Below, in pieces: positions 1 to 64,000 of a DNA stretch of 64,000 nucleotides. The notes beneath the pieces are model-generated. The model worked only from the letters and a program-made list of their open reading frames with translations. It did no database searches and had not been told where the DNA came from. The position numbers and the translations under genes were made by a program. Source of the stretch: Histomonas meleagridis 2922-C6/04-290x. Lineage: Eukaryota; Protista; Parabasalia. The DNA is taken from NCBI GenBank assembly GCA_020184695.1, contig JAANOX010000061.1, forward strand, positions 310,001 through 374,000. The letters are read 5' to 3'. Numbering within the stretch: position 1 is the stretch's first letter; every line of letters begins with the position of its first letter.

Positions 1-868
1 AAAACTATTTGAACAGATTATATACTTAAAAGATAAATGTAGTAGTTATGAAACGAAAATGATCGAAAGCGAGTTCTATAAATCGAAATCGAAATCATTG
101 GAAAAACAAATCGAAGTTTTTGATAAGTTTACAAAATCTGAACTTGAAAAGTCGATTTTAGTAAAAGAAGGCGAAGAATCAAAGATTGTTAATGGAATTC
201 GAAATGATTTTAAGCAATTATATGAAGCTCATTCACAATTAATTCATGATCATAATGAATTACAAACGAATTTCTATGAGAATTCTGCAAAATTACAAAA
301 TTTAGAACAAAAATTAAAAAACGAAAAAAATTTAAACGAAGAAATTAATATAAAAATGAAAAAATTCGATGATTATCAATTTATGTATGATAAGATTATT
401 CAAATGTTATCTAATTTGTCACAAAATTTAATTGCTAATTTGTCTTATGATGATAATCAACATATGAAAATCGAAATCATCGACAATTTATTAATCGAAT
501 TAAAGAAAAAAAATTTGTCAAAAAGTGAAATGTCAGAAAAGTTCGATTTCTTTGAAAAAGTGGTTTTGAATGAGTTGTCAAATGACGGTTTTGACAGGCT
601 CGAAAGAAATGCAAATTCGATTATACAAAAGTTTAATAATAACTTTAAATTGATTTTAAAAAAAATAGAAAACGTAGAAAATAAAACAGATTTGATACAG
701 ACAAAATTAATGGGAAAGAGATCAATAACTCAAAATTTGACACCTACAAAAATGAAAGGAATTTCATATATGAAAAGAAGTCCAATGACACCAGCAACAA
801 CAAGAAGCAGAAAAGGTGGTGGGGTTAATTTAACACCAAGATTGAATCCACCAATGAGATATAAATAA
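1..868 (+). CDS. Coiled-coil-rich hypothetical protein, 5'-partial (frame open to the window edge)
   Basis: Frame of ORF 59-868 has no stop back to position 2; K/E/L/N-rich heptad-like composition with a basic S/T/P-rich tail. Confidence 0.6.
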   Translation, partial: KLFEQIIYLKDKCSSYETKMIESEFYKSKSKSLEKQIEVFDKFTKSELEKSILVKEGEESKIVNGIRNDFKQLYEAHSQLIHDHNELQTNFYENSAKLQNLEQKLKNEKNLNEEINIKMKKFDDYQFMYDKIIQMLSNLSQNLIANLSYDDNQHMKIEIIDNLLIELKKKNLSKSEMSEKFDFFEKVVLNELSNDGFDRLERNANSIIQKFNNNFKLILKKIENVENKTDLIQTKLMGKRSITQNLTPTKMKGISYMKRSPMTPATTRSRKGGGVNLTPRLNPPMRYK

Positions 869-1090
869 TATTGTTTAACTATAGTAATTGTATTAAAGCA
901 TTTGTTATGTTAATTTTTTTTTGTTTTATAATGTTAATTATAATGTTTTTGTATAAATTTTATTCTAAAATTGTTTAAATTTGTTTGATCGATTTTTAAG
1001 GTGCCCCAAATTAAATAAACGTGTTCTAATTGAAATCATTTTCTCCGATTTACATCTATCGTAATTATGAATTTGAGCGGTTAGATCACA

Positions 1091-4000
1091 ATGAGCAATA
1101 AAAAATGGTCACGTACTTTGGAATCACTTGAAAATATCATTTTTGACTTAAATGAAACTAATGTTGATGATAGCGTTGAGGCAACAATAAAACTATTAGG
1201 TGATAATTTTTCGAATTGTTTGAATATGACAATCGTTCGACTGATATATTCATCATTTCTTTCACAAATGAAAGATTTTGATATCTATTTTGATTTCATG
1301 AAGAAACTTGAAATAAAAAAGCGCAACAAAAATAATTCGGAAATAATCAATTCATTTTCAAATTTTCTTCTTGACTTAAAAACACAAGAATCTTATTATC
1401 TTTTAGAAAGATTGATTAATTTAAATGTAATCTCATCAAATTTAATTGATAACACGAAAAATTTGTATTTTGCACATGAAATTCCAAGTGAATCAATAAG
1501 TGCAGTAATGTTCAACAGAATTCGATTTTCTAAATATTTCTCTAAAAACTTTAATGAACTATCGAAGAATGATTGGGAACTTCATAAAAAATATGTTAAA
1601 GAAGGACATAATCCAAGTGAAATTGCGAAAATACTTCGAAATGATGAAATAGAAAAACTTCAAGAAATATCATCACAAAATGATTTTGGTTTTAATCAAA
1701 CAATCAAACCATCACTTTATGAAAGATGTTCATTTGTTAATGATTATCTTTCATTAATTGATTATGCAGCATTTTTTGGATCCATTAAATGTTTTAAATA
1801 TTTACTTATGAACGGCGCAAACATTGAAGATACAGGTAAGTATGCAATTGCAGGAGGAAATCTTGAAATTGTTCATTTATGTGAACAGAATCATTGTTCA
1901 TTTTATTTGGGATATGAAGCTGCTATTAAATATCATCGAAATGATATTTTTTATTATCTTTATGAAAATGAAATTATTGATCATTCCAACAAACAACTTT
2001 TTGAAATTATTTTATCTTCATCAAATGATTTTATAAATATTAAAATACTTAACTTTTTACTTGAAAAAGAAGAACTGAATATTGGATATGTTTAATTATT
2101 TTATTTTATATATATTTTTACGATTTGAAGTTTTAAAATAATATTCGGAATTTATTTAAGTTATTTTTACCATTACTAATATTTGTATACAATAAATGTT
2201 CGACAGAAATAATCCAAATACTGCTTGAACAAGAAGGAATAGATTTTAATGCTACAAATATACATTTTTTTTATATGATATTAATTTCAACTCTTTAAAA
2301 TTTTAAAATAATATTTGGAATTTATATAAAATATTTTATACACCACTTTTATTTGCATCTAAATATGGCCATACTGAAGTTGCTGAATCTCTTCTTGAAA
2401 AAGATGGAATCATTTTCAATAATAAAGATATTGGTTTGAATTATTTTTGTATTTTTGTAATAATGTTTTGATGTTTCAAAGTTAATTTTAGAAATTCTTC
2501 ATAAAATTTCAAACACCACTTATTTTGGCATCTAAAAATGGATATATTGATATAGTTAAGTTACTTCTTGCAAAGGAAGGAATTGATATCAATGCAAAAG
2601 ATATTAATTTGTTTTATTAAGAATTTGTTATATGAATTATTAATTTCAAAATGATATTTGGAATTTATTTAAATTATTTTGTAATGCATTTATGTGGGCA
2701 GCAAAGAATGGTCATATTGACATAGTTAAGATATTTCTTGATCAAGGAATAAATGTTAATATGAAAGATATTTCTTTGCTTTATTATTTGTATATTTTAA
2801 TAATTCTATATTTCAAAATAATTGTTGGAATTTAATCAAAATATTTGAAACAGCTCTAATGAAAACAATTGCAAATGGTTATATAGAAATTGTCAAATTA
2901 TTTTTGAGTCAAAAAGGAACTGATGTTAATGACAGCGATGAAGTTAATATTTAATAATAATGATTGGAAATCCAAAATTTTATTTTATACTTCAATTATT
3001 TGGGCAGTAAACTATAATCACATCGAAATAGTTAAATTACTTCTTGAACAAGAAGAAATTGATATTAATGCTAAAGATATTTATTTGTTTTATTTAATGT
3101 ATATTTTAACAATTTACAATTTAAAAACAATATTTGGAAATTATATAAATTATTTAACACAGCACTTATAATTGCAAGTAAAAAAGGTTATATTGAAATA
3201 GTTAAATTACTTCTTCAACAAGAAGAAATTGATATTAATGCTAAAGATATTTGTTTGTTTTATTTAATGTATATTTTAACAATTTACAATTTAAAAGCAA
3301 TATTTGGAAATTATTTAAATTATATAAAACAGCACTTATGAATTCAATTTATTGTGAACATTTAGAAATAACTAAGTTACTTCTTGAACAAAAAGGATTT
3401 GATATTAATACTAAAGATATTTATTTACTTTATTTATATTTTATATTTATAACTTTCCATTCTAAAATAATATTTGGAAATTGTTCAAATAATTTGAAAC
3501 ATTGCTTACATATGCATCTGTTAAAGGATATACAGAGATAGTTAAACTACTTCTTGAAAAAGATTTAATTGATATCAATGCAAAAAATATTAATTAGTTT
3601 AATTTGAAATTTATTCCAATCTTAGTTTAATGTTTAAAAATAATATTTTCAAATTATTATATTTGTTTAAAACTGCACTTATTTATGCATCTGAAAAAGG
3701 TTATACAGAAATAGTACAATTGCTTCTTTCAAAAGAAAGAGTTGATATTAATGCGAAGGATATTTAATTATTATATTTGAAAATTGTTTCTATAAGTTGA
3801 TGATTCAAAGTCTTATTGAGAAATATTACAAATTATTTAATACAGCACTTATTTGTGCATCTTCAAATGGTCATACAGAAATAGTTAAATTACTTCTTGA
3901 ACAAGAAGGAATTGATATTAATGCTAAAGATATTTATTTGTTATTTTCAATATTTATTTTAATAATTTTATATTTCAAAATAATATTTGGAAATTATTTA

Positions 4001-5080
4001 AATTATTTGAAACATCACTTATTAGAGCATCTCAAAATGGTCATACAGAAATATTTAAATTACTTCTTGAACAAGAAGGTATTGATGTTATTACTAAAGA
4101 TAAAATTTATTTGTTTTATTTAATATTTATTTTTATAATTTGATATTACAAAATAATATTTGGAAATTATTTAAATTATTTTGGACAGTACTTATGAATG
4201 CATCTGATGAAGGTTATACAGAAATGGTTAAATTACTTCTTGAACAAGAAGGAATTGATATTAATGCCAAAAATATTTATTTGTTTTGTTTAAAAATTAT
4301 TTTAATAATTTGATATTTAGAAATAATATTTGGAAATTATTTAAATTATTTGAAACAGCACTTATTTTGGCATCTTATCGTGGTCATACAGAAATAGTTA
4401 AATTACTTCTTGAACAAGAAGGAATTGATATTAATGCTAAAAATATTTATTTGTTTTATTTGATATTTATTTTAATAATTTGGAAATTATTCAAAATATT
4501 TGGAACAGCACTAATGCTGGCATCTAAAATTGGTAATGTAGAAATTACTAAATTACTTCTTAAACATGAAGGGATTAACATTAATGATAAAAATATTTAT
4601 TCGTTTTATTTAAAATTTATTTTGAAAATATAATAATTAATAATTATTTTTGGGAATCATTCAAATTATTTTCTACAGCACTTATGTGCGCAATTCAAAA
4701 TTTCAACACAGAAATTGCCAAATTACTTATTGAACAAAAAGGAATTGATATTAATGCCAAAGATATTAATATATTTTATTTAATATTTGTATACATGTTT
4801 TAAAATTCTTTGATTATATTTGGTATTTCTGTAAAACATACAATACTGCACTTATGGTGGCAGCTAAAAGATGTAATAAAGAAATTATTAAATTGCTTCT
4901 TGAGCAAAAAGGAATTGATACTAATGCTAAAGATATTAATATGTTTTATATAATATTTATTTAAATATTATAAAATTCCTAAAAAATATTTGGTCATTGT
5001 TCAATATATTTAGAACTGCATCTGTGATGCTTTATAGTCGAAATCATGTATTATTTAAACAGGTTTTTGGACGTTTTTAA
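1091..5080 (+). CDS. DUF3447-type ankyrin gene 1: head ORF 1091-2095, then 17 full ankyrin modules and a terminal capping repeat, separated by 18 non-coding spacers
   Basis: Head has the Trichomonas DUF3447-family motif (SLIDYAAFFGSIKCFKYLL..YAIAGGNLEIVHLCEQ..EAAIKYHRNDIF). Modules such as TALICASSNGHTEIVKLLLEQEGIDINAKD start at 2170, 2340, 2513, 2683, 2850, 2989, 3159, 3329, 3499, 3672, 3842, 4012, 4185, 4355, 4505, 4675 and 4845, all stop-free. The terminal repeat at 5015 ends at TAA 5078-5080. A single gene model assumes the spacers are removed. Confidence 0.75.
2090..5014 (+). repeat. ~170-bp periodic array: 90-nt ankyrin module + ~80-nt AT-rich spacer (18 spacers)
   Basis: Counted spacer lengths: 80,80,83,80,80,49,80,80,80,83,80,80,83,80,60,80,80,80. 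Confidence 0.93.
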
Positions 5081-5240
5081 AAGCATCTAATTTTTTATGC
5101 GATATTGTTTATTATACTGTTATTTATTTATAAATAAACTAATGAAAATTTGTATATAAAATTGATTCTATACATTATATTATTATAATATTTTTCACAT
5201 TTCTTGAATAAATATTACCAAAAATTTCTTTTAAATTAAA

Positions 5241-6497
5241 TTAATTTTTATTATTCTTTTTTTCTTTTAATATTTCCACGAATTCTTCGATTGTCTTCTT
5301 TCTATCCATATTAACCAAAGCGTAATCCATTAACGAGAGCAAATTCCTCATTACATCGGAAGATATTCCTGTTAACCTATGAATCAAATGGTTATGCAGC
5401 ACATTCTCATTACCATTATCCACACTATAACTCATTAAAACAATACTCGGCTGTGGCCCGACTGCCTGATGCACATTCAGCATTACATCTTTTATCATTT
5501 CGTTATGGACTTTAAATCTTCCAATGTTCGTTAGATACAATCCAAGTCCGCGCGGCGCTATATTAACAAATCGTTTATCATCAGGATGCAAAAGAGGCAA
5601 CAAAAGATAACGCGTGTGCCCAATAAAAGCTTTAGTTTGAAGTTCATCTTTAAGACATTTATCAAGTGAGTCAATTAACTCACCAATCGTTCGAGGTTTA
5701 GTATCACCACAGTTTATTAATATGTTTCCAGATTGGTACCCGAAGCTAATCGAAGAGCAAAGAGGCTCAGAGAGATATGGACGAGCGTTAATCGCCGCTT
5801 GTAAGCCATAGCCATCATCAGAAAAGCCACTAAACGCTTTCACGGAAAGAACAAAGGACGAAACAAGCATGGCCGTGAGTTGATGGATATGTGAATTGGA
5901 ACGATCATAACCTGGAAGTGTGGAAATGGGTATTGTTGAATAGACATAAGACGTGTCATCACCGTTGTACGATGAATCAGTTCGGAATTGTGTCATCGTG
6001 GAGTGAAAAGGTGATATGAATAAAGGTTCAGAGGATTCGATTTGGCGTTTGAAGGTGGTCTCACCAAAGAGTGAGGGAGGCATTGTAAGGGTTGGGATTG
6101 TAAAGTCGGGCTTTTGGATTTCTTCAACTATTCGTTGCCATTGACCACCATCAGACCAGGCATGATTGGAATTGTAGACAATAAAACGATCATTAGCAGA
6201 AAGGGTGGCAACTTGAGTAGTTTCATTAGGTTTGGCGTTTTCTATTGACCATTGAATTGCTTCTTCGAGTTTTGTAATAGTATTTGGCATAGAGAAAACA
6301 GTGTTATGATGGTGATCTAAATGAACAATTTTATTTTCTACATCAACAGTAATATGAAAAGAAACAGTGATTGCAAAAATACGATTACATATTTCTTCGA
6401 TCTTTGAAGGATCAGAGATTTCAAGCGCAAGTTGAATATAACATGGTGCAACTGTTGAATATGGTGTCTCCATAATACACAGAGGACGTTCTGTCAT
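5241..6497 (-). CDS. Condensation-domain / CoA-dependent acyltransferase-like protein
   Basis: 418-aa ORF with an HxxxDG motif (NHAWSDGG) at the position expected for the CAT-like/condensation fold; less AT-rich than its flanks. Confidence 0.62.
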   Translation of the reverse strand: MTERPLCIMETPYSTVAPCYIQLALEISDPSKIEEICNRIFAITVSFHITVDVENKIVHLDHHHNTVFSMPNTITKLEEAIQWSIENAKPNETTQVATLSANDRFIVYNSNHAWSDGGQWQRIVEEIQKPDFTIPTLTMPPSLFGETTFKRQIESSEPLFISPFHSTMTQFRTDSSYNGDDTSYVYSTIPISTLPGYDRSNSHIHQLTAMLVSSFVLSVKAFSGFSDDGYGLQAAINARPYLSEPLCSSISFGYQSGNILINCGDTKPRTIGELIDSLDKCLKDELQTKAFIGHTRYLLLPLLHPDDKRFVNIAPRGLGLYLTNIGRFKVHNEMIKDVMLNVHQAVGPQPSIVLMSYSVDNGNENVLHNHLIHRLTGISSDVMRNLLSLMDYALVNMDRKKTIEEFVEILKEKKNNKN

Positions 6498-6927
6498 GGT
6501 GGAAAAAGAACGAATTCGACCAGATTTAAATTGAAAAAAATTTGTATAAACAATAAACCTTTCAATAAATAAATACTTTACAGTTAAACAAAAGTGCTTT
6601 TATGCCAGTTTTTTTAGTCAGAAAAAAAAAATAAGCATATAATTTCCCAAAACCTGCTTCATTTATGCAAACATTGAATCTCGTCCATCACTTAAGGATG
6701 GAATTGATATTTTGTGGCATTAAAAGAAGCAAAAAATAAAATTGGAAACGATAGACAAATGATTAAGTACTGAATTAAAATTTGAGAAATAACATTAAAT
6801 AAACAAAATATTACTGAAAAGCATTCATAAAAATCATTGTAATGTTTAAATGAATTTGTTCTAATGATAAAGTGAACAAGTAACGGTCGCCAACAATTGT
6901 CAATGTCTGTTCGTTTAAATCTTCTAA

Positions 6928-8049
6928 ATGTCTAAATCTAAAGCAAAATCAAAGCCAAGCACAGCCGATGATAATGAGCCATATTACCATCCAGTTCTTG
7001 AAGAACAAATGATTATACGTTTTCCAAAGGATATTGCAGCAAGTCTTACTGCACTTATGGAAGATGATGAACCATTTAAAGATTTCACAATAAAATTCGT
7101 AGACGAACACCACGCAGTTGTTAAAATTTTTGACCAAACATTAAAAGCTGTTTTAGTATCACTTCCAACTATTGTTGAAACACACCGAACAGTTGATGGT
7201 TCACATTTATTTAAATCAGCCGACATTGGAGAAATGCTTATAGTTTATCACCCAAATTCAGAACCTGAAGATATTAATGAGGGTTATCTTTACGAACATG
7301 GACTAACACCTCCAACAAAGGACATTGTTTCCAAACGTAAAGCCAAACAAGAGACAGCTCGTGCTAACCAACCCGACAGCAGTTCTCTTGAAGGAATTGA
7401 TTATTGGGAGATGGTTGAAATACAACTTTCTGCCTTATTATCCAAAGACAAAAGCACCAAGCCATATTGCCGACATGAATTTCTTGAAGAACCCGATATA
7501 GATGCCGTTGAACTTGAGAAAATATTACGTCGAGATGGGCATGAAGAATTCAAAGGATATTCAGGCATTGATATTCCTGAAGAAGAAATCCAATCAATAT
7601 CACCCGAGAACGAACCTATAGTCCACATCCCGCAAGAAATCATCGACGAGATTGCGCCGAAAGAAGAAACAGAAGAAGAAACCGAAGCCGAAATAACGAA
7701 AAGTGACGAAGATGAAGTGATCCAAGATCAGCCTAAAACAGAAGCTACATCATCAACAGAGCTTGAGCCACAATCGGAAGTCTCTGAATCTTCATCGTAT
7801 TATGAAGAAGAAGAGGAGGAAGAAGATATTCCCGAAATGAAAACTTATAAAGACCTTTTAAGACAATACGAAGTGATACAAAATGATATAAAGACAATGG
7901 AAAATAACTTGTTTAAGAATAAAGATAACGAGAGAGTGAAAAATATTATCGAAAATTCTCTGGAAGATAAGAAAAGGAAAATGGCTGACATAGAGGCACA
8001 GCTTCATGAAGCGGAAAGAGCTTTAAATGAGAGGAAGAACAAAAATTAG
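6928..8049 (+). CDS. TAF7: TFIID subunit 7 (TAFII55 N-terminal domain, acidic middle, C-terminal coiled coil)
   Basis: LEEQMIIRFP, LVSLPTIVETHRTVDGSHLFKSADIGEMLIV and HGLTPPT match TAF7 conserved blocks. Confidence 0.85.
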   Translation: MSKSKAKSKPSTADDNEPYYHPVLEEQMIIRFPKDIAASLTALMEDDEPFKDFTIKFVDEHHAVVKIFDQTLKAVLVSLPTIVETHRTVDGSHLFKSADIGEMLIVYHPNSEPEDINEGYLYEHGLTPPTKDIVSKRKAKQETARANQPDSSSLEGIDYWEMVEIQLSALLSKDKSTKPYCRHEFLEEPDIDAVELEKILRRDGHEEFKGYSGIDIPEEEIQSISPENEPIVHIPQEIIDEIAPKEETEEETEAEITKSDEDEVIQDQPKTEATSSTELEPQSEVSESSSYYEEEEEEEDIPEMKTYKDLLRQYEVIQNDIKTMENNLFKNKDNERVKNIIENSLEDKKRKMADIEAQLHEAERALNERKNKN

Positions 8050-8266
8050 ATGATAATAAAATATTTTTATATTTATAAAATCCAAAACTTAACAAAAAGA
8101 AACGATCAAAATAATTGAATGATTTACATATAGTTAATAGAAATTTGAAAGAGAATTGTTCGTTTTTTGTTGTTGGTTCAGATCCTCCTAATGAGTTATT
8201 GGAATAAGTTTCTTTTAATAACATGTTTACTATAATTAAAAGAGGGGGAATTTATTCAATCATAAT

Positions 8267-9676
8267 ATGAATAAAATTGAAAAAACTCAAAGCCTTTTTG
8301 TTACATTTTTATTTATTCTCTTTTTTTCGTATTCATTTGAAGCTTATGATCCATCAACTTTTACACTTACTATTTCAAATTATAGTGACTATATTAATAG
8401 AAGTGAGTATAAAACCAATACACAACATCTTATTTTTGATGTTGTTGCATTCAAGGGACTTGATTTCTATGGATGGCCTTCGCTAGTATCTGTTGCAATT
8501 GGTAATTCAGTCACTTCAATTGGGGATTTTATTTATACTCAAATCTTAAAACAGTAACAATTGGAGACAATGTGAAAACACTTGAAAATCTAGTATTTAG
8601 AGGATGTTTTAATTTAACAACATTTAATATTGGTAAAAATCTGGAAGTGATTGGAGATATGGTATTCAGTCAATGTAATTCACTAAAAGAAATTATTATA
8701 CCTAACAAAGTCACTTCATTTGGGGATAGTACATTTTTACAATGTACAAGTTTGAAAACATTAGTCATTGGTAAAAATGTTACAACAATCGGAAATTACG
8801 TATTTCAATTTTGTACGTCATTAACAGAAATTACAATACCAGACTCAGTTACAACAATTGTATCAAACGTTTTCATGGATTTGTACAAATCTTCAATTTA
8901 TTGAAGTATCTGATGGAAACAAATATTTTTCAGGAAGAAACGGAATTTTATCTAGTAAAAATGATACAGAGATTATATGTTATCCAGCTGGAATCTTTAA
9001 TGAAACATTTGCAATACCAAATTCAACTTTAACAATTGGAAATTATTCATTTTATCAGTGCGTTTCATTAATAAGTATTACAATTCCGTATTCGGTCAAT
9101 ACAATCGGAAATAGTGCATTTCAAAACTGTGTCAATCTCAATTGCATTTATTTTACAGGTTATGAATCACCAACTATCGGCAATAATGCATTCGATGGTA
9201 AAATAAAATTCATTATGACATCGGATTTATATAAAAATGAAACATTTGGTACAATTGATGTATCTAAAGAATCTTCAATTGATGAATGCGGTCAATATCC
9301 TTGGGCAACACACACGTTCACAAATAGTTATTCTTTCTTAAATACATTTACTAAATCAAATACATATTCACAAAGTAATTTATTTACTAAATCAAATACA
9401 TTTTCTAATTCGAATACATTTACTGTTTCACTTTTAACTAATTTAACATATGTTAGTACAGTTATTGGATGTTCATTATATATTTCATACCATTTCGGAT
9501 TTTATACAATTTTTTATCAAAACGTTAACGAACAAAATGATAAATTTAATGAAATTATAATTATTGTTATTTGTGTTTGTATTGTAATAATTATTGGTAT
9601 TTTAATTATTGTTACATTAATTCCTTATAAACGTAAGAAAAAGCAAAATAAAATATTTAAATTTCAATTATACTAA
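8267..9676 (+). pseudogene. BspA-like (TpLRR) surface protein split by two frameshifts (~8530, ~8870); pseudogene or assembly error
   Basis: Signal-peptide-like N-terminus; LRR units (LKEIIIPNKVTSFGDSTFLQCTSL); ELICYPAG-like block; SNTFT repeats; C-terminal TM helix followed by KRKKK. Confidence 0.75.
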
Positions 9677-9799
9677 TAATCATTAAAACGAATTTAGTTA
9701 GTGATATTTTTGCAGAACATAAAACGCGATATGTTTATTATTCTTAGTTTGATTTGATATTAAATTAACTTATTTTAATTATCAAGTTTGATTTCGAAT

Positions 9800-9871
9800 T
9801 CCGATATCGTTCATCGGTTAGGATATGTGGTTTTCATCCACGGGAGCGGGGTTCGACTCCCCGTATCGGAA
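9800..9871 (+). tRNA. tRNA-Glu(TTC): tRNA-Glu (anticodon TTC)
   Basis: Acceptor stem TCCGATA/TATCGGA, anticodon arm TGTGG-TT-TTC-AT-CCACG, T-arm GGTTCGACTCC, downstream T-runs. Confidence 0.95.
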
Positions 9872-9989
9872 TAAATTTTTGTTTTTTTTCTTTTTTTCCA
9901 AACATCAGCAAACAAATCACAACTTAAATCTTTGTGTGAGAACAAATACAAATAAATCTGTTAGAATTTACTTATGGAGTGGAACTAAA

Positions 9990-11432
9990 TTAGAAAAGGA
10001 ATGGGAGCGCTCCTCCTGTCTTAACGAATTCTTTGCTGACCTCTTCAGCGAACTGATAAAGGATTGATACGGCCAAAATGATACCCGTTCCAGAGCCGAA
10101 TGCGCCAAGGAAGTCGGCGACGAATGAGAGAAGTCCAGTGAGGATACCGCCGAGTGCTGCCGCTGTTGGGATGTAATAGTTAAGTTTCTTAGCAATGGCA
10201 TTCTTATCTTCACGATGTCCTTGGATTGTAAGGTGTTGTGCCTTAAGACTATTAGCGACATCTTTAGCAGATTGGCCACTAACGTTAATGTAATAATAAG
10301 CAATGATACCAGCAGAGCTCAAAATGATGATCAAATAAATGAGTGTATGTAATGGATCATTAAGTGTATGTTTGATTGATGTTGGCGCTTGAAGATAATA
10401 TGCTAAGCCACTGATTGGTACTGCATATTCATCACCTAAACCTTGTTCTGGTGATCTCCAGACACCAAGAATACGTGTAACAATTGATTCGGGCCAACGT
10501 GAACAAATGATTCTTGAGAATGAGCAGATTTGTGAAATAACTGTGGATTGAACAATGATTGGTGTAGTGGATGCATAGAAAAGCTTAATCTCGAACGGTT
10601 TTGGATCGGCACGGTTAACGGTCGTCATTAAACGGACGTCAATTTTGATGTGCTCAAAGAAAATGACTGCGATGAAGACGAGAAGCGTCGAGAAGACATT
10701 GGAAAGGTTGGGAAGGTGTGAGCGGAACATAGCTTCGCGAATGGCTCTGAGCTTATCTTTACGTGTGATGATAAGATGGAAGAATGCAACAATTGCACCT
10801 TCATATTCTTTGCCACGGCCATAAGTGAAGGATTGGAATGAGAAAAGACGCCAAATGATTTGTTCACAGATATTTGTAGCAATGAATAATGAAATACCGG
10901 AGCCAATACCATAGCCATTTTGAAGCATTTCATCAAGAAGAATAACAACGATGGCTGCAACAAACAATTGAGCGATGATTGCAATTGATCCGAAAACACC
11001 AATATCTTTAAGAACGCCATACTGACCTGTGAAAAGAGCTGTGCATGCTTGGAATAATGTCATTACTAAACCAGCAAGTTTTTGAGCTGCATCGAAAAGT
11101 GCTGTTGATTCTTGATTTGTTTGATCGCGGTTGATAAGTCCGAAACCAGAAAGAAGTTGAAGAATCATGCCTGAGCTGACGATTGGGGAAATACCAAGTT
11201 CCATAAGTGTGTACTTGGATGAAGCAGTAAGAAGACGAAGGTGATACATTGGGTCTTGGTGAGCAACCTTACGAACGCCATAAAGTGGAGTTAATGTACA
11301 AACAAGATATAAAGCAAGTGCTGCAAATGTGTACATTAATCTCCTCTTAATGTCAATTTCGTTCTTTGGCTTGGGGACCGTAGGAACAAAGTTAAGAACT
11401 GGCTGAAGGAAGTGAAGGAGATCAAATCCCAT
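9990..11432 (-). CDS. SEC61A: Protein translocon Sec61 alpha subunit
   Basis: TLMELGISPIVSSGMILQLL, GYGIGSGISLFIATNICE, IKLFYASTTPII, YIPTAAALGG and GSGTGIILAVSILYQ motifs; ~10 TM segments. Confidence 0.97.
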   Translation of the reverse strand: MGFDLLHFLQPVLNFVPTVPKPKNEIDIKRRLMYTFAALALYLVCTLTPLYGVRKVAHQDPMYHLRLLTASSKYTLMELGISPIVSSGMILQLLSGFGLINRDQTNQESTALFDAAQKLAGLVMTLFQACTALFTGQYGVLKDIGVFGSIAIIAQLFVAAIVVILLDEMLQNGYGIGSGISLFIATNICEQIIWRLFSFQSFTYGRGKEYEGAIVAFFHLIITRKDKLRAIREAMFRSHLPNLSNVFSTLLVFIAVIFFEHIKIDVRLMTTVNRADPKPFEIKLFYASTTPIIVQSTVISQICSFSRIICSRWPESIVTRILGVWRSPEQGLGDEYAVPISGLAYYLQAPTSIKHTLNDPLHTLIYLIIILSSAGIIAYYYINVSGQSAKDVANSLKAQHLTIQGHREDKNAIAKKLNYYIPTAAALGGILTGLLSFVADFLGAFGSGTGIILAVSILYQFAEEVSKEFVKTGGALPFLF

Positions 11433-11824
11433 TTCTTAAATGGCTCGTATTGGCGGTTATTTATTTTTAGTTTATTTCAAAATGGTAGTCAATTTTGTGT
11501 AATAACCGCCACATCAGCATGTTGTACTGTAAGAAAAATTATCAGCATGAGCTACGAATGTGAAATATTTGATTTTAGAATTCATTTGTATTAAAACTTA
11601 TGTTCTATTTGAATCTTTTTAATAATGCATTCAACAAATTTTGTTGTTTTCTGATTTTGGAAATATTTTGGAGTTATGAAAGTGAAATAATTTTTGAAGT
11701 TTTAATGTAATTTCATTATTAATTTTTGTATAAAAAGAAATTTTATATATTATAAGCAATGATGAATTCACAGTAGGAAAATTTATATAAATTGCTTAAG
11801 TAAAACAAAAAGATTAAAATTTTA

Positions 11825-13142
11825 TTAGTTGTTAATACTTTTTTGTTTCTTTGCTTCTTTTCCTTTCATCAATAACAAAATCAATGTCAGTAAAGTAACC
11901 AACGAAATGAACACATTTGCAACCTTAAATATTACTATCACGTCAGCATCTTTTAATAACATCAAAATTATCGAAACACATGCAGAAGTTGGTACTCTCA
12001 ATAATCCCAAGATATAACCACGCACATCTTTAGGGTAAGTATTAGCTCGAAGTATACGCATGAAAGTTCCTGCGCCCCCATCACTTATCGCAGCGATTAC
12101 ATAACATGTGAAAACAACATTTTTATTATCGAAAAAAATCACAATTCCATACATACAAAACGTATAAAAAAGATAACAAATAAATAAAACATTTTTCTGT
12201 GAAAAACATGTTTGAAAAAAAGCGCCGAATATCTGTGCTCCATTCATAAGCGCTAAACTACTTGTAGTATTCATTTGTGACAACGGAAGTTTTTCCTTTT
12301 TATCAACTTGATGAATTCGTAACCAACGCGGTGTATATAATAAAACAAATGTATTATAAAGAAAATCAATAAGTAAAAACAAGCGTCAATTCTTTCGATT
12401 GTTGGATATGATGGAAAATAAGTTTAACCGCTTGTAAGTAACTTTGTTTACGTGTTTTGATTTCTTTGTTTTTAGTTTCAGGTAAAAAGAAATAAATTAT
12501 TATCGAAGAAATGAAAAACATTAACGAACTGATGAAAAAGACGCCTGATGTGCCATAATGCTTGGTGATGGATGTGGACATTGGTGTACATAAAAGAGTA
12601 AGAATTAACTTGATTAAAGCCGAGTTTTCTTGAATGGTGATTTGGGAATTTTCGGGTGCTTCCTTGTTTTGGAGTTGTTGAATAAGCCAATCTTCAAAAA
12701 CAACTTTGTTGGATGCAGTCGAAACGCCCATAAGAGCAGAAGCAAAAACAAATTTCCAAAAACCCCCAATGCTTCGAAGCAACGCATGAAAGCCAAGAAA
12801 AATGGCTGAAATTATAATCAGCCTTTTGTGACCAAGAAGCTCAGTGAAATGGCCCACAAGAAATCCCCACATTGATGATATAATATTAAATGTTGACATC
12901 ACAATGCTAATTTGAGAACTCTTGAGACCACAATCTAAGTACCTTTGATATACATATGGACCTTGAAATGTGAGTCCAAGAAGAAAAGAATAGTAACAAA
13001 CAAAATATCTGATCTGGAAATTATTGAGCCATGTTGATTTTTGCCTTTTAGATTTAAACCATTTAACTAACTTGAAAATAACAGCAATCGAGGATGATGT
13101 GAGAAAGGCATAAAACACAACATTTGGGTTCAATGGAATCAT
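11825..13142 (-). CDS. MFS transporter, MFSD5/MOT2 (molybdate-anion transporter)-like; one frameshift near 12375
   Basis: FQGPYVYQRY and KVVFEDWL resemble MFSD5 motifs; RVP near the C-terminus. It has one extra A (GTAAAAAC at ~12375) versus the copy near 32205 (GTAAAAC), which explains the split ORFs. Confidence 0.78.
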
Positions 13143-13269
13143 TTTGAAATTCTCTTCATTTAATTTTCAATTTCTGTTGTTATTTGGTCGATATCACTTC
13201 ACTTTGACCAAACAATTTTGGGGCACCTTATTTTCGATTTTGGGGTACCCTATTTATCGATTTTAACGA

Positions 13270-13638
13270 ATGATAGGCTCAGCATGGGAAGCTTCAATAA
13301 TTCCTAATCAAAAGTTTAAAATCCCCACATGTGATCGTGGTTATGTTACAGTTTCGAATGCCTGTATTTCAGATTTTGATAATGAATTTTTAAAAAATCC
13401 TTCCCGACTTTTGGCTCATATGAAGAGATCAAATAATCAAATAGAAACATTTGTAGTAGCTACATTGATTCCATTTGAAATGGAACATTCTGTAACATCT
13501 CTAAAAATATCACCATTTGAAAGCTGCGAACTTGAAATAAAAGGACCGCACAAAGTCGACGTTATTGGATACACAACGGTTCTACCATTTGAAGAAGAAG
13601 AAAGCAAATCAGAGGAAGAGGAAGAAGAAGAAAAATAA
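13270..13638 (+). CDS. Nucleoplasmin-like (NPL) domain protein with acidic tail
   Basis: VTVSNACI..FVVATLIP..LKISP..LEIKGPHKVDVIGY followed by poly-E, typical of HD-tuin/FKBP NPL domains. Confidence 0.68.
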   Translation: MIGSAWEASIIPNQKFKIPTCDRGYVTVSNACISDFDNEFLKNPSRLLAHMKRSNNQIETFVVATLIPFEMEHSVTSLKISPFESCELEIKGPHKVDVIGYTTVLPFEEEESKSEEEEEEEK

Positions 13639-13882
13639 AAAAGGTTAAGATAATTAACTCACAAACTCGTTTGACGCTGACTTAAAAATGTTATTAAATA
13701 AGGTAAATCCGAATTTTGATATCTTGTTCATCGGAATAAGGTTAACTTATAAAAATTATATTCAAATAATTTTTTCTAAATATATAGTATCATAGATTTT
13801 TGTAAATAGAATCACAATGATGAATTCACAGTAGGAAAATTTATATAAATTGCTTAAGTAAAACAAAAAGATTAAAATTTTA

Positions 13883-14760
13883 TTAGTTGTTAATACTTTT
13901 TTGTTTCTTTGCTTCTTTTCCTTTCATCAATAACAAAATCAATGTCAGTAAAGTAACCAACGAAATGAACACATTTGCAACCTTAAATATTACTATCACG
14001 TCAGCATCTTTTAATAACATCAAAATTATCGAAACACATGCAGAAGTTGGTACTCTCAATAATCCCAAGATATAACCACGCACATCTTTAGGGTAAGTAT
14101 TAGCTCGAAGTATACGCATGAAAGTTCCTGCGCCCCCATCACTTATCGCAGCGATTACATAACATGTGAAAACAACATTTTTATTATCGAAAAAAATCAC
14201 AATTCCATACATACAAAACGTATAAAAAAGATAACAAATAAATAAAACATTTTTTTCTGTGAAAAACATGTTTTGAAAAAGCGTCCCGAATATCTTTGCT
14301 CCATTCTTAAGCGCTAAACTACTTGTAGTATTCATTTGTGACAACGGAAGTTTTTCCTTTTTATCAACTTGATGAATTCGTAACCAACGCGGTGTTTATT
14401 ATAAAAACAAATGTATTATAAAGAAAAATCAATAAGTAAAACAAGCGTCAGTTCTGTCGATTGTTGGATATGATGGAAAATAAGTTTAACCGCTTGTAAG
14501 TAACTTTGTTTACGTGTTTTGATTTCTTTGTTTTTAGTTTCAGGTAAAAAGAATTAAATTATTAAAAAAAAAAAAAAAAACATACATGTTGGCATCACAA
14601 CGCTAATTTGAGAACTCTTGAAACCAAATCTAAGTATCTTTGATATACATATGAACCTTGAAATGTAAATCCAAGAATAGTAACAAACAAAATGTCGGAT
14701 CTGGAAATTATTGAGCTATGTTGATTTTTGCCTTTTAGATTTAAACCACTTAACTAACTT
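13883..14760 (-). pseudogene. Truncated, internally deleted MFSD5-like copy
   Basis: Same 3' coding region as 11825-12380; ~370-bp internal deletion and loss of the 5' end; several homopolymer indels. Confidence 0.85.
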
Positions 14761-15134
14761 CATGATAAATAATTTTTATTATTCCAGAAATAATCTCATA
14801 TACTACCAAACTCATGAGTACTTATATGACTTTACGTTTTTATCTCTTTCTTTCTCAATTTTTTAGTCTTCGACAATACATTATAACAAACTCACTAAAA
14901 ATAATTAAAGCTATAAGAGTGTTCCAATAGTTACTATGGTGAGAATTAAAATATATCTTTGCTTGTCATTATTCTAGATGTTTTTGTGAAATTTTTTTGA
15001 TATCTTAGGATTTGATTTTGTTTTGAAGAAAAATAAAACCAAAATCAGAATATGAAAAATGTAAACTGCTTAAAAATGATCTTTCAGGAGTACGATACAT
15101 ATCGTTTATTTGAAATCAAAAAAGTTACATTTTA

Positions 15135-15600
15135 ATGACTGAAAGCACACAAACACTTGAATCAGAAAATGAAGCGAATAATACATCAATTAATAACCAA
15201 TCTGTACATATGCAAAATTTGATTTCTTTAGAACAGGTTATATTTAATCTTACAGAAAAAAACCTTGAAATTTCTGTTGCAAAAACAATGAATTTATTTG
15301 ATAAAGATTTTCCTTTTACATTTAATTATTGTATAATTGTTTTAATTTATTCAGCATTTTCATCTCAAAGAGAATCAATCCAAACATATTTCAATTTTTT
15401 CAAGAAATTTAAACACAAGAAGAAGCAATTGTTCACAACAATCCAAAAATTATTGAAATTTTTACTAATTATATATCAGAATTTAATACACAAGAGACAT
15501 ATTATATCATTGAAAAAATGATTGAAAATGAATTAATTAATATAAATATTACCAATAACTTTCATACCAATTATTTTTCACATTATAAAACTGAAGAAGA
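15135..15600 (+). pseudogene. Truncated DUF3447-family ankyrin gene head
   Basis: LEQVIFNLTEKNLEISVAKTMNLFDKDFPFTFNYCIIVLIYSAF aligns with the heads at 29661-30878 and 39769-41079; frameshifted and truncated at 15600. Confidence 0.75.
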
Positions 15601-16283
15601 TTCTCTCTATTCATTTTAAGTTTCATTTTTTTATAATTGAATTGTTGTTAATCGTTTTGTATTCAATACATTCGGAAACGTACCATAAGTTTAATCAAAA
15701 TATCACACATTGCGTATAAACACATAAATAAATAATATTATATTTAATATAAGTATATTTTAGAATACCAATTAAAATGATGAAATATTGTATTTTTAAT
15801 AAATATTTTTAACAGATCATGTAATCCTAAAAAATGTGATAGAGAGATTCTTCAACTTTTTAATTTAAAGCGAAATTGATTATCTATCATAAAAAATTAA
15901 AATTAAAATTCTTTAGTATTTAACAAAGAGCATTATTTTTAAATGTTTACAAATTAAAATTATAAATGTGTATTTGACTTTTTCACAAAACAATATTTTT
16001 CGGTGGCGACCGTTTGGAGTACAAACTTAAATGCTACTTTGTTGAAGTAATAAAAAATGATTTTGTGCCAATAAATTTTTTTTATATTAGAGCTATACGC
16101 ATGTGCTTAAACTTATATTTAATAAAACTTTATCAACCAAAATGAGGTGTCTTAACATATTAAATCGATTCGTAAGTTGATTTAATGGAGCTTCAAGTCT
16201 TGGACAAATCAACCGTTATATCCTTAGAAATTTCCCGGTTTTCTGTACGTTAATATCAGTACGTTTAACATTCATTTTCTTTC

Positions 16284-16865
16284 ATGGATTGCCTTCTTTT
16301 AGCAGAAAAGTTAGCTTCTAAGAATAACACCAAGCATACATCAATTGCACCAACTCCAAAAACAAGAATTGCACCAAAGAAACCTACCCAAACAAGAAAA
16401 AACAAAGAAAATGTAAATTCCAATAACCAAACTTCTGTTATTATGAAACCTATGATACGTCTTGATGAAATGAAACATGATTACATTCCGCCATTTACTC
16501 GTATTTTTACGGATAAAAATCTTTACCATTATTTTAAAAGATACATTGAGGAAAAGAAATTGTCTTCTATCCTCAAATTTTTAGAGACAGTTAAAAAATT
16601 CAAGGATCAATTCTATTCACATGAAGAACGTCGTTATTCACGTCATCAAAAAATTATTCAAAGACTTCAAAATTTACCAAAAGAATACCTTAAATCTGTT
16701 CCAGTAGAATCCCTCCAAAAACAAACAGCAATTACGCCGAGCTTTTTTGATAGATGCGTCGATAATGTTATGAAAGTCCTCCAAGAAAGAGAATTTGCAT
16801 CATTTATTGATTCTGATCATTACATTAAATGGACATTGAAGTACCATAACACAGAAATATATTAA
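16284..16865 (+). CDS. RGS-domain-containing protein
   Basis: FTRIFTDKNLYHYFKRYIEEKKLSSILKFLETVKKF ... FDRCVDNVMKVLQEREFASFIDSDHY fits the RGS helical pattern. Confidence 0.7.
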   Translation: MDCLLLAEKLASKNNTKHTSIAPTPKTRIAPKKPTQTRKNKENVNSNNQTSVIMKPMIRLDEMKHDYIPPFTRIFTDKNLYHYFKRYIEEKKLSSILKFLETVKKFKDQFYSHEERRYSRHQKIIQRLQNLPKEYLKSVPVESLQKQTAITPSFFDRCVDNVMKVLQEREFASFIDSDHYIKWTLKYHNTEIY

Positions 16866-16988
16866 AAATCATTATTTCTTTGTTGAATATATATATTTTT
16901 TATTTGAGTGTGCAAAATTTTGTATTGGAGCATTTTTGGGGCGGCCCAAAATCGGTTTGAGATAAATGGTTTTGACGGCCATTTCAAA

Positions 16989-18161
16989 ATGAGCGATGAA
17001 ACCGAAATTATCAAAGAACAAATTAATATTGCAAGAAAAAAGAGTGGAATACCGGATACTCCAATCAAAGATCTTGCTTTTGTTCTTCAAACCGAAATTC
17101 CACAATACATTGATAAATTAAATCCAAAAGAATTTTACCAATGGTTTTGTCCTGTATGGCAAGCTTATGAGTACATGTATGAGAGTTCATCTACATCTTC
17201 AGATAAATATGTTGTCAGTGAATCAGAATGGTCCATTCTTGTTGGTAAAATAGCCAGTGCTTTAACAGAGCGCAAAGATGAATCAATTGAATTTACCCAT
17301 CCAAGCCTCAGAGCTATGTGCATGTCTTTCATGATGTCTTCCTTAACAAATCATCTTGAAGCACAAGCATATGCACTTCGTATGCTTCTTCTTTTTGCTA
17401 TTCGCTCTAACCTTGCTAAGAATTCTGATTTTGTTCATTGGCTTCTTCAATTCATGAAACGTCATATTGAAAATACAATCACAATTAAGCAAAACAGAGA
17501 ACTTTTCATTGATACATGCGTTGACTTCTTTGAGTCTGTTCCAGTTTTCGATTCACTTTGTGTTATTTCTATTCTTCATTTCTATCGCAGTCCAATATTC
17601 GAAAAACATCTTAAAAAATCCAACGCCAAAAATGAAGCTTTATCTAATGTAGCCACCAAAGCCTTCAATGTAACACTTTGCGATGACTCCTTTTTTGTTT
17701 TTGAAGTTATGCGCGATACAAAATTAATATATGATTATCTAAATCAACAGCAAAAAGATTTGCTCCAAATTTTCGTTGATGGAAACTTACAACAATATGA
17801 TAAGTTCATTGAGGTTAACAAAGATTTTATTTCCAAAAATAATTTGGACCAATCAAAATTGCGAACAAAGATTATGGTTCTAACATTTGTCAGCATTGCT
17901 GAGGATAAAACAGAAGTTGGTTTCAAGGAGATCATGGATCAGCTCCAGATCAGCTCATTAGAATTGAAGAAGTTGGCCATACACATAAACTCTACAGGAG
18001 TCGCTTCGGTTAAAATAGATTCGGCTTCGCAAAAGATTTTAGTGGAACAGTCACCTTCGAGATTGTTTGGTGAAAAGAATTGGAAAGAAATGAGTCAACA
18101 AATTTCTGCACTTATTGCTTCATTAGAGAAAGAAGCAAATTCTATTGACAAAAATGAATAA
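16989..18161 (+). CDS. EIF3M: PCI-domain protein, probably eIF3 subunit M (start MSDET)
   Basis: C-terminal PCI domain KIMVLTFVSIA..VKIDSASQKILVEQSPSRLFGEKNWKEM resembles eIF3m; ATG at 16989 preceded by TTTCAAA. Confidence 0.7.
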   Translation: MSDETEIIKEQINIARKKSGIPDTPIKDLAFVLQTEIPQYIDKLNPKEFYQWFCPVWQAYEYMYESSSTSSDKYVVSESEWSILVGKIASALTERKDESIEFTHPSLRAMCMSFMMSSLTNHLEAQAYALRMLLLFAIRSNLAKNSDFVHWLLQFMKRHIENTITIKQNRELFIDTCVDFFESVPVFDSLCVISILHFYRSPIFEKHLKKSNAKNEALSNVATKAFNVTLCDDSFFVFEVMRDTKLIYDYLNQQQKDLLQIFVDGNLQQYDKFIEVNKDFISKNNLDQSKLRTKIMVLTFVSIAEDKTEVGFKEIMDQLQISSLELKKLAIHINSTGVASVKIDSASQKILVEQSPSRLFGEKNWKEMSQQISALIASLEKEANSIDKNE

Positions 18162-18861
18162 AAACTAATTTTTTAAAGATTGACATTTTCTAATTTTGAA
18201 ATTTCTCAAAAAAATTTATTGGATTAAATTACAAAAATAACACAAAAATGTTGATCTGATTCTTCTTTTCTTTTTGAATTCTACAATTTTCATTAAAAGA
18301 AAATTTTCAAAAAAATCTTATTCCAAAGTTAAGAATTACCATACATAAAACTGATTTTATCTTAGTGTGCTTATTACCATAGAAATGATTGTGAACAGAT
18401 TTTTTACTTAGCCCCAAATGATGCCACTTATTAGAACAATTACATTAAGAATCAGTAGCGGGAATTTAAGTGTGCTCTGTACCCCATATATTACATGTGC
18501 GATCTTCGATTTTACTGAACTTTGAGGAGATTCTGGAGAATAATTTAAACCAACTGAAGATTAAAATAAAAACATACAATTCATGAGAAACCTTTCTTGG
18601 TTCAGAATGCATATAGCATTTGCAAAAAGAATCAAGCCATAAATTAATGAAAACTGGAGTTAAAAAGAAAGCATACTAGACCCATGTTTAATATGTTGCC
18701 ACTTTTAGATTTCTGTGAGTTACACAATAATTTTGATTTGTGTGAAAAATAGATTTTACTTGAATTAGTTCCAACGAATATAGATATAAATATATTTTTA
18801 TTTATTATCATAATAAAAATAACAAATTTAATTATAGTGTGTGAAAGTAACATCGCAATGC

Positions 18862-20815
18862 TTAACCAACTTGGTCACTATTAATTTGCTCGCCATTTTG
18901 AGCATTTGTTTGACCATAGTCAACTTGTTCAGTAGATGGAGCATAATTAACTTGATCACTAACTTGAGCATTTGTTTGACCATAGTCAACTTGTTCGATA
19001 TCTTGTTGGCCATAATTAGCCTGCTCAGTATCACCTAGGGCATAAGGTTGCCGAGCATAAATGGCTTGGGAACCATTCGTAGGATTGTTAAATTGAGCGT
19101 TGTTTGGTGGCATAAATAGGTTGAGAGCCAGCGGCGGGAAATTGATATTGGCTTTCTATTTATATCATGTTTCTCTTCGATGGAATTAAAGTTTGGCGGA
19201 GGTAAACCATTAAACTGGATATTGGGTGTAGAATGTTTTTGCTGGAATTGCTTATTAATTTCGATAATATTCATTGCAATTTTTCTAAATGGCTGTTGAG
19301 TTGAATGTCATCAATATATTTATTTGCATGTGAATCATTATCTTGTTCAAAATCTTGTTCAATATCTTGATCATCAGTTTGGTCATTATCTTGTTCAATA
19401 TCATCATTTTCATTTGGATTAGCATTATCTTGATTTTGAGCTACAACGTGCGTGTCGATTAAGAAATTTCCTGTTGCTTGTGACTTTTGTGGTTTTCCTA
19501 ACATCTTTAACAAGCAATCAGATATGTTATATCTGGCTTCTTGGTTTAAACTATTCATACTTTCATAATAAAAAAATGATTCCATTTCTTTTTCTTCTTT
19601 GTTTGTGTCAGAATATAAAAGTTCTTCCCAAATAAATGGAGCACCACATGTTGGACATTTTGCACTGCCTGTATTTTCAATATGTTCAATAATTGCTTTC
19701 AAATCAAACCTACAACCAATGCATCTTTTTGTATAGACGTAGTTTCTGAGTTGAACATCAGCACTTTCAGGGATTTTATTTTCTGCTTTTAGAGTGTCAA
19801 AAACAATATCAATCGGTTTTCTTTGCGCAAAAGTAATTACAAACCAGCAAAGCTTTGATACAAGTAAAGGGCCAATTCGAATAATAGCCCGTTTAATTTT
19901 TGAGCCAAACGGTTTCACAACGTAATAATAAACGTTCTCCTCGCCAAAAGTGACACATTCGACGTCTTGGGAACCAACTATAATAGGTTCGTGAGGTGTA
20001 TCATTGCAGGGTATAAATGAACCTATTGCCATGACATCTTCTGTTTGAAAGCCTTTGGGAATTTGGATTTCAAAACCTTGATGTTCAGTATGATACGGTG
20101 TGAACCGATAAATTATTGTTTTACTGGTGTTGAAAATAACTGGAACCCGAGGGTGAAGAAGTATTTGATAGAGCTCGCCTTCACCACAAAATTCTTCAAC
20201 TAAATAGAGAAAAAAATTATAACTATTGTCGTTAGACTTTATAAAACTAGTTGCAATTGATATGAAAGTGGATATCCTATCATTTTCATGAAGTTTAGAT
20301 GGAGTTTCAAATATTGATAAAAAGAAATCAAGTTTATCTTTTGGAATCTTTTCGATAGCTTCTCGAACCTCAGTTGTTCTATCTTCAATTTGTGGTGGGG
20401 ATGGCACGTAATCTTTGATTTTAGGTTTAGGAATTGTTGGGGTTTTTTTATTTTTGCTTTTTGGTTTCCTTCCACGCCTTCGAGGAGTAGGAGTTTGGGA
20501 ATCTAGTATTGGCATTACAGGCACAATGAATTCTGAAGGTTGAACTTGAAGTGGATCAAGTTGAACTTCAATTTGATCAACTTGTTGGTTTTCAAGTTGG
20601 CTTTCAGTTATATTAACATTTTGGCTTTCAAGTTGATTTTGTGTTTGGTCTATTGAATAATAAGAAAATGTTGTCAAACCATAATCTTGTTGTTCTGAAT
20701 CTGATGAATTATCTTTTTCGCCTAGCCCCATTGGATCAAATGGGTGCATATTAAAATCATCATTGTGGTCTGAAAAATCGGAAAAATGTCCTTTCATTTT
20801 GGCGGAATCGATCAA
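18862..20815 (-). CDS. Hypothetical nuclear protein with AT-hook-like motif and SP-RING/MIZ-like finger; probable frameshifted C-terminal extension with EQVDYGQTNAQ repeats
   Basis: PRRRGRKPK; CIGCRFDLKAII..KCPTCGAPF. One more A in the run near 19285 would fuse 19271-20815 to 19035-19274. Tandem repeats at ~18900-19020. Confidence 0.5.
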
Positions 20816-21098
20816 TTTTAATTGAATTTATATATCGATATATAACACAGATGGACTTTAAGCGGCCGTTTAAATAAAGGAGCTTCGAAAGCTCAAAAGG
20901 GACATAAAAACAAGGAAAATATTACAAAAATTAACTACTAAAGGAAGGAATTGTAAAATGCCTTTCGTATAATTTTCTGAAATCTTGAATAATTCGATCA
21001 AATTACGTATATTTTCTTACAAGTTCCCGACAGAGAAATTTTGTTTAAGGTCGAAGTGAAAAATCAAACACTACATTGAAAGAATTTTAGGTATAAAT

Positions 21099-21710
21099 TC
21101 AATTACAACATTTTTTCTCCTTCTGTTGACTTTGTCTCTCTGCAATCTCTATCTTAGGAATATCTTGTTCGTTAGGTACTCCTTTCGCGAGAATCCTTGC
21201 AATTTCAATAAATAATTGTTCAATATTTTCTCCCGTTAATGCTGACGTTTCTTTAAATATGCGCAGCCCATGGCTGTTTGCATACTTAACCACATTTTCA
21301 TATGAAACAGCGCGCATTTGTGAAAGATCCGATTTATTTCCTGCTAAACAGATTACTATGTTTTCTGGCCCTTTCTCCCGCAATTCTTTGAGCCAAGTTT
21401 CGACGTCAGAAAAAGATTCTGAAGATGTGATGTCGTATACAATTATTGCTGCATCTGCATTTTGAAAATACATAGGGGCCATTGCTCTATATCTTTCAGA
21501 CCCACCAGTATCCCATATTTGAAATTTTATTTGCATATCATCAACAGGGATTGTTTTTGATAGAAATGCTGTGCCTATTGTTGATGTTGACTGTCCATTG
21601 AAAATTTCTTTTGTCAAACGGGTTACAATGGATGTTTTCCCGACAGTGGTGGAGCCAAGCATTACTAACTTGACTTCCTTGATCTGACTCATTTCGCTGC
21701 TCAGCAGCAT
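21099..21710 (-). CDS. Rab GTPase, Rab5-like
   Basis: GSTTVGKT P-loop, WDTGGSE, YRAMAPMY, NKSD, ETSA, C-terminal CCN prenylation motif. Confidence 0.95.
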   Translation of the reverse strand: MLLSSEMSQIKEVKLVMLGSTTVGKTSIVTRLTKEIFNGQSTSTIGTAFLSKTIPVDDMQIKFQIWDTGGSERYRAMAPMYFQNADAAIIVYDITSSESFSDVETWLKELREKGPENIVICLAGNKSDLSQMRAVSYENVVKYANSHGLRIFKETSALTGENIEQLFIEIARILAKGVPNEQDIPKIEIAERQSQQKEKKCCN

Positions 21711-21832
21711 TGAATGTCACTTTTTCGAAATTCAATGTCAAAAGCGGTTATGACTTCACGGTTTTCTGGCGCCAATTTCAGAAAAAAGAAAAATCAAATA
21801 CCAGATCAAAATTAACTGAAAAAGCATTTATT

Positions 21833-22381
21833 TCACTGTTGGAGAGAATAACCTTGTGGTATATTCTGTTGTGGATATGGAATTTGTTGTTGATATCCAA
21901 GGTTATGTTGTGCTTGAATTTGACCACTTTGATCACCTACTTGTGGAATTTGTTGGGTCTGCAAATAGTTTGGCATCAATCCTTGCTGATAGTATGCCAT
22001 CATAGGGTTATAAGCAAAAGAAGGATCAATTGTATTATATCCATTCTTTGTAAGAATTTCGTTCAATGCCTTCTTCCTCCTAGCTTTTCGGTACGTGTAA
22101 CCTGGATGATTCTTCTTAAAATCTTCTTGGAGTTGTTGTGCTTTTTGCTTATATTGAAGCTTTGTTTCGCTTGGTACTTCTTTCCACATTTTACCAAGGA
22201 TACGAGAAACTTCAATATTTGAGAGAGATGGGTTTTCTTGACGAACTGAATCTCTCATTGCTTGTGAATAGAGGATGAAAGCATTTGGTGGCCTTTTTGC
22301 ATTGTCATCACTTTCCACATTAGAATCATAGTTGCCAAAGGTTTGCTGTTGATTCCTGTTCATCTGATTCAGGTAATCCAT
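21833..22381 (-). CDS. HMG-box transcription factor (SOX/MATA-HMG-like) with Q-rich tail
   Basis: KRPPNAFILYSQ..ENPSLSNIEVSRILGKMWK..HPGYTYR. Confidence 0.92.
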   Translation of the reverse strand: MDYLNQMNRNQQQTFGNYDSNVESDDNAKRPPNAFILYSQAMRDSVRQENPSLSNIEVSRILGKMWKEVPSETKLQYKQKAQQLQEDFKKNHPGYTYRKARRKKALNEILTKNGYNTIDPSFAYNPMMAYYQQGLMPNYLQTQQIPQVGDQSGQIQAQHNLGYQQQIPYPQQNIPQGYSLQQ

Positions 22382-22467
22382 ATGAATTTTTGTTTTTGGC
22401 GCGGAAATTAACCGGTAAAATTTGTGCGGTTTATGGTAACAAAGTAAAATACGTTATTTTTTTGCCG

Positions 22468-22586
22468 CTTTAAAATATTTTGGGTAATCGTAACTGGCAT
22501 GTTCATACAGAAATACTTAAATTACTTCTTGAACTAGAAGGAATTGATGTTAATGATAAAAATATTTATTTGTTTTATTTAAAATT
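22468..22586 (+). pseudogene. Orphan ankyrin module fragment with the 5' part of a spacer
   Basis: HTEILKLLLELEGIDVNDKN followed by ATTTATTTGTTTTATTTAAAATT, as in array 1 spacers; no head domain nearby. Confidence 0.65.
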
Positions 22587-23033
22587 CTCTAGTTTATTGG
22601 GGCTGGTTTGTTTCCCCAAAATGTTATTTTACAACAATTCAATCCGTTCCTTGTGCTTCAAGTGAAGCTGTACATAAACTGATTCGGTTTTTGATTCCAT
22701 TGAAAATAACCGTATAATTTACCAAATAAGACTATCAATTTTGAAACGAAAACGATCGCAACTATCAATGATGAGGAAGAGCAAGAAAAAAAAATCTGAA
22801 TTCGTTGGCTATCATTTGGAAACAATATATAACTAATTAATTAGCACAACATACACGATTAGATCAGATAAAAAAAATAAATTTTAATTTTCTTTTGCTA
22901 CATTAATTAGCTATATATAGCTAGATGAAGTTCAAAATACCATATATGTTTGAATGCATTCTAATTGTATTAAATTAAAAAATAGAGATGATAATGTGGT
23001 ATATTTTAGGAGTCTAATCATTTTTTTTTTGAT

Positions 23034-23726
23034 GGGGAATCGTTTTTTGCTACAGACAAACCTTGTCAATTTTAGTAGCAAAAAAATTGTGTAAAAAAGG
23101 CGGGGAATTCCCCGGGTTTTTTGGAAATGTGATATAAAAAATTGTTCTGACCATTCATCACAAAGATTGAAGCAACAAATGTTGAATACCCCGGGGTGTT
23201 ATATATTTTCGTTTTTAGTCTCAACTTTCAGTGCAGCTCATTAAATCATTTGGTCTCTCTCATTTGTGATTTAGTACACCTAATTTATTAATATATATTT
23301 TATCATTTTATCCATCACATTTAGGCTTTCAATATACAAATATAGTTTCGTATCTCATTTAATCATTGCTATCTCATTTAATCATTTTTTGCATTTTTGT
23401 CTATTTTGTTTAATTTTTTAGTATTTTAAAAAAGTTTTTGTGTTTTTGAATCTTTAGTTATATGTTTGTGGTTTAACTTTCTAGGTTTATTTTTTCAGTT
23501 TTTGAATATAAATCCGATGATTTTTCATTCATTTGATTCTATCGTTGGAAATCTGCATCCAGTTTATTAAAAATATCCTTAAGCTTCTCATATCATAATT
23601 TTTCATCATAATCCGATGTTTTGCTCCATCTATTTTTTATCTAACTGTAATTACAGCAAAATGACATCAAATTTTTTTTTGCTACGAAAATTGACAAGGT
23701 TTGTCTGTAGCAAAAAACGATTGCCC
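23034..23726. mobile_element. 693-bp MITE-like non-autonomous DNA element with ~53-bp terminal inverted repeats
   Basis: 23034-23086 (GGGGAATCGTTTTTTGCTACAGACAAACCTTGTCAATTTTAGTAGCAAAAAAA) is the reverse complement of 23674-23726 with 2 mismatches; GAT on both flanks (possible 3-bp TSD); no substantial internal ORF. Confidence 0.8.
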
Positions 23727-23947
23727 GATTTATTCAATACCTTTATGGGATTTGCTAGGTTATTTTATTGATTTTTATTTTAAAATATTTTATTTCAAGA
23801 AAAATAAAGGTGGATCCACCTTGGATATATTAATTCTTTTATTTATAATTTTTTATCTGAATAATTTTTTTTACTTAAAGGCTTTAAAAGAAGATAAAAA
23901 TATTTAAATAGTTTATTCTTGTTAACGTTTTCAAGGCAACAAAGGGG

Positions 23948-24544
23948 ATGGAAAACCCTTTTCACTTTGGACTCAAAGTTGCAGTAATTGGTCAATCCGT
24001 CGAGCTTGTTCGTAAGTTTGTTGAATCCGTTCCTGGAGTTGAGATGGATCCATCTGAAACATTCCATTTTCTTAAAGTTTTTACATTTCCTCTATACATT
24101 TCAGATAGTATTATTCTTCGTATCGACTTGTGGGCTCTCCCAGAAGATGTAAAACAAAAAGGTGATGCTCAACTTCTTTGTTGTGATGCTTCTATTGTTT
24201 TTTATATTGCTTCAACAGAAAGTGATATGCTTTCACTTCTTTCAGTTTTCCATCGTGATGTAAGGGCAGCAAATAGTCAGTGTCTTTATATTTGTTGTGG
24301 AAATCTTTCAGAAGGTTCATTAAATGCTTTAGGAAAAGCAAGCGGATTTGAGGTTCAAAAGGTTGAAAACATGGATCCCGAAAACATTGCACATGTGTTT
24401 AAATCGGCTATTGTCTCAATTATAAATCAAATTCCAAATCCACCAGATCCTGTTTTTTTCTTACACAAAAACATAAAACTTGGTTCACTACTTATACAAG
24501 ATCCTTTATATCTCAAATCACTACGACCCAATTTTCCTCAATAA
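23948..24544 (+). CDS. Hypothetical protein with degenerate small-GTPase-like fold
   Basis: LKVAVIG..., LRIDLWALPED, DASIVFYI follow the Ras-fold strand order, but GKT/DxxG/NKxD are lost. Confidence 0.45.
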   Translation: MENPFHFGLKVAVIGQSVELVRKFVESVPGVEMDPSETFHFLKVFTFPLYISDSIILRIDLWALPEDVKQKGDAQLLCCDASIVFYIASTESDMLSLLSVFHRDVRAANSQCLYICCGNLSEGSLNALGKASGFEVQKVENMDPENIAHVFKSAIVSIINQIPNPPDPVFFLHKNIKLGSLLIQDPLYLKSLRPNFPQ

Positions 24545-24976
24545 ACATGTTAAATTCCAAATTTACATATGTAAATTTCTTTTTCTTTAAGCTTAAGATT
24601 TTTCTAAGATCCTTCGCCACATGATCGTGAATAATAGCATACTTCAAAAAAATTTTGCATTATTTTAAGAATATAAGAATGTACATCAAAACATTAAAGA
24701 GATTTACTTTTACTTCACGGACATTAGGCTTTGCATACTGTTTGTGACCTTCTCAATTTAAGATATTTTATTTAAACTTAGTGTTAATCGCAATTTGCAA
24801 TAATTTCCTACATAAAATCGTACGACATAACTTTTTAAATGCTGATAATAAACTATAGAATACATGATAAAGCATCGAAAACACATGACAGTTTTTGATC
24901 GGTATATATTGAAAAAGAGAACAATAATTATTAAAAAGTCATTTTAATGACCAACTCAGAAATATTTTGGAAAAAT

Positions 24977-27900
24977 TCATAACCACTTTTTCAATATACT
25001 AGTGATTATTGAAGTCACAGTTCGAGAACTGGATACATTATGAGAATTAATCAATGAGACAATTTCATCATATCCTTTTTGTGAAGCATACATAAGTGCT
25101 GTCATAAATAATTTCTGTAATTTCCATATATTATTTTAGAATCATAAAAAACAAAAAATTACATCAAATGAAATAAACAAATATTTGTAGCATTGATATC
25201 AATTCCTTCCTTTTGAAGAATTAATGTTACGATATTTGTATAACCATAATTAGCTGCCATTATAAGAGCTGTATAAAATAATGTTTATAATTTCCAAATA
25301 TTATTGTGAAATACCAAATTATTTTATGTAATTATATATAAAATAAATTAATTGATTTAGCATTAATATTAATTCTTTTATGATTAATAAGTAATTCAGC
25401 AATATCTAGATGACGATTCTCAAGTGCTAAGAAAAGCGCAGATTTAAATAATGTAAACAACCTCTAAATAATCATTTAAAACCCTAAATAATTGGAAAAA
25501 AATTTAAATAAAATAAATTAACATTTTCAACATTGACATCAATTCCTTCTTTTTGAAGAAGTAATTCAACAATTTTTGTATGACCTTGAAATGCTGCAAA
25601 AGTAAGTGCCGAATTACGAAATTTAAATTATTTCCAAATTTTTGTATGAAATTCCATATTTTAATGACAAATGTTATATAAAATAAAAAAACTGCTGTAG
25701 CATTAAAGTCAATTCCGTCTTGAGTAAGAAGTAATTCAACAATTTGAGTGTTACCATTCCAAGATGCTGACATAAGTGCAGTTCCAAATAATTTGAATAA
25801 TTTCCAAATATTATTTTGGAATATAAAATTATTAAAATAAATAATAAATAAAATAAATAAATATCATTAGCATTAATATCAATTCCTTTTTGTTCAAGAA
25901 GTATTTGAACTATTTCTGTATGACCATTTTCTGATGCATACATAAGTGCTGTATAAAATAATTTAAATAATTTCCAAATATTATTTTGAAGTTTTGTATG
26001 ACTAAAATATATATCAAATGAAGTGTATAAATATTTTGTGCATTAATGTCAATTCCTTCTTGTTCAAGAAGTAATTTGACTATTTCTATATGACCATTTT
26101 TAGATGCAAGCATAAGTGCTGTCCAAAATATTTTGAATAATTTCCAAATATTATTTTGAATTTTCAAATTATTGAGAAAAGTTTCATATATAAAAAATAT
26201 GTGTTTTTAGCATTGATATTAATATTATCATGATTGAGAATTCTTTTAACAAGTTCAAAAATTCCATCTCGAGATGCATTAAAAAGCATTTTATTATTCG
26301 CATATATTATTTTGATACTTCAAAATAATGAATTAAGTTTCGAATTAAACAAGATAACATTTTCATCAATAATTTCAATGCCTTCTTGTGTAGAGAATAA
26401 ATTTGTAATTTTTGTATGTCTTCTATTAGATGCCCACGTAAGTGCTGTAAAGTATGGTTTGAATAATCTCCAAATATTATTTTGAAATATTAAATTATTA
26501 AAATAAATATTGAAAATAACAAATAAACATCTTTAGCATTAATATCAATTCCTTCTTGCTCAAGAAGTAATTGAACTATTTCTGTATGACCTTTTTCAGA
26601 TGCTAAAATAAGTGCTGTTTTAAATAATTTGAATAATTTCCAAATTTTATTTTGAAACATCAAATTATTAAAATAAATATTAAAAATAACAAATAAACAT
26701 CTTTAACATTAATATCAATTCCTTCTTGTTCAAGAAGTAATTGAACTATTTCTGTCTGACCTTTTTCAGATGCTAAAATAAGTGCTGTTTTAAATATTTT
26801 AAATAATTTCCAAATATTATTTTGAAACATCAAATTATTAAAATAAATATTAAAAATAACAAATAAACATCTTTAACATTAATATCAATTCCTTCTTGTT
26901 CAAGAAGTAATTGAACTATTTCTGTCTGACCTTTTTCAGATGCTAAAATAAGTGCTGTTTTAAATATTTTAAATAATTTCCAAATATTATTTAGAAATTT
27001 TAAATTATTAAAATAAATTTTAAACAAAATAAATAAACATCTTTAACATTAATATCAATTCCTTCTTGTTCAAGAAGTAATTTAGCTATTTCTGTACGAC
27101 CATTTTGGGATTCATGCATAAGTGCTGTTTGGAATAATTCAAATAACTTCCAAATATTTTTTTGAATTATTAAAATATTAAAACATATTTTAAATGAAAC
27201 GAATAAACATCTTTAACATTAATATCATTTTCTTCTTGTTCAAGGAGTAATTTAACTATTTCTGTATGACCATTTTTAGATGCTAACATAAGTGCTGTCC
27301 AAAATATTTTCAATAATTTCCAAATATTATTTTGAATTATTTAATTACACAAACAAACATCAAATAAAATAAGTAAAAATCTTTAGCATTGATATTAATT
27401 CTTTCTTGTTCAAGGAGCAATTTGACGATTTTAATATGATCATTTTTTGATGCAATTATTAACGCTGTTTGGAACAATATAAATAATTTCCAAATATTAT
27501 TTTGAAACATAAAATTATTAAAATAAATATTAAATAAAACAAATAAATATTTTCAGCATTAACATCAATTCTTTCTTGTTCAAGAAGTAATTTAACTATT
27601 TCTGTATGACCATTTGAAGATGCAATTATAAGTGCTGTTTTAAATATTTTAAATAATTTCCAAATATTATTTTGAAATATCAAATTTTTAAAATAAATGA
27701 AAAACAAAATAATAAAATATCAAGTTCATCAACATTAGTTCTTTCATCTTCAAGAAGTAATTTAACGATTTCAAAATTGCCATTCCGAGCCGCATAAAAC
27801 AATAATGTTCGAATTAACAAAAATATTTTCCAAATATTTTATTATATGATAAAATTATTAAAATATATGTTAAATAAAATTAATTAACATTCTCCATATC

Positions 27901-30878
27901 AACATCAATTCCTTTTTGCTCAAAAAGTAATTTAAAGATATCCACAAAGCCATTTTTAGCTGCAAACATAATTGCTGTTTCTAATAATTTGATCAATTTC
28001 CAAATATTATTTTGAAATATCAAATTATTAAAATAAATTTTGTTTTTAGTATTAATATCAATTCCTTCTTGCTCAATAAGTAAATTGATTGTTTCAAAAT
28101 AACCATTTTTAGTTGCCATTATCAGTGCTGTTTCTAATAATTTGATTAATTTCCAAATATTATTTTGAAATATCAAATTATTAAAATAAATTTTGTTTTT
28201 AGCATTAATATAAATTCCTTCTTGCTCAAGAAGTAATTTAACTGTTTCTGTATGACCACGATAAGATGCTTCAATAAGTGCTGTATAAAATAATTTAAAT
28301 AATTTCCAAATATTATTTCTAAATATCAAATTATTAAAATAAATTTTGTTTTTAGCATTAATATCAATTCCTTCTTGCTCAAGAAGTAATTTAACTGTTT
28401 CTGTATGACCACGATAAGATGCTAAAATAAGTGCTGTATAAAATAATTTAAATAATTTCCAAATATTATTTCTAAATATCAAATTATTAAAATAAATATT
28501 ATCTTTAGCATTTATATCAATTCCTTCTTTCTCAAGAATTAATTCAACTAATTGTTTATTATTATATTCAGATGCAATCATTAAAATTGTTCGAAATAAC
28601 TTGATTAATTTCCAATAATTATTAAAAAATACTATAATATTCAAATAAATTTTAGGAAAAACAACAAAACACTTTTGGTATTAATATCGATTCCTTCTTG
28701 TTTAATAAGCAACTTCACTATTTCAAAATTATAATTTTCATATGCAATAAAAAGAGCTGTTATAAATTAATATAATATTTTCCTTAAACTATGTTGGAAT
28801 ACGAAATTAATAAAATTAACTTTGAATTAATTGAAATAATATTTTTAGTATTGATATCAATACCTTCTTGTTCAAGAAGTAATTTTACTATTTCTGTATG
28901 ACCATTATAAGATGCATCTATTAATGCTGTATTAAATAATTTGTATAATTTCCAAATATTATCATATTACATAAAATTATTGAAAAATGCATCAGAACAA
29001 GAAAATAAATATTTTTAAAATTGATATCAATTCCGTCTTGCTCAAGAAGTAATTTCGCTATTTCAGTGCAACCATTTTCAGCTGCTAAAATTAGAGGTGT
29101 TCTAAATATTCCAAATAATTTTTATATATTTTAATGAAATAGTAAATAATAATAAGAAATACGGAATTTTATGCATAAATAGTTTGAATATTAATATCAA
29201 CTCCATCTTGTTCAAGAAAGAATGAGGCGATTTCAGCATTATTATTTCGACATGCATATAAAAATGATATTTCATATATTTTTATTGATTTCCAAATATT
29301 ATTTTGAAATAGAAAATCGTTAAGATAAATATAAAATAAAATTAATATATATCTTTAGCATTAATATCAATTCCTTTTTGTTCAAAAAGTAATTTAAATA
29401 TTTCTATATCACCTCTTGAAGATGCAATCATAAGTGCTGTTTTAAATAATTGAAATAATTACCAAATATTATTTTGAAACTGAAAATCGTTAAGATAAAT
29501 ATAAAATAAAATTAATATATATCTTTAGCATTAATATCAATTCCTTTTTGTTCAAGAAGTAATTTAACTACTTCATATGTACTATTTTTAACTGCATACA
29601 TAAGTATTGTTTCAAATAATTTAAAATTTCTCCGAAAATAAAAGCAAAACTTTAAAGTATTTAAAGAAAATTTAAATAATTTAAAATTATATCACTGTTA
29701 TTGATGTTAAATATTTTTTGTTCTAATATATATTTAACAAGTTCATGATTCCCTGATTCGATAGCTTTTAATAAAATATCATTTGGCATTTGATTATTTT
29801 CAAGAAAATATTTAACGAGATATAAATTCCCATCTTTTGCTGCTTGATTAATAATAATTTCATTGGCTTTTAATCCTTCTTTTTCTAGAAATGAAAATAT
29901 TTCAAAGTTTCCATTGTTAATACATAAAATTCCTAAATTATTGAGATCTTTAGTATTTTCATCTGATTTGTTTTCATAAATGTATTTAAATGCATCATTT
30001 CTATGAAATTCTATTGCTGCTTCAAATACACCTTCAAAGGGAATATTACTTTGTTCACATAAATGAATTATTTCCACATTTCCACCTGCAATTGCATGCT
30101 TCATTGTATGCGTCAAATCAGCATTATTCATAAGCAAAAATCTAAAACATTTAATAGCTCCAAAAAATGCTGCGTAATCAATAATGGTAACATCATGTTT
30201 ATTAAGAAATGAGCAGGTTTCATAAATTGAAGGTTTAATTATTTTATTAAAATTGAAATTTGCTTCTGATGTTATTTCCTGAAGTTTTTCATTATCATCA
30301 TTTCGAATTATTTTTGCAATTGCATCTGGATTATGTCCTTCTTCTATTAACCGCTTGTGAAGTTCCCAATCATTTCTTTTGATTTCATCAAAATTTTCAC
30401 TGAAAGAAAATTGGTCATTGAAACGATTGCGTTCATAATAATGTAAAAAATATCTCGTGGGAATATTCTTAATAACATTTTTATCGACCATATTTTGTTG
30501 AATCATTTTCTCTATGATATAATATGATTCGTATGTTTTAATTTTTAATATGTATCTTAGAAAATTTGTTATAACACTCGGATTATTGATATCAATTTCT
30601 TCTTCTTTTATTTGAATTAAATTTAAATAATTTAAATATATTTCAATCTTGTTTTTTTGTGAATGAAACGCAGAAAAAATAAATTTGCTTATGATTAAAT
30701 TAAATGAATTTGGGAAAAGTTCATCAAATATTTCCATTGTTTTTACAACAGAAAAATCAAGGTTATCATTCTTTAAATTAAATATGATTTCTTTAAGTGA
30801 GGCAAAGACCTTAACATTATCAAGGCAACCCTCAAATTCAATTTTTCCACTATCATCCATTTTTAAAAAAAATGTCAA
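24977..30878 (-). CDS. DUF3447-type ankyrin gene 2: head ORF 30878-29661, then 27 full modules and a terminal repeat, separated by 28 spacers
   Basis: Head with IDYAAFFGAIKCFRFLL/HAIAGGNVEIIHLCEQ. Modules start at 29610, 29440, 29270, 29100 ... 25272, all stop-free. Terminal repeat TALMYASQKGYDEIVSLI starts at 25102 and ends at TGA 24979-24977. Confidence 0.75.
25103..29690 (-). repeat. Periodic ankyrin module/spacer array (28 spacers)
   Basis: 23 spacers of exactly 80 nt, four of 63 nt (28500-27979) and one of 66 nt (26358-26293). Near-identical recent tandem copies at 26529-27038 and 28195-28437. Confidence 0.93.
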
Positions 30879-31440
30879 AATTGACAGCTTTGTCAGCTTT
30901 TAAAAAAAGGACGTTAACCTCCTTAAAAAATGCTCTTAACGAACTCCCAAAAATATCAGTCATTGGGTTCAATATATCATCATTTCTTTAAATGCTTATA
31001 TCCTAATTGAACGCAAATCAAATATATTCAATAATATGAGAGACACTAAAATACAAATTAAATTTTTTAAATCAAAAAAAGCTCTCTATAGAATTATTAA
31101 GCACCCCTTATGTACCTTAACTTCTCGTTTCAATTACACATTGAGTTATTTTTGTTGGATGGATCCATATATGATAATGTATATCTTAACATTTATATTT
31201 TTTCTATAACCTTTTCTTAACTTAGAATATAAATTCCTTAACGTTTGGAAGTATTTATATTCGAAAATAATAGTATATAAGATAAATCACAAATGATCAC
31301 TGATATGAAAATCATTTATTTTATTAAGTAAATTGTATTAAAATATTTGATATGTAAGTTTTTCATGTCTTTAATTTTTCGAAAAAGAAGTTTAAAATGC
31401 TATGTTTAATTAAATCGTGGAAGGATAAAAATGAATTGCT

Positions 31441-33363
31441 ATTTTGAATCTTTTTAATAATGCATTCAACAAATTTTGTTGTTTTCTGATTTTGGAAATA
31501 TTTTGGAGTTATGAAAGTGAAATAATTTTTAAAGTTTTAATGTAATTTCATTATTAATTTTTGTATAAAAAGAAATTTTATATATTATAAGCAATGATGA
31601 ATTCACAGTCGGAAAATTTATATAAATTGCTTAAGTAAAACAAAAAGATTAAATTTTTATTAGTTGTTAATACTTTTTTGTTTCTTTGCTTCTTTTCCTT
31701 TCATCAATAACAAAATCAATGTCAGTAAAGTAACCAACGAAATGAACACATTTGCAACCTTAAATATTACTATCACGTCAGCATCTTTTAATAACATCAA
31801 AATTATCGAAACACATGCAGAAGTTGGTACTCTCAATAATCCCAAGATATAACCACGCACATCTTTAGGGTAAGTATTAGCTCGAAGTATACGCATGAAA
31901 GTTCCTGCGCCCCCATCACTTATCGCAGCGATTACATAACATGTGAAAACAACATTTTTATTATCGAAAAAAATCACAATTCCATACATACAAAACGTAT
32001 AAAAAAGATAACAAATAAATAAAACATTTTTCTGTGAAAACATGTTTGAAAAAGCGCCGAATATCTGTGCTCCATTCATAAGCGCTAAACTACTTGTAGT
32101 ATTCATTTGTGACAACGGAAGTTTTTCCTTTTTATCAACTTGATGAATTCGTAACCAACGCGGTGTATATAATAAAACAAATGTATTATAAAGAAAATCA
32201 ATAAGTAAAACAAGCGTCAATTCTTTCGATTGTTGGATATGATGGAAAATAAGTTTAACCGCTTGTAAGTAACTTTGTTTACGTGTTTTGATTTCTTTGT
32301 TTTTAGTTTCAGGTAAAAAGAAATAAATTATTATCGAAGAAATGAAAAACATACATGTTGGCATCACAACGCTAATTTGAGAACTCTTGAAACCAAATCT
32401 AAGTATCTTTGATATACATATGAACCTTGAAATGTAAGTCCAAGAATAGTAACAAACAAAATGTCGGATCTGGAAATTATTGAGCTATGTTGATTTTTGC
32501 CTTTTAGATTTAAACCACTTAACTAACTTCATGATAAATAATTTTTATTATTCCAGAAATAATCTCATATACTACCAAACTCATGAGTACTTATATGACT
32601 TTACGTTTTTATCTCTTTCTTTCTCAATTTTTTAGTCTTCGACAATACATTATAACAAACTCACTAAAAATAATTAAAGCTATAAGAGTGTTCCAATAGT
32701 TACTATGGTGAGAATTAAAATATATCTTTGCTTGTCATTATTCTAGATGTTTTTGTGTGAAATGATATCTTAGGAGTTGATTTTTTTTTGAAGAAAAATA
32801 ATAACAAAATCAGAATATGAAAAATGTAAACTGCTTAAAAATGATCTTTCAGGAGTACGATACATATCGTTCATTTGAAATCAAAAAAGTTACATTTTAA
32901 TGACTGAAAGCACACAAACACTTGAATCAGAAAATGAAGCGAATAATACATCAACTAATAACCAATCTGTACATATGCAAAATTTGATTTCTTTAGAACA
33001 GGTTATATTTAATCTTACAGACCTTGAAATTTCTGTTGCAAAAAAACAATGAATTTATTTGATAAAGATTTTCCCTTTTACATTTTAATTATTGTATAAT
33101 TGTTTTAATTTATTCAGCATTTTCATCTCAAAGAGAATCAATCCAAACATATTTCAATTTTTTCAAGAAATTTAAACACAAGAAGAAGCAATTGTTCACA
33201 ACAATCCAAAAATTATTGAAATTTTTACTAATTATATATCAGAATTTAATACACAAGAGACATATTATATCATTGAAAAAATGATTGAAAATGAATTAAT
33301 TAATATAAATATTACCAATAACTTTCATACCAATTATTTTTCACATTATAAAACTGAAGAAGA
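31441..33363. repeat. Segmental duplication copy C
   Basis: Matches 11607-12521 and 12890-13073 (MFS gene) and 13815-15600. Confidence 0.9.
31660..32529 (-). pseudogene. Internally deleted, 5'-truncated MFSD5-like copy
   Basis: Same ~370-bp deletion junction (AAAAACAT/ACATGTTGGCATC) as copy B. Confidence 0.85.
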
Positions 33364-33660
33364 AAATAAGAAAAACGATTCTAAAGATTTATTCAATGAA
33401 AAATTTAAAAATAATTATGAAAAATTATCAAAGAATGATTGGGAACTTCATAAGCAATTAGTTAAAGAAGGAGTTAATCCGAATGAAATATCAAAAATCG
33501 AAAATGTTACATTAATTGATTTTGCAGCATTTTTTGGAGCAATTCAATGTTTTAAATATTTATTAATGAATAATGCAAAAGTCGAAAACACAGGTAAATA
33601 TGCAATTGCAGGTGGAAATCTTGAAATTATTTATTTATGTGAACAAAATCACAATATTAC
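32900..33660 (+). pseudogene. Frameshifted, internally deleted DUF3447-family head without ankyrin array
   Basis: MTESTQTLE start; NDWELHKQLVKEGVNPNEISKI joined directly to ENVTLIDFAAFFG; ends after EIIYLCEQN. Confidence 0.75.
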
Positions 33661-33942
33661 AAAAATCAACATCCAAGTTATGAAACAATTTCAAATTTTA
33701 TCTTTGTTTGTTGTTCATTTCAAAGAATTTGTACATCTACAATTATTTGAAAAACAGGTATTCTATTGGAACACGCCCAAAGCTATGAACCAAGGGTATG
33801 ATTTTAATTCTTAAATATAACAACTGGTCACCAAGATCTGGTTCACATTTGGTCGTTGTATAATCGTTATTGATAATTCAAATGAAACCGTTTTTTGCAC
33901 AGAAAATATTTTCTCTATTCAATTCGCAATTTATACAAAACT

Positions 33943-35358
33943 ATGAACTCTTTGCAGGGGAAAAATATCAACAGAATTACATTTGTTGAAAAATCTTTCG
34001 AAACAAAAGAGGCCACTATGTGGACAGGAATACTAGATGAAACAAAAGGTAAAGTTTCAATTAAAGTGATTCCAAAAATGACATCGAAAAAGGCACACCT
34101 TCAATTAAATAGTGTCAAACAGGAAATATCTGTTCTCCAGGAATCAACACATCCATTAATTTCAACCTTTATAACAAGTTTTGAAGATGAACAAAATTAT
34201 TACATATGCCAAGAACACCTTCCAACTAAAACTCTAACACAACATATACAAGAAAAAGGAACTCTTGCGGAAACAGACGCCCGTCACTTCTTTTGTGAGT
34301 TATTTGTTATCATTGAATATCTACATAAAAACAGAAAAATTTTCTTAAGAAGCTTAAGCACAGATAGTATTGTCATAGACGCAAACGACAACATTAGAAT
34401 TTTTGACTTTAGTGATTCTATAAAAATCGAAAAAGATTCTGAAATTTATCATGACGTATGCGGTCAAATTGAATACTCACCACCCGAAATGCTCAAAGAC
34501 CTAGGCTATTCCAAAGAAATTGATTTATGGTATTTAGCCGTCATCTTATATAAGATGGTAACTGGCTCACCACCATTCACAGGCAAAACTAACACCGAAA
34601 TTTCTGAACACATTAAGTACAAAGAAGCTCGCTTTCCACCAAATTTAAGTAATAGTCTAGTTGATCTTCTCAACCAAATGCTTCAAAAAAGCCCACTATC
34701 ACGGCCTTCCATTGATAACATCAAGAAGCATTCGTGGTTTTCCCTCACAGAGTATTTCCTAATTTCGCGCCTGAGCAAGGAGAAGCTAAGTTGGTCATCT
34801 GACATACTAACCGCCTATATCGGCGGCGGTTATCAAGAAAAACCGCTTCGAGACCAAATCGAAAGAAACGAATACGGATTTGAGCGAATTATCTATCAAA
34901 GCATCAAATCATCGCAAAAAGAGAAGTTTATCAAGGACACTCTTACAGGTGCAATACCAGTATCAACCAATAGTAATGTTATCAAGCGTCGTGCATCATT
35001 AATCACTAAATCTCCAACAAACTTAAATGCGCGTGAAGCATTTCCTAAAAGAGTTGTCGCACGACCAAAGGAACCGACAGAAAAAGAGCCATTTCCATCA
35101 TTTGCCAATAACAACAATAATAATAATAACGTTAATAAAGCACAAAATATTACTTTCACACACTCGGAGTCGGAACAGCCTTTGGCGGCTTTTCCAAAAT
35201 TCGCCGAAACAGCCCTAACACATGTGAAATCTTCTGGAAGATTTAACATGAAACCAAGAACGACTGTGCAAATCGGCGCAAGGAGGACTTCGATTTCGCC
35301 TTTGTCACCAAAGCAAACACTGATTAAGGGCGTAATGTTTGCTCCAAATGAAAGATAA
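33943..35358 (+). CDS. CAMK-family-like protein kinase, likely pseudokinase
   Basis: Kinase fold (VSIKVI, CGQIEYSPPE, DLWYLAVILY), but HRDLKxxN reads FLRSLSTDS and DFG reads DFS. Confidence 0.85.
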   Translation: MNSLQGKNINRITFVEKSFETKEATMWTGILDETKGKVSIKVIPKMTSKKAHLQLNSVKQEISVLQESTHPLISTFITSFEDEQNYYICQEHLPTKTLTQHIQEKGTLAETDARHFFCELFVIIEYLHKNRKIFLRSLSTDSIVIDANDNIRIFDFSDSIKIEKDSEIYHDVCGQIEYSPPEMLKDLGYSKEIDLWYLAVILYKMVTGSPPFTGKTNTEISEHIKYKEARFPPNLSNSLVDLLNQMLQKSPLSRPSIDNIKKHSWFSLTEYFLISRLSKEKLSWSSDILTAYIGGGYQEKPLRDQIERNEYGFERIIYQSIKSSQKEKFIKDTLTGAIPVSTNSNVIKRRASLITKSPTNLNAREAFPKRVVARPKEPTEKEPFPSFANNNNNNNNVNKAQNITFTHSESEQPLAAFPKFAETALTHVKSSGRFNMKPRTTVQIGARRTSISPLSPKQTLIKGVMFAPNER

Positions 35359-36102
35359 TTAAAAGAAAAAAAACGGAACTGTTTAAATGTGATAATAAAT
35401 AAACTAATTCCGAAAAGTTGTTTTTTTCCCGCTTATGAATAAGAAAACACTATTTTAATATAAACATTTTTATAAAAACATGTTCGTTTGATTTATGTGA
35501 ATATGAAATAATGTAAATAACAATGAGCATATAAAAATAAAATAATTAGAATAAACTATAAAAATGTTAATATATTCCAAATGCATTTTTGAAAAATACA
35601 CTCACGAATCATAACTTATATGAAAGAATTGTTTTGTTTATTAAATAGATTATAATTTTTTATGATTTCTAAAGCATTGAAGTAATTACATAATTAAACT
35701 ACAATTTCTTGTCATCCTAATTACTAGTTTTATTCATTTAATCTACGATCAATCATTAATTTTAATAAATACATCGACAAAATCTTATTTATTAATATTA
35801 ATATTAATAAAAATCTTGGAGATAAAATCAGAAATTTTTAATACTTTTTACAGATCGGACAAAATAAAATAAATACTTTGTAATATTTTTAGATATGTTT
35901 CCGAAAGAACCACGTGTTTTTATTTTTATTCAAGACAATTTTTTCCTTCAACATCATGAAGAAAATGTTGCCGATAAGAACAAAACGCCTTCTAACGATA
36001 AAAAAACCGAAATAATGATCACAAAAACTCGAAGGTGCTTTGTGTCGAGTTTTTGAATGGCAACGATAAATTCAAATTCAAAAAGCCGATAAAAACCAAA
36101 TA

Positions 36103-38481
36103 ATGCTTGGCGAGAAGATTGTCGATTTAAGCCAATTTCAAAAAGAAGAAGAAATAGAAAACACACCATTCATTCACGTTTACAAAGGAATCGATACAAA
36201 GACAAATGAACCAGTTGCGTTAAATGAATATTCAGCCGATAAATTTAACTCACAAATACAAATGAAATTTTTAAATAGAATTCAAACTCTTTCTAAGATA
36301 GCTTATCCAACTGTTGAACAACTTGTAGGATTCACTTTACCGACAGCATCAAAATCCGAACCACCAACAATTGTTACGAAATTTATGAACAACGGTACCC
36401 TTAAATCCGTTGCAACCGGACAATATTTCAGATTTACACCATCACAACAAATGAAATTAATGTATGGAATTGCATCAGGACTTAAATATTTACATAACCA
36501 GGGTATTGTTCATGGTAGCCTTGACATATCAAAGATTTCTATTAATGATAAATTTGAACCATTAATTATTGGTGTATCTTCATATGAGAATGACAACGAT
36601 CAATTTGACATATACAAAGCACCTGAAATGTACACTCCTGGCAATACCATTACAGAGAAAGCTGATATTTATTCATTTGCGTTCATATGTTATTTCATTC
36701 TTTTTGGTGATTCATCACTTCAAAACTCATTTAATTCGATCCAAAGTGTTCTCCAAGGCCAACGACCACCAGTTCCATCCAATCTTCCATATCATTATCA
36801 ACAATTTTTCCAGTCATGTTGGTCCACAGATCCTTCCCAACGTCCCAGCATTGACACGGTACTTGAGAAATTATCTCAACCCGAATTTGACATCTCATCT
36901 GGTGATGTTACATATGTTCAATTTCTCGAAAAACTTCGTCTTGTACCAGTTGGTGCACCACAAGATGCGAATACGTATCTTTTATTAGGAAAACAATACT
37001 ATACAGGCACTGGCGGTACTAAAAACGAACATAAAGCAGCCAAATACTTCAAAAAAGCAGCGGACTTAGGTAATTCATGTGGCCAATTTCGATATGGCTT
37101 TTGTTTATTATATGGCAAAGGTGTTAATACTGATTTCCGCGAAGCAGCACGATTCTTTAAGTTATCAGCGGACCAAAACTATTCATATGGACAATTATAC
37201 TATGGCTTATGTCTTAAATCAGGCGATGGCGTTGAACGTAATCCACAATTAGCCATGAATTACTTTAGTATGGCTGCCAACAATCATAACTTAGAAGCCA
37301 TTATCGAAATAGGCAAATGTTACATGAAAGGAATTGGAGTAGAGAAAGATCAATCGAAAGGTGCTCAATGTTATTACCAAGCAGCGCAAGAAGGAAGTGT
37401 TAAAGCTATCCGTAAGTTTGGCTTATGTTGGATCAAAGGCATTGGCGTTGAAGCTAATCAAGAAAGTGGACAAGAGTTTGTTTGTAAGGCGGCGTTATAT
37501 GGCGATGTTAAAGCGCAAATATTCATTGCAGATAACTTATTGAAGCATAAGATGTACAATGATGCGTATAAGTTCTATTTATTAGGAGCGCAACAAAACA
37601 ATGCACATTGTGAATATAAATATGCGCAAGGCATTATGAAGAAACGTATTAAAGATGACGTATCAGTTGCACGTGAATATTATCGATTAGCATCTGAACA
37701 AAAACATACAAAAGCTATGATGAAGTTTGCTGGTTCATATTTACCAGAAGACTCCGAAAAGCGTAAAGAGATTATACAAGCAGCAGCAGAGAATGGTAAT
37801 ACAAAAGCCCAATTATTAATGGCACAGAACTTACAATCATCAAACAAAGCACAATCAATAGCATACTTAGAAAAGGCGGCAGAGAATGGAGATCCAAACG
37901 CGCAGTTACAATATGGTATTAAGTTGTTGAATGGCGATGGAGTACAAACAGATAAAATAATCGGATTCGAATACATTCGAATGAGTGCACAAGCAGGTAA
38001 TGTGAATGCAACTGCACAATTAGGATTATGTTTCATGAATGGAAATGGATGTAAGAAGAACCCAAAGGCTGGAGCGAAGTTATTAGGAAAAGCTGCTGAA
38101 GCGGGTAATGTCGTAGGTATCATTGGATATGCACATTGTCTCGATCAAGGAATTGGAGTGAAGAAGAACGTGAATTTGGCATTGAACTATTGGAGTAAAT
38201 TAGTGGACTTGGGGCACCCCGAGGGATACTATATGTACGGAATGTACTTGAAAAATGGTACCGGAATAGCAAAGAATAAGGAAAACGCAAGAACAAATTT
38301 GATAAAGGCAGCCGAAATGGGGCACCCCGCGGCATGCTTGGAATATGGAAAGTACCTGGAAAGAGGCGATGGAGTGAAGGTCGACATGGAGAAGGCTAAG
38401 CAAATGTACCAGTTCGCAATAGACCATAACGTGGCACAGGCAAAGGAATGCATGGCGAAGCTGATGAAGAAGATGAAGTGA
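36103..38481 (+). CDS. TKL-like (pseudo)kinase fused to Sel1-like repeats
   Basis: YKAPE and KADIYSFA kinase motifs with HRD replaced by HGS; more than 10 Sel1 repeats (AAKYFKKAADLGNSCGQFRYG). Confidence 0.9.
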   Translation: MLGEKIVDLSQFQKEEEIENTPFIHVYKGIDTKTNEPVALNEYSADKFNSQIQMKFLNRIQTLSKIAYPTVEQLVGFTLPTASKSEPPTIVTKFMNNGTLKSVATGQYFRFTPSQQMKLMYGIASGLKYLHNQGIVHGSLDISKISINDKFEPLIIGVSSYENDNDQFDIYKAPEMYTPGNTITEKADIYSFAFICYFILFGDSSLQNSFNSIQSVLQGQRPPVPSNLPYHYQQFFQSCWSTDPSQRPSIDTVLEKLSQPEFDISSGDVTYVQFLEKLRLVPVGAPQDANTYLLLGKQYYTGTGGTKNEHKAAKYFKKAADLGNSCGQFRYGFCLLYGKGVNTDFREAARFFKLSADQNYSYGQLYYGLCLKSGDGVERNPQLAMNYFSMAANNHNLEAIIEIGKCYMKGIGVEKDQSKGAQCYYQAAQEGSVKAIRKFGLCWIKGIGVEANQESGQEFVCKAALYGDVKAQIFIADNLLKHKMYNDAYKFYLLGAQQNNAHCEYKYAQGIMKKRIKDDVSVAREYYRLASEQKHTKAMMKFAGSYLPEDSEKRKEIIQAAAENGNTKAQLLMAQNLQSSNKAQSIAYLEKAAENGDPNAQLQYGIKLLNGDGVQTDKIIGFEYIRMSAQAGNVNATAQLGLCFMNGNGCKKNPKAGAKLLGKAAEAGNVVGIIGYAHCLDQGIGVKKNVNLALNYWSKLVDLGHPEGYYMYGMYLKNGTGIAKNKENARTNLIKAAEMGHPAACLEYGKYLERGDGVKVDMEKAKQMYQFAIDHNVAQAKECMAKLMKKMK

Positions 38482-38531
38482 ATAAAGTGAAATTAATTCA
38501 TTTGTATCAAATCAAAATGTGTTAATGAAAC

Positions 38532-38878
38532 GAATGTGTAATCAATGAAATAGCAATGTATCGAATGAATGTGTAATCAATGAAATGGCAATGTATCGAA
38601 TGAATGTGTAATCAATGAAATGGCAATGTATCGAATGAATGTGTAATCAATGAAATAGCAATGTATCGAATGAATGTGTAATCAATGAAATGGCAATGTA
38701 TCGAATGAATGTGTAATCAATGAAATGGCAATGTATCGAATGAATGTGTAATCAATGAAATGGCAATGTATCGAATGAATGTGTAATCAATGAAATAGCA
38801 ATGTATCGAATGAATGTGTAATCAATGAAATGGCAATGTATCGAATGAATGTGTAATCAATGAAATAGCAATGTATCA
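38532..38878. repeat. 35-bp minisatellite, ~10 copies
   Basis: Unit GAATGTGTAATCAATGAAATRGCAATGTATCGAAT; copies differ essentially only at R. Confidence 0.95.
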
Positions 38879-39487
38879 AAATGAATGAATAATTGATGTG
38901 CGATATATTGCATAGTTTCATTTGGAATAAGCCAAAATGTGTTAATGAAATGAATAAAGGAATTAATGAAAGTGCATTAATGCATCAAATGAATAAAATG
39001 AATGAGTAAAGTTATTGTATATTCAAATGAGTAATCATTAATTTATTATTTAATTTGTAATATGAAATGTTAGCAAAAAATATAACATATTAAGAATGGT
39101 ACAGAATTATATTGAAATAAATAAAATGATTGATTAATTTTTATTTATGATCATCTTTTTCGTTGAATCAGCCACATAATTTAAAGAGGTAAATTTCGAA
39201 ATTCATATAAAAGAGATAAAGTTGTTTAAAAACGGATTTCAAAAATTTAAATTTTACAAATCAAAAAGTGAATTTCATATATCCACCAAATAATTATAAA
39301 ATTTCTAAAAAAAGTATTTTTTATTACTCAACATATTATATTTAACGATTTTTTTTTTATTTTTTTTATTTTATGAGATATATTATTTTTTTTTCATTAC
39401 GTAGCGAACAAGTTAATAATGTCATTTTTATCATCAGAAGGGAAAATTACAAATATTATTTTGAAACATAAATTTCATGAAACAAAC

Positions 39488-41079
39488 AGTTTTATTTCTG
39501 AACTCATCGATTTCTTTTTCAAGTAATAATTTTGCGATTTCATCATGGTTTTTTACAGCAGCAGCAAAAATTGGAGATTGAAACCATTTAAACAAATTTT
39601 AAATATTATTTTTACACACCACATCAACAAAACAAACATCTTTACAATTAAAATCAATATCTCCTTGTTCAAGAAGTAATTTCACGATATCTAAATAACC
39701 ATAATTCGATGCCAAAAAAATTGCAGTTTGAAACAACTTGAATAATTTCCAAATATTATTTTGAATTTTTAAATTCTTAAAATGAATTTTAAATAATTTT
39801 TATGTATATTTGCAACATTTATATCAATTCCTCCAAGTCCAAGAACATATTTAACAAGTTCAATGTTTCCTGCTTGTGTTGAATACGAAAAAATATCTTT
39901 TGGAGGTTGGTGATTATTAAGATAATGTTGAACAAGATATAAATTCCCAAAATATGCTGCTTCATTAATAATTTGATCATCAATTTTTATTCCTTCTTCT
40001 TCCAAAAACAAAAGAATTTCAATGTTTCCGCACATGTTACAAAGATTTGTATATTTCGATGCTATCTTAGTTATAGTATTTGTTGTTTCATTATTTTGAT
40101 TTTCATTGTTTGGTTGTTGATTACGTTGATTTCTATATTGTTGAAATGAAGTAATGTTTTGTTTTTCACTTTCAGCTAAATTTTCTAATTCATTTTCATA
40201 TATATAACGAAAGATATCATTTCGATGATATTTAATCGCTGCTTCATAAGCACCATTAAATGATGAACCATTTTGTTCACATAGATGTACAATTTCAGTA
40301 TTTCCTCCTGCAACTGCATATTTGCCTGCGTTTTGGAAATTAGAACCATTTACAAGTAAATACTTAAAACATTTAACTGCAGAGAAAAATGCTGCATAAT
40401 CAATTAATGTAACATTTCTTTGATTAATAAATGAACATCTTTCATAAAGTGATGGTTCAATTGTTTGATTAAAATCGAAATTTTGTTGTGATGAAATTTC
40501 TTGAAGTTTTTCGATTTCATCATTTCGAAGTAATTTCGCAATTTCATTTGGGTTATGTCCTTCTTTAATATATTTCTTATGAAGTTCCCAATCATTCTTT
40601 TGAATTTCTTCCTTAATTGTCGAATAAAAACTATCATCAACATATTCTTTCATATAATGTGCGAAATAATTCGTTTGAAAGTTTGTGATAATTTCTTTAT
40701 CAACTAAATTCTGTTCAATCATTTGTTCAACAATATAATACGTTTCCTGTGATTTTATTTTGTATATATAGTCGATAAAAATTTCAATGATTTTGGGATT
40801 GATTTCATTAATTTCTTCTTCTTTTTGTTGTAATACTTGTAAATACTTTAAATATACATCAGTTTCGCCCTGTAAATAATATGCAGAATAAATTAAAATA
40901 CTGGTATATAAATTAAATGAATAAGGAAAATTTGAGTCAAATAATTTTATTGTTTGTTGGATAGACTCCTCAAAATTATCTTCATTTAATTTAAATACAA
41001 TTTGATGAAGTATTCTTAATAATTGAATTTTGTCATCACAGCTATTAGGAAACATTAAATTTTCACCAGGACCATCCAT
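39488..41079 (-). CDS. DUF3447-type ankyrin gene 3: head ORF 41079-39769 plus at least two spacer-separated modules
   Basis: 80-nt spacer 39807-39728 with TGGAA at -24; module TAIFLASNYGYLDIVKLLLEQGDIDFNCKD (39727-39638); 60-nt spacer; module SPIFAAAVKNHDEIAKLLLEKE (39577-39488). 3' end uncertain. Confidence 0.72.
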
Positions 41080-41232
41080 TGGAGAGTTTAAATCTGGTGT
41101 ATCTGTTTCTTTTTTTTGGCTTTGCTGAAATCAGTGCCACTTGATCGTCTGACGATAAGAAAGCAAACAATTTTGAAATGTTTATTTAAAAGTGAATGAA
41201 AACCGGTTTTGACATGGTCACGTCTAAAACAA

Positions 41233-41571
41233 ATGGGAAGAAAAAATATTACAAAAGCTCGTGAATCAATTATCAGCAGCCTTAGTCTTGTTACAAAGTC
41301 AGGTAAATATTGCCTTGGTATTGAACAGACTTTAAGGACTCTTCGTTCAGGAAATGCAAAACTCGTTATTTTCGCTTCAAACATTTCTCCATCACAGAAA
41401 TCACTTATCGAATATTATGCAATGCTAAGTCAATGTGATATTCTTCCATTTGATGGTGATAACGTTGATCTTGGAACAGCATGTGGAAAATACTTCCGCT
41501 CATCAGTTATCACAATTGTTGATGCTGGTGAATCCGAAATCCTCAAAATGATCAAAGAAAAACAAGAATAA
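41233..41571 (+). CDS. RPL30: 60S ribosomal protein eL30
   Basis: LSLVTKSGKYCLG, KSLIEYYAMLS, FDGDNVDLGTACGKYFR; start MGRK at 41233. Confidence 0.96.
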   Translation: MGRKNITKARESIISSLSLVTKSGKYCLGIEQTLRTLRSGNAKLVIFASNISPSQKSLIEYYAMLSQCDILPFDGDNVDLGTACGKYFRSSVITIVDAGESEILKMIKEKQE

Positions 41572-41834
41572 ATAATACCGTTTTTTTATCATAAGTTTTT
41601 CCAATTACCAATTTATATTTCGTCAATTAAAAATTCAAAATTCTTTAAAAAAATGTTCATTTATTTGATCATATATTTTATAAATAAATTTTCAATTATC
41701 ATATTTCAATTTTTTTTTAACTCTTAACTCATACTTACCAGAAAGTTCATTAAATTATTTTAGAATGTTAACTTTGATGTTATTTGATCTATTTTTAGTT
41801 ATAAATTTGGAATGTTCGTTCTTAACGTACATTA

Positions 41835-42545
41835 ATGATACATCCTGGAATCAAATATTTGCATCCAGACAAAAAAGGAATAGCAATATTCACACAAAAA
41901 GATTATAATACAGCAAACTTTAACCTAAAGAATTTAATAAATCAAGTCGGTCTTGCATCTTCAAAAGCACAAGCATTGAATCAGATAATAACTACTTTTT
42001 CTTCATTTGAAGGATCAAATCAAACAATTTACTTTCTCATAAGCGAAGACCTAAAAACTGTTTATGGATTTGTGAAGGTTGGAATTCGAAATTTATTTTT
42101 ATGGGATCCAAATGGATGTCAACATCAGATGAAAATCCTTTGCCTTCTGGATTTCTTCACATATCCTTCATGTCAAAGAAAAGGGTATGGAAAAAAATTG
42201 ATAGATGCAATGCTTGAACATCAAAATTTGGAAATGAAACAAATCCCTATTGACCGCCCGTCAAAGCTGTGTTTAAACTTCATGAGAAAGCACTTTGGAT
42301 TGACAAACTTTGTTCCACAATTCAACAATTTTGTTGTTTTTGATCAATTTTGGGAAAGCACCAAAAAAGAAACATTACCGCCAATTGGAATTCCAAAACA
42401 AAAGGTAACTTTTCTTGGAAGTGCAAGAAAAGAGAATGCTTCTCCGAGAGTGAATGTCATTGCCAACCAAATATTGAAAAACACATTTGGTAATCCATTG
42501 CGTCGCCCCCATTTTAATCCAATTACATGGTCGATCCACCAATGA
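41835..42545 (+). CDS. ATAT1: Alpha-tubulin N-acetyltransferase (MEC-17 family)
   Basis: GFVKVGIRNLF, CLLDFF..QRKGYGKKL, IDRPSKLCLNFMRKHFGL..PQFNNFVVF. Confidence 0.92.
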   Translation: MIHPGIKYLHPDKKGIAIFTQKDYNTANFNLKNLINQVGLASSKAQALNQIITTFSSFEGSNQTIYFLISEDLKTVYGFVKVGIRNLFLWDPNGCQHQMKILCLLDFFTYPSCQRKGYGKKLIDAMLEHQNLEMKQIPIDRPSKLCLNFMRKHFGLTNFVPQFNNFVVFDQFWESTKKETLPPIGIPKQKVTFLGSARKENASPRVNVIANQILKNTFGNPLRRPHFNPITWSIHQ

Positions 42546-42958
42546 AATGGATATGAGGATTTATGCCAAACGAAATTATAATTGTAAAAGTTCCAGTTTT
42601 TATATTTAAAATGATCGTTTTGTTTAATTTCTAAATGAAAATATCTTCTCGAATGATCAGCTTATTTCCCAAATTACTTGTGAAAGAGCACTAACTTTGA
42701 ATATTGCTTTTAGTTTCACAATATCATTTCCTAAAATTAGTTAATGTTTTATGCAAACTTTAATTATTTTGTGAAATACAATGAATTATACTTTGAAATT
42801 TAAAAATTTTTTAATGAAAAGAATAACGTTAACACCAAAATTTGATATCAAGTCATATGCAGTTTATTGATAAAATTAGCAGAAATATTTTAACGGCTGC
42901 CTTGTAGGGGAAGAATTGTCCCGAAATTTCAATGAAAAGTGAGATGCGCCATGTCACA

Positions 42959-42963
42959 TCACT
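42959..42963 (+). promoter_or_regulatory. Parabasalid initiator (Inr) TCACT upstream of actin
   Basis: TCACT 9 nt before the ATG at 42972 matches the Trichomonas Inr consensus TCA(Y)(T/A). Confidence 0.6.
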
Positions 42964-42971
42964 TTCATCTA

Positions 42972-44105
42972 ATGGCTGAAGACGAAGTTCAAACATTAGT
43001 TATCGATAATGGTTCCGGTATGTGCAAGGCTGGTTTTGCTGGTGATGAAGCACCACGCTCAGTTTTCCCATCCATTGTTGGTCGTCCAAAGTATGTCCAA
43101 ACAATCGCAGGTGGTCAAAACAAGGATACATATGTTGGTGATGAAGCATGTGCTAAGGCAGGTATCCTTATCCTTAAGTACCCAATTGAACACGGTATCG
43201 TTACCAACTGGGACGATATGGAAAAGATCTGGCACCACACATTCTACAACGAATTACGTGTTGATCCAGCTGAACACCCAGTTCTTCTTACAGAAGCCCC
43301 AATGAACCCAAAGGCCAACCGTGAAAAGATGATCCAACTCCCACTTCGAAACATCCCACGTTCCAGCACTCTATGTTGATATCCAAGCCGTTCTTTCCCT
43401 TTACTCATCAGGTCGTACAACCGGTATCGTTTTCGATGCAGGTGATGGTGTTTCCCACACAGTTCCAATCTACGAAGGTTACTCCCTTCCACACGCCATC
43501 ATGCGTATCAACCTCGCCGGTCGTGATCTTACAGCCTACCTCCAAAAGATCCTCAACGAACGTGGTTACACCTTCACAACATCCGCCGAAAAGGAAATTG
43601 TTCGTGATATCAAGGAGAAGCACGCATATGTTGCACTTGATTTCGACGAAGAAATGAACAAGGCCGCCACAACATCCGAATAGCGACCTCTCATCCACAC
43701 TTCCATATGGCAACGTCATCACCATCGCCATCGTGTTCTTCTGTTTTCTATCTTTTCTTTTTATGCCACACTTCAACGGCTTCGAATTCGAAGGTATTGA
43801 CCAAACCCTCTTCAACTCCATCATGGCATGCGATATCGATGTCCGTAAGGATCTCTACGCTAACATTGTTCTCTCTGGTGGTACCACAATGTTCGAAGGT
43901 CCCCCCAGAACGTATGGAGAAGGAAATGGTCCGCCTCGCACCACCAACTATGAAGATCAAAGTCGTCGCCCCACCAGAACGTAAGTACGCAGTTTGGATC
44001 GGTGGCTCCATCCTCGCATCACTCGCTACATTCCCACAAATGGTTATCACACGTGACGAATACAACGAAGCTGGTCCAGGAATTGTCCACCGCAAGTGCT
44101 TCTAA
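42972..44105 (+). pseudogene. ACT: Actin with several frameshifts/stops (pseudogene or mis-polished multicopy gene)
   Basis: [22 protein letters not shown] ... [18 protein letters not shown] ... VHRKCF; lesions cluster at ~43340-43380, 43620-43760 and ~43900. Confidence 0.9.
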
Positions 44106-44467
44106 ACAATTAGCAATTGTTATTTTTGATTTTTTTATCTCAAACTTAACGATAAGTTTTTAATATGAAATATCGAATTTACACGAAACTTTTGGAGTTT
44201 GCACACGTTTGTTGCAATATGGAAATACTGTCACAAATTAAATTGAATGCAGATGCAATCTATAGCGCATCATATGATTTGTGAATACATTTAAAATTTA
44301 CAGCAGTAACTGAACTTGAACATAAAGTTTCCAATGAAGAAAGGGCTGTTATATCTTTCGTTGTATTCGTGTTGGTCTTATTTTGAATCATTTGCGTGTT
44401 TTCGCTTTGATCACTTATTGTCGTTTCTTGACAACTTTTGAACTTTATTGATCGTTATGTTGTTTTG

Positions 44468-44708
44468 TCAAGTTCTTGTATTTTTTTGATATTCTTCAAG
44501 CAAATTCATAATTTGTATGTGACTGCTATTGTGAGCGCAATCTAATGGCACAATTAAAATAGGTTTTTTAATAATTTTTAGAAAATTCCATTTTAAATAT
44601 TATTAAAAAATCCGATATCAATAATGCATCAACAACAATTCCTTTTTGTTCTAAAAGTAATGTTATAACCTCAATATGATAACACATATGTGCAAAAAGA
44701 ATTACTTC
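44468..44708 (-). pseudogene. Orphan ankyrin module + 67-nt spacer + terminal repeat
   Basis: EVILFAHMCYHIEVITLLLEQKGIVVDALL (44708-44619), spacer 44618-44552, then VPLDCAHNSSHIQIMNLLEEYQ to a stop at 44468; no head domain. Confidence 0.6.
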
Positions 44709-44747
44709 TAGAAGAAAAAATAAAAGTGAAAATTTATTAAAAAAAAC

Positions 44748-44764
44748 TCACCTTCGACGGGATT
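44748..44764. repeat. Target-site duplication of the retrotransposon (copy of the tRNA-Lys 3' end)
   Basis: TCACCTTCGACGGGATT is identical to 51456-51472; extends to ~25 bp with one mismatch if the adjacent A-run is included. Confidence 0.92.
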
Positions 44765-44889
44765 TGTTTATTCATTACCGTATGTTATTAGTGATATTAT
44801 CTTTAATTATAGACGCGTCCGCCTTGTTCTACTTCATTTTGACTCTTGTTTTATTCATAAACCAAATCTCATCGGTTTTTTTAAGAACT

Positions 44890-47800
44890 TTATTGATCGT
44901 CATGTTGGGGATGCCCTAACCCATCCTCAACATTTTCGTCAACAAGTTCTTCTTGATTTACACCAACATCTTCTTGTAAATCATCGATTGAATCTTCTTC
45001 ATTTGATGATGTTGGCTGAATGTTGATAGTAGTATCATTATTATTTTGTAGTACGTTATACTCTTTAAAACTCTTATATAATAACAACATAGATTCTCTT
45101 AAAGCAGCTACTGAACATCTTTTTGCTACTAATCTCGCTGTTCTTTCATTATTATATAATAATTTTAATTCATGAATTGTTTCTTCAGGAATTGCACCTA
45201 ACGAGGATACTACTATAACATAAAATTCTTCTCAACTCTGAAGTTGATTTTCTTTCATTACTATTTGGGTCGTCAGTTAATTGACCATATGGTGACGTTA
45301 CTTCAATAATTTTAAAATTTTGATAATTATTAGAAAACCACCATACATCCGGTTTAAGATTTCTGGAGTTTCCTTCTAATCTTATATTTCTTTTACTGAT
45401 TGGCCTATCATAATTAAATATAATATTATTATTTGGTTTAATTTTTTTTAATACTTCTTTAATGATTACATTATGTCGAATAGTATATTTATTTCTTAAA
45501 TTATTGCAACCATTTAATCTGTGCATGAGGGAATCATTGTAATTGTTATTACATTTATGACAAATTCCATCGCCGATTCCATTTTTATACAAAATTTCGC
45601 CTGTAGGCAAATTATTTGTTCTTGAAACTACGGCGAAATGTATAATAGAGTCAGCAGTTGGAGCTTTGTAATTTCCAATGAAGAAATTGGATAACGGAGA
45701 ATTTTGTAACGTGTTAAATGTGTGACCTTTGATAGGTTTTGCTCTTAATCTTTCTTCATGTCTGTTTTTAATAATATTATTTAATTCTTTTAATATATTT
45801 GTTTCATCAACTATTATTTTATTAATATCATTTGAATTGTTGTTTCATATTGTAGCAGTTTCTTCATTAAAGTTCATCTTCATACCAATTTTTAATTTGG
45901 CTAAAGATTTAATTGTTCTTGAGAATAAACAATTTGTTCTGTTTTGACTAATTTGTGTAATTATATTATTCTCATCAACTGGAATATTCCCTAATTATTT
46001 AAATAGGGTGAATTGTAATCTTTTTCGATCTTTCTATAAGCTATTTCATTAATAAAAGATTGTCTGAATAATTTCCTAGAATTTGGATCAAAAGATTTTA
46101 TAATATTTAGGAAGTTCTTAATTTGTAAAGTTTTAGCTCTTTCCCATAATTTTGGTAATCCTAAACCTCCATCATTCCATTTAGTATAAAATAATTCTTT
46201 AGGTAAACTATTAGTTTTACAATCCTTCATAATTAATTTCTTAATCATTGTATCAATATTATTTAATTCTTTCTCTGAACAATAATAATTTAATAATTCG
46301 AAATCTATTTCAGGAATAATCATTCTTTTAATCGCATTCATCTTTTGATTAAATTTTAATGGGAATTTCATAATTTTAATGATTTCATTTTTGATTTTAT
46401 TTAATCTAATATTAGCATGATCAAAACTACCTTTTCTTTTAATTACTGCAGATGAACCTAAATATTCTAAAGCTTCTAATAATGGTAAATTAGGAATATT
46501 TTCATTCTGAATTTGTAAGTTATAATTTAATGTAACTCTTCGATTATTTTCTTTAATATAACTTAAAGTATTACATTTTTGTGGAGCCATTGACATATCA
46601 TTCTTCTTACAGAACTTTTCTACTGTATTTAACATGTTTTGCATACCTTCAGGGGTTTGAGAAATCAAGACTATATCATCAGCATAAGCTTGAATATTAA
46701 AATATATTACCTCATTATCATTTGTATTAATTGTAACACCATCCAGTTTATGCTTAATCTGGATTTTCTTTAATAAAGGTTCTAAGCATAAATTAAATAA
46801 TAAAGGTGATAAAGGACATCCTTGTCTTACACCTCTATTTATTTTAATTTGTTCAGTTCTTTTATTTCCAACTTTGATAGTAGTATAAGAATTATCATAT
46901 AAGTCTTTAATTGCTTCTATAAATTTCGTTGGGAATCCTCTTTTCTTTAAACTCCATAAAATAGCTTTATGAGGAACAGACCCAAAAGCATTAGTAAAAT
47001 CTAGTGTAGTAATAATGATTGAAGAATTATTTCTTTTAGCTTCAGAAATTAATTCATTTATAGTTGCTATATGTTCTGAAATACCATTAATACCAGCTTT
47101 AAATCCTTTTTGTACATGATTAATGAAGTTACAATTTTGATTTATAATTTGGATAATCTTTTAAATCTGACACATTACAATTCTATACAATGTATTTGAT
47201 ATTGATATAGGTCTCCAAGATTTAATTTCTTTTGGATCACCTTTGTTATATAATAATATTGTTTTCGAATTTTTTGAAGTTTGTGGAAATTTTCCGAATT
47301 TAATTATTTGTTTTATTAATCATTTTAATAATTTTAGTAGTTGATTTAATATCTATTTTCCAATTCCATCTGGGCCATTAGCAGCCATATTTGATCTTGA
47401 TCTTATTGAATTTCTAATTAAATCCTTATCTAATAGATTATTTAATAAAGAATCTTTATTTTCTTCGTCAATCATAGTTTTTAAGTCCCATAAACTATTT
47501 TGTTTTGGTTCTTCAAAATTCGCAATTTTATCAAATTGTATTTTATAATAATTTCCAACTTCTTCTATATTAAAATCACATTCTGGTATAGGATCATTTA
47601 ATATATACCATCTAATAGCTCTAACTGGATCTTCTCGATACATGTTTTGAGTTATATTTTTATATTTTCTTGATATAATATTCATATTATCTTGTTGAAT
47701 ATTTTCTAATGTAGCTGAAATATAATTTGATATATTTTCTCTATGTTATGGATTATCATTTATAATGTTTCGAATATGTTCAATGTTATTTCCCTAAATT

Positions 47801-49631
47801 ATTATATTTAATATATCATTATTAGTATTCTTTGAAATATTTTCTATTTCTATTTCAATACTTGAAATAGTATTTAATATAGTTTGTGTAGGTGTTTTAT
47901 CTTTTAATTCTATAATCCTTTTAATATGACTAGTAATTTCTGATAAATTTCTAATTATATTGTTTTGTCTTCTAATTGTATCTTTTTCTCTATCTGTGAT
48001 TTTATTTTTCTTAACAGATTTACCTAACATCTTTTCTAAAGACATATGTAAAGTTTTTCTAATAATTTTTCTAATTAATAAATTCATTTTGGCTAATCCT
48101 CCTTCAAAGATTATCCATTCTGTTTCACTTTCATTTATTGGTAAACATTTCTTAAATATTGGAATTATTTTATTTTTCATACATTCTTTAATTGGAATAA
48201 TAAGTTTTTGTCTAAAGTTTTTAGTAAGTTTAGGTAAATGAATCTCATTTTGTTTTTCTATTTCTACCCTATTTAACCATTTTCTACATTTTATTAGTAA
48301 ATAGTTTCTTTCTTCTATAATAATTTGTTGTTCTTTCTGAGTCATTCCTATATTTTTTACTTGTTGTTGTTCCTGATTTTTTTTTGTTGTTCTTCTTGAT
48401 TATTATTTAGTTGTTCTTCTCGTTGTTGTTCTAGATTATTATTTTGTTGTACCTCTTGATTATTCGGTTGTTCTTGTTGAATGACTCTTTGATCTTGATT
48501 TTGTATAATAATATTATTATTTCTATTAATTTCTCCATTAATTTGTTGATTAATAATAATATTTCTATCATTGAAGTGATTATTATTGTTATCATCTGTT
48601 GATTGTTCTTGAACTTCAATTTCATTTTCAATCTCATCAATTTGTTCTTGTAACAGGATTTTAAATATTGTGGATTTAATTTTAATCTTTTGTTTTGGGA
48701 TAATTGTTCCTTTTATTCTTGTATCACTATGCATTGAAGATGCATGTAATTTTAAGTTTCCTTTATTAGCTGTAATTGTCTTTTTACAATAACCACATAA
48801 TAAACCATTTCTTTCTTTCATTAATTCTTTAATATTTGGTGTTCTATTAACTTGATTTATCCAATATTTAATAGTCGCCCAAATCCATCCTATTTCTGAT
48901 TTTTTATCAACTATATATTTGTGTTTGGTATTCATATGTGAAGAAAATGAACCCTGATTAATAGTAAAATAATCACAATTTGGACGAAAGCAAAAATAAA
49001 GATTCTTATGATAACTCTGATGTTGGTCTTGTAAATTAACTTGTTCCCAATAATTTTCTCTTATACTTAAAAAGTTTAAAAATTCTAACATTGTACAACC
49101 TGGAAATGTTTTATTATGTATTTGTTTCTCATGATATTTCAAATGACATACACATGTAAATGCTTCTCCATCTCCTTGTGTACATACAAAAGGTCCTAAA
49201 CCTGGCCAAATTTTTTCGAATGCTATAATATTTAAAATTGGTATTTCGAATCTATTATTATTGCACATGAACGAGTTCTCGTATAAATCTTTATTTTTCC
49301 ATTTATTGATTACTGATTTAATTATTTCTTTAGTATTCGCATTTCTAATATCATTTAATAAATTTTCTGGTGTTAAATCTTCTTCATCATTAATATTATT
49401 ATTATTATTATTTCCATTATTGTGATTATTATTATTATTATTATTATTTGAATTGATGTTATTGATTTGATTTTGAATTTGATTTTCTTGTGGTATATTA
49501 TTGTTATTGAATCCTGAGGATGTAATATTCGAGTTTAGTTGATTTTGATTATCATTGTTATTTTGATTTTGAGTTTTGTTATTATTTAGATTCATATTGA
49601 TATTAATATTTGGTAAATTATAGTTTGGCAT
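44890..49631 (-). pseudogene. Retrotransposon polyprotein: C2H2 zinc fingers, RT, CCHC, restriction-like endonuclease (fragmented)
   Basis: Pieces 48357-49631 (three finger-like motifs), 47794-48345, 47353-47685, an RT frame from 47160 to 45991 (in-frame TAA at 47161-47163), 45185-45610, and a C-terminus ending at 44890. Confidence 0.88.
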
Positions 49632-50364
49632 TGAAAAATTGATATCTTTTTCTACAAATTTAATTTTTGGTATTATTATAATTTGTTCATTAATTTTAAT
49701 CTGTGGAATATTAACTGGTACAATTTCTTTATTGTAATACGGAATAGGAATATTAATATTTCGTACTTGATTATGATAGTTTGGTATTGGAATATTAATG
49801 TTTTGTATTTGATTTTGATAATTTGGAATATTAACTAAAAAATTTTCTTGAATTGTATTGAGGTATTGGTATTATATAATTTTGTAAATTTTGTTGGTAA
49901 TTTGGTATGTCTATTTTGAAATCTTCTTGTTGATAATTAGGTATTGGAATTATAAAATTTTCTGTTTGTTTCTCATACTCTGGTATTTTAATAGGTACCA
50001 ATTTTTTCTTAAATTTAAAAATTGGTATTAAATAATTTTCTTTATTAATTTTAAAATCAGGAATTGTAATTAACTTGTCTTCTTAATCGTAATAAGGTAT
50101 AACGACATTAATTTCTTCATTATTGATTTTGAAGTCTGGAATATCAATAATTTTTTATTCAACTTTTACTACTGGTAAATCACAATTTATGTTTTTCTGT
50201 GTAATTAAGAAATTAGGAACATTAATTGGATATTGTTTAACTTGTGTAACATGAGAAATGTTATTATTTGGTCTAATTTTATTATTTAAGTATTGTAATG
50301 TGTCAGGTCTGATTGATAATGTTTTATTTATAATTCGAAAAGTATCTGGTGGTAAAATTAAACC

Positions 50365-51438
50365 TCAATAAGAACATATATTCGGGATCTCAATATTGAT
50401 GTTATTTTGTTCGATGATTAATATCCAATATGGTAAATCAATTTCAGTAAAATCTTTGTTTTCATAATGTTCATTAATCATATAAATTTCTTTCCAAGCA
50501 TCTGGATTAATATTATTGAATATTCCAAAATCAACTTGTGTTTTTAATAAATTTAATGCTGTCGGTAATTTTCCGTAAGTTTTTGTCCATGAAAAGATTA
50601 ACGTCCAAAAAAACCCGACGGTTTGTAAAGAATTTATAATTATTTCTGAACTGTGGTCTTGATTTATATGGTTGATTAATTCAAAATTGTCAGAAATAAT
50701 TTTATAACAATTTGGAAACGGACAGAATCTTTCATAATTTTTTGATTTTATAATATATTTGTTTTTAGTCAATAATCTATGTATGATTCTTTCGTGAAAG
50801 AGTAATTCTTGATTATAGTCAATATCATGTTCTTCTGCTGATAAATGTTTTGATAGTATTTGAAAATCTTTTGTGAAAAAATTACATTCTGGAACTAATG
50901 AACAACAAAATTGTTCGGGTAATGGAATTTCACGAAACTCATTTAATTTGAATAATTGATAAATTGGGAAATTTAAAAAATTATAAATTAATAAATTTTG
51001 TTGTAACCAAATGTTAGGCTTTGGTATTCGTTTCTTGATTGCTTTGCTAATAATTCTTTTAATTTCTTCTTTGTTGGGAAAATCTTCATTAAAAATATAA
51101 TTTTGTAAAAAGTTTTGTAATGTTCGATCTGTAATAATTTCTTTGTTATCTCTGTGATAATTTTCATTAATATCCCATATATTAGTCTTATCTTGTAGTA
51201 CATGGTCGAACTTTAAAATATAAATATCTTCATAATTATTCGTAATTAAAGATTCGTTTTCTGTTGATCGTAATCTAGAGGTATGATCCTCTATTCCTGT
51301 AAAATTGTTAGTCTGAAGTTTTGAATTTCCAAATAATCTATCTGATGAAAATTCGAATTTTGAGAAATATATATCATTCGATTTCTCTCCCTGTAACGGA
51401 GCTAAAGACGAATTCTCAGCAAAAATAGAACCATCCAT
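50365..51438 (-). CDS. Retrotransposon N-terminal zinc-finger region (start MDGSIF)
   Basis: CSLVPECNFFTKDFQILSKHLSAEEH and CPFPNCYKIISDNFELINHINQDH; the ORF-track start at 51483 lies inside the tRNA and is spurious. Confidence 0.65.
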   Translation of the reverse strand: MDGSIFAENSSLAPLQGEKSNDIYFSKFEFSSDRLFGNSKLQTNNFTGIEDHTSRLRSTENESLITNNYEDIYILKFDHVLQDKTNIWDINENYHRDNKEIITDRTLQNFLQNYIFNEDFPNKEEIKRIISKAIKKRIPKPNIWLQQNLLIYNFLNFPIYQLFKLNEFREIPLPEQFCCSLVPECNFFTKDFQILSKHLSAEEHDIDYNQELLFHERIIHRLLTKNKYIIKSKNYERFCPFPNCYKIISDNFELINHINQDHSSEIIINSLQTVGFFWTLIFSWTKTYGKLPTALNLLKTQVDFGIFNNINPDAWKEIYMINEHYENKDFTEIDLPYWILIIEQNNINIEIPNICSY

Positions 51439-51456
51439 CAAAAAACGAAAAAAATT

Positions 51457-51529
51457 CACCTTCGACGGGATTCGAACCCGCAACCCCAGGATTAAAAGTC
51501 CTATGCTCTAACCGTTGAGCTACGAAGGT
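51457..51529 (-). tRNA. tRNA-Lys(TTT): tRNA-Lys (anticodon TTT), intact
   Basis: ACCTTCG/CGAAGGT acceptor stem, TAGCTCAACGGTTAGAGC D-arm, TAGGA-CT-TTT-AA-TCCTG anticodon arm, GGTTCGAATCC T-arm, followed by a T7 terminator. Confidence 0.95.
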
Positions 51530-52255
51530 TCACGTTTCCTTTTTAAATTTTGATCCTATAATACAAACACGGGTAATACGAAACCAATCAATTTTGAATG
51601 TCAAACAACGATAGCCTCAAAAAGGATTTTTGTAAGAAAAATTGTTAACAAATGAGAAGAAATCCTAAAAAATGGTAGAGGTGCAGTCAAAATAAATTTC
51701 ACAATGGAAATTTCTCGAAATTTCTACTATAGATAGAGGAATATACCTATATATCTATAAACACCTATTTTTGGGATTTCTTCTGTACGTTTTGGAGAAA
51801 AAGTGATATTACGAAAAATGGAGCTGGTAAGAGTTTTTATAAAAATATTAGCACCTTTACAAAGTACATATATATGTGATAAAAAGTTAATTTGAACGTA
51901 TCTCGATATATCCTATTTATAATGATAAGCATCAATTTATAACCAACGTCAATTTCCTTAATTATAAAATCTGAAATAAAAAGATGCGATACTCTTGTTT
52001 TTTATATATTTTTATTATTTATGATCTGAAAAATTATTTATCTGCAATGGTGTTGTTATGCCATATGAAGATTTTGGCTTTTATCAGGTGATGGTCAAGG
52101 GTAAAAGCAAGAAGTTCTTTATGCTATTAAAGCTGGGCAAATTTTAATGTCGTATTCAGTTATCTTTAGTGAAAGAAACAAAATCTCCATTTATAAATTT
52201 TAATTAAATGAAAGTTTTTGTACCTGAAAATTAAAGCTGATGTGTGGTGTGTACG

Positions 52256-52705
52256 CTAATTAATTTGTTGTGGATTTTTAAAGTTCAGTTTTTTAAAAAG
52301 CTCTAAAAAGTTGCTAATGCTTGTTAAGGTTTCTTTTTCCAAAGCTTCACAAAGACCTTTTGCACGATCGCAGCCGCTTTGATAACGATCCCATTTTTCA
52401 TCTAATTCTTTTTGTTTGTTAATAAACTTTTCAACTTCATCATTTTGTTTTTCGTCCAGCAATGCGACCTTATGAGCATTTTCTTTCAATAACTTGTAAA
52501 GGTCATCCGATAAACCAAACCATTCATCTTGGAAATGAGTATAAAATTTTATATTTTCATCTTCGCACGAGCGAAGTTTAATTTTTAAACCTCGTTGACA
52601 TTCTGGATGAATTACAGACACTTTTATCTGATAAAATTTAGGTCTGATATCAGATGAATCGTCAGAAGAAAGAGATTCCGTTTCCGCAGAAAAAATTTTA
52701 TTTGG
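52256..52705 (-). CDS. Hypothetical coiled-coil protein; no ATG in the open frame
   Basis: 150-codon open frame (PNKIFSAETES...QKELDEKWDRYQSGC), divergent from the RING gene; the start may be lost by mutation or sequencing error. Confidence 0.4.
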   Translation of the reverse strand, partial: PNKIFSAETESLSSDDSSDIRPKFYQIKVSVIHPECQRGLKIKLRSCEDENIKFYTHFQDEWFGLSDDLYKLLKENAHKVALLDEKQNDEVEKFINKQKELDEKWDRYQSGCDRAKGLCEALEKETLTSISNFLELFKKLNFKNPQQIN

Positions 52706-52771
52706 TCAATTCACCGGAAATTTCGACCGTTAAAGATCATCTGGTGGTGTAAACAATACGATAATACGCAG

Positions 52772-54220
52772 ATGTTTTTCTTGTTTCTTTTCAGATGTCT
52801 CTCAACATATCCAACATATTTTTTAGGAAACTATACGGCACCAATTCCAAATTATACAATCAACGAGTATAATCATAATTTTATTCAGATTAAATTTTTA
52901 CCAGATGAAAAAATCAGCAATGGTTACAATGAAACTTGTCCACTCAATGTAACTTCTGTTGCATTTGTTGTTACTTCTAAAATTTATTTTAAAAGGAATC
53001 CAATTCGTTTATATGGATTTCAACTTAATGATACATTTTATTTTTTCAACTTTTTTTCAGATATTGTTACAGATAGTTCATATTTTGCTAACTATGTATG
53101 TAAGCTCTCTCGTCAATCCAACTTTACTCAAGAAACTTTTCATGAAATAATGCATAATAAATTTCCAAGATTTTCAACTCTAACCACTCTTTCTTTCACA
53201 CTTTTCCCTGACACCCCACCATCACGTCATATTTTTTATTTACCTATTGGTTTTAATGGTTCATTAAAATTCCATAATTCTTCTACACTTCTTCTTGTTG
53301 ATGGATTCAAATATAATTATCTCGACTTCATCTCCAAAGCCAAACTGTTTGGAGTTGTTTCTTCATTTTTTGTTGTCATCGGATTTTATGGTTGGAAATC
53401 AATTGCCACTGTTGAATCCTTAACTGTTCTCCAACAACTTTCTGTTGAATCCTACATCATGCACATGAGTTTTGAGTTCAGTTGGGCCATGTTTATTTTT
53501 GAGTATGGACTTCGATTTATCCAAATCCAAAGTCTATATCTTGTATTAACTCTTACATTTATGGTTGTCTACTTTGCCTTTCAAATGACCCTAGTTTCCA
53601 AGATATGGCGTGCGATGATCAGTGATGACATTGCAGAATTTGACATCGCTCATTTCCGGAATATGTTATTTAGTTTCTTATCCAAACTCACATTGATCAC
53701 AACGATCAGTTTGTTTGCGTTTGTGTATGTTTTTGACCATCCATTAATTCCATTATTTTTATTATATTCCGAATTTATACCACAAATAATAAAATCGGCA
53801 AAAGAAAACGCACACAAAACAGCAGACACAAAATTCATTTTATCGATTGCAGCAAGTCGAATAAGTTTTTTGATATATTTCTTCTTGAATCGAATGAACA
53901 TATCAAGCTCATATTCGATTTGGTCGATTTTTGTTTTGGTTTATTTCTTGTTACAAATTGTCATTTTGCTTTTGCAAAACAAATTCGGTGGATCATTCTT
54001 TTTGCCTCAAAAATTCCATCCGCAATATTTCGATTATTATTCGGGTGTTGTTGAGCCGAACACCGAATGCGCAATTTGTATGCTGGAAATAGAAAACGGA
54101 GAAAGCACAATGTTAACTCCTTGTAAACATGCATTTCATAAAGATTGTTTATTAAGGTGGATGCAAGAACAAATGGTTTGCCCTATTTGTAGAACGAGAT
54201 TACCACCTTTAGAACATTAA
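52772..54220 (+). CDS. Multi-pass transmembrane RING-H2 E3 ligase (TUL1/FLY-like)
   Basis: Signal peptide, lumenal domain, ~7 TM segments, C-terminal CAIC..TPCKHAFHKDC..CPIC. Confidence 0.85.
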   Translation: MFFLFLFRCLSTYPTYFLGNYTAPIPNYTINEYNHNFIQIKFLPDEKISNGYNETCPLNVTSVAFVVTSKIYFKRNPIRLYGFQLNDTFYFFNFFSDIVTDSSYFANYVCKLSRQSNFTQETFHEIMHNKFPRFSTLTTLSFTLFPDTPPSRHIFYLPIGFNGSLKFHNSSTLLLVDGFKYNYLDFISKAKLFGVVSSFFVVIGFYGWKSIATVESLTVLQQLSVESYIMHMSFEFSWAMFIFEYGLRFIQIQSLYLVLTLTFMVVYFAFQMTLVSKIWRAMISDDIAEFDIAHFRNMLFSFLSKLTLITTISLFAFVYVFDHPLIPLFLLYSEFIPQIIKSAKENAHKTADTKFILSIAASRISFLIYFFLNRMNISSSYSIWSIFVLVYFLLQIVILLLQNKFGGSFFLPQKFHPQYFDYYSGVVEPNTECAICMLEIENGESTMLTPCKHAFHKDCLLRWMQEQMVCPICRTRLPPLEH

Positions 54221-54418
54221 AAAGTAATGTATTAAAGCACAATGTATTTATATATAAATAAAAGATGAAAATTTTTGTTAGCGGTTTTTTTATGCGTTCA
54301 AAAAGAGATTTTTCAATGTGATCGGCGTGTTTTGGTTTTTGATTGGTTTATGCATGTCGGCGTTGCTTTTTAATTTGGAAAACTTAATAAATGAAACCGT
54401 TTATGCCGAGTTTTAGAG

Positions 54419-55531
54419 ATGAGTAATGGTAAAAATGTTTTTCTGCAAGTTAAAACAATAGTGAAACTTATACCAGAAGATATTGGCGAAGGAAAGATTT
54501 TTATAGCTTTCAGTGTATTTGGATCTAAAGAAAATTACAGTTATTCAAATTTACATGACCCATATGATCCAAATTTTATCTGCGAAGTTCTTTCGACTCG
54601 TATTAAATCCGAATCAGATGTTTTAATTGTTTTGTTATGTGCTGAACAAGAAACAAATGATAAAGTTATTATATTAGCACTTGTATTAATACCTGTTGCT
54701 GCTTTAGAAAAAGATTGCATCTGTGACAAGGGGTTAATTTCATGGCTTCCTAAGGATACTATTCTTCACAATACACCTTCATTTAAATTACGAATACATT
54801 TAGATACAAAAAAAGCAGAACCTTTTGTTGCTCCTTCAGGCGAATTCAAAAGCGAAATCTTTTCACGTATGAAAAGTGATTATGTTGATTCGAATTCTAA
54901 ACTCAAAAAATCACTTAAATCTCTTAAAATCAAAACACCACCAAAAGATCATTCGACTAATGGATTAATTCTTTTATCTCCACCTCCAAGTCCTCCAGTA
55001 AAGAAAAGTCTAACCATTTTACCCTCATCACAACCAAGAAGTAATACAATAACAAGATCACGCCGAGTTAAACGAGCTGCAGCACTTATTATGGAACAAA
55101 CTAATCCACGCTTTTGGCCTATTCTTGGTAACGATGATTTTATTAGGGCATGTGTTGAGCTTATGGTTGAAGAAAGCGGAGGAATCGAAAATCAATCGCA
55201 AAATGTCATCAATTATTTAAACGGTGGTTTGGGGCACCCCGAAGTCAAGCACACCACAAAACGAAGGTCAGCGTCACATCGGAACAATGCACCAAATGTA
55301 TTCTCTAATGACTTTGATATCGATACATTACCGAGATTACCCGAAGCGCCTTTTAAATTCAAGATAACATCTGATATGCCAGATGTGTTTAATCCATTTG
55401 AAGATGTTAAACATAATGATAATAATAATACTGAAAGTTTATACTCAAATCCAAACGCATTTTATAAGTCCACGCCAAAACATAGGAAAGTAAGGTCAAT
55501 TTCGGATATGAATGTTTTTGTTTCTAATTAA
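54419..55531 (+). CDS. Hypothetical protein, N-terminal C2-like beta domain
   Basis: 370-aa ORF; beta-strand-rich N-terminus, then a P/S/K-rich region; family not recognised. Confidence 0.5.
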   Translation: MSNGKNVFLQVKTIVKLIPEDIGEGKIFIAFSVFGSKENYSYSNLHDPYDPNFICEVLSTRIKSESDVLIVLLCAEQETNDKVIILALVLIPVAALEKDCICDKGLISWLPKDTILHNTPSFKLRIHLDTKKAEPFVAPSGEFKSEIFSRMKSDYVDSNSKLKKSLKSLKIKTPPKDHSTNGLILLSPPPSPPVKKSLTILPSSQPRSNTITRSRRVKRAAALIMEQTNPRFWPILGNDDFIRACVELMVEESGGIENQSQNVINYLNGGLGHPEVKHTTKRRSASHRNNAPNVFSNDFDIDTLPRLPEAPFKFKITSDMPDVFNPFEDVKHNDNNNTESLYSNPNAFYKSTPKHRKVRSISDMNVFVSN

Positions 55532-55811
55532 CGAGGTGAAGTGAATAAATTTATTTATAAATAATTTGAATTTATTTTATTGAAGAAATTCAATTTTTTA
55601 TGTCATTAAATGAAATTACATCAGTTAAAATATTGTTTGTGAAGCAATTCATCAGTTATTTATCCAGATTTAGAAATACTTTAACATTAAATCATTAAAT
55701 TTATATTTTATTATTATTCTCAATTTTTTATTTCGTTGAATAGGTGTTCAAAATAATTGATTACATTTATCTTAGAAACTAATTCTAATATTATGATGTC
55801 ACTTAATTAGA

Positions 55812-56333
55812 ATGATTCTTTTCTTAATTACATATACCAATTATTCTTCAAGTGAACATTTGGATAGTCTTTTATGTAAGCTTGTTGATTTTCTTGCATT
55901 AAGCAAAAACAATGTTGAACTAAAAGATTATATAAATAAAACAATTCATCATTGTATAAAAAGCAAAAACAAAGAATTATGCGAATCATTAATCAAAGGT
56001 TATTTAGATGGTACAAAATGTAAAGGAAAATTGCTTGAAGTGTCAGATGATATACCATGTGAGTTATGCAAAGACTTGATGATTTTCATTAAAGACTTTG
56101 GTATATCTTTTGTTAATAGTACTGTCTTTAGTTTAATTATAGGTAATTTTGGTAATGGATTTGGTCCTATAATTGAAATAGCATTTAAAGAAATAGTTTA
56201 TAAAGCATTATATAATCTTCCTCAGGTATGTCACATACTTCCAATATGTGAAGGTTCATATCCAAGAAAATCAATTAAAAACGACTGGAATGCTCATTAT
56301 CCGAAAAGGATTCCAATAAAAAAACCTAAATAA
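55812..56333 (+). CDS. Saposin-like (SAPLIP/amoebapore-like) protein, two degenerate domains
   Basis: Signal-like N-terminus; Cys patterns LCKLV..HHC..ELCESLI and CELCKDLM..QVCHILPIC. Confidence 0.55.
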   Translation: MILFLITYTNYSSSEHLDSLLCKLVDFLALSKNNVELKDYINKTIHHCIKSKNKELCESLIKGYLDGTKCKGKLLEVSDDIPCELCKDLMIFIKDFGISFVNSTVFSLIIGNFGNGFGPIIEIAFKEIVYKALYNLPQVCHILPICEGSYPRKSIKNDWNAHYPKRIPIKKPK

Positions 56334-57673
56334 AAACCAAATGGTTTTAATTATTTATATTTAATTTTAAACAGATAAAGTTCGCATTGTATACAAATTT
56401 TATGAGTCATCAAACCAAAATTCATGTACATTTTATTGTTTAAGCCTCTTCTTCTTTTATGTTATTCTCTTTTATCATTGTTGGTGGTATTTCCCACATT
56501 TTCCTGGGTGTCACTTCTACAATCCTTATTTAATACATTAGTAGATAAATCAGACTGGAGATGATTTACATATTACATTAGATAAAAGAATTGTTCTTTT
56601 AACTTTTCTCAATGTTTTTGCTGATAATGAAACCAAATTTAATCTTTCCAGGGTGAATAATACAAATGGCTATTTACTAAAAAGCTATTTACATGTTCCA
56701 TTCTAATGAATTCTCTTTGTTCATTAGATCTATTAATTAATTGTTATATTTTATATTCATTTTGCTGTGAAATTCTTTGATAATTACTAATGTTTTGTTG
56801 AGTTGTTGGATGAATTTCAATTGCCATCTCAATAAATAAATAAAAACTTATGTCCAGCGGATATATGATATTTTTATTTTAAAACCCAATTTAAAACAAT
56901 TTAAATAAAGAATGATTTAAAGAACCAATATGGAATTAATTTATTAAAGCTTTAAAATATCATACTATCATCATCACAAAGAAGATCTTTCACGGCACTA
57001 ACATCATGTGTCAATAGCGTTAATAAAATGAAACGCGCCAGACCATCCGATGAAAAATCACTTCACAAAGATTCATCGGATTCACTTCACAAACAGTAAA
57101 AAGTGAGAAACGATCAGATTGCATTCAATTAATATTCAAAAAGTTAATGGATAACTCAAACACCAATTCAAAAAGTCAACAGTCAACCAAAATTCATAAC
57201 CCACATTTTCCCTTGTGTTCATATCCTTGCATCTAATGCTATTTGTTATATATCTGATGAAAGCATATGATTTTAATATAAAGTCATGTTTATGTCCGAA
57301 AATTTTCATTCAAAATTACAAATTTAAAAGAAGTATTTCTCATAATAGCCCACATCAAAATGTCAACATCAGCAATTTGTTTATTGTTCTACCTAATGCT
57401 TGTTTCCATTTATCTCAACAAATGACCAATTTTACATTGCCTTTAAAGACTGCATATCAAATTGGAATTTTGGAACAACAAAAGTTCATAAGACCAGAAA
57501 ACGAAAAAATCAACATTTATCATATCTTTAAATGTTTAAATCAGGTTTCGTTCTTCAAAAACATTATTTTATACATACCTATTATTCTTATGTTTTTTGT
57601 TGAAATTAAAAAAACATTTTTAAATAATTACATAACCTGTAAATGTGTAAAGGCAAATAATAAATGTGAGTTA

Positions 57674-59344
57674 ATGGCATTAACTTTTAATATATTTTTA
57701 ATAATTACGAATGAATCATTTGTTAATGAAACCGAAACACTTGAAATATCTACTTCAGCTGATTTCACACAAGATTATAAAAGTGTGACGAAACATATTA
57801 TAATTGAAGAAGGTATAACGGAAGTTCCTTCGAATGCATTTTCTTCTTGGAGTTTATTAGAATCTGTTGAAATTGCAGATTCGGTTCTTTATTTAAGAGA
57901 TTATTCATTTTATTATTGCAGTCAACTGCAGACAGTTAATTTTGGTAAAAATATAATCGAAATTGGAGATAGGGTATTTATGTATTGTTCTAGTATAAAA
58001 GAAATTATAATTCCAAACTCAGTAATTTCAATTGGTGAAGCATCTTTCGTTCAATGCACAAGCTTAGAAACTGCTATTTTAGGAGAAAATGTCGTCACGT
58101 TGGGAAGATGGATTTTTGAAGAGTGTAATTTGTTAAAGAATATAACAATTCCAAAGTCTGTAACAACAATTGGATGGAGACCATTTATTGGTTGTACAAG
58201 TCTTATGTTTATTAATGTTTCCAAAGATAATGAATATTTCTCTAATTTAAATGACGATGGAATTCTATATAATAAGAATATTACTGAATTAATTTGTTAT
58301 CCAGCAGGACTTCCAAATGAAACTTTTGAGATTGCGCCCACAATTACTTCAATCGCAACTTCTGGTATTCGCTCATGTTATAATATTTTATATTTGGTTA
58401 TTCCAAATTCAGTGACTATTCTTAATGATTATTCGTTAAAACTAAATATAAATATGGAAATAATTTATATTGGAGAAAACGTTCAAACTTTAGGTACATG
58501 TGTATTTTACTCTTGTACTAGTCTTAAATGCATATATTTTTATGGTAAGACAGGACCAACTTATGGGACACAGCTTTTTTATGATGTCCCTGCAACGACA
58601 GTGATGACATTAGATTTATATGAAGAAGAAACATTTGGAGGGCTAACTGTATCAAAGGGAACTACAATTGAAGAATGTGGTCCATGGAAAACAGATACAT
58701 TTAGTCACTCATATACATTTACACAATCAAATACATTTAGTAAGTCAAATACATATACTGAATCAAATACATTTAGTAAGTCAAATACATATACTGAATC
58801 AAATGCATTTACTAATTCAAATACGTTTTCAGGTTCATTTTATTTTGATGTTACATTATCACATTCTATGATTCTAACACATTCTGTTTTTAATACAGAA
58901 ACAATTGCTTTAAACAGCATTACCATAAATACTTTTACGTTATCTTTTATAAATTCCACATTAGCAATTATTAATACATTATTAATATATTATGAATATA
59001 CTGTTGTTCAATATTCTGCTTATGTATCATATTATTCTGATTTTTTCACATTATTAAATCAAAATGAAAATAACAATGAAACAAATAATAACAATACAAT
59101 TATTATTGTTGGTGTTTGTGTTGCAATTGTTGTGATTTTAATTATTTCTTTGGTTGTCGTTTTCCTTATTAGAAGGAAAAAGCATAATAGTTTAGATGAA
59201 GAAGGTGATGTAGAAGAAATGAATTGGAATAATGGAGACGTTTCCATGAATAACTTTACAATTAGTACAAATACTAATAATATTGATGAAGACCCATTTG
59301 CAGATGACTTCAAAGAAGAAAATAATATATTTTCAAATTTATAA
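57674..59344 (+). CDS. BspA-like (TpLRR) surface protein with TM helix and acidic cytoplasmic tail
   Basis: LRRs (IKEIIIPNSVISIGEASFVQCTSL), ELICYPAG, SNTFSKSNTYTE repeats, TM, DEDPFADDFKE tail; likely ATG at 57674 rather than the GTG at 57215. Confidence 0.88.
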   Translation: MALTFNIFLIITNESFVNETETLEISTSADFTQDYKSVTKHIIIEEGITEVPSNAFSSWSLLESVEIADSVLYLRDYSFYYCSQLQTVNFGKNIIEIGDRVFMYCSSIKEIIIPNSVISIGEASFVQCTSLETAILGENVVTLGRWIFEECNLLKNITIPKSVTTIGWRPFIGCTSLMFINVSKDNEYFSNLNDDGILYNKNITELICYPAGLPNETFEIAPTITSIATSGIRSCYNILYLVIPNSVTILNDYSLKLNINMEIIYIGENVQTLGTCVFYSCTSLKCIYFYGKTGPTYGTQLFYDVPATTVMTLDLYEEETFGGLTVSKGTTIEECGPWKTDTFSHSYTFTQSNTFSKSNTYTESNTFSKSNTYTESNAFTNSNTFSGSFYFDVTLSHSMILTHSVFNTETIALNSITINTFTLSFINSTLAIINTLLIYYEYTVVQYSAYVSYYSDFFTLLNQNENNNETNNNNTIIIVGVCVAIVVILIISLVVVFLIRRKKHNSLDEEGDVEEMNWNNGDVSMNNFTISTNTNNIDEDPFADDFKEENNIFSNL

Positions 59345-60401
59345 TTTTCATATATGCAAACTTTGAGTGCGATGTATTTTTACTTTGAAAATGCCATAAG
59401 GATTTCATAACCATTCATTGGGTGATTGATTAGTGTTTAAAGATAAATTAAATAACTGGGATAGTTGTGACCAAATCAGAAAATCAATTTTTTCCACTGA
59501 ACTAAATTTAAAGAAATAATAATACATAGATATACATATTCTATTCAATAAAATTATCTTAACCAAATTTTGTTATCTTATTTTTTATGAGAAATCTCCA
59601 AAATTTCAAAATGCTTTTTTGGGCTTTAGAATTAAATACAAAAGTTCAAATTCAATAAATATATAGAACTAATAATAGTCAATATTAATTTATATTATTT
59701 TTTTTTAGTTTTCATTCTGTTTTTAAGTTATAAAAGATTTTCAATATCTATAGACCAGAGCAAAAATTCGAGAATCTGTGTTTGCAATTTTTTATAATTT
59801 ATTTGTTCTATGCATAGGATAATTCTTGAAACAATTTATTCATTAATGGAGGCTCTGGACAAAGAAGAAAAAATGACTTTTTGAATTGATTTTGCGGTTA
59901 CAAATCCATCAAGATTCGTTCCTCCACGAGTGAGCGATACTCACAAAAAAGAATCACAAAATTAAACAGAAGATAAAAATATTTTAAACATTTTTTCAGC
60001 AATACTTGGATATACTGGTTTAGATGTTAATTGGTACTTCCAGTCTTTGCTTAGATGACCGTTTGTGTATTGTATCGTATACGAATTTAAATGGAAAGTG
60101 ACTAAATTCAAAGAAAATTTCCAAAAAAGAATTATCTTCATAAAAATTTGTCTACTGTCCTTATATGTTAAAATCTGAAATGTATTAAATACATTACAAA
60201 TAATTTTAAAATTAAAAAGAAATCTATAAGAGGGAAAGTTGGTTGACAGTGTCTTGCACAGAGCCATTAGGTGCTTTAAAGCATTCTATAAAAAAGCATT
60301 TCGAACTTCATTATGGAATTTTAAATACAAAATTCCAACTGATGATAAAATATTAAATTTCTAATTAAAAAAAATTAAACAGAAGTTTTTTATGTTAAAA
60401 A

Positions 60402-61127
60402 TTATTTGAGTCCTTCAATTATGAAATGCGCAATGTACTTTTTCTTCTTTAATACTTTTAGTTCGCCTAAATATTTACTTAAATCAATTTGATCGTTTTG
60501 GAATTGATTATCTAATTGTGAAATTTGCTGATCCAGTATACTTTCTTCGGCTTTCAACTGATCTATTTTTGCGTTTTTTGAAGAGAGAGCATTTTTCTGG
60601 TTTAATAAATTATAATATTTTTCTTTCAATGTAAATAAATATTGAACATCCGAATAGAATTCATTTCGTTTTTGATTTAAAAATGGCTCTGTTTTGCTAC
60701 CTTCTTGTTGTATTGCATCGGCGTACTTTACTGCTTCTTGGTATGTTGGTAAAGATCGGATAATTGAGAGTCTTCCTTGCTCTGTTTGTAAATCTTGTGG
60801 AGAAGATGAGTTAACTGCTTCTGTTATTTCTTCGTTTCGAAATGAAAATTGTTGAACAGATGGAAACGATGAATACTTTTGTAAATTATCGACAACATGA
60901 AATAATCGAAAGAAAGAAACCCATTTCTCTATGATAGGAAGAACCATTGGTTGCCCATTAACTGAGAGAATTGGTGGTGATTCTGGGAAAAATTGTGTTA
61001 ACGTGATCCGATATACAGCATTTGGATTTGTTGGGAATGAAATTTGAAACTCAAAAGGAGATAGTTGAATTAAGTTTGGGAATGCTTTTCTTGCATCAAG
61101 AAATTGCTCATTGATTGGCCCTAACAT
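60402..61127 (-). CDS. ESCRT-I Vps37-like protein (UEV-like N-terminus, Mod(r)-like C-terminus)
   Basis: YRITLTQFFPESPPILSV at the N-terminus; C-terminal QFQNDQIDLSKYLGELKVLKKKKY resembles Vps37. Confidence 0.6.
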   Translation of the reverse strand: MLGPINEQFLDARKAFPNLIQLSPFEFQISFPTNPNAVYRITLTQFFPESPPILSVNGQPMVLPIIEKWVSFFRLFHVVDNLQKYSSFPSVQQFSFRNEEITEAVNSSSPQDLQTEQGRLSIIRSLPTYQEAVKYADAIQQEGSKTEPFLNQKRNEFYSDVQYLFTLKEKYYNLLNQKNALSSKNAKIDQLKAEESILDQQISQLDNQFQNDQIDLSKYLGELKVLKKKKYIAHFIIEGLK

Positions 61128-61289
61128 TACTATAAATTTGTTATATCAAAACCGTTCTATCGTTCGAATAAACCTTGTCAATTGATTCATGCCAAAACTG
61201 TCAAATATTCTCATGATTTTTCTAATATATATTTTAGAAAATCATATAATATTATATATTGAACAATAATATTGCAACAAAAATTCCTG

Positions 61290-61911
61290 AAAAAATTGAA
61301 AATAAGGATTTTCTTCAAGCATTATAAAAGATTGAAAAAATAATTTTTGATTTAAACAAACATAATATAATTAGTTTGGTTGAATCTACATTAAAATACA
61401 TTGATAAAGAATTTATGGATTCATTTAATTTCATAATTTGTCGAATTATTTATGCATATTATGTTTCATAATTCAATTATAATTCAGGTTTTATCTTTTT
61501 AGTACTTCTTGAATCAAGAGAAAATAAAAATTCTGATCAAAATATTTTGTTTGTTTTAATAGAAATTCTCTTTTCGATTAATTCAGTTGAAGCTGTTTAT
61601 ATTCTTAGAGAAATTTATAAAAGCATCAATGTAAAATCATCAAGTAGTGTTTAAATTCTTTTCGAACAAAAAGGGATTGATATTAATATTAAAGATAATA
61701 GATTATGTTATTTAATATTTTATTTCATTATATAATATTTATAAATCATCAATGGAAATTAAATAAATTAAATGATACAGCATTTAAGAAAGCATCAGAG
61801 TTTAGTCACACAGAAATCATCAAATTATTTCAAGAATATGAACAAAATAATAATGTTAATAACAATGATAAGGCAAATGTAACATTACTTAGAAGGTGTT
61901 CAAATGAATAA
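61290..61911 (+). pseudogene. Decayed DUF3447-ankyrin gene: head remnant fused to a half module, an 80-nt spacer and a terminal repeat
   Basis: KIEKIIFDLNKHN..DSFNFIICRIIYAY (with stops); FEQKGIDINIKD; spacer 61697-61776 (80 nt, TGGAA at 61753); TAFKKASEFSHTEIIKLF. Confidence 0.65.
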
Positions 61912-62111
61912 TTTTTTTTTTCTTAATTTTCACAAGTTTCTCTGTAAGTCGTGAGTAAAAATAACACAAAGAATTGATAAAACATTATAATATTCATTTT
62001 AGCTTGAAATGATCAATAACATTCATATTCTCGAATTTATTTGATTCGCAAACATAAACATTTTTAGATAATTTTTAACATTTAAAGCCAAAAATCAGTT
62101 TTATTTTGATT

Positions 62112-63032
62112 TTATTTAAAATTCATTTCGATTGAGATGTTCGGAGTCACTTTTTCAAACTTCGGCAACAAAATTTTGCATTTTGCATCAAACGAACCGA
62201 ATTGTTTCCTTAGTGACAAATATGTACTCCCAGATGCACCTGTTTTGAACATTGCATCAATTGATTTATAATTTGTAGCAACACCAAAATTGATATCGAA
62301 ATTACCTTTAAGTACCTTTTTTGCATTGACTGCAAAACGGAAATCACCAAGCTTAGTTTCCGCTTTTGCTTGAATAGTTTTGTTTTTCAAATTGTCAATT
62401 TTGAATTGACCAGTTAATTTGTCATGATTTGTTTCCATAAAAGCACCAATAGTATTAGAGTGTTGCTCAAATTGCCTGGAAAAGCGATAAAATGCAAAAA
62501 TATTTGAGGTTCCGATTGATGTTATTGAAGAAATTTCATCAGTTGTAAAGGAAAATATTTGTCTTAAGTATGGAAGAGTTATATCTAACTTAGCTGATAT
62601 TGTTTTACCATATTTTAAATCAATATTTGTGTTTAATCGAGGAATCCTAAATTGTGAAGCAAGAGAAAAAATGTTTTTCCCTCTGAAATAGTGTGACTCG
62701 AAAACAAATTTATGACCTGAAATATAAAACGGATGTGTGAATTCAAAGTTAGGATGTAATGTTCCACTTGGTATGAATTTATCTAATGAAATTACTAATT
62801 TTGATTCTCCCATTTGTGGTAGGAAAGAAAAAATTGGGCTTTCACTACTTTCACCAAATGAACAAGTAAAAATACCATAAGGTGAATTACAAATTGAATT
62901 CATTGAGTAATGATCTCCATTTTTATTTAACAGTATTGAATTTTCATCTTTAGAAACCTTTAGTGTTTGACCTTCCGGTATTTCATTTTTTAATATTTCC
63001 TTACCAATTTGATTTACTTTCTCGCTGTTCAT
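62112..63032 (-). CDS. Putative beta-barrel outer-membrane protein (Tom40/porin-like)
   Basis: 306 aa, N-terminal helix followed by many amphipathic beta-strands and a terminal ISIEMNF strand; family assignment is tentative. Confidence 0.4.
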   Translation of the reverse strand: MNSEKVNQIGKEILKNEIPEGQTLKVSKDENSILLNKNGDHYSMNSICNSPYGIFTCSFGESSESPIFSFLPQMGESKLVISLDKFIPSGTLHPNFEFTHPFYISGHKFVFESHYFRGKNIFSLASQFRIPRLNTNIDLKYGKTISAKLDITLPYLRQIFSFTTDEISSITSIGTSNIFAFYRFSRQFEQHSNTIGAFMETNHDKLTGQFKIDNLKNKTIQAKAETKLGDFRFAVNAKKVLKGNFDINFGVATNYKSIDAMFKTGASGSTYLSLRKQFGSFDAKCKILLPKFEKVTPNISIEMNFK

Positions 63033-63188
63033 TGATCAATTAAACGTTCGTTTTTTATGAAAACGGTTATTATAAACTTTTCAAAATCACATCACACCTT
63101 CATTTAAATAGTTTACATTATAATTTAATAATAATTAAAAAAAAATAAAAAATACGCTTTTATTACTGCAATTTATTTCTGTTTATAA

Positions 63189-64000
63189 TTATTGACCACT
63201 AATTTTGGAAAGAACATTTTTACCATAATCATAATTCATTAGCTCTGCATATTGGTGTGGTGTACAATTAATAAGAAAATAACTCCACGAAAACAAAATA
63301 ACAAACAACACATTTCAAATTCACATCGATTCCTTCTTTTGCTAATAACAAGTCAACGATTTCATCATTTTTTTCAACGACAGCCCAATGTAAAGGTGTT
63401 CTTCCAATTATATCCTGTATATTAACATTTATATTCTTTTCATTCAATAGTACTTTAGCGCATTCGAATTTTCTATTTTTTAAAGCGATATGCAAAGGAG
63501 TTCTTTCGAAATTATCCTGAGCATTAACATCAGCTCCATCGATTGTTAGTAATTTTTCTAAAACCTCTTTATAACCATAATAAGCAGATGTATGTAATTG
63601 AGTTTTAAATAAAAAGAACAAACATTCAACAAATAAAAAAAACAGAGAAACAAACAAAAAAATTATCCTATATTTTGTAATTTCGAAACCTTTTTTCGAA
63701 AGAATTGCTAAAGCGATTTTTATTGATCCTGAATATAATGCGAAATCGATTGGTGTATGAAAAGAAAAAAAAGAAATTCCATAAACATCAAACAAATACA
63801 ACTACATTTTTGATTTAAATTAATGTTTTTTTGTTCGACAAGAAGTCTAACAATATCATAATGACCATATAAAGAAGCATAATGAAGAGGCGTTTCAAAA
63901 ACGCCGTTCCTAAAGTTAATATCAGCTCCATTTTGAATGCACCATAAAGTCATATGAATATTATTAGTTCCAATTGCTTGATGAAGTATAGTGCCGACTT
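63189..64000 (-). CDS. Ankyrin-repeat gene (5' end outside the window) mixing uninterrupted and spacer-interrupted repeats
   Basis: Uninterrupted loops NGVFETPL, DNFERTPL, DIIGRTPL. Inserts at 63803-63757 (47 nt), 63669-63604 (63-66 nt) and 63309-63264 (46 nt). Terminal repeat TPHQYAELMNY to TAA at 63189. Confidence 0.75.

Follow-up and report, generated by a model that had tools for sequence, protein, structure and literature searches.

Introduction

Parabasalids are textbook intron-poor eukaryotes. The minimal introns of Stentor and Bigelowiella keep GT-AG ends and have ordinary exons, not single codons, between them. In animals and plants, micro-exons down to 3 nt are spliced in; they are isolated, flanked by long canonical introns and dependent on enhancers. 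Short AT-rich frame-breakers without intron signals are also known, namely the internal eliminated sequences of ciliates, which leave the DNA, and bypass elements (T4 gene 60, yeast mitochondrial byps), which remain in the mRNA. Splicing of the tRNA and HAC1 type cuts and rejoins other substrates without a spliceosome.

The 63 confirmed introns of Trichomonas vaginalis are all GT/AG, and trichomonad introns, of 23-28 or 56-196 nt, combine an extended 5' motif with an ACTAA/TCTAA branch site that is joined directly to the 3' AG (PMC12316389). The short, T-rich type B introns of T. vaginalis and T. stableri have a near-fixed length of 23-28 nt; they reside in nuclear protein-coding genes, including repeat-protein genes, are removed from RNA, always have GT/AG ends with a (T)CTAA branch fused to the 3' end, and occur once per gene or at most twice (PMC12316389). 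The same paper cites minimal spliceosomal introns of 15 nt in Stentor coeruleus and of 18 nt and up in Bigelowiella natans. For Histomonas meleagridis, the genome paper gave ~600 introns, at most one per gene (PMC8529796). A wholesale departure from GT-AG is known from the tunicate non-canonical introns (PMC13326754) and from the nonconventional introns of Euglena, which require base-paired CAG/CTG near the ends, show a measured spacing to the cut site, prefer a purine at the exon start and are removed by unknown machinery (PMC12501133).

Here we describe two H. meleagridis genes found in a window of 64,000 nt (the whole stretch of DNA that was analysed). In our reading, with a probability of about 0.85, these are two expressed DUF3447-ankyrin genes in which the beta-hairpin loop of each repeat is split by 17-nt pieces that are removed from RNA. 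The pieces resemble type B introns in phylum, in being very short, T-rich and constant in length, in residing in nuclear genes for repeat proteins and in being removed from RNA; unlike type B introns, they measure 17 nt, have neither GT-AG nor CTAAC and stand in tandem, up to 107 per gene. Their length range and narrow distribution are comparable to those of the Stentor and Bigelowiella introns, which show that a spliceosome can handle introns of ~15-20 nt. The departure from GT-AG is shared with Euglena and tunicates, although the introns of neither have a fixed 17-nt length or one-codon exons, and the Histomonas pieces have neither the paired CAG/CTG of Euglena nor any conserved pairing. Unlike the micro-exons of animals and plants, the 128 one-codon exons of the two genes stand three or four in a row, separated by 17-nt pieces. 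Unlike internal eliminated sequences and bypass elements, the pieces are kept in DNA and are absent from RNA contigs.

Layout of the two genes

The initial annotation had described two arrays with 44 full ankyrin modules, all stop-free, each array ending in a cap with a stop, and 46 junctions interrupted at one site. Our parse agrees, with every interruption preceded by the D/N codon of ...INAKD and followed by the T codon of TAL. By Pfam, five modules matched Ank with 2.7e-36 (PF00023/PF12796), and both genes code for ankyrin-repeat proteins with a DUF3447 head (PF11929), the match of head 1 (3.5e-05) being under the curated cut-off.

Gene 1 (1091..5080, plus strand) consists of a DUF3447/Ank head, 17 full modules and a cap. 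The head exon (1091..2089, plus strand) has 333 codons, and RNA contigs depart from the genome precisely past 2089. A free dynamic-programming parse, with its intron and exon-length lists, placed 69 micro-introns in this gene, each 17 nt long, together with 49 exons of one codon; it was also used for the cap, where the anchored parse deletes too much. Once the 69 pieces are deleted, the frame is stop-free from the ATG at 1091 to the TAA at 5078-5080, and the predicted mature protein has 938 aa.

Gene 2 (24977..30860, minus strand) has a DUF3447/Ank head (30860-29691; Ank_2 at 1.9e-11, DUF3447 at 1.1e-08), 27 full modules and a cap. Several weak 17-mers were mis-parsed in a free parse of this array with one general weight matrix. 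The module-anchored parse that replaced it, together with an intron list and a parse of the head junction, produced 107 micro-introns, again of 17 nt each, and 79 exons of one codon. Deletion of the 107 pieces leaves no internal stop, and the predicted mature protein of ~1354 aa ends at the TGA 24979-24977. With the pieces removed, each array forms a single uninterrupted ORF downstream of its head, which speaks against the earlier suggestion that the arrays are cassette libraries.

The distance from the D codon to the T codon is 80 nt at 32 between-module junctions, at both head junctions and at the cap junction of array 1. The remaining distances are 83, 77, 66, 63 (four times), 60 or 49 nt, and all 46 spacer lengths fit 17a + 3b. 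A spacer is a row of AU-rich 17-nt pieces, usually four, each followed by one kept codon. All 32 of the 80-nt between-module spacers parse as (17+3) x 4, with no stop among their 128 single codons and with GGN as the third codon in 29 spacers. Jointly, the kept codons restore the missing ankyrin hairpin D-x-x-G-x-T. For example, the typical 80-nt spacer at 3932..4011 (plus strand; 17-mers 3932-3948, 3952-3968, 3972-3988 and 3992-4008) has the codons AAT, TAT, GGA and GAA, which yield the loop D-N-Y-G-E-T; RNA loose ends at 3932 go on as A-A-TAT-GGA-GAA-ACA in the consensus of paralogous contigs.

Natural variants lack exactly one 17-mer at spacer lengths of 63 and 66 nt, one 17+3 unit at 60 nt and two 17-mers at 49 nt, where the border 2948 is visible in RNA. 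The 60-nt spacer at 4445..4504 (plus strand) is shorter than the 80-nt form by one 20-nt unit (17-mer and codon), so that three 17-mers and as many codons are left, and the 66-nt spacer at 26293..26358 (minus strand) holds three 17-mers and five codons, the fourth 17-mer being missing. Within 27979..28500 (minus strand), four successive 63-nt spacers (28500-28438, 28347-28285, 28194-28132 and 28041-27979) each lack precisely the first 17-mer. This part of array 2 shows a 153-nt period, and a spurious 254-aa ORF (27880-28644) runs through the four spacers because 3 x 17 = 51 preserves the frame.

The 176 pieces (69 + 107) always lie between codons, and the single-codon exons number 49 and 79 in the two genes. 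The pieces have the consensus R-W-T-T-N9-A-T-T-T with A+T of ~92%; their length is fixed at 17 nt, and their interiors vary. An A at position 14 is common to 147 pieces, and the base that follows the piece is a purine in 138.

Evidence from RNA and DNA contigs

The RNA evidence consists of assembled contigs (not reads) of three public runs, X4, X5 and X6, and the listed RNA pieces cover 6 of the 46 junctions directly. RNA contigs of 736-793 nt match 1866/1940-2948 in six pieces. The losses at the first six junctions of array 1 were exactly 68, 68, 68, 68, 68 and 34 nt, 68 being 4 x 17. A model of 22 excised 17-mers gives all 12 piece coordinates and the only mismatch, and its length from 1940 to 3049, 736 nt, is that of the RNA contig. 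The recorded RNA spacings of 102, 105, 102 and 99 nt correspond to 34, 35, 34 and 33 codons, so that the frame is kept. The share of 31-mers found in the RNA runs was close to that of exons only (0.37-0.50 and 0.30-0.35 compared to the expected 0.43 and 0.32). The earlier proposal that the spacers are removed and that the genes are real is supported, with RNA contigs that lack the spacers, stay in frame and have repeats of 33-35 codons.

Individual junctions (all on the plus strand) fit as follows. At junction 1 (2090..2166), the 17-mers 2090-2106, 2110-2126, 2130-2146 and 2150-2166 leave the codons TAT, GAA and GGA; of the 77 nt passed over by the RNA contigs, 9 letters are retained and 68 nt lost, and the model matches the recorded coordinates. 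Junction 2 (2260..2336; 17-mers 2260-2276, 2280-2296, 2300-2316 and 2320-2336; codons GAT, AAA and GGA) also loses 68 nt, with its left piece end recorded at 2258, one base short of the model maximum of 2259. Junction 3 (2430..2509), in an 83-nt spacer, keeps five codons; its 17-mers are 2430-2446 and 2453-2469, which are less securely placed, and 2473-2489 and 2493-2509, and in RNA 68 nt are lost with 12 letters kept between pieces. At junction 4 (2603..2679; 17-mers 2603-2619, 2623-2639, 2643-2659 and 2663-2679; codons AGA, TTA and GGA), the RNA piece end at 2603 and the 8 inter-piece letters agree with the parse to the base. Junction 5 (2770..2846; 17-mers 2770-2786, 2790-2806, 2810-2826 and 2830-2846; codons TTT, TAT and GGA) loses 68 nt, and the lone mismatch, in the RNA piece 2680-2773, is predicted by the parse (TTTT laid on ATTT). 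Junction 6 (2949..2985), in a 49-nt spacer, has just two 17-mers, 2949-2965 and 2969-2985, with GGA between them; the usual first two are missing, the RNA piece ends at 2948, and 34 nt are lost.

The identity of the kept codons rests on the counts, the piece ends, the one mismatch, the ankyrin consensus and the natural variants; a blind enumeration of every four-17-mer deletion was too permissive to fix the kept letters. Presence in DNA with precise absence from mature RNA, a feature of U2-type spliceosomal introns, was observed for 22 pieces at six junctions. Beyond this, we infer the exact inner placement of every 17-mer, excision at the 154 remaining sites and the nature of the machinery.

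The initial annotation assumed one intron-like spacer per junction and predicted joins of the form D-I-F-x-T or D-I-L-F-x-T. A total of 68 nt does not by itself give the number of cuts, and one could think of a single cut of a ~70-80-nt spacer or of two 34-nt introns flanking one micro-exon. We consider either version highly improbable. The RNA loses exactly 4 x 17 nt and keeps inner single codons, with 5-12 letters that fit neither flank, which excludes one cut and refutes both predicted joins. A central micro-exon would not bring back the glycine; moreover, the size steps between variants are exactly 17 or 20 nt, at outer as well as inner units, and the 17-mer that begins at the RNA border 2948/2949 has GGA directly behind it. 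A reading with a single GGA micro-exon flanked by two introns was dropped on the grounds of 68 = 4 x 17, the 17/20-nt variants and the fit of piece ends. The earlier limit on retained sequence (at most 5 nt on the 5' side and 8 nt on the 3' side) is valid only for excision in one piece, as the kept codons sit inside the spacer. The last two codons had been taken as coding; the final one is indeed kept, but the TTT before it belongs to the fourth 17-mer, whose 3' end (ATTT) is conserved.

Decayed repeats or pseudogenes, with spliced-looking contigs derived from intact paralogues, from assembly or from template switching by reverse transcriptase, would fit the many paralogues and the multi-mapping of much of the window RNA. 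The dN/dS among modules, 0.68-0.74, is also just moderately below 1, a value that is not decisive for repeats of one protein compared with each other. We give this explanation very little weight, as the contigs matching 1866/1940-2948 come from three independent runs, with a single mismatch, which the model explains, and one simple rule with 176 excisions produces two stop-free ORFs (938 and ~1354 aa). Furthermore, 63 of the 176 pieces have no border repeat able to support template switching, and within the modules conservation is highest at codon position 2.

The RNA contigs by themselves do not separate RNA processing from transcription of joined DNA, which could arise by excision of the pieces in some cells or copies, or as a retrocopy without introns. 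However, DNA contigs (run X1, word depth ~550-680) are unbroken over 2089/2090, 2166/2167, 2259/2260, 2336/2337, 2429/2430 and 2509/2510. They end only within conserved inserts and show no branching at exon/insert borders, while a joined copy of similar abundance would split the assembly graph. Because the DNA contigs cross these borders intact, removal is placed at the RNA level, not in DNA excision or cassettes, and the programmed DNA excision considered earlier finds no support in the same organism's DNA. Unspliced RNA contigs were present too (X6 4261-4349, X4 4908-5040); therefore, removal is incomplete or some pre-mRNA is present. Coming from the same locus, these contigs suggest a precursor, and a different DNA template appears most unlikely.

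Comparison with known intron classes

The 176 pieces were compared with the defining features of described classes. As noted in the initial annotation, the GT-AG and ACTAAC signals are lacking: whatever equivalent register is chosen, GT..AG fits 0/176 pieces, and neither array contains ACTAAC. With respect to U2-type introns, with GT (or GC)/AG ends, we found a GT start in 28/176 and an AG end in 1/176. For the trichomonad types A and B, CTAAC and ACTAA were each found in 0/176 and CTAA in 4/176, at a length of 17 nt. The U12-type (AT-AC) 5' motif ATATCC occurred in 0/176 and its 3' AC in 3/176. Euglenid nonconventional features were lacking as well, with CAG in 1/176, CTG in 1/176, G+C of 8.4% and no pair in RNAalifold. 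No consensus structure of the tRNA/archaeal bulge-helix-bulge or Ire1 type was observed in 32 aligned spacers, and a candidate 7-bp hairpin had 0 compensatory changes and was no better than in shuffles. Ciliate-like DNA elimination disagrees with the bulk DNA contigs, which keep every piece (a rare rearranged subpopulation aside), and translational bypass disagrees with RNA contigs that have no pieces, though some unspliced contigs exist.

The two window genes would add 176 intervening sequences that fail every defining test of known intron classes. If confirmed, they would set a new lower bound for what can serve as an exon and as an intron, as well as offer a compact 17-nt substrate for studying the choice of cut sites without GU/AG.

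Occurrence in other genomes

The same layout was observed on an NCBI H. meleagridis contig and on an independent ENA metagenome contig; for a paralogue on the NCBI contig, the recorded gene calls span the head only. In a public protein collection, a search with the C-terminus of the head had no match and a search with head 2 found paralogues only; the organism's own DNA and RNA sequencing runs appear to be absent from this collection. With no public protein matching either head and with head-only calls in the paralogue, an entire gene family escapes current annotation pipelines. In other parabasalids, the picture was mixed. A Tritrichomonas foetus homologue showed no interruption, nor did a Logan contig with 40% GC; in another Logan contig, with 25% GC, the same loop is broken up, but by long, irregular spacers whose lengths are no multiples of 17. 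Searches of the literature for 17-nt introns, micro-introns, Histomonas introns and ankyrin genes, and parabasalid non-canonical introns found no description of such pieces, nor a precedent for rows of one-codon exons.

Possible machinery

In the mechanism that we propose, the 17-nt pieces would be transcribed and then taken out of the RNA, and their removal would rebuild D-x-x-G-x-T and a continuous ankyrin solenoid. As a working guess, at slightly less than even odds, the remover would be a highly divergent spliceosomal reaction. The pieces would then descend from short T-rich type B trichomonad introns reduced to a minimal fixed length, with the shared A at position 14 as a putative branch point. 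Counted against this version are GT..AG in none of the 176 pieces, a GT start in only 28, the lack of CTAAC and the 3-nt exons.

Processing without a spliceosome, with an endonuclease/ligase pair or an RNA-guided activity that would read the RTTT...ATTT ends, measure 17 nt and rejoin the codons, is rather unlikely taken alone; such a cut-and-ligate activity is nearly as likely as the spliceosomal version. We know of no enzyme for such AU-only sites, and no bulge-helix-bulge or conserved pairing was found (RNAalifold 0 pairs; the candidate hairpin had no compensatory change). On the other hand, constant length with variable interiors and the complete absence of GT-AG and branch motifs would suit a measuring enzyme, 3-nt exons are hard to square with exon definition or with two adjacent spliceosomes, and a purine follows the piece in 138/176. 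A precedent exists in the nonconventional introns of Euglena, which lack GT-AG ends, have a ruler-like spacing and favour a purine as the first exon base (PMC12501133).

Common to the spliceosomal and the spliceosome-free versions is a more general possibility, which we put forward tentatively. Histomonas may have an RNA excision-ligation activity without GU-AG recognition, in the form of either a novel enzyme system or a spliceosome that has been radically re-tooled. Such an activity would measure off 17 nt from a RUUU to an AUUU end and join single-codon exons, with hundreds of events per transcript. So far, this activity was seen only in ankyrin loops, and it may also act off target. In one RNA contig (X4 record 10), 17 letters are missing at some point within 1866-2089, part of the gene 1 head exon, and this gap would disrupt the ORF. 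Judged by sequence, the gap would lie at 1892..1908 (plus strand), the best-scoring 17-mer in 1866-1939, which starts in phase 0 and has ATTT as its last four letters, with G as the next base.

Gene layout and spacer lengths

The window (28% G+C), which also holds intron-less housekeeping genes, e.g., Sec61 alpha, and BspA-type LRR genes (Pfam), has two genes whose heads gave DUF3447/ankyrin matches: gene 1 (head at 1091-2089, plus strand) and gene 2 (head at 30860-29691, minus strand). Behind each head lies a tandem array whose dominant period is 170 nt. A scan with the 30-residue module consensus as query found 17 full modules and a cap in array 1, as well as 27 full modules and a cap in array 2, every module being stop-free. 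The 44 modules and 46 junctions of the initial annotation were thus reproduced.

We measured the spacer at each junction from the D/N codon ending a module to the T codon of the next module. The spacer was 80 nt long at 32 between-module junctions, at the two junctions that follow the heads and at the one before the array-1 cap. The remaining spacers were 83, 77, 66, 63 (four consecutive), 60 or 49 nt long. All these lengths fit 17a + 3b.

RNA and DNA contigs across array 1

The share of sampled words of array 1 was 0.82 in DNA runs and 0.37-0.50 in RNA runs of the same organism. Contigs of three RNA runs (X4, X5, X6) and of one DNA run (X1) were aligned to positions 1000-5300 of the window. 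The RNA contigs (736 nt, one each in X5 and X6, and 793 nt in X4) matched the window in six segments: 1866/1940-2089, 2167-2258, 2337-2429, 2510-2603, 2680-2773 and 2847-2948. The segment starts on the RNA-contig record were spaced by 102, 105, 102 and 99 nt, i.e., by 34, 35, 34 and 33 whole codons, which keeps the RNA in frame. Letters matching neither flank stand between the segments (9, 10, 12, 8 and 5, in order), and the net loss relative to the genome is therefore exactly 68 nt at every one of these five junctions. One cut per spacer, the model proposed in the initial annotation, would leave no such extra letters.

The X1 contigs, on the other hand, are colinear with the window and cross the borders between exons and inserts, with breaks only inside the inserts, where the sequence recurs between units. 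Since the X1 contigs keep the AT-rich 17-nt pieces of the spacers and the RNA contigs are without them, the pieces are present in DNA and missing from RNA. These observations show that the pieces are lost at the RNA level, in multiples of 17 nt, and that the reading frame is thereby restored. Three other readings, namely excision from DNA as the source of the joined RNA, spliced-looking RNA arising from paralogues or from assembly errors, and bypass of the pieces by the ribosome, are each poorly compatible with the two sets of contigs.

We also observed RNA contigs that retained a spacer, at 4261-4349 (X6 record 19) and at 4908-5040 (X4 record 12, spanning the last junction before the cap). 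Their depth was similar to that of the spliced contigs, while no RNA depth was present in the downstream intergenic region 5176-5300, which favours retained introns or pre-mRNA over DNA carry-over as their source.

The 17-nt pieces and the single codons

All 32 of the 80-nt between-module spacers parse, in a single register, as four repeats of 17 nt plus one codon, with no stops among the 128 single codons. The third loop codon was GGA, GGT or GGG in 29 of the 32 spacers. The four loop codons resemble ankyrin hairpins (NYGE, KDGE, NDGK, etc.) and complete the D-x-x-G-x-T pattern. In the other 19 registers of the same spacers, stops made up ~7% of the codons, and GGN codons were very few overall. 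The initial idea, a single GGA micro-exon between two introns, was replaced by this layout.

The ends of the RNA-contig segments agree with the parse to the base, save at junction 2. For junction 1 the parse predicts the nine intervening letters to be TAT-GAA-GGA. At junction 4 the left segment runs a single base past the exon, into the first 17-mer, since the retained codon that comes next (AGA) begins with the same A; eight letters then follow. At junction 5 the single 'other letter' within the segment 2680-2773 is expected from TTT-T placed on ATT-T. The last segment stops at 2948, the start of a 17-mer that is followed by GGA. The retained codons are inferred to be the predicted single codons from the letter counts, the segment ends, the one 'other letter', the ankyrin consensus and the natural variants. 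The mature RNA simulated for 1940-3049 (3049 is also the end of a DNA contig) was 736 nt long, the same as the RNA contigs. This 22-intron model fits the RNA-contig coordinates base-exactly, with ten in retained sequence and with 2603 and 2773 as chance extensions; the sole deviation is the segment end at junction 2, reported at 2258 and modelled at 2259.

Whole genes were parsed by dynamic programming, with either a sense codon read or 17 nt, scored by a weight matrix, skipped at each step. Starting from the ATG at 1091, the parse made 69 skips and produced a 938-aa protein with regular ankyrin repeats, ending at the TAA at 5078. For array 2, a module-anchored parse made 107 skips and yielded 1360 stop-free codons ending at the TGA at 24979-24977, with a predicted gene 2 protein of about 1354 aa from the first ATG. 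The two genes combined have 128 one-codon exons. The share of sampled words of array 2 was 0.30-0.35 in RNA runs compared to 0.76-0.82 in DNA runs, with 0.32 (0.39 x 0.82) expected from exons alone; for array 1 the exon-only expectation was 0.43 against the 0.37-0.50 observed. These shares indicate, weakly but consistently, that expressed array 2 RNA likewise lacks the pieces.

The shorter and longer spacers are natural variants of the unit. Exactly the first 17-mer is absent from the four 63-nt spacers, and a spurious 254-aa ORF crosses them because 3 x 17 = 51 preserves the frame. The fourth 17-mer is absent from the 66-nt spacer, one 17-mer with its codon from the 60-nt spacer, and the first two 17-mers from the 49-nt spacer, whose border is visible in RNA; the 83-nt spacers have one additional codon. 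Such precise loss of single pieces argues that each 17-mer is a separate unit, and would be the outcome expected of reverse-transcript-mediated intron loss.

A 17-letter gap was also seen in the head exon, somewhere in 1866-2089 (X4 RNA contig record 10). The best candidate is 1892-1908, which starts at a codon boundary (phase 0) and ends in ATTT, followed by G. The X5 and X6 contigs begin at 1940, 31 nt after 1909, which would fit a branch of the assembly graph there. Since removal of 1892-1908 would create a premature stop, the gap may be an off-target excision.

Sequence signals and possible mechanism

The 176 pieces have a G+C content of 8.4%. Common to all four loop positions are a purine at base 1 (169 pieces of 176), TT at bases 3-4 (131), A at base 14 (147), TTT at bases 15-17 (131) and a purine directly after the piece (138). 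The pieces start with AT (90), AA (41) or GT (28), and 137 end in TT. Among the 63 pieces with borders unable to slide, most have an AT or AA start and a TT end. None of the 176 has the GT..AG form in any equivalent register, and CTAAC, ACTAA and ATATCC are absent from them. RNAalifold predicted no pair in the 32 aligned spacers, and no compensatory change was seen in a candidate hairpin of 7 bp that surrounds the GGA codon.

Between units, the 17-mers and the third codon positions were about equally conserved (0.72 each). Conservation was lower at loop codons 1, 2 and 4 (0.38-0.52) and high at the glycine codon (0.86). Inside the modules codon position 2 was the most conserved (0.84), and dN/dS in comparison among modules was 0.68-0.74.

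As a first guess, the pieces would be removed by a divergent spliceosomal reaction, with the shared A at position 14 as a possible branch point, because trichomonads have short T-rich introns of fixed length (23-28 nt) and introns of 15-18 nt are spliced in other organisms (PMC12316389). Against this reading, the pieces fail every sequence criterion of spliceosomal introns, and we found no precedent for rows of 3-nt exons. Removal by a ruler-type endonuclease and ligase, or by some other activity, is almost as likely as a divergent spliceosomal reaction. Introns are reported to be scarce in the H. meleagridis genome, with one per gene at most (PMC8529796), and our literature search found no description of the 17-nt micro-intron layout.

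Distribution in relatives

The NCBI proteins of Histomonas meleagridis include a paralogous head, and the array behind it shows the same 17-mers; recorded gene calls there are limited to the head and leave the array uncalled. On an NCBI H. meleagridis contig (L002, about 7300-9300; WSYJ01000186.1), a mariner-like transposase ORF separates the head of a paralogous gene from its ankyrin array, and here too the recorded calls end with the head. The (17+3) x 4 layout also follows the first repeats of an independent ENA metagenome contig whose head is 50% identical. In a public protein collection no protein matched either head of the window. No interruptions are present in a T. foetus homologue or in a 40%-GC relative.

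In another AT-rich relative (L005, 1900-3000; Logan SRR34776232, 25% G+C), whose head is 32% identical, spacers interrupt ankyrin repeats at the same position in the loop. These spacers, of 169 nt and about 300 nt, are long, follow no regular length and do not add up from 17-mers and four codons; further along, two ankyrin repeats follow each other without a break.

Other features of the window

A third DUF3447-type head, a truncated N-terminal fragment of 128 aa (15135-15521, plus strand), is probably a gene remnant, because no ankyrin array follows it and it contains no 17-mers whose removal would restore it. A multi-pass membrane-protein gene is present in three copies or partial copies on the minus strand (11825-13142, 13883-14344 and 31660-32367). 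Compared with the copy at 31660-32367, the first of these has a frameshift that divides it into two overlapping ORFs, which could reflect either an assembly error or a segmental duplication that left a pseudogene.

The G+C-rich motif GGTGCCCCAA occurs seven times in the window at ≤1 mismatch compared to 0.6 expected: at 1000-1009 on the plus strand and at 13218-13227, 13240-13249, 36950-36959, 38209-38218, 38317-38326 and 55229-55238 on the minus strand. Two start codons, at 1091 (plus) and 13142 (minus), have the motif about 80-100 nt upstream in the same orientation, making it a candidate promoter element.

Rfam gave just two matches in the window, tRNA-Glu(TTC) at 9799-9872 (plus strand) and tRNA-Lys(TTT) at 51457-51529 (minus strand). 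A 35-nt tandem repeat (10 copies, 97% matches) is located at 38532-38887. A BspA-type LRR gene at 8267-9676 (plus strand) is fragmented into three ORFs; the 18/36-nt repeat of this gene, at 9340-9424, appears again at 58695-58828, which suggests a second member of the family near 58.7 kb.

Follow-up and report, generated by a model that had tools for sequence, protein, structure and literature searches.

How can a retrotransposon enter the coding sequence of a tRNA gene and leave behind a gene that is complete? This question is raised by a locus in the window analysed here, a 64,000-nucleotide stretch of the genome of the parabasalid Histomonas meleagridis, a parasite of poultry. An earlier note on this DNA had described a tRNA-Lys gene, a T-run, an element of 6.7 kb and a second copy of the tRNA end, and all four are present on the minus strand, at the positions collected in Table 1. 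We propose that a site-specific retrotransposon of the restriction-like-endonuclease (RLE) type has inserted in the T-loop of tRNA-Lys with preservation of the tRNA, which we consider very probable, and that the tRNA end was rebuilt by sequence that the element itself brought along. For the two parts taken together, a rough probability of 0.55 seems appropriate.

Architecture of the Locus

Read along the minus strand, the tRNA gene is followed by A-T7-CG-T6, an ATG (51438-51436), a broken frame of about 6.5 kb closed by a stop codon (44892-44890), a 125-nt 3′ UTR with AATAAACA at its terminus, a 17-mer, and G-T8. The sequence of the tRNA is identical to that of the empty tRNA-Lys genes carrying the T5/A59 allele. 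There are exactly two occurrences of the 17-mer, AATCCCGTCGAAGGTGA, in the window, both on the minus strand, with 0 expected in 100 shuffles. The repeat had been taken for the last 17 nt of the tRNA; a second copy does exist, but it is composed of the last 16 nt plus one base. Since the 17-mer corresponds to tRNA positions 58-73 plus this base, the 3′ junction falls in the T-loop, between G57 and A58, in agreement with the position proposed in the earlier note, and the ambiguity of one base noted there arises from the terminal A's of the element.

With regard to the T-runs, trailers similar to the one behind the right 17-mer are found at empty tRNA-Lys genes and at the tRNA-Glu gene of the window (9799-9872). 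The latter had been described as uninserted, and its trailer is indeed an ordinary T-run followed by non-element DNA. The T-run leader preceding the ATG is kept in all seven copies of the tRNA-Lys family and in a sister family at tRNA-Arg, and has no second copy at the 3′ flank. Furthermore, an AATAAA is present 9 nt upstream of the right 17-mer. The window holds no reverse transcriptase (RT) match besides this element.

Table 1. Features of the tRNA-Lys locus, in window coordinates and in minus-strand order.
Feature	Position	Strand	Basis
tRNA-Lys(UUU), complete, allele T5/A59	51457..51529	(-)	ARAGORN; Rfam tRNA 71.9 bits
Left 17-mer, probable rebuilt tRNA 3′ end (positions 58-73 + one base)	51456..51472	(-)	
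Element leader A-T7-CG-T6-G, resembling a pol III terminator, directly before ATG	51439..51455	(-)	sequence reading
Long reading frame, ~2,150 codons, broken	44890..51438	(-)	three-frame reading; comparison with C29 and C153 copies
N-terminal module 1: two C2H2-type zinc fingers + W-rich helix	50556..50910	(-)	direct reading
N-terminal module 2: three C2H2-type zinc fingers + W-rich helix	48728..49190	(-)	reading; zf-H2C2_5 5.8e-4
Reverse transcriptase core, approximate limits	46549..47226	(-)	projected from C153 copy
CCHC zinc knuckle + PD-(D/E)xK restriction-like endonuclease	45230..45562	(-)	R2 C-terminus alignment; motif reading
3′ UTR, ending AATAAACA (44765-44772)	44765..44889	(-)	
Right 17-mer, original tRNA-Lys 3′ end, now displaced	44748..44764	(-)	
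G-T8, pol III terminator that trailed the targeted tRNA gene before insertion	44739..44747	(-)	sequence reading

Protein Domains, Class and Decay of the Element

The attribution of the protein to the RLE type, already made in the earlier note, is borne out by the RT, by the closest solved relatives and by the CCHC, RHN and PD..E..K motifs. The C153 copy has an open frame of 877 aa that gave an RVT_1 match (2e-36), whose limits were transferred to the window via a 92%-identical match. In the PDB, the best relatives are R2 proteins (5.6e-44), as against 1e-26 for L1 ORF2. The CCHC knuckle and RHN align with the R2 C-terminus, the C153, C29 and Arg-family copies show the motifs Cx2Cx11Hx4C, RHN, KPD, EVT and EKxxKY, and the nuclease region weakly matches the PD-(D/E)xK-type L_protein_N domain. 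No Exo_endo_phos match, as would indicate an APE endonuclease N-terminal to the RT, was observed in the N-terminal pieces or in an intact metagenomic relative of 2042 aa, and Pfam revealed no protease domain of the kind present in nematode NeSL-1 sensu stricto in the copies or in this relative. Likewise, a search of 44500-51700 for a ribozyme such as the 5′ HDV-like one of R2, or for any other Rfam family, at E up to 1, found only the tRNA. The domain content is that of an R2-like non-LTR retrotransposon with a restriction-like endonuclease. Named animal R2/NeSL-like proteins share just 24-28% identity with the tRNA-Lys family, and among the 120 best matches of a word search, no named protein came from Trichomonas.

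The N-terminal part carries two zinc-finger modules. The FOXP-CC zinc-finger profile matches the module 1 region of the C29 copy (2.1e-7), and module 1 resembles module 2 (E 1e-4), which represents an internal duplication, as well as both modules of the intact metagenomic relative (E 4e-4 and 1e-3).

The window copy is dead. Its frame shifts in the order 0>1>0>2>0, about ten in-frame stops are present, and 64 nt of the nuclease domain are missing, so that the lysine motif is gone. The earlier note had suggested looking for an intact copy; every other copy of the tRNA-Lys family in the assembly is broken too, and the unbroken frame, a single ORF of 2042 aa, is that of the one metagenomic relative. 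An alternative genetic code as the source of the in-frame stops was ruled out, because the window copy also contains true frameshifts, and sister copies read through the same positions without interruption.

Occupancy of the tRNA-Lys Genes

The genome contains 12 tRNA-Lys(UUU) genes, seven of which are occupied, all at the same T-loop position (57/58). The collection of all copies, which the earlier note had put forward as a check, revealed that each of the seven 5′ ends adjoins a complete tRNA-Lys(UUU), and that the recoverable 3′ ends (4/4) terminate in AATAAACA, behind which stand the last 16 nt of the tRNA plus one. Genome-wide, the 17-mer is present 17 times, 12 times in tRNAs and five times as a remnant behind an element 3′ end; two of these five remnant matches are overlapping ends of contigs C29 and C155. 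In H. meleagridis, the tRNA-Lys family therefore integrates into tRNA-Lys(UUU) genes only, and element and tRNA point in the same direction. Unlike that of tRNA-proximal integrators, the junction lies at a single nucleotide position within the tRNA coding sequence in every copy. The copies on C29 and C237 are 98.7% identical, and the C14 locus has undergone rearrangement and contains 3.4 kb of unrelated DNA. A candidate eighth independent insertion, at C61:557.9 kb, was rejected since 8.9 kb there, flank included, align colinearly with the C154 locus (81.7%). Its substitutions are of all types, and it is not hypermutated.

The upstream flanks of the seven occupied genes are all different, up to the first tRNA base. 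As the 5′ boundary of an element would give the same picture, one can ask whether the tRNA is itself part of the element, a tRNA-carrying retroelement that spreads tRNA-Lys to arbitrary sites without target specificity. We regard such an element as highly improbable. Five identical tRNA-Lys genes exist without it, and on C79 an occupied and an empty gene have 400 nt of upstream flank in common (95.8%), which places the tRNA in the host locus. Moreover, the C29 tRNA is chimeric (C5 together with A59) while its remnant has G59, tandem elements are separated by the 17-mer only and by no whole tRNA, and the remnants are followed by T-run trailers resembling those of native tRNA genes. With regard to the two C79 paralogues, the likeness between the empty and the filled site ends at the first T-run, and the downstream flank of the empty site is absent within 19 kb of the filled one.

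Origin of the Rebuilt tRNA End

Insertion into a host tRNA gene being the preferred reading, the source of the left 17-mer can be addressed through two tRNA-Lys alleles, T5/A59 and C5/G59. Behind the elements, the remnants of C29 and C14 have G59, those of C61 and C153 A59. By contrast, the left end carries A59 in all seven occupied genes, including those at both G59-remnant loci, versus two of the five empty genes, the other three having G59 (Fisher one-sided p = 0.045). At C29, the tRNA has retained the C5 of the G59 allele, yet reads A59. In the last 475 nt of the element, two sites unite C29 with C14 and three unite C29 with C153, and C14 has 16 singletons; these patterns rule out that the G59 remnant is a marker passed down with the element. 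Since G59 does not track the element lineage, the remnants can be considered as derived from the targets, two of which were then G59 genes. And since A59 was rebuilt even where the target was G59, the rebuilt end, with its T-run terminator, would have been brought by the element: probably it comes with the element and does not result from plain target duplication. Two further features fit this reading: the T-run leader, kept in all copies and in the Arg family yet unlike the 3′ flank, and the head-to-tail arrays described below. The allele test comprises just two informative loci, and at one of them, C14, the tRNA has T5, though a G59 target would predict C5.

The same site-specific element could also have produced both 17-mers as an ordinary target-site duplication, by a bottom cut at 57/58 and a top cut 17 bp downstream, just past the tRNA end, with the element starting at the T-run leader. 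We consider this possible, if somewhat doubtful. In the window and at C153, the left and right 17-mers do not differ, and related RLE elements, for instance reptile Utopia, are described as able to yield duplications of about 20 bp (PMC4640811). A mixed model can be imagined as well: with the 17-mer included in the RNA, the staggered top strand would pair with it, and repair of the mismatch could go in either direction. However, A59 in the left copy at both G59-remnant loci demands a later conversion at each of them, and the distribution of A59 among occupied genes and G59 among empty ones also speaks against duplication. Gene conversion between near-identical copies, such as those on C29 and C237, could nonetheless have placed A59 in the tRNA after a plain duplication. 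A further argument against duplication comes from metagenome contig L064, on which a tRNA-Ile is cut in the T-loop and followed by a probable element start, with no duplicated 3′ end; the identification of this start is weak, its similarity to the N-terminus of the Lys family having an E of 0.005, and we do not rely on it.

In a third account, insertion would take place after position 74, immediately behind the tRNA; the 3′ end of the element itself would carry a 17-nt tRNA-like tail, and the tRNA would never be touched. The final sequence would be the same, and with the AATAAA located 9 nt before the 17-mer, a read-through transcript could include such a tail. Nevertheless, the A59 or G59 of the tail matches the tRNA alleles and not the element tree, requiring at least two changes at the same site. 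Every family and metagenomic relative would in addition need a tail fitting its own tRNA, and the L064 remnant matches the tRNA-Ile of the same contig. Insertion behind the tRNA thus appears unlikely.

Returning to insertion in the T-loop with an element-borne tRNA end, the following scheme can be proposed. The zinc-finger modules would recognise the tRNA gene, the nuclease would nick the bottom strand between T-loop positions 57 and 58, and the reverse transcriptase would prime on this nick. Such target-primed reverse transcription is suggested by the precise and invariant 3′ junction (4/4 copies), together with the known biochemistry of the family. The element's 5′ end would carry a copy of tRNA positions 58-73 and a pol III terminator, so that the rebuilt end is templated by the element, and the tRNA gene, remaining functional, would become a target again. 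Public data contain the 3′ half of a sister copy of about 98% identity, in four runs from one study that are stored as contigs and whose type is uncertain, RNA being a guess.

Sister Family and Metagenomic Relatives

A sister family occupies tRNA-Arg(ACG) on contig C227, at the same T-loop position as the Lys family. Both share the AATAAAC(A) terminus, the A-T7-NN-T6-G-ATG leader and the domain order, with 49% identity between their RT-nuclease regions. The AATAAACA terminus is common to the Arg family and the metagenomic relatives L062, L063 and L065-67. Metagenomic relatives likewise show a remnant of this kind with its T-run, and head-to-tail arrays are frequent among them; the succession of element, remnant, T-run and next element was found at C14, at the Arg locus and on metagenome contigs L063, L065-67 and L070. 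Such arrays could be explained by the rebuilt tRNA gene serving as a target again. No full tRNA was called on the eight metagenome contigs of relatives, where only 3′ remnants and the cut tRNA-Ile were present. A broader proposal would be that throughout the clade, in Histomonas and on the metagenome contigs, with one family per tRNA, the element carries its own template for tRNA 58-73 and the terminator, each retrotransposition placing the element's allele at the tRNA 3′ end and the target renewing itself; we see the chances of this generalisation as even.

Relation to Other Elements at RNA Genes

The Lys family shares with R2 (9nl2, 9dou, 8gh6, 8ibw) a single ORF with, in this order, N-terminal zinc fingers, RT, CCHC and restriction-like nuclease, and in both the 3′ junction is precise and lies in an RNA gene present in many copies. 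However, R2 enters 28S rDNA and inactivates the unit, whereas the Lys family targets tRNA-Lys, has two zinc-finger modules and leaves the target gene whole, and it is because the gene is left whole that arrays of Lys-type elements can form. From nematode NeSL-1 sensu stricto it differs by its tRNA gene target and by the lack of a Pfam protease domain. Dictyostelium TRE and yeast Ty3-like elements integrate outside the tRNA coding region, at a distance and via pol III factors, while the Lys family lies inside the coding sequence.

Bacterial integrative elements and phages that enter tRNA genes bring a replacement 3′ end that keeps the gene complete, with the former 3′ end moved to the far junction. 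They rely on tyrosine or serine recombinases and on DNA-DNA recombination, and the likeness to the Lys family, here via reverse transcription, would be convergent. The allele test raises the concrete question of whether the replacement tRNA end and terminator come from the element, making the target self-renewing. If so, the family would be a retrotransposon counterpart of the tRNA gene rebuilding performed by these bacterial elements, and the clade would offer a natural case of seamless, gene-preserving and RNA-templated insertion at a defined site, of relevance to R2-type elements as insertion tools.

The hiding in multicopy small RNA genes is also seen in the tRNA- and snRNA-gene-specific Dada DNA transposons, which, unlike the Lys family, are of the DDE type, make 6-7-bp duplications and have no reverse transcriptase (PMC8869645). 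RLE elements specific for tRNA genes have likewise been described. According to Kojima and Jurka (2015; PMC4640811), the Repbase element NeSL-1_TV of T. vaginalis is an RLE non-LTR retrotransposon specific for tRNA-Pro, and LIN15_SM and LIN25_SM of the planarian Schmidtea, belonging to the R5/LIN lineage, target tRNA-Arg and tRNA-Glu. Compared by description only, NeSL-1_TV is, like the Lys family, a parabasalid RLE element with a single tRNA species, which is tRNA-Pro instead of tRNA-Lys(UUU); LIN15_SM and LIN25_SM, compared in the same way, have the RLE type and tRNA-gene specificity in common with it, but are animal elements of the R5/LIN cluster. The earlier note had cited Utopia/NeSL-type elements on U2 snRNA in T. 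vaginalis, which this source contradicts in that it names no Trichomonas Utopia and gives tRNA-Pro as the target of NeSL-1_TV (PMC4640811). The possible new target specificity suggested there holds for the tRNA-Lys target and for this family, but not for tRNA targeting by RLE elements as such, parabasalid ones included. As tRNA-specific RLE elements were already described, only target and family are new, and not the mechanism; a well-documented tRNA-Lys-specific family is thereby added to the few RLE retrotransposons known on tRNA genes. In the genome as a whole, 61 RT-nuclease protein matches were obtained, versus 23 retroelements (2.6 kb) in the published H. meleagridis annotation, which thus missed a large group.

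Organisation and site specificity of the tRNA-Lys element

The element in the window is a dead copy of an RLE (R2-like) retrotransposon family targeting tRNA-Lys(UUU). The earlier note had described a complete tRNA, the element, a second copy of a 17-mer and a T-run, and both this order and the positions proved right (table). The 17-mer corresponds to tRNA positions 58-73 plus one base, and its exact count of two in the window compares with a chance expectation of none. In what follows, the left copy, within the tRNA, is called the rebuilt end, and the right copy, after the element 3' end, the remnant.

Features of the tRNA-Lys(UUU) element and its target in the window
Feature	Position	Strand	Basis
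tRNA-Lys(UUU), complete	51457-51529	minus	ARAGORN + Rfam
17-mer AATCCCGTCGAAGGTGA, left copy	51456-51472	minus	exact match
Leader A-T7-CG-T6-G	between tRNA and ATG	minus	strand reading
ATG	51438-51436	minus	strand reading
Coding sequence, ~6.5 kb	stop 44892-44890	minus	strand reading
3' UTR, 125 nt, terminus AATAAACA	directly before right 17-mer	minus	strand reading
17-mer AATCCCGTCGAAGGTGA, right copy	44748-44764	minus	exact match
G-T8	directly after right 17-mer	minus	strand reading

The assembly searched (281 contigs, 43,133,364 bp, largest contig 1,157,039 bp) contains 12 tRNA-Lys(UUU) genes, seven of which are followed by an element (on contigs C14, C29, C61, C79, C153, C154 and C237) and five of which are empty. 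Upstream flanks of the occupied loci are unlike one another. On C79, an occupied and an empty gene have 400 nt of upstream flank in common (95.8% identity), which makes the tRNA part of the locus and not of the element. Genome-wide, the 17-mer occurs 17 times, 12 times within tRNAs and five times after an element 3' end; two of these five are at the end of C29 and the start of C155 (C29:227594-227627 and C155:1-34), where the contigs share 34 nt spanning the element 3' junction and therefore very probably abut. With all genomic copies gathered, as the earlier note had proposed, each of the four independent 3' ends reads ...AATAAACA and continues into the tRNA-Lys 17-mer, which, together with the occupied genes, supports its interpretation of a site-specific element that preserves the tRNA. 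Family copies are 90-98.7% identical in pairs, and none of those found in the assembly is intact.

At C61:557.9 kb, what looks like an eighth copy sits behind a garbled tRNA-Lys; it is ruled out as an independent insertion by the colinearity of C61:549000-562000 with C154:1-10000 over 8.9 kb (81.7% identity, including 115 nt at 100% where C154 begins). The C61 version, with substitutions of all types, reflects either an old segmental duplication or poor polishing of the assembly at this place. In the C14 copy (C14:66500-76400), 3.4 kb of 21%-GC DNA at element-strand positions 5040-8507 stands in place of the RT and the larger part of the nuclease region, and has no similarity to any of the loci retrieved for comparison. 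The occupied C79 locus (C79:125001-143999) resembles what is left of older copies stacked on one another: a 1.8-kb insertion interrupts the element, and additional element fragments on the same strand lie downstream, 1.3 and 5.6 kb from the last colinear element block.

Coding content

Read in three frames, the window copy is one long broken frame, with shifts 0>1>0>2>0 and about ten in-frame TAA, TAG or TGA codons. A different genetic code is ruled out as the source of these stops, the frameshifts being genuine and the sister copies open there. The longest open frame among family copies, 877 aa in C153, matches Pfam RVT_1 (2e-36) and, among solved structures, is closest to R2 retrotransposon proteins (5.6e-44), with L1 ORF2 behind (1e-26); the aligned region takes in the CCHC knuckle and RHN motif at the R2 C-terminus. 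Copies C153 and C29, as well as a sister family at tRNA-Arg(ACG), have legible nuclease motifs (Cx2Cx11Hx4C, RHN, KPD, EVT and EKxxKY). The window copy lacks 64 nt of the nuclease, including the lysine motif. Upstream of the RT are two related modules, each with C2H2-type zinc fingers and a W-rich helix, separated by short IPIPNY/NIPNYQ-type repeats and then an Asn-rich tract (window 49300-50200, minus strand), a region also present in the C153 copy. A metagenomic relative with the same layout is a single unbroken ORF of 2042 aa. Pfam detected neither an APE nuclease nor a protease in the element pieces and this relative, and Rfam no ribozyme in the element.

Origin of the two 17-mers

The tRNA-Lys genes comprise two alleles, T5/A59 and C5/G59, named by the bases at positions 5 and 59. 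Base 59 of the remnant is A at C61 and C153, and G at C29 and C14. Over the 3'-terminal 475 nt of the element, two sites unite C29 with C14 and three unite C29 with C153, and C14 has 16 private changes. G59 thus does not track the element lineage; the remnant is therefore target-derived, two of the four targets having been G59 genes. The evidence accordingly argues against the remnant being a tail carried by the element itself, with whose lineage its A59/G59 state does not fit.

With regard to the left copy, the rebuilt tRNA is A59 at both loci with a G59 remnant, and the C29 gene retains C5 of the G59 allele. A59 is found in all seven occupied genes but in just two of the five empty genes (Fisher one-sided p = 0.045). 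Had the target simply been duplicated over 17 bp, C29 and C14 would carry G59 on both sides. Their left copy is A59, and plain duplication appears less likely, although gene conversion between near-identical copies could imitate the pattern seen. The comparison of alleles suggests instead that the rebuilt end, like the T-run leader after it, was copied from the element. We set this reading at about 55%, because only two loci are informative, gene conversion is possible, and C14 is rearranged and carries T5, which demands an extra assumption if the end is element-borne.

The leader A-T7/8-(C)G-T6-G-ATG is kept in all Lys copies and is not repeated in the 3' flank. The tRNA-Glu(UUC) of the window (9799-9905 with its trailer), uninserted as the earlier note had claimed, has its own triple T-run trailer, T5-G-T8-C-T7, and all five empty tRNA-Lys genes are followed by double T-runs; multiple T-runs thus appear to be how pol III terminators are normally laid out in this genome. 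Since native trailers resemble the leader, the element gives the rebuilt gene a native-type terminator, and the target, being restored, is open to repeat insertion. At C14, a further copy, represented by its leader and first 190 nt, comes after the remnant.

RLE elements specific for tRNA genes are already known, since NeSL-1_TV is specific for tRNA-Pro, and LIN15_SM and LIN25_SM target tRNA-Arg and tRNA-Glu (Kojima and Jurka 2015, PMC4640811). The suggestion of a new target specificity thus holds for tRNA-Lys, no such family nor these Histomonas elements being described in the literature searched, but not for tRNA targeting as such. The U2-targeting Utopia of Trichomonas invoked in the same context is absent from PMC4640811. 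The sole point beyond what is known is the evidence for an element origin of the rebuilt tRNA end.

Relatives in metagenomes and in the genome

Among the matches listed in a word search, metagenome proteins reach 30-46% identity to the Lys family, compared with 24-28% for R2/NeSL-like proteins of arthropods and nematodes. In all eight relatives' contigs read, a remnant resembling a tRNA 3' end, then a T-run, comes right after the 3' UTR; four (L062, L063, L065 and L066) have the AATAAACA terminus, and in several the next element follows directly. The same head-to-tail pair occurs in three samples (L065, L066 and L067), in the order AATAAACA, 20-nt tRNA-like remnant, A-T7 and the unbroken 2042-aa ORF. 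In L064 (49% GC; 5700-6480), the remnant is the 3' end of tRNA-Ile(GAU), whose 5' part, about 560 nt downstream, is cut after position 59 and continues into 'gcaga ATG...', with neither rebuilt 3' end nor T-run; the sequence behind the cut might conceivably be an element start. In the only public runs found, contigs from one study that are guessed to be RNA, a sister copy (~98% identical) has greater word depth over its 3' half than over its 5' half; these contigs carry no information on transcription, strand or ends.

The Arg family (C227:108000-117999, locus positions 5650-9420) shares 49% amino acid identity with the Lys family in the RT-nuclease, and its 3' terminus, ...AATAAAC, abuts the final 16 nt of tRNA-Arg. 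Behind this remnant come T7-GA-T6 and then the beginning of a further element, as at C14, and 360 nt farther on a complete tRNA-Arg, the leader A-T7-CA-T6-G-ATG and a zinc-finger ORF. Genome-wide, the RT-nuclease protein has 61 matches on dozens of contigs (34-51% identity, with open frames reaching 1000-1500 aa in some), in contrast to the 23 retroelements, 2.6 kb in total, of the published H. meleagridis annotation (Palmieri et al. 2021, PMC8529796).
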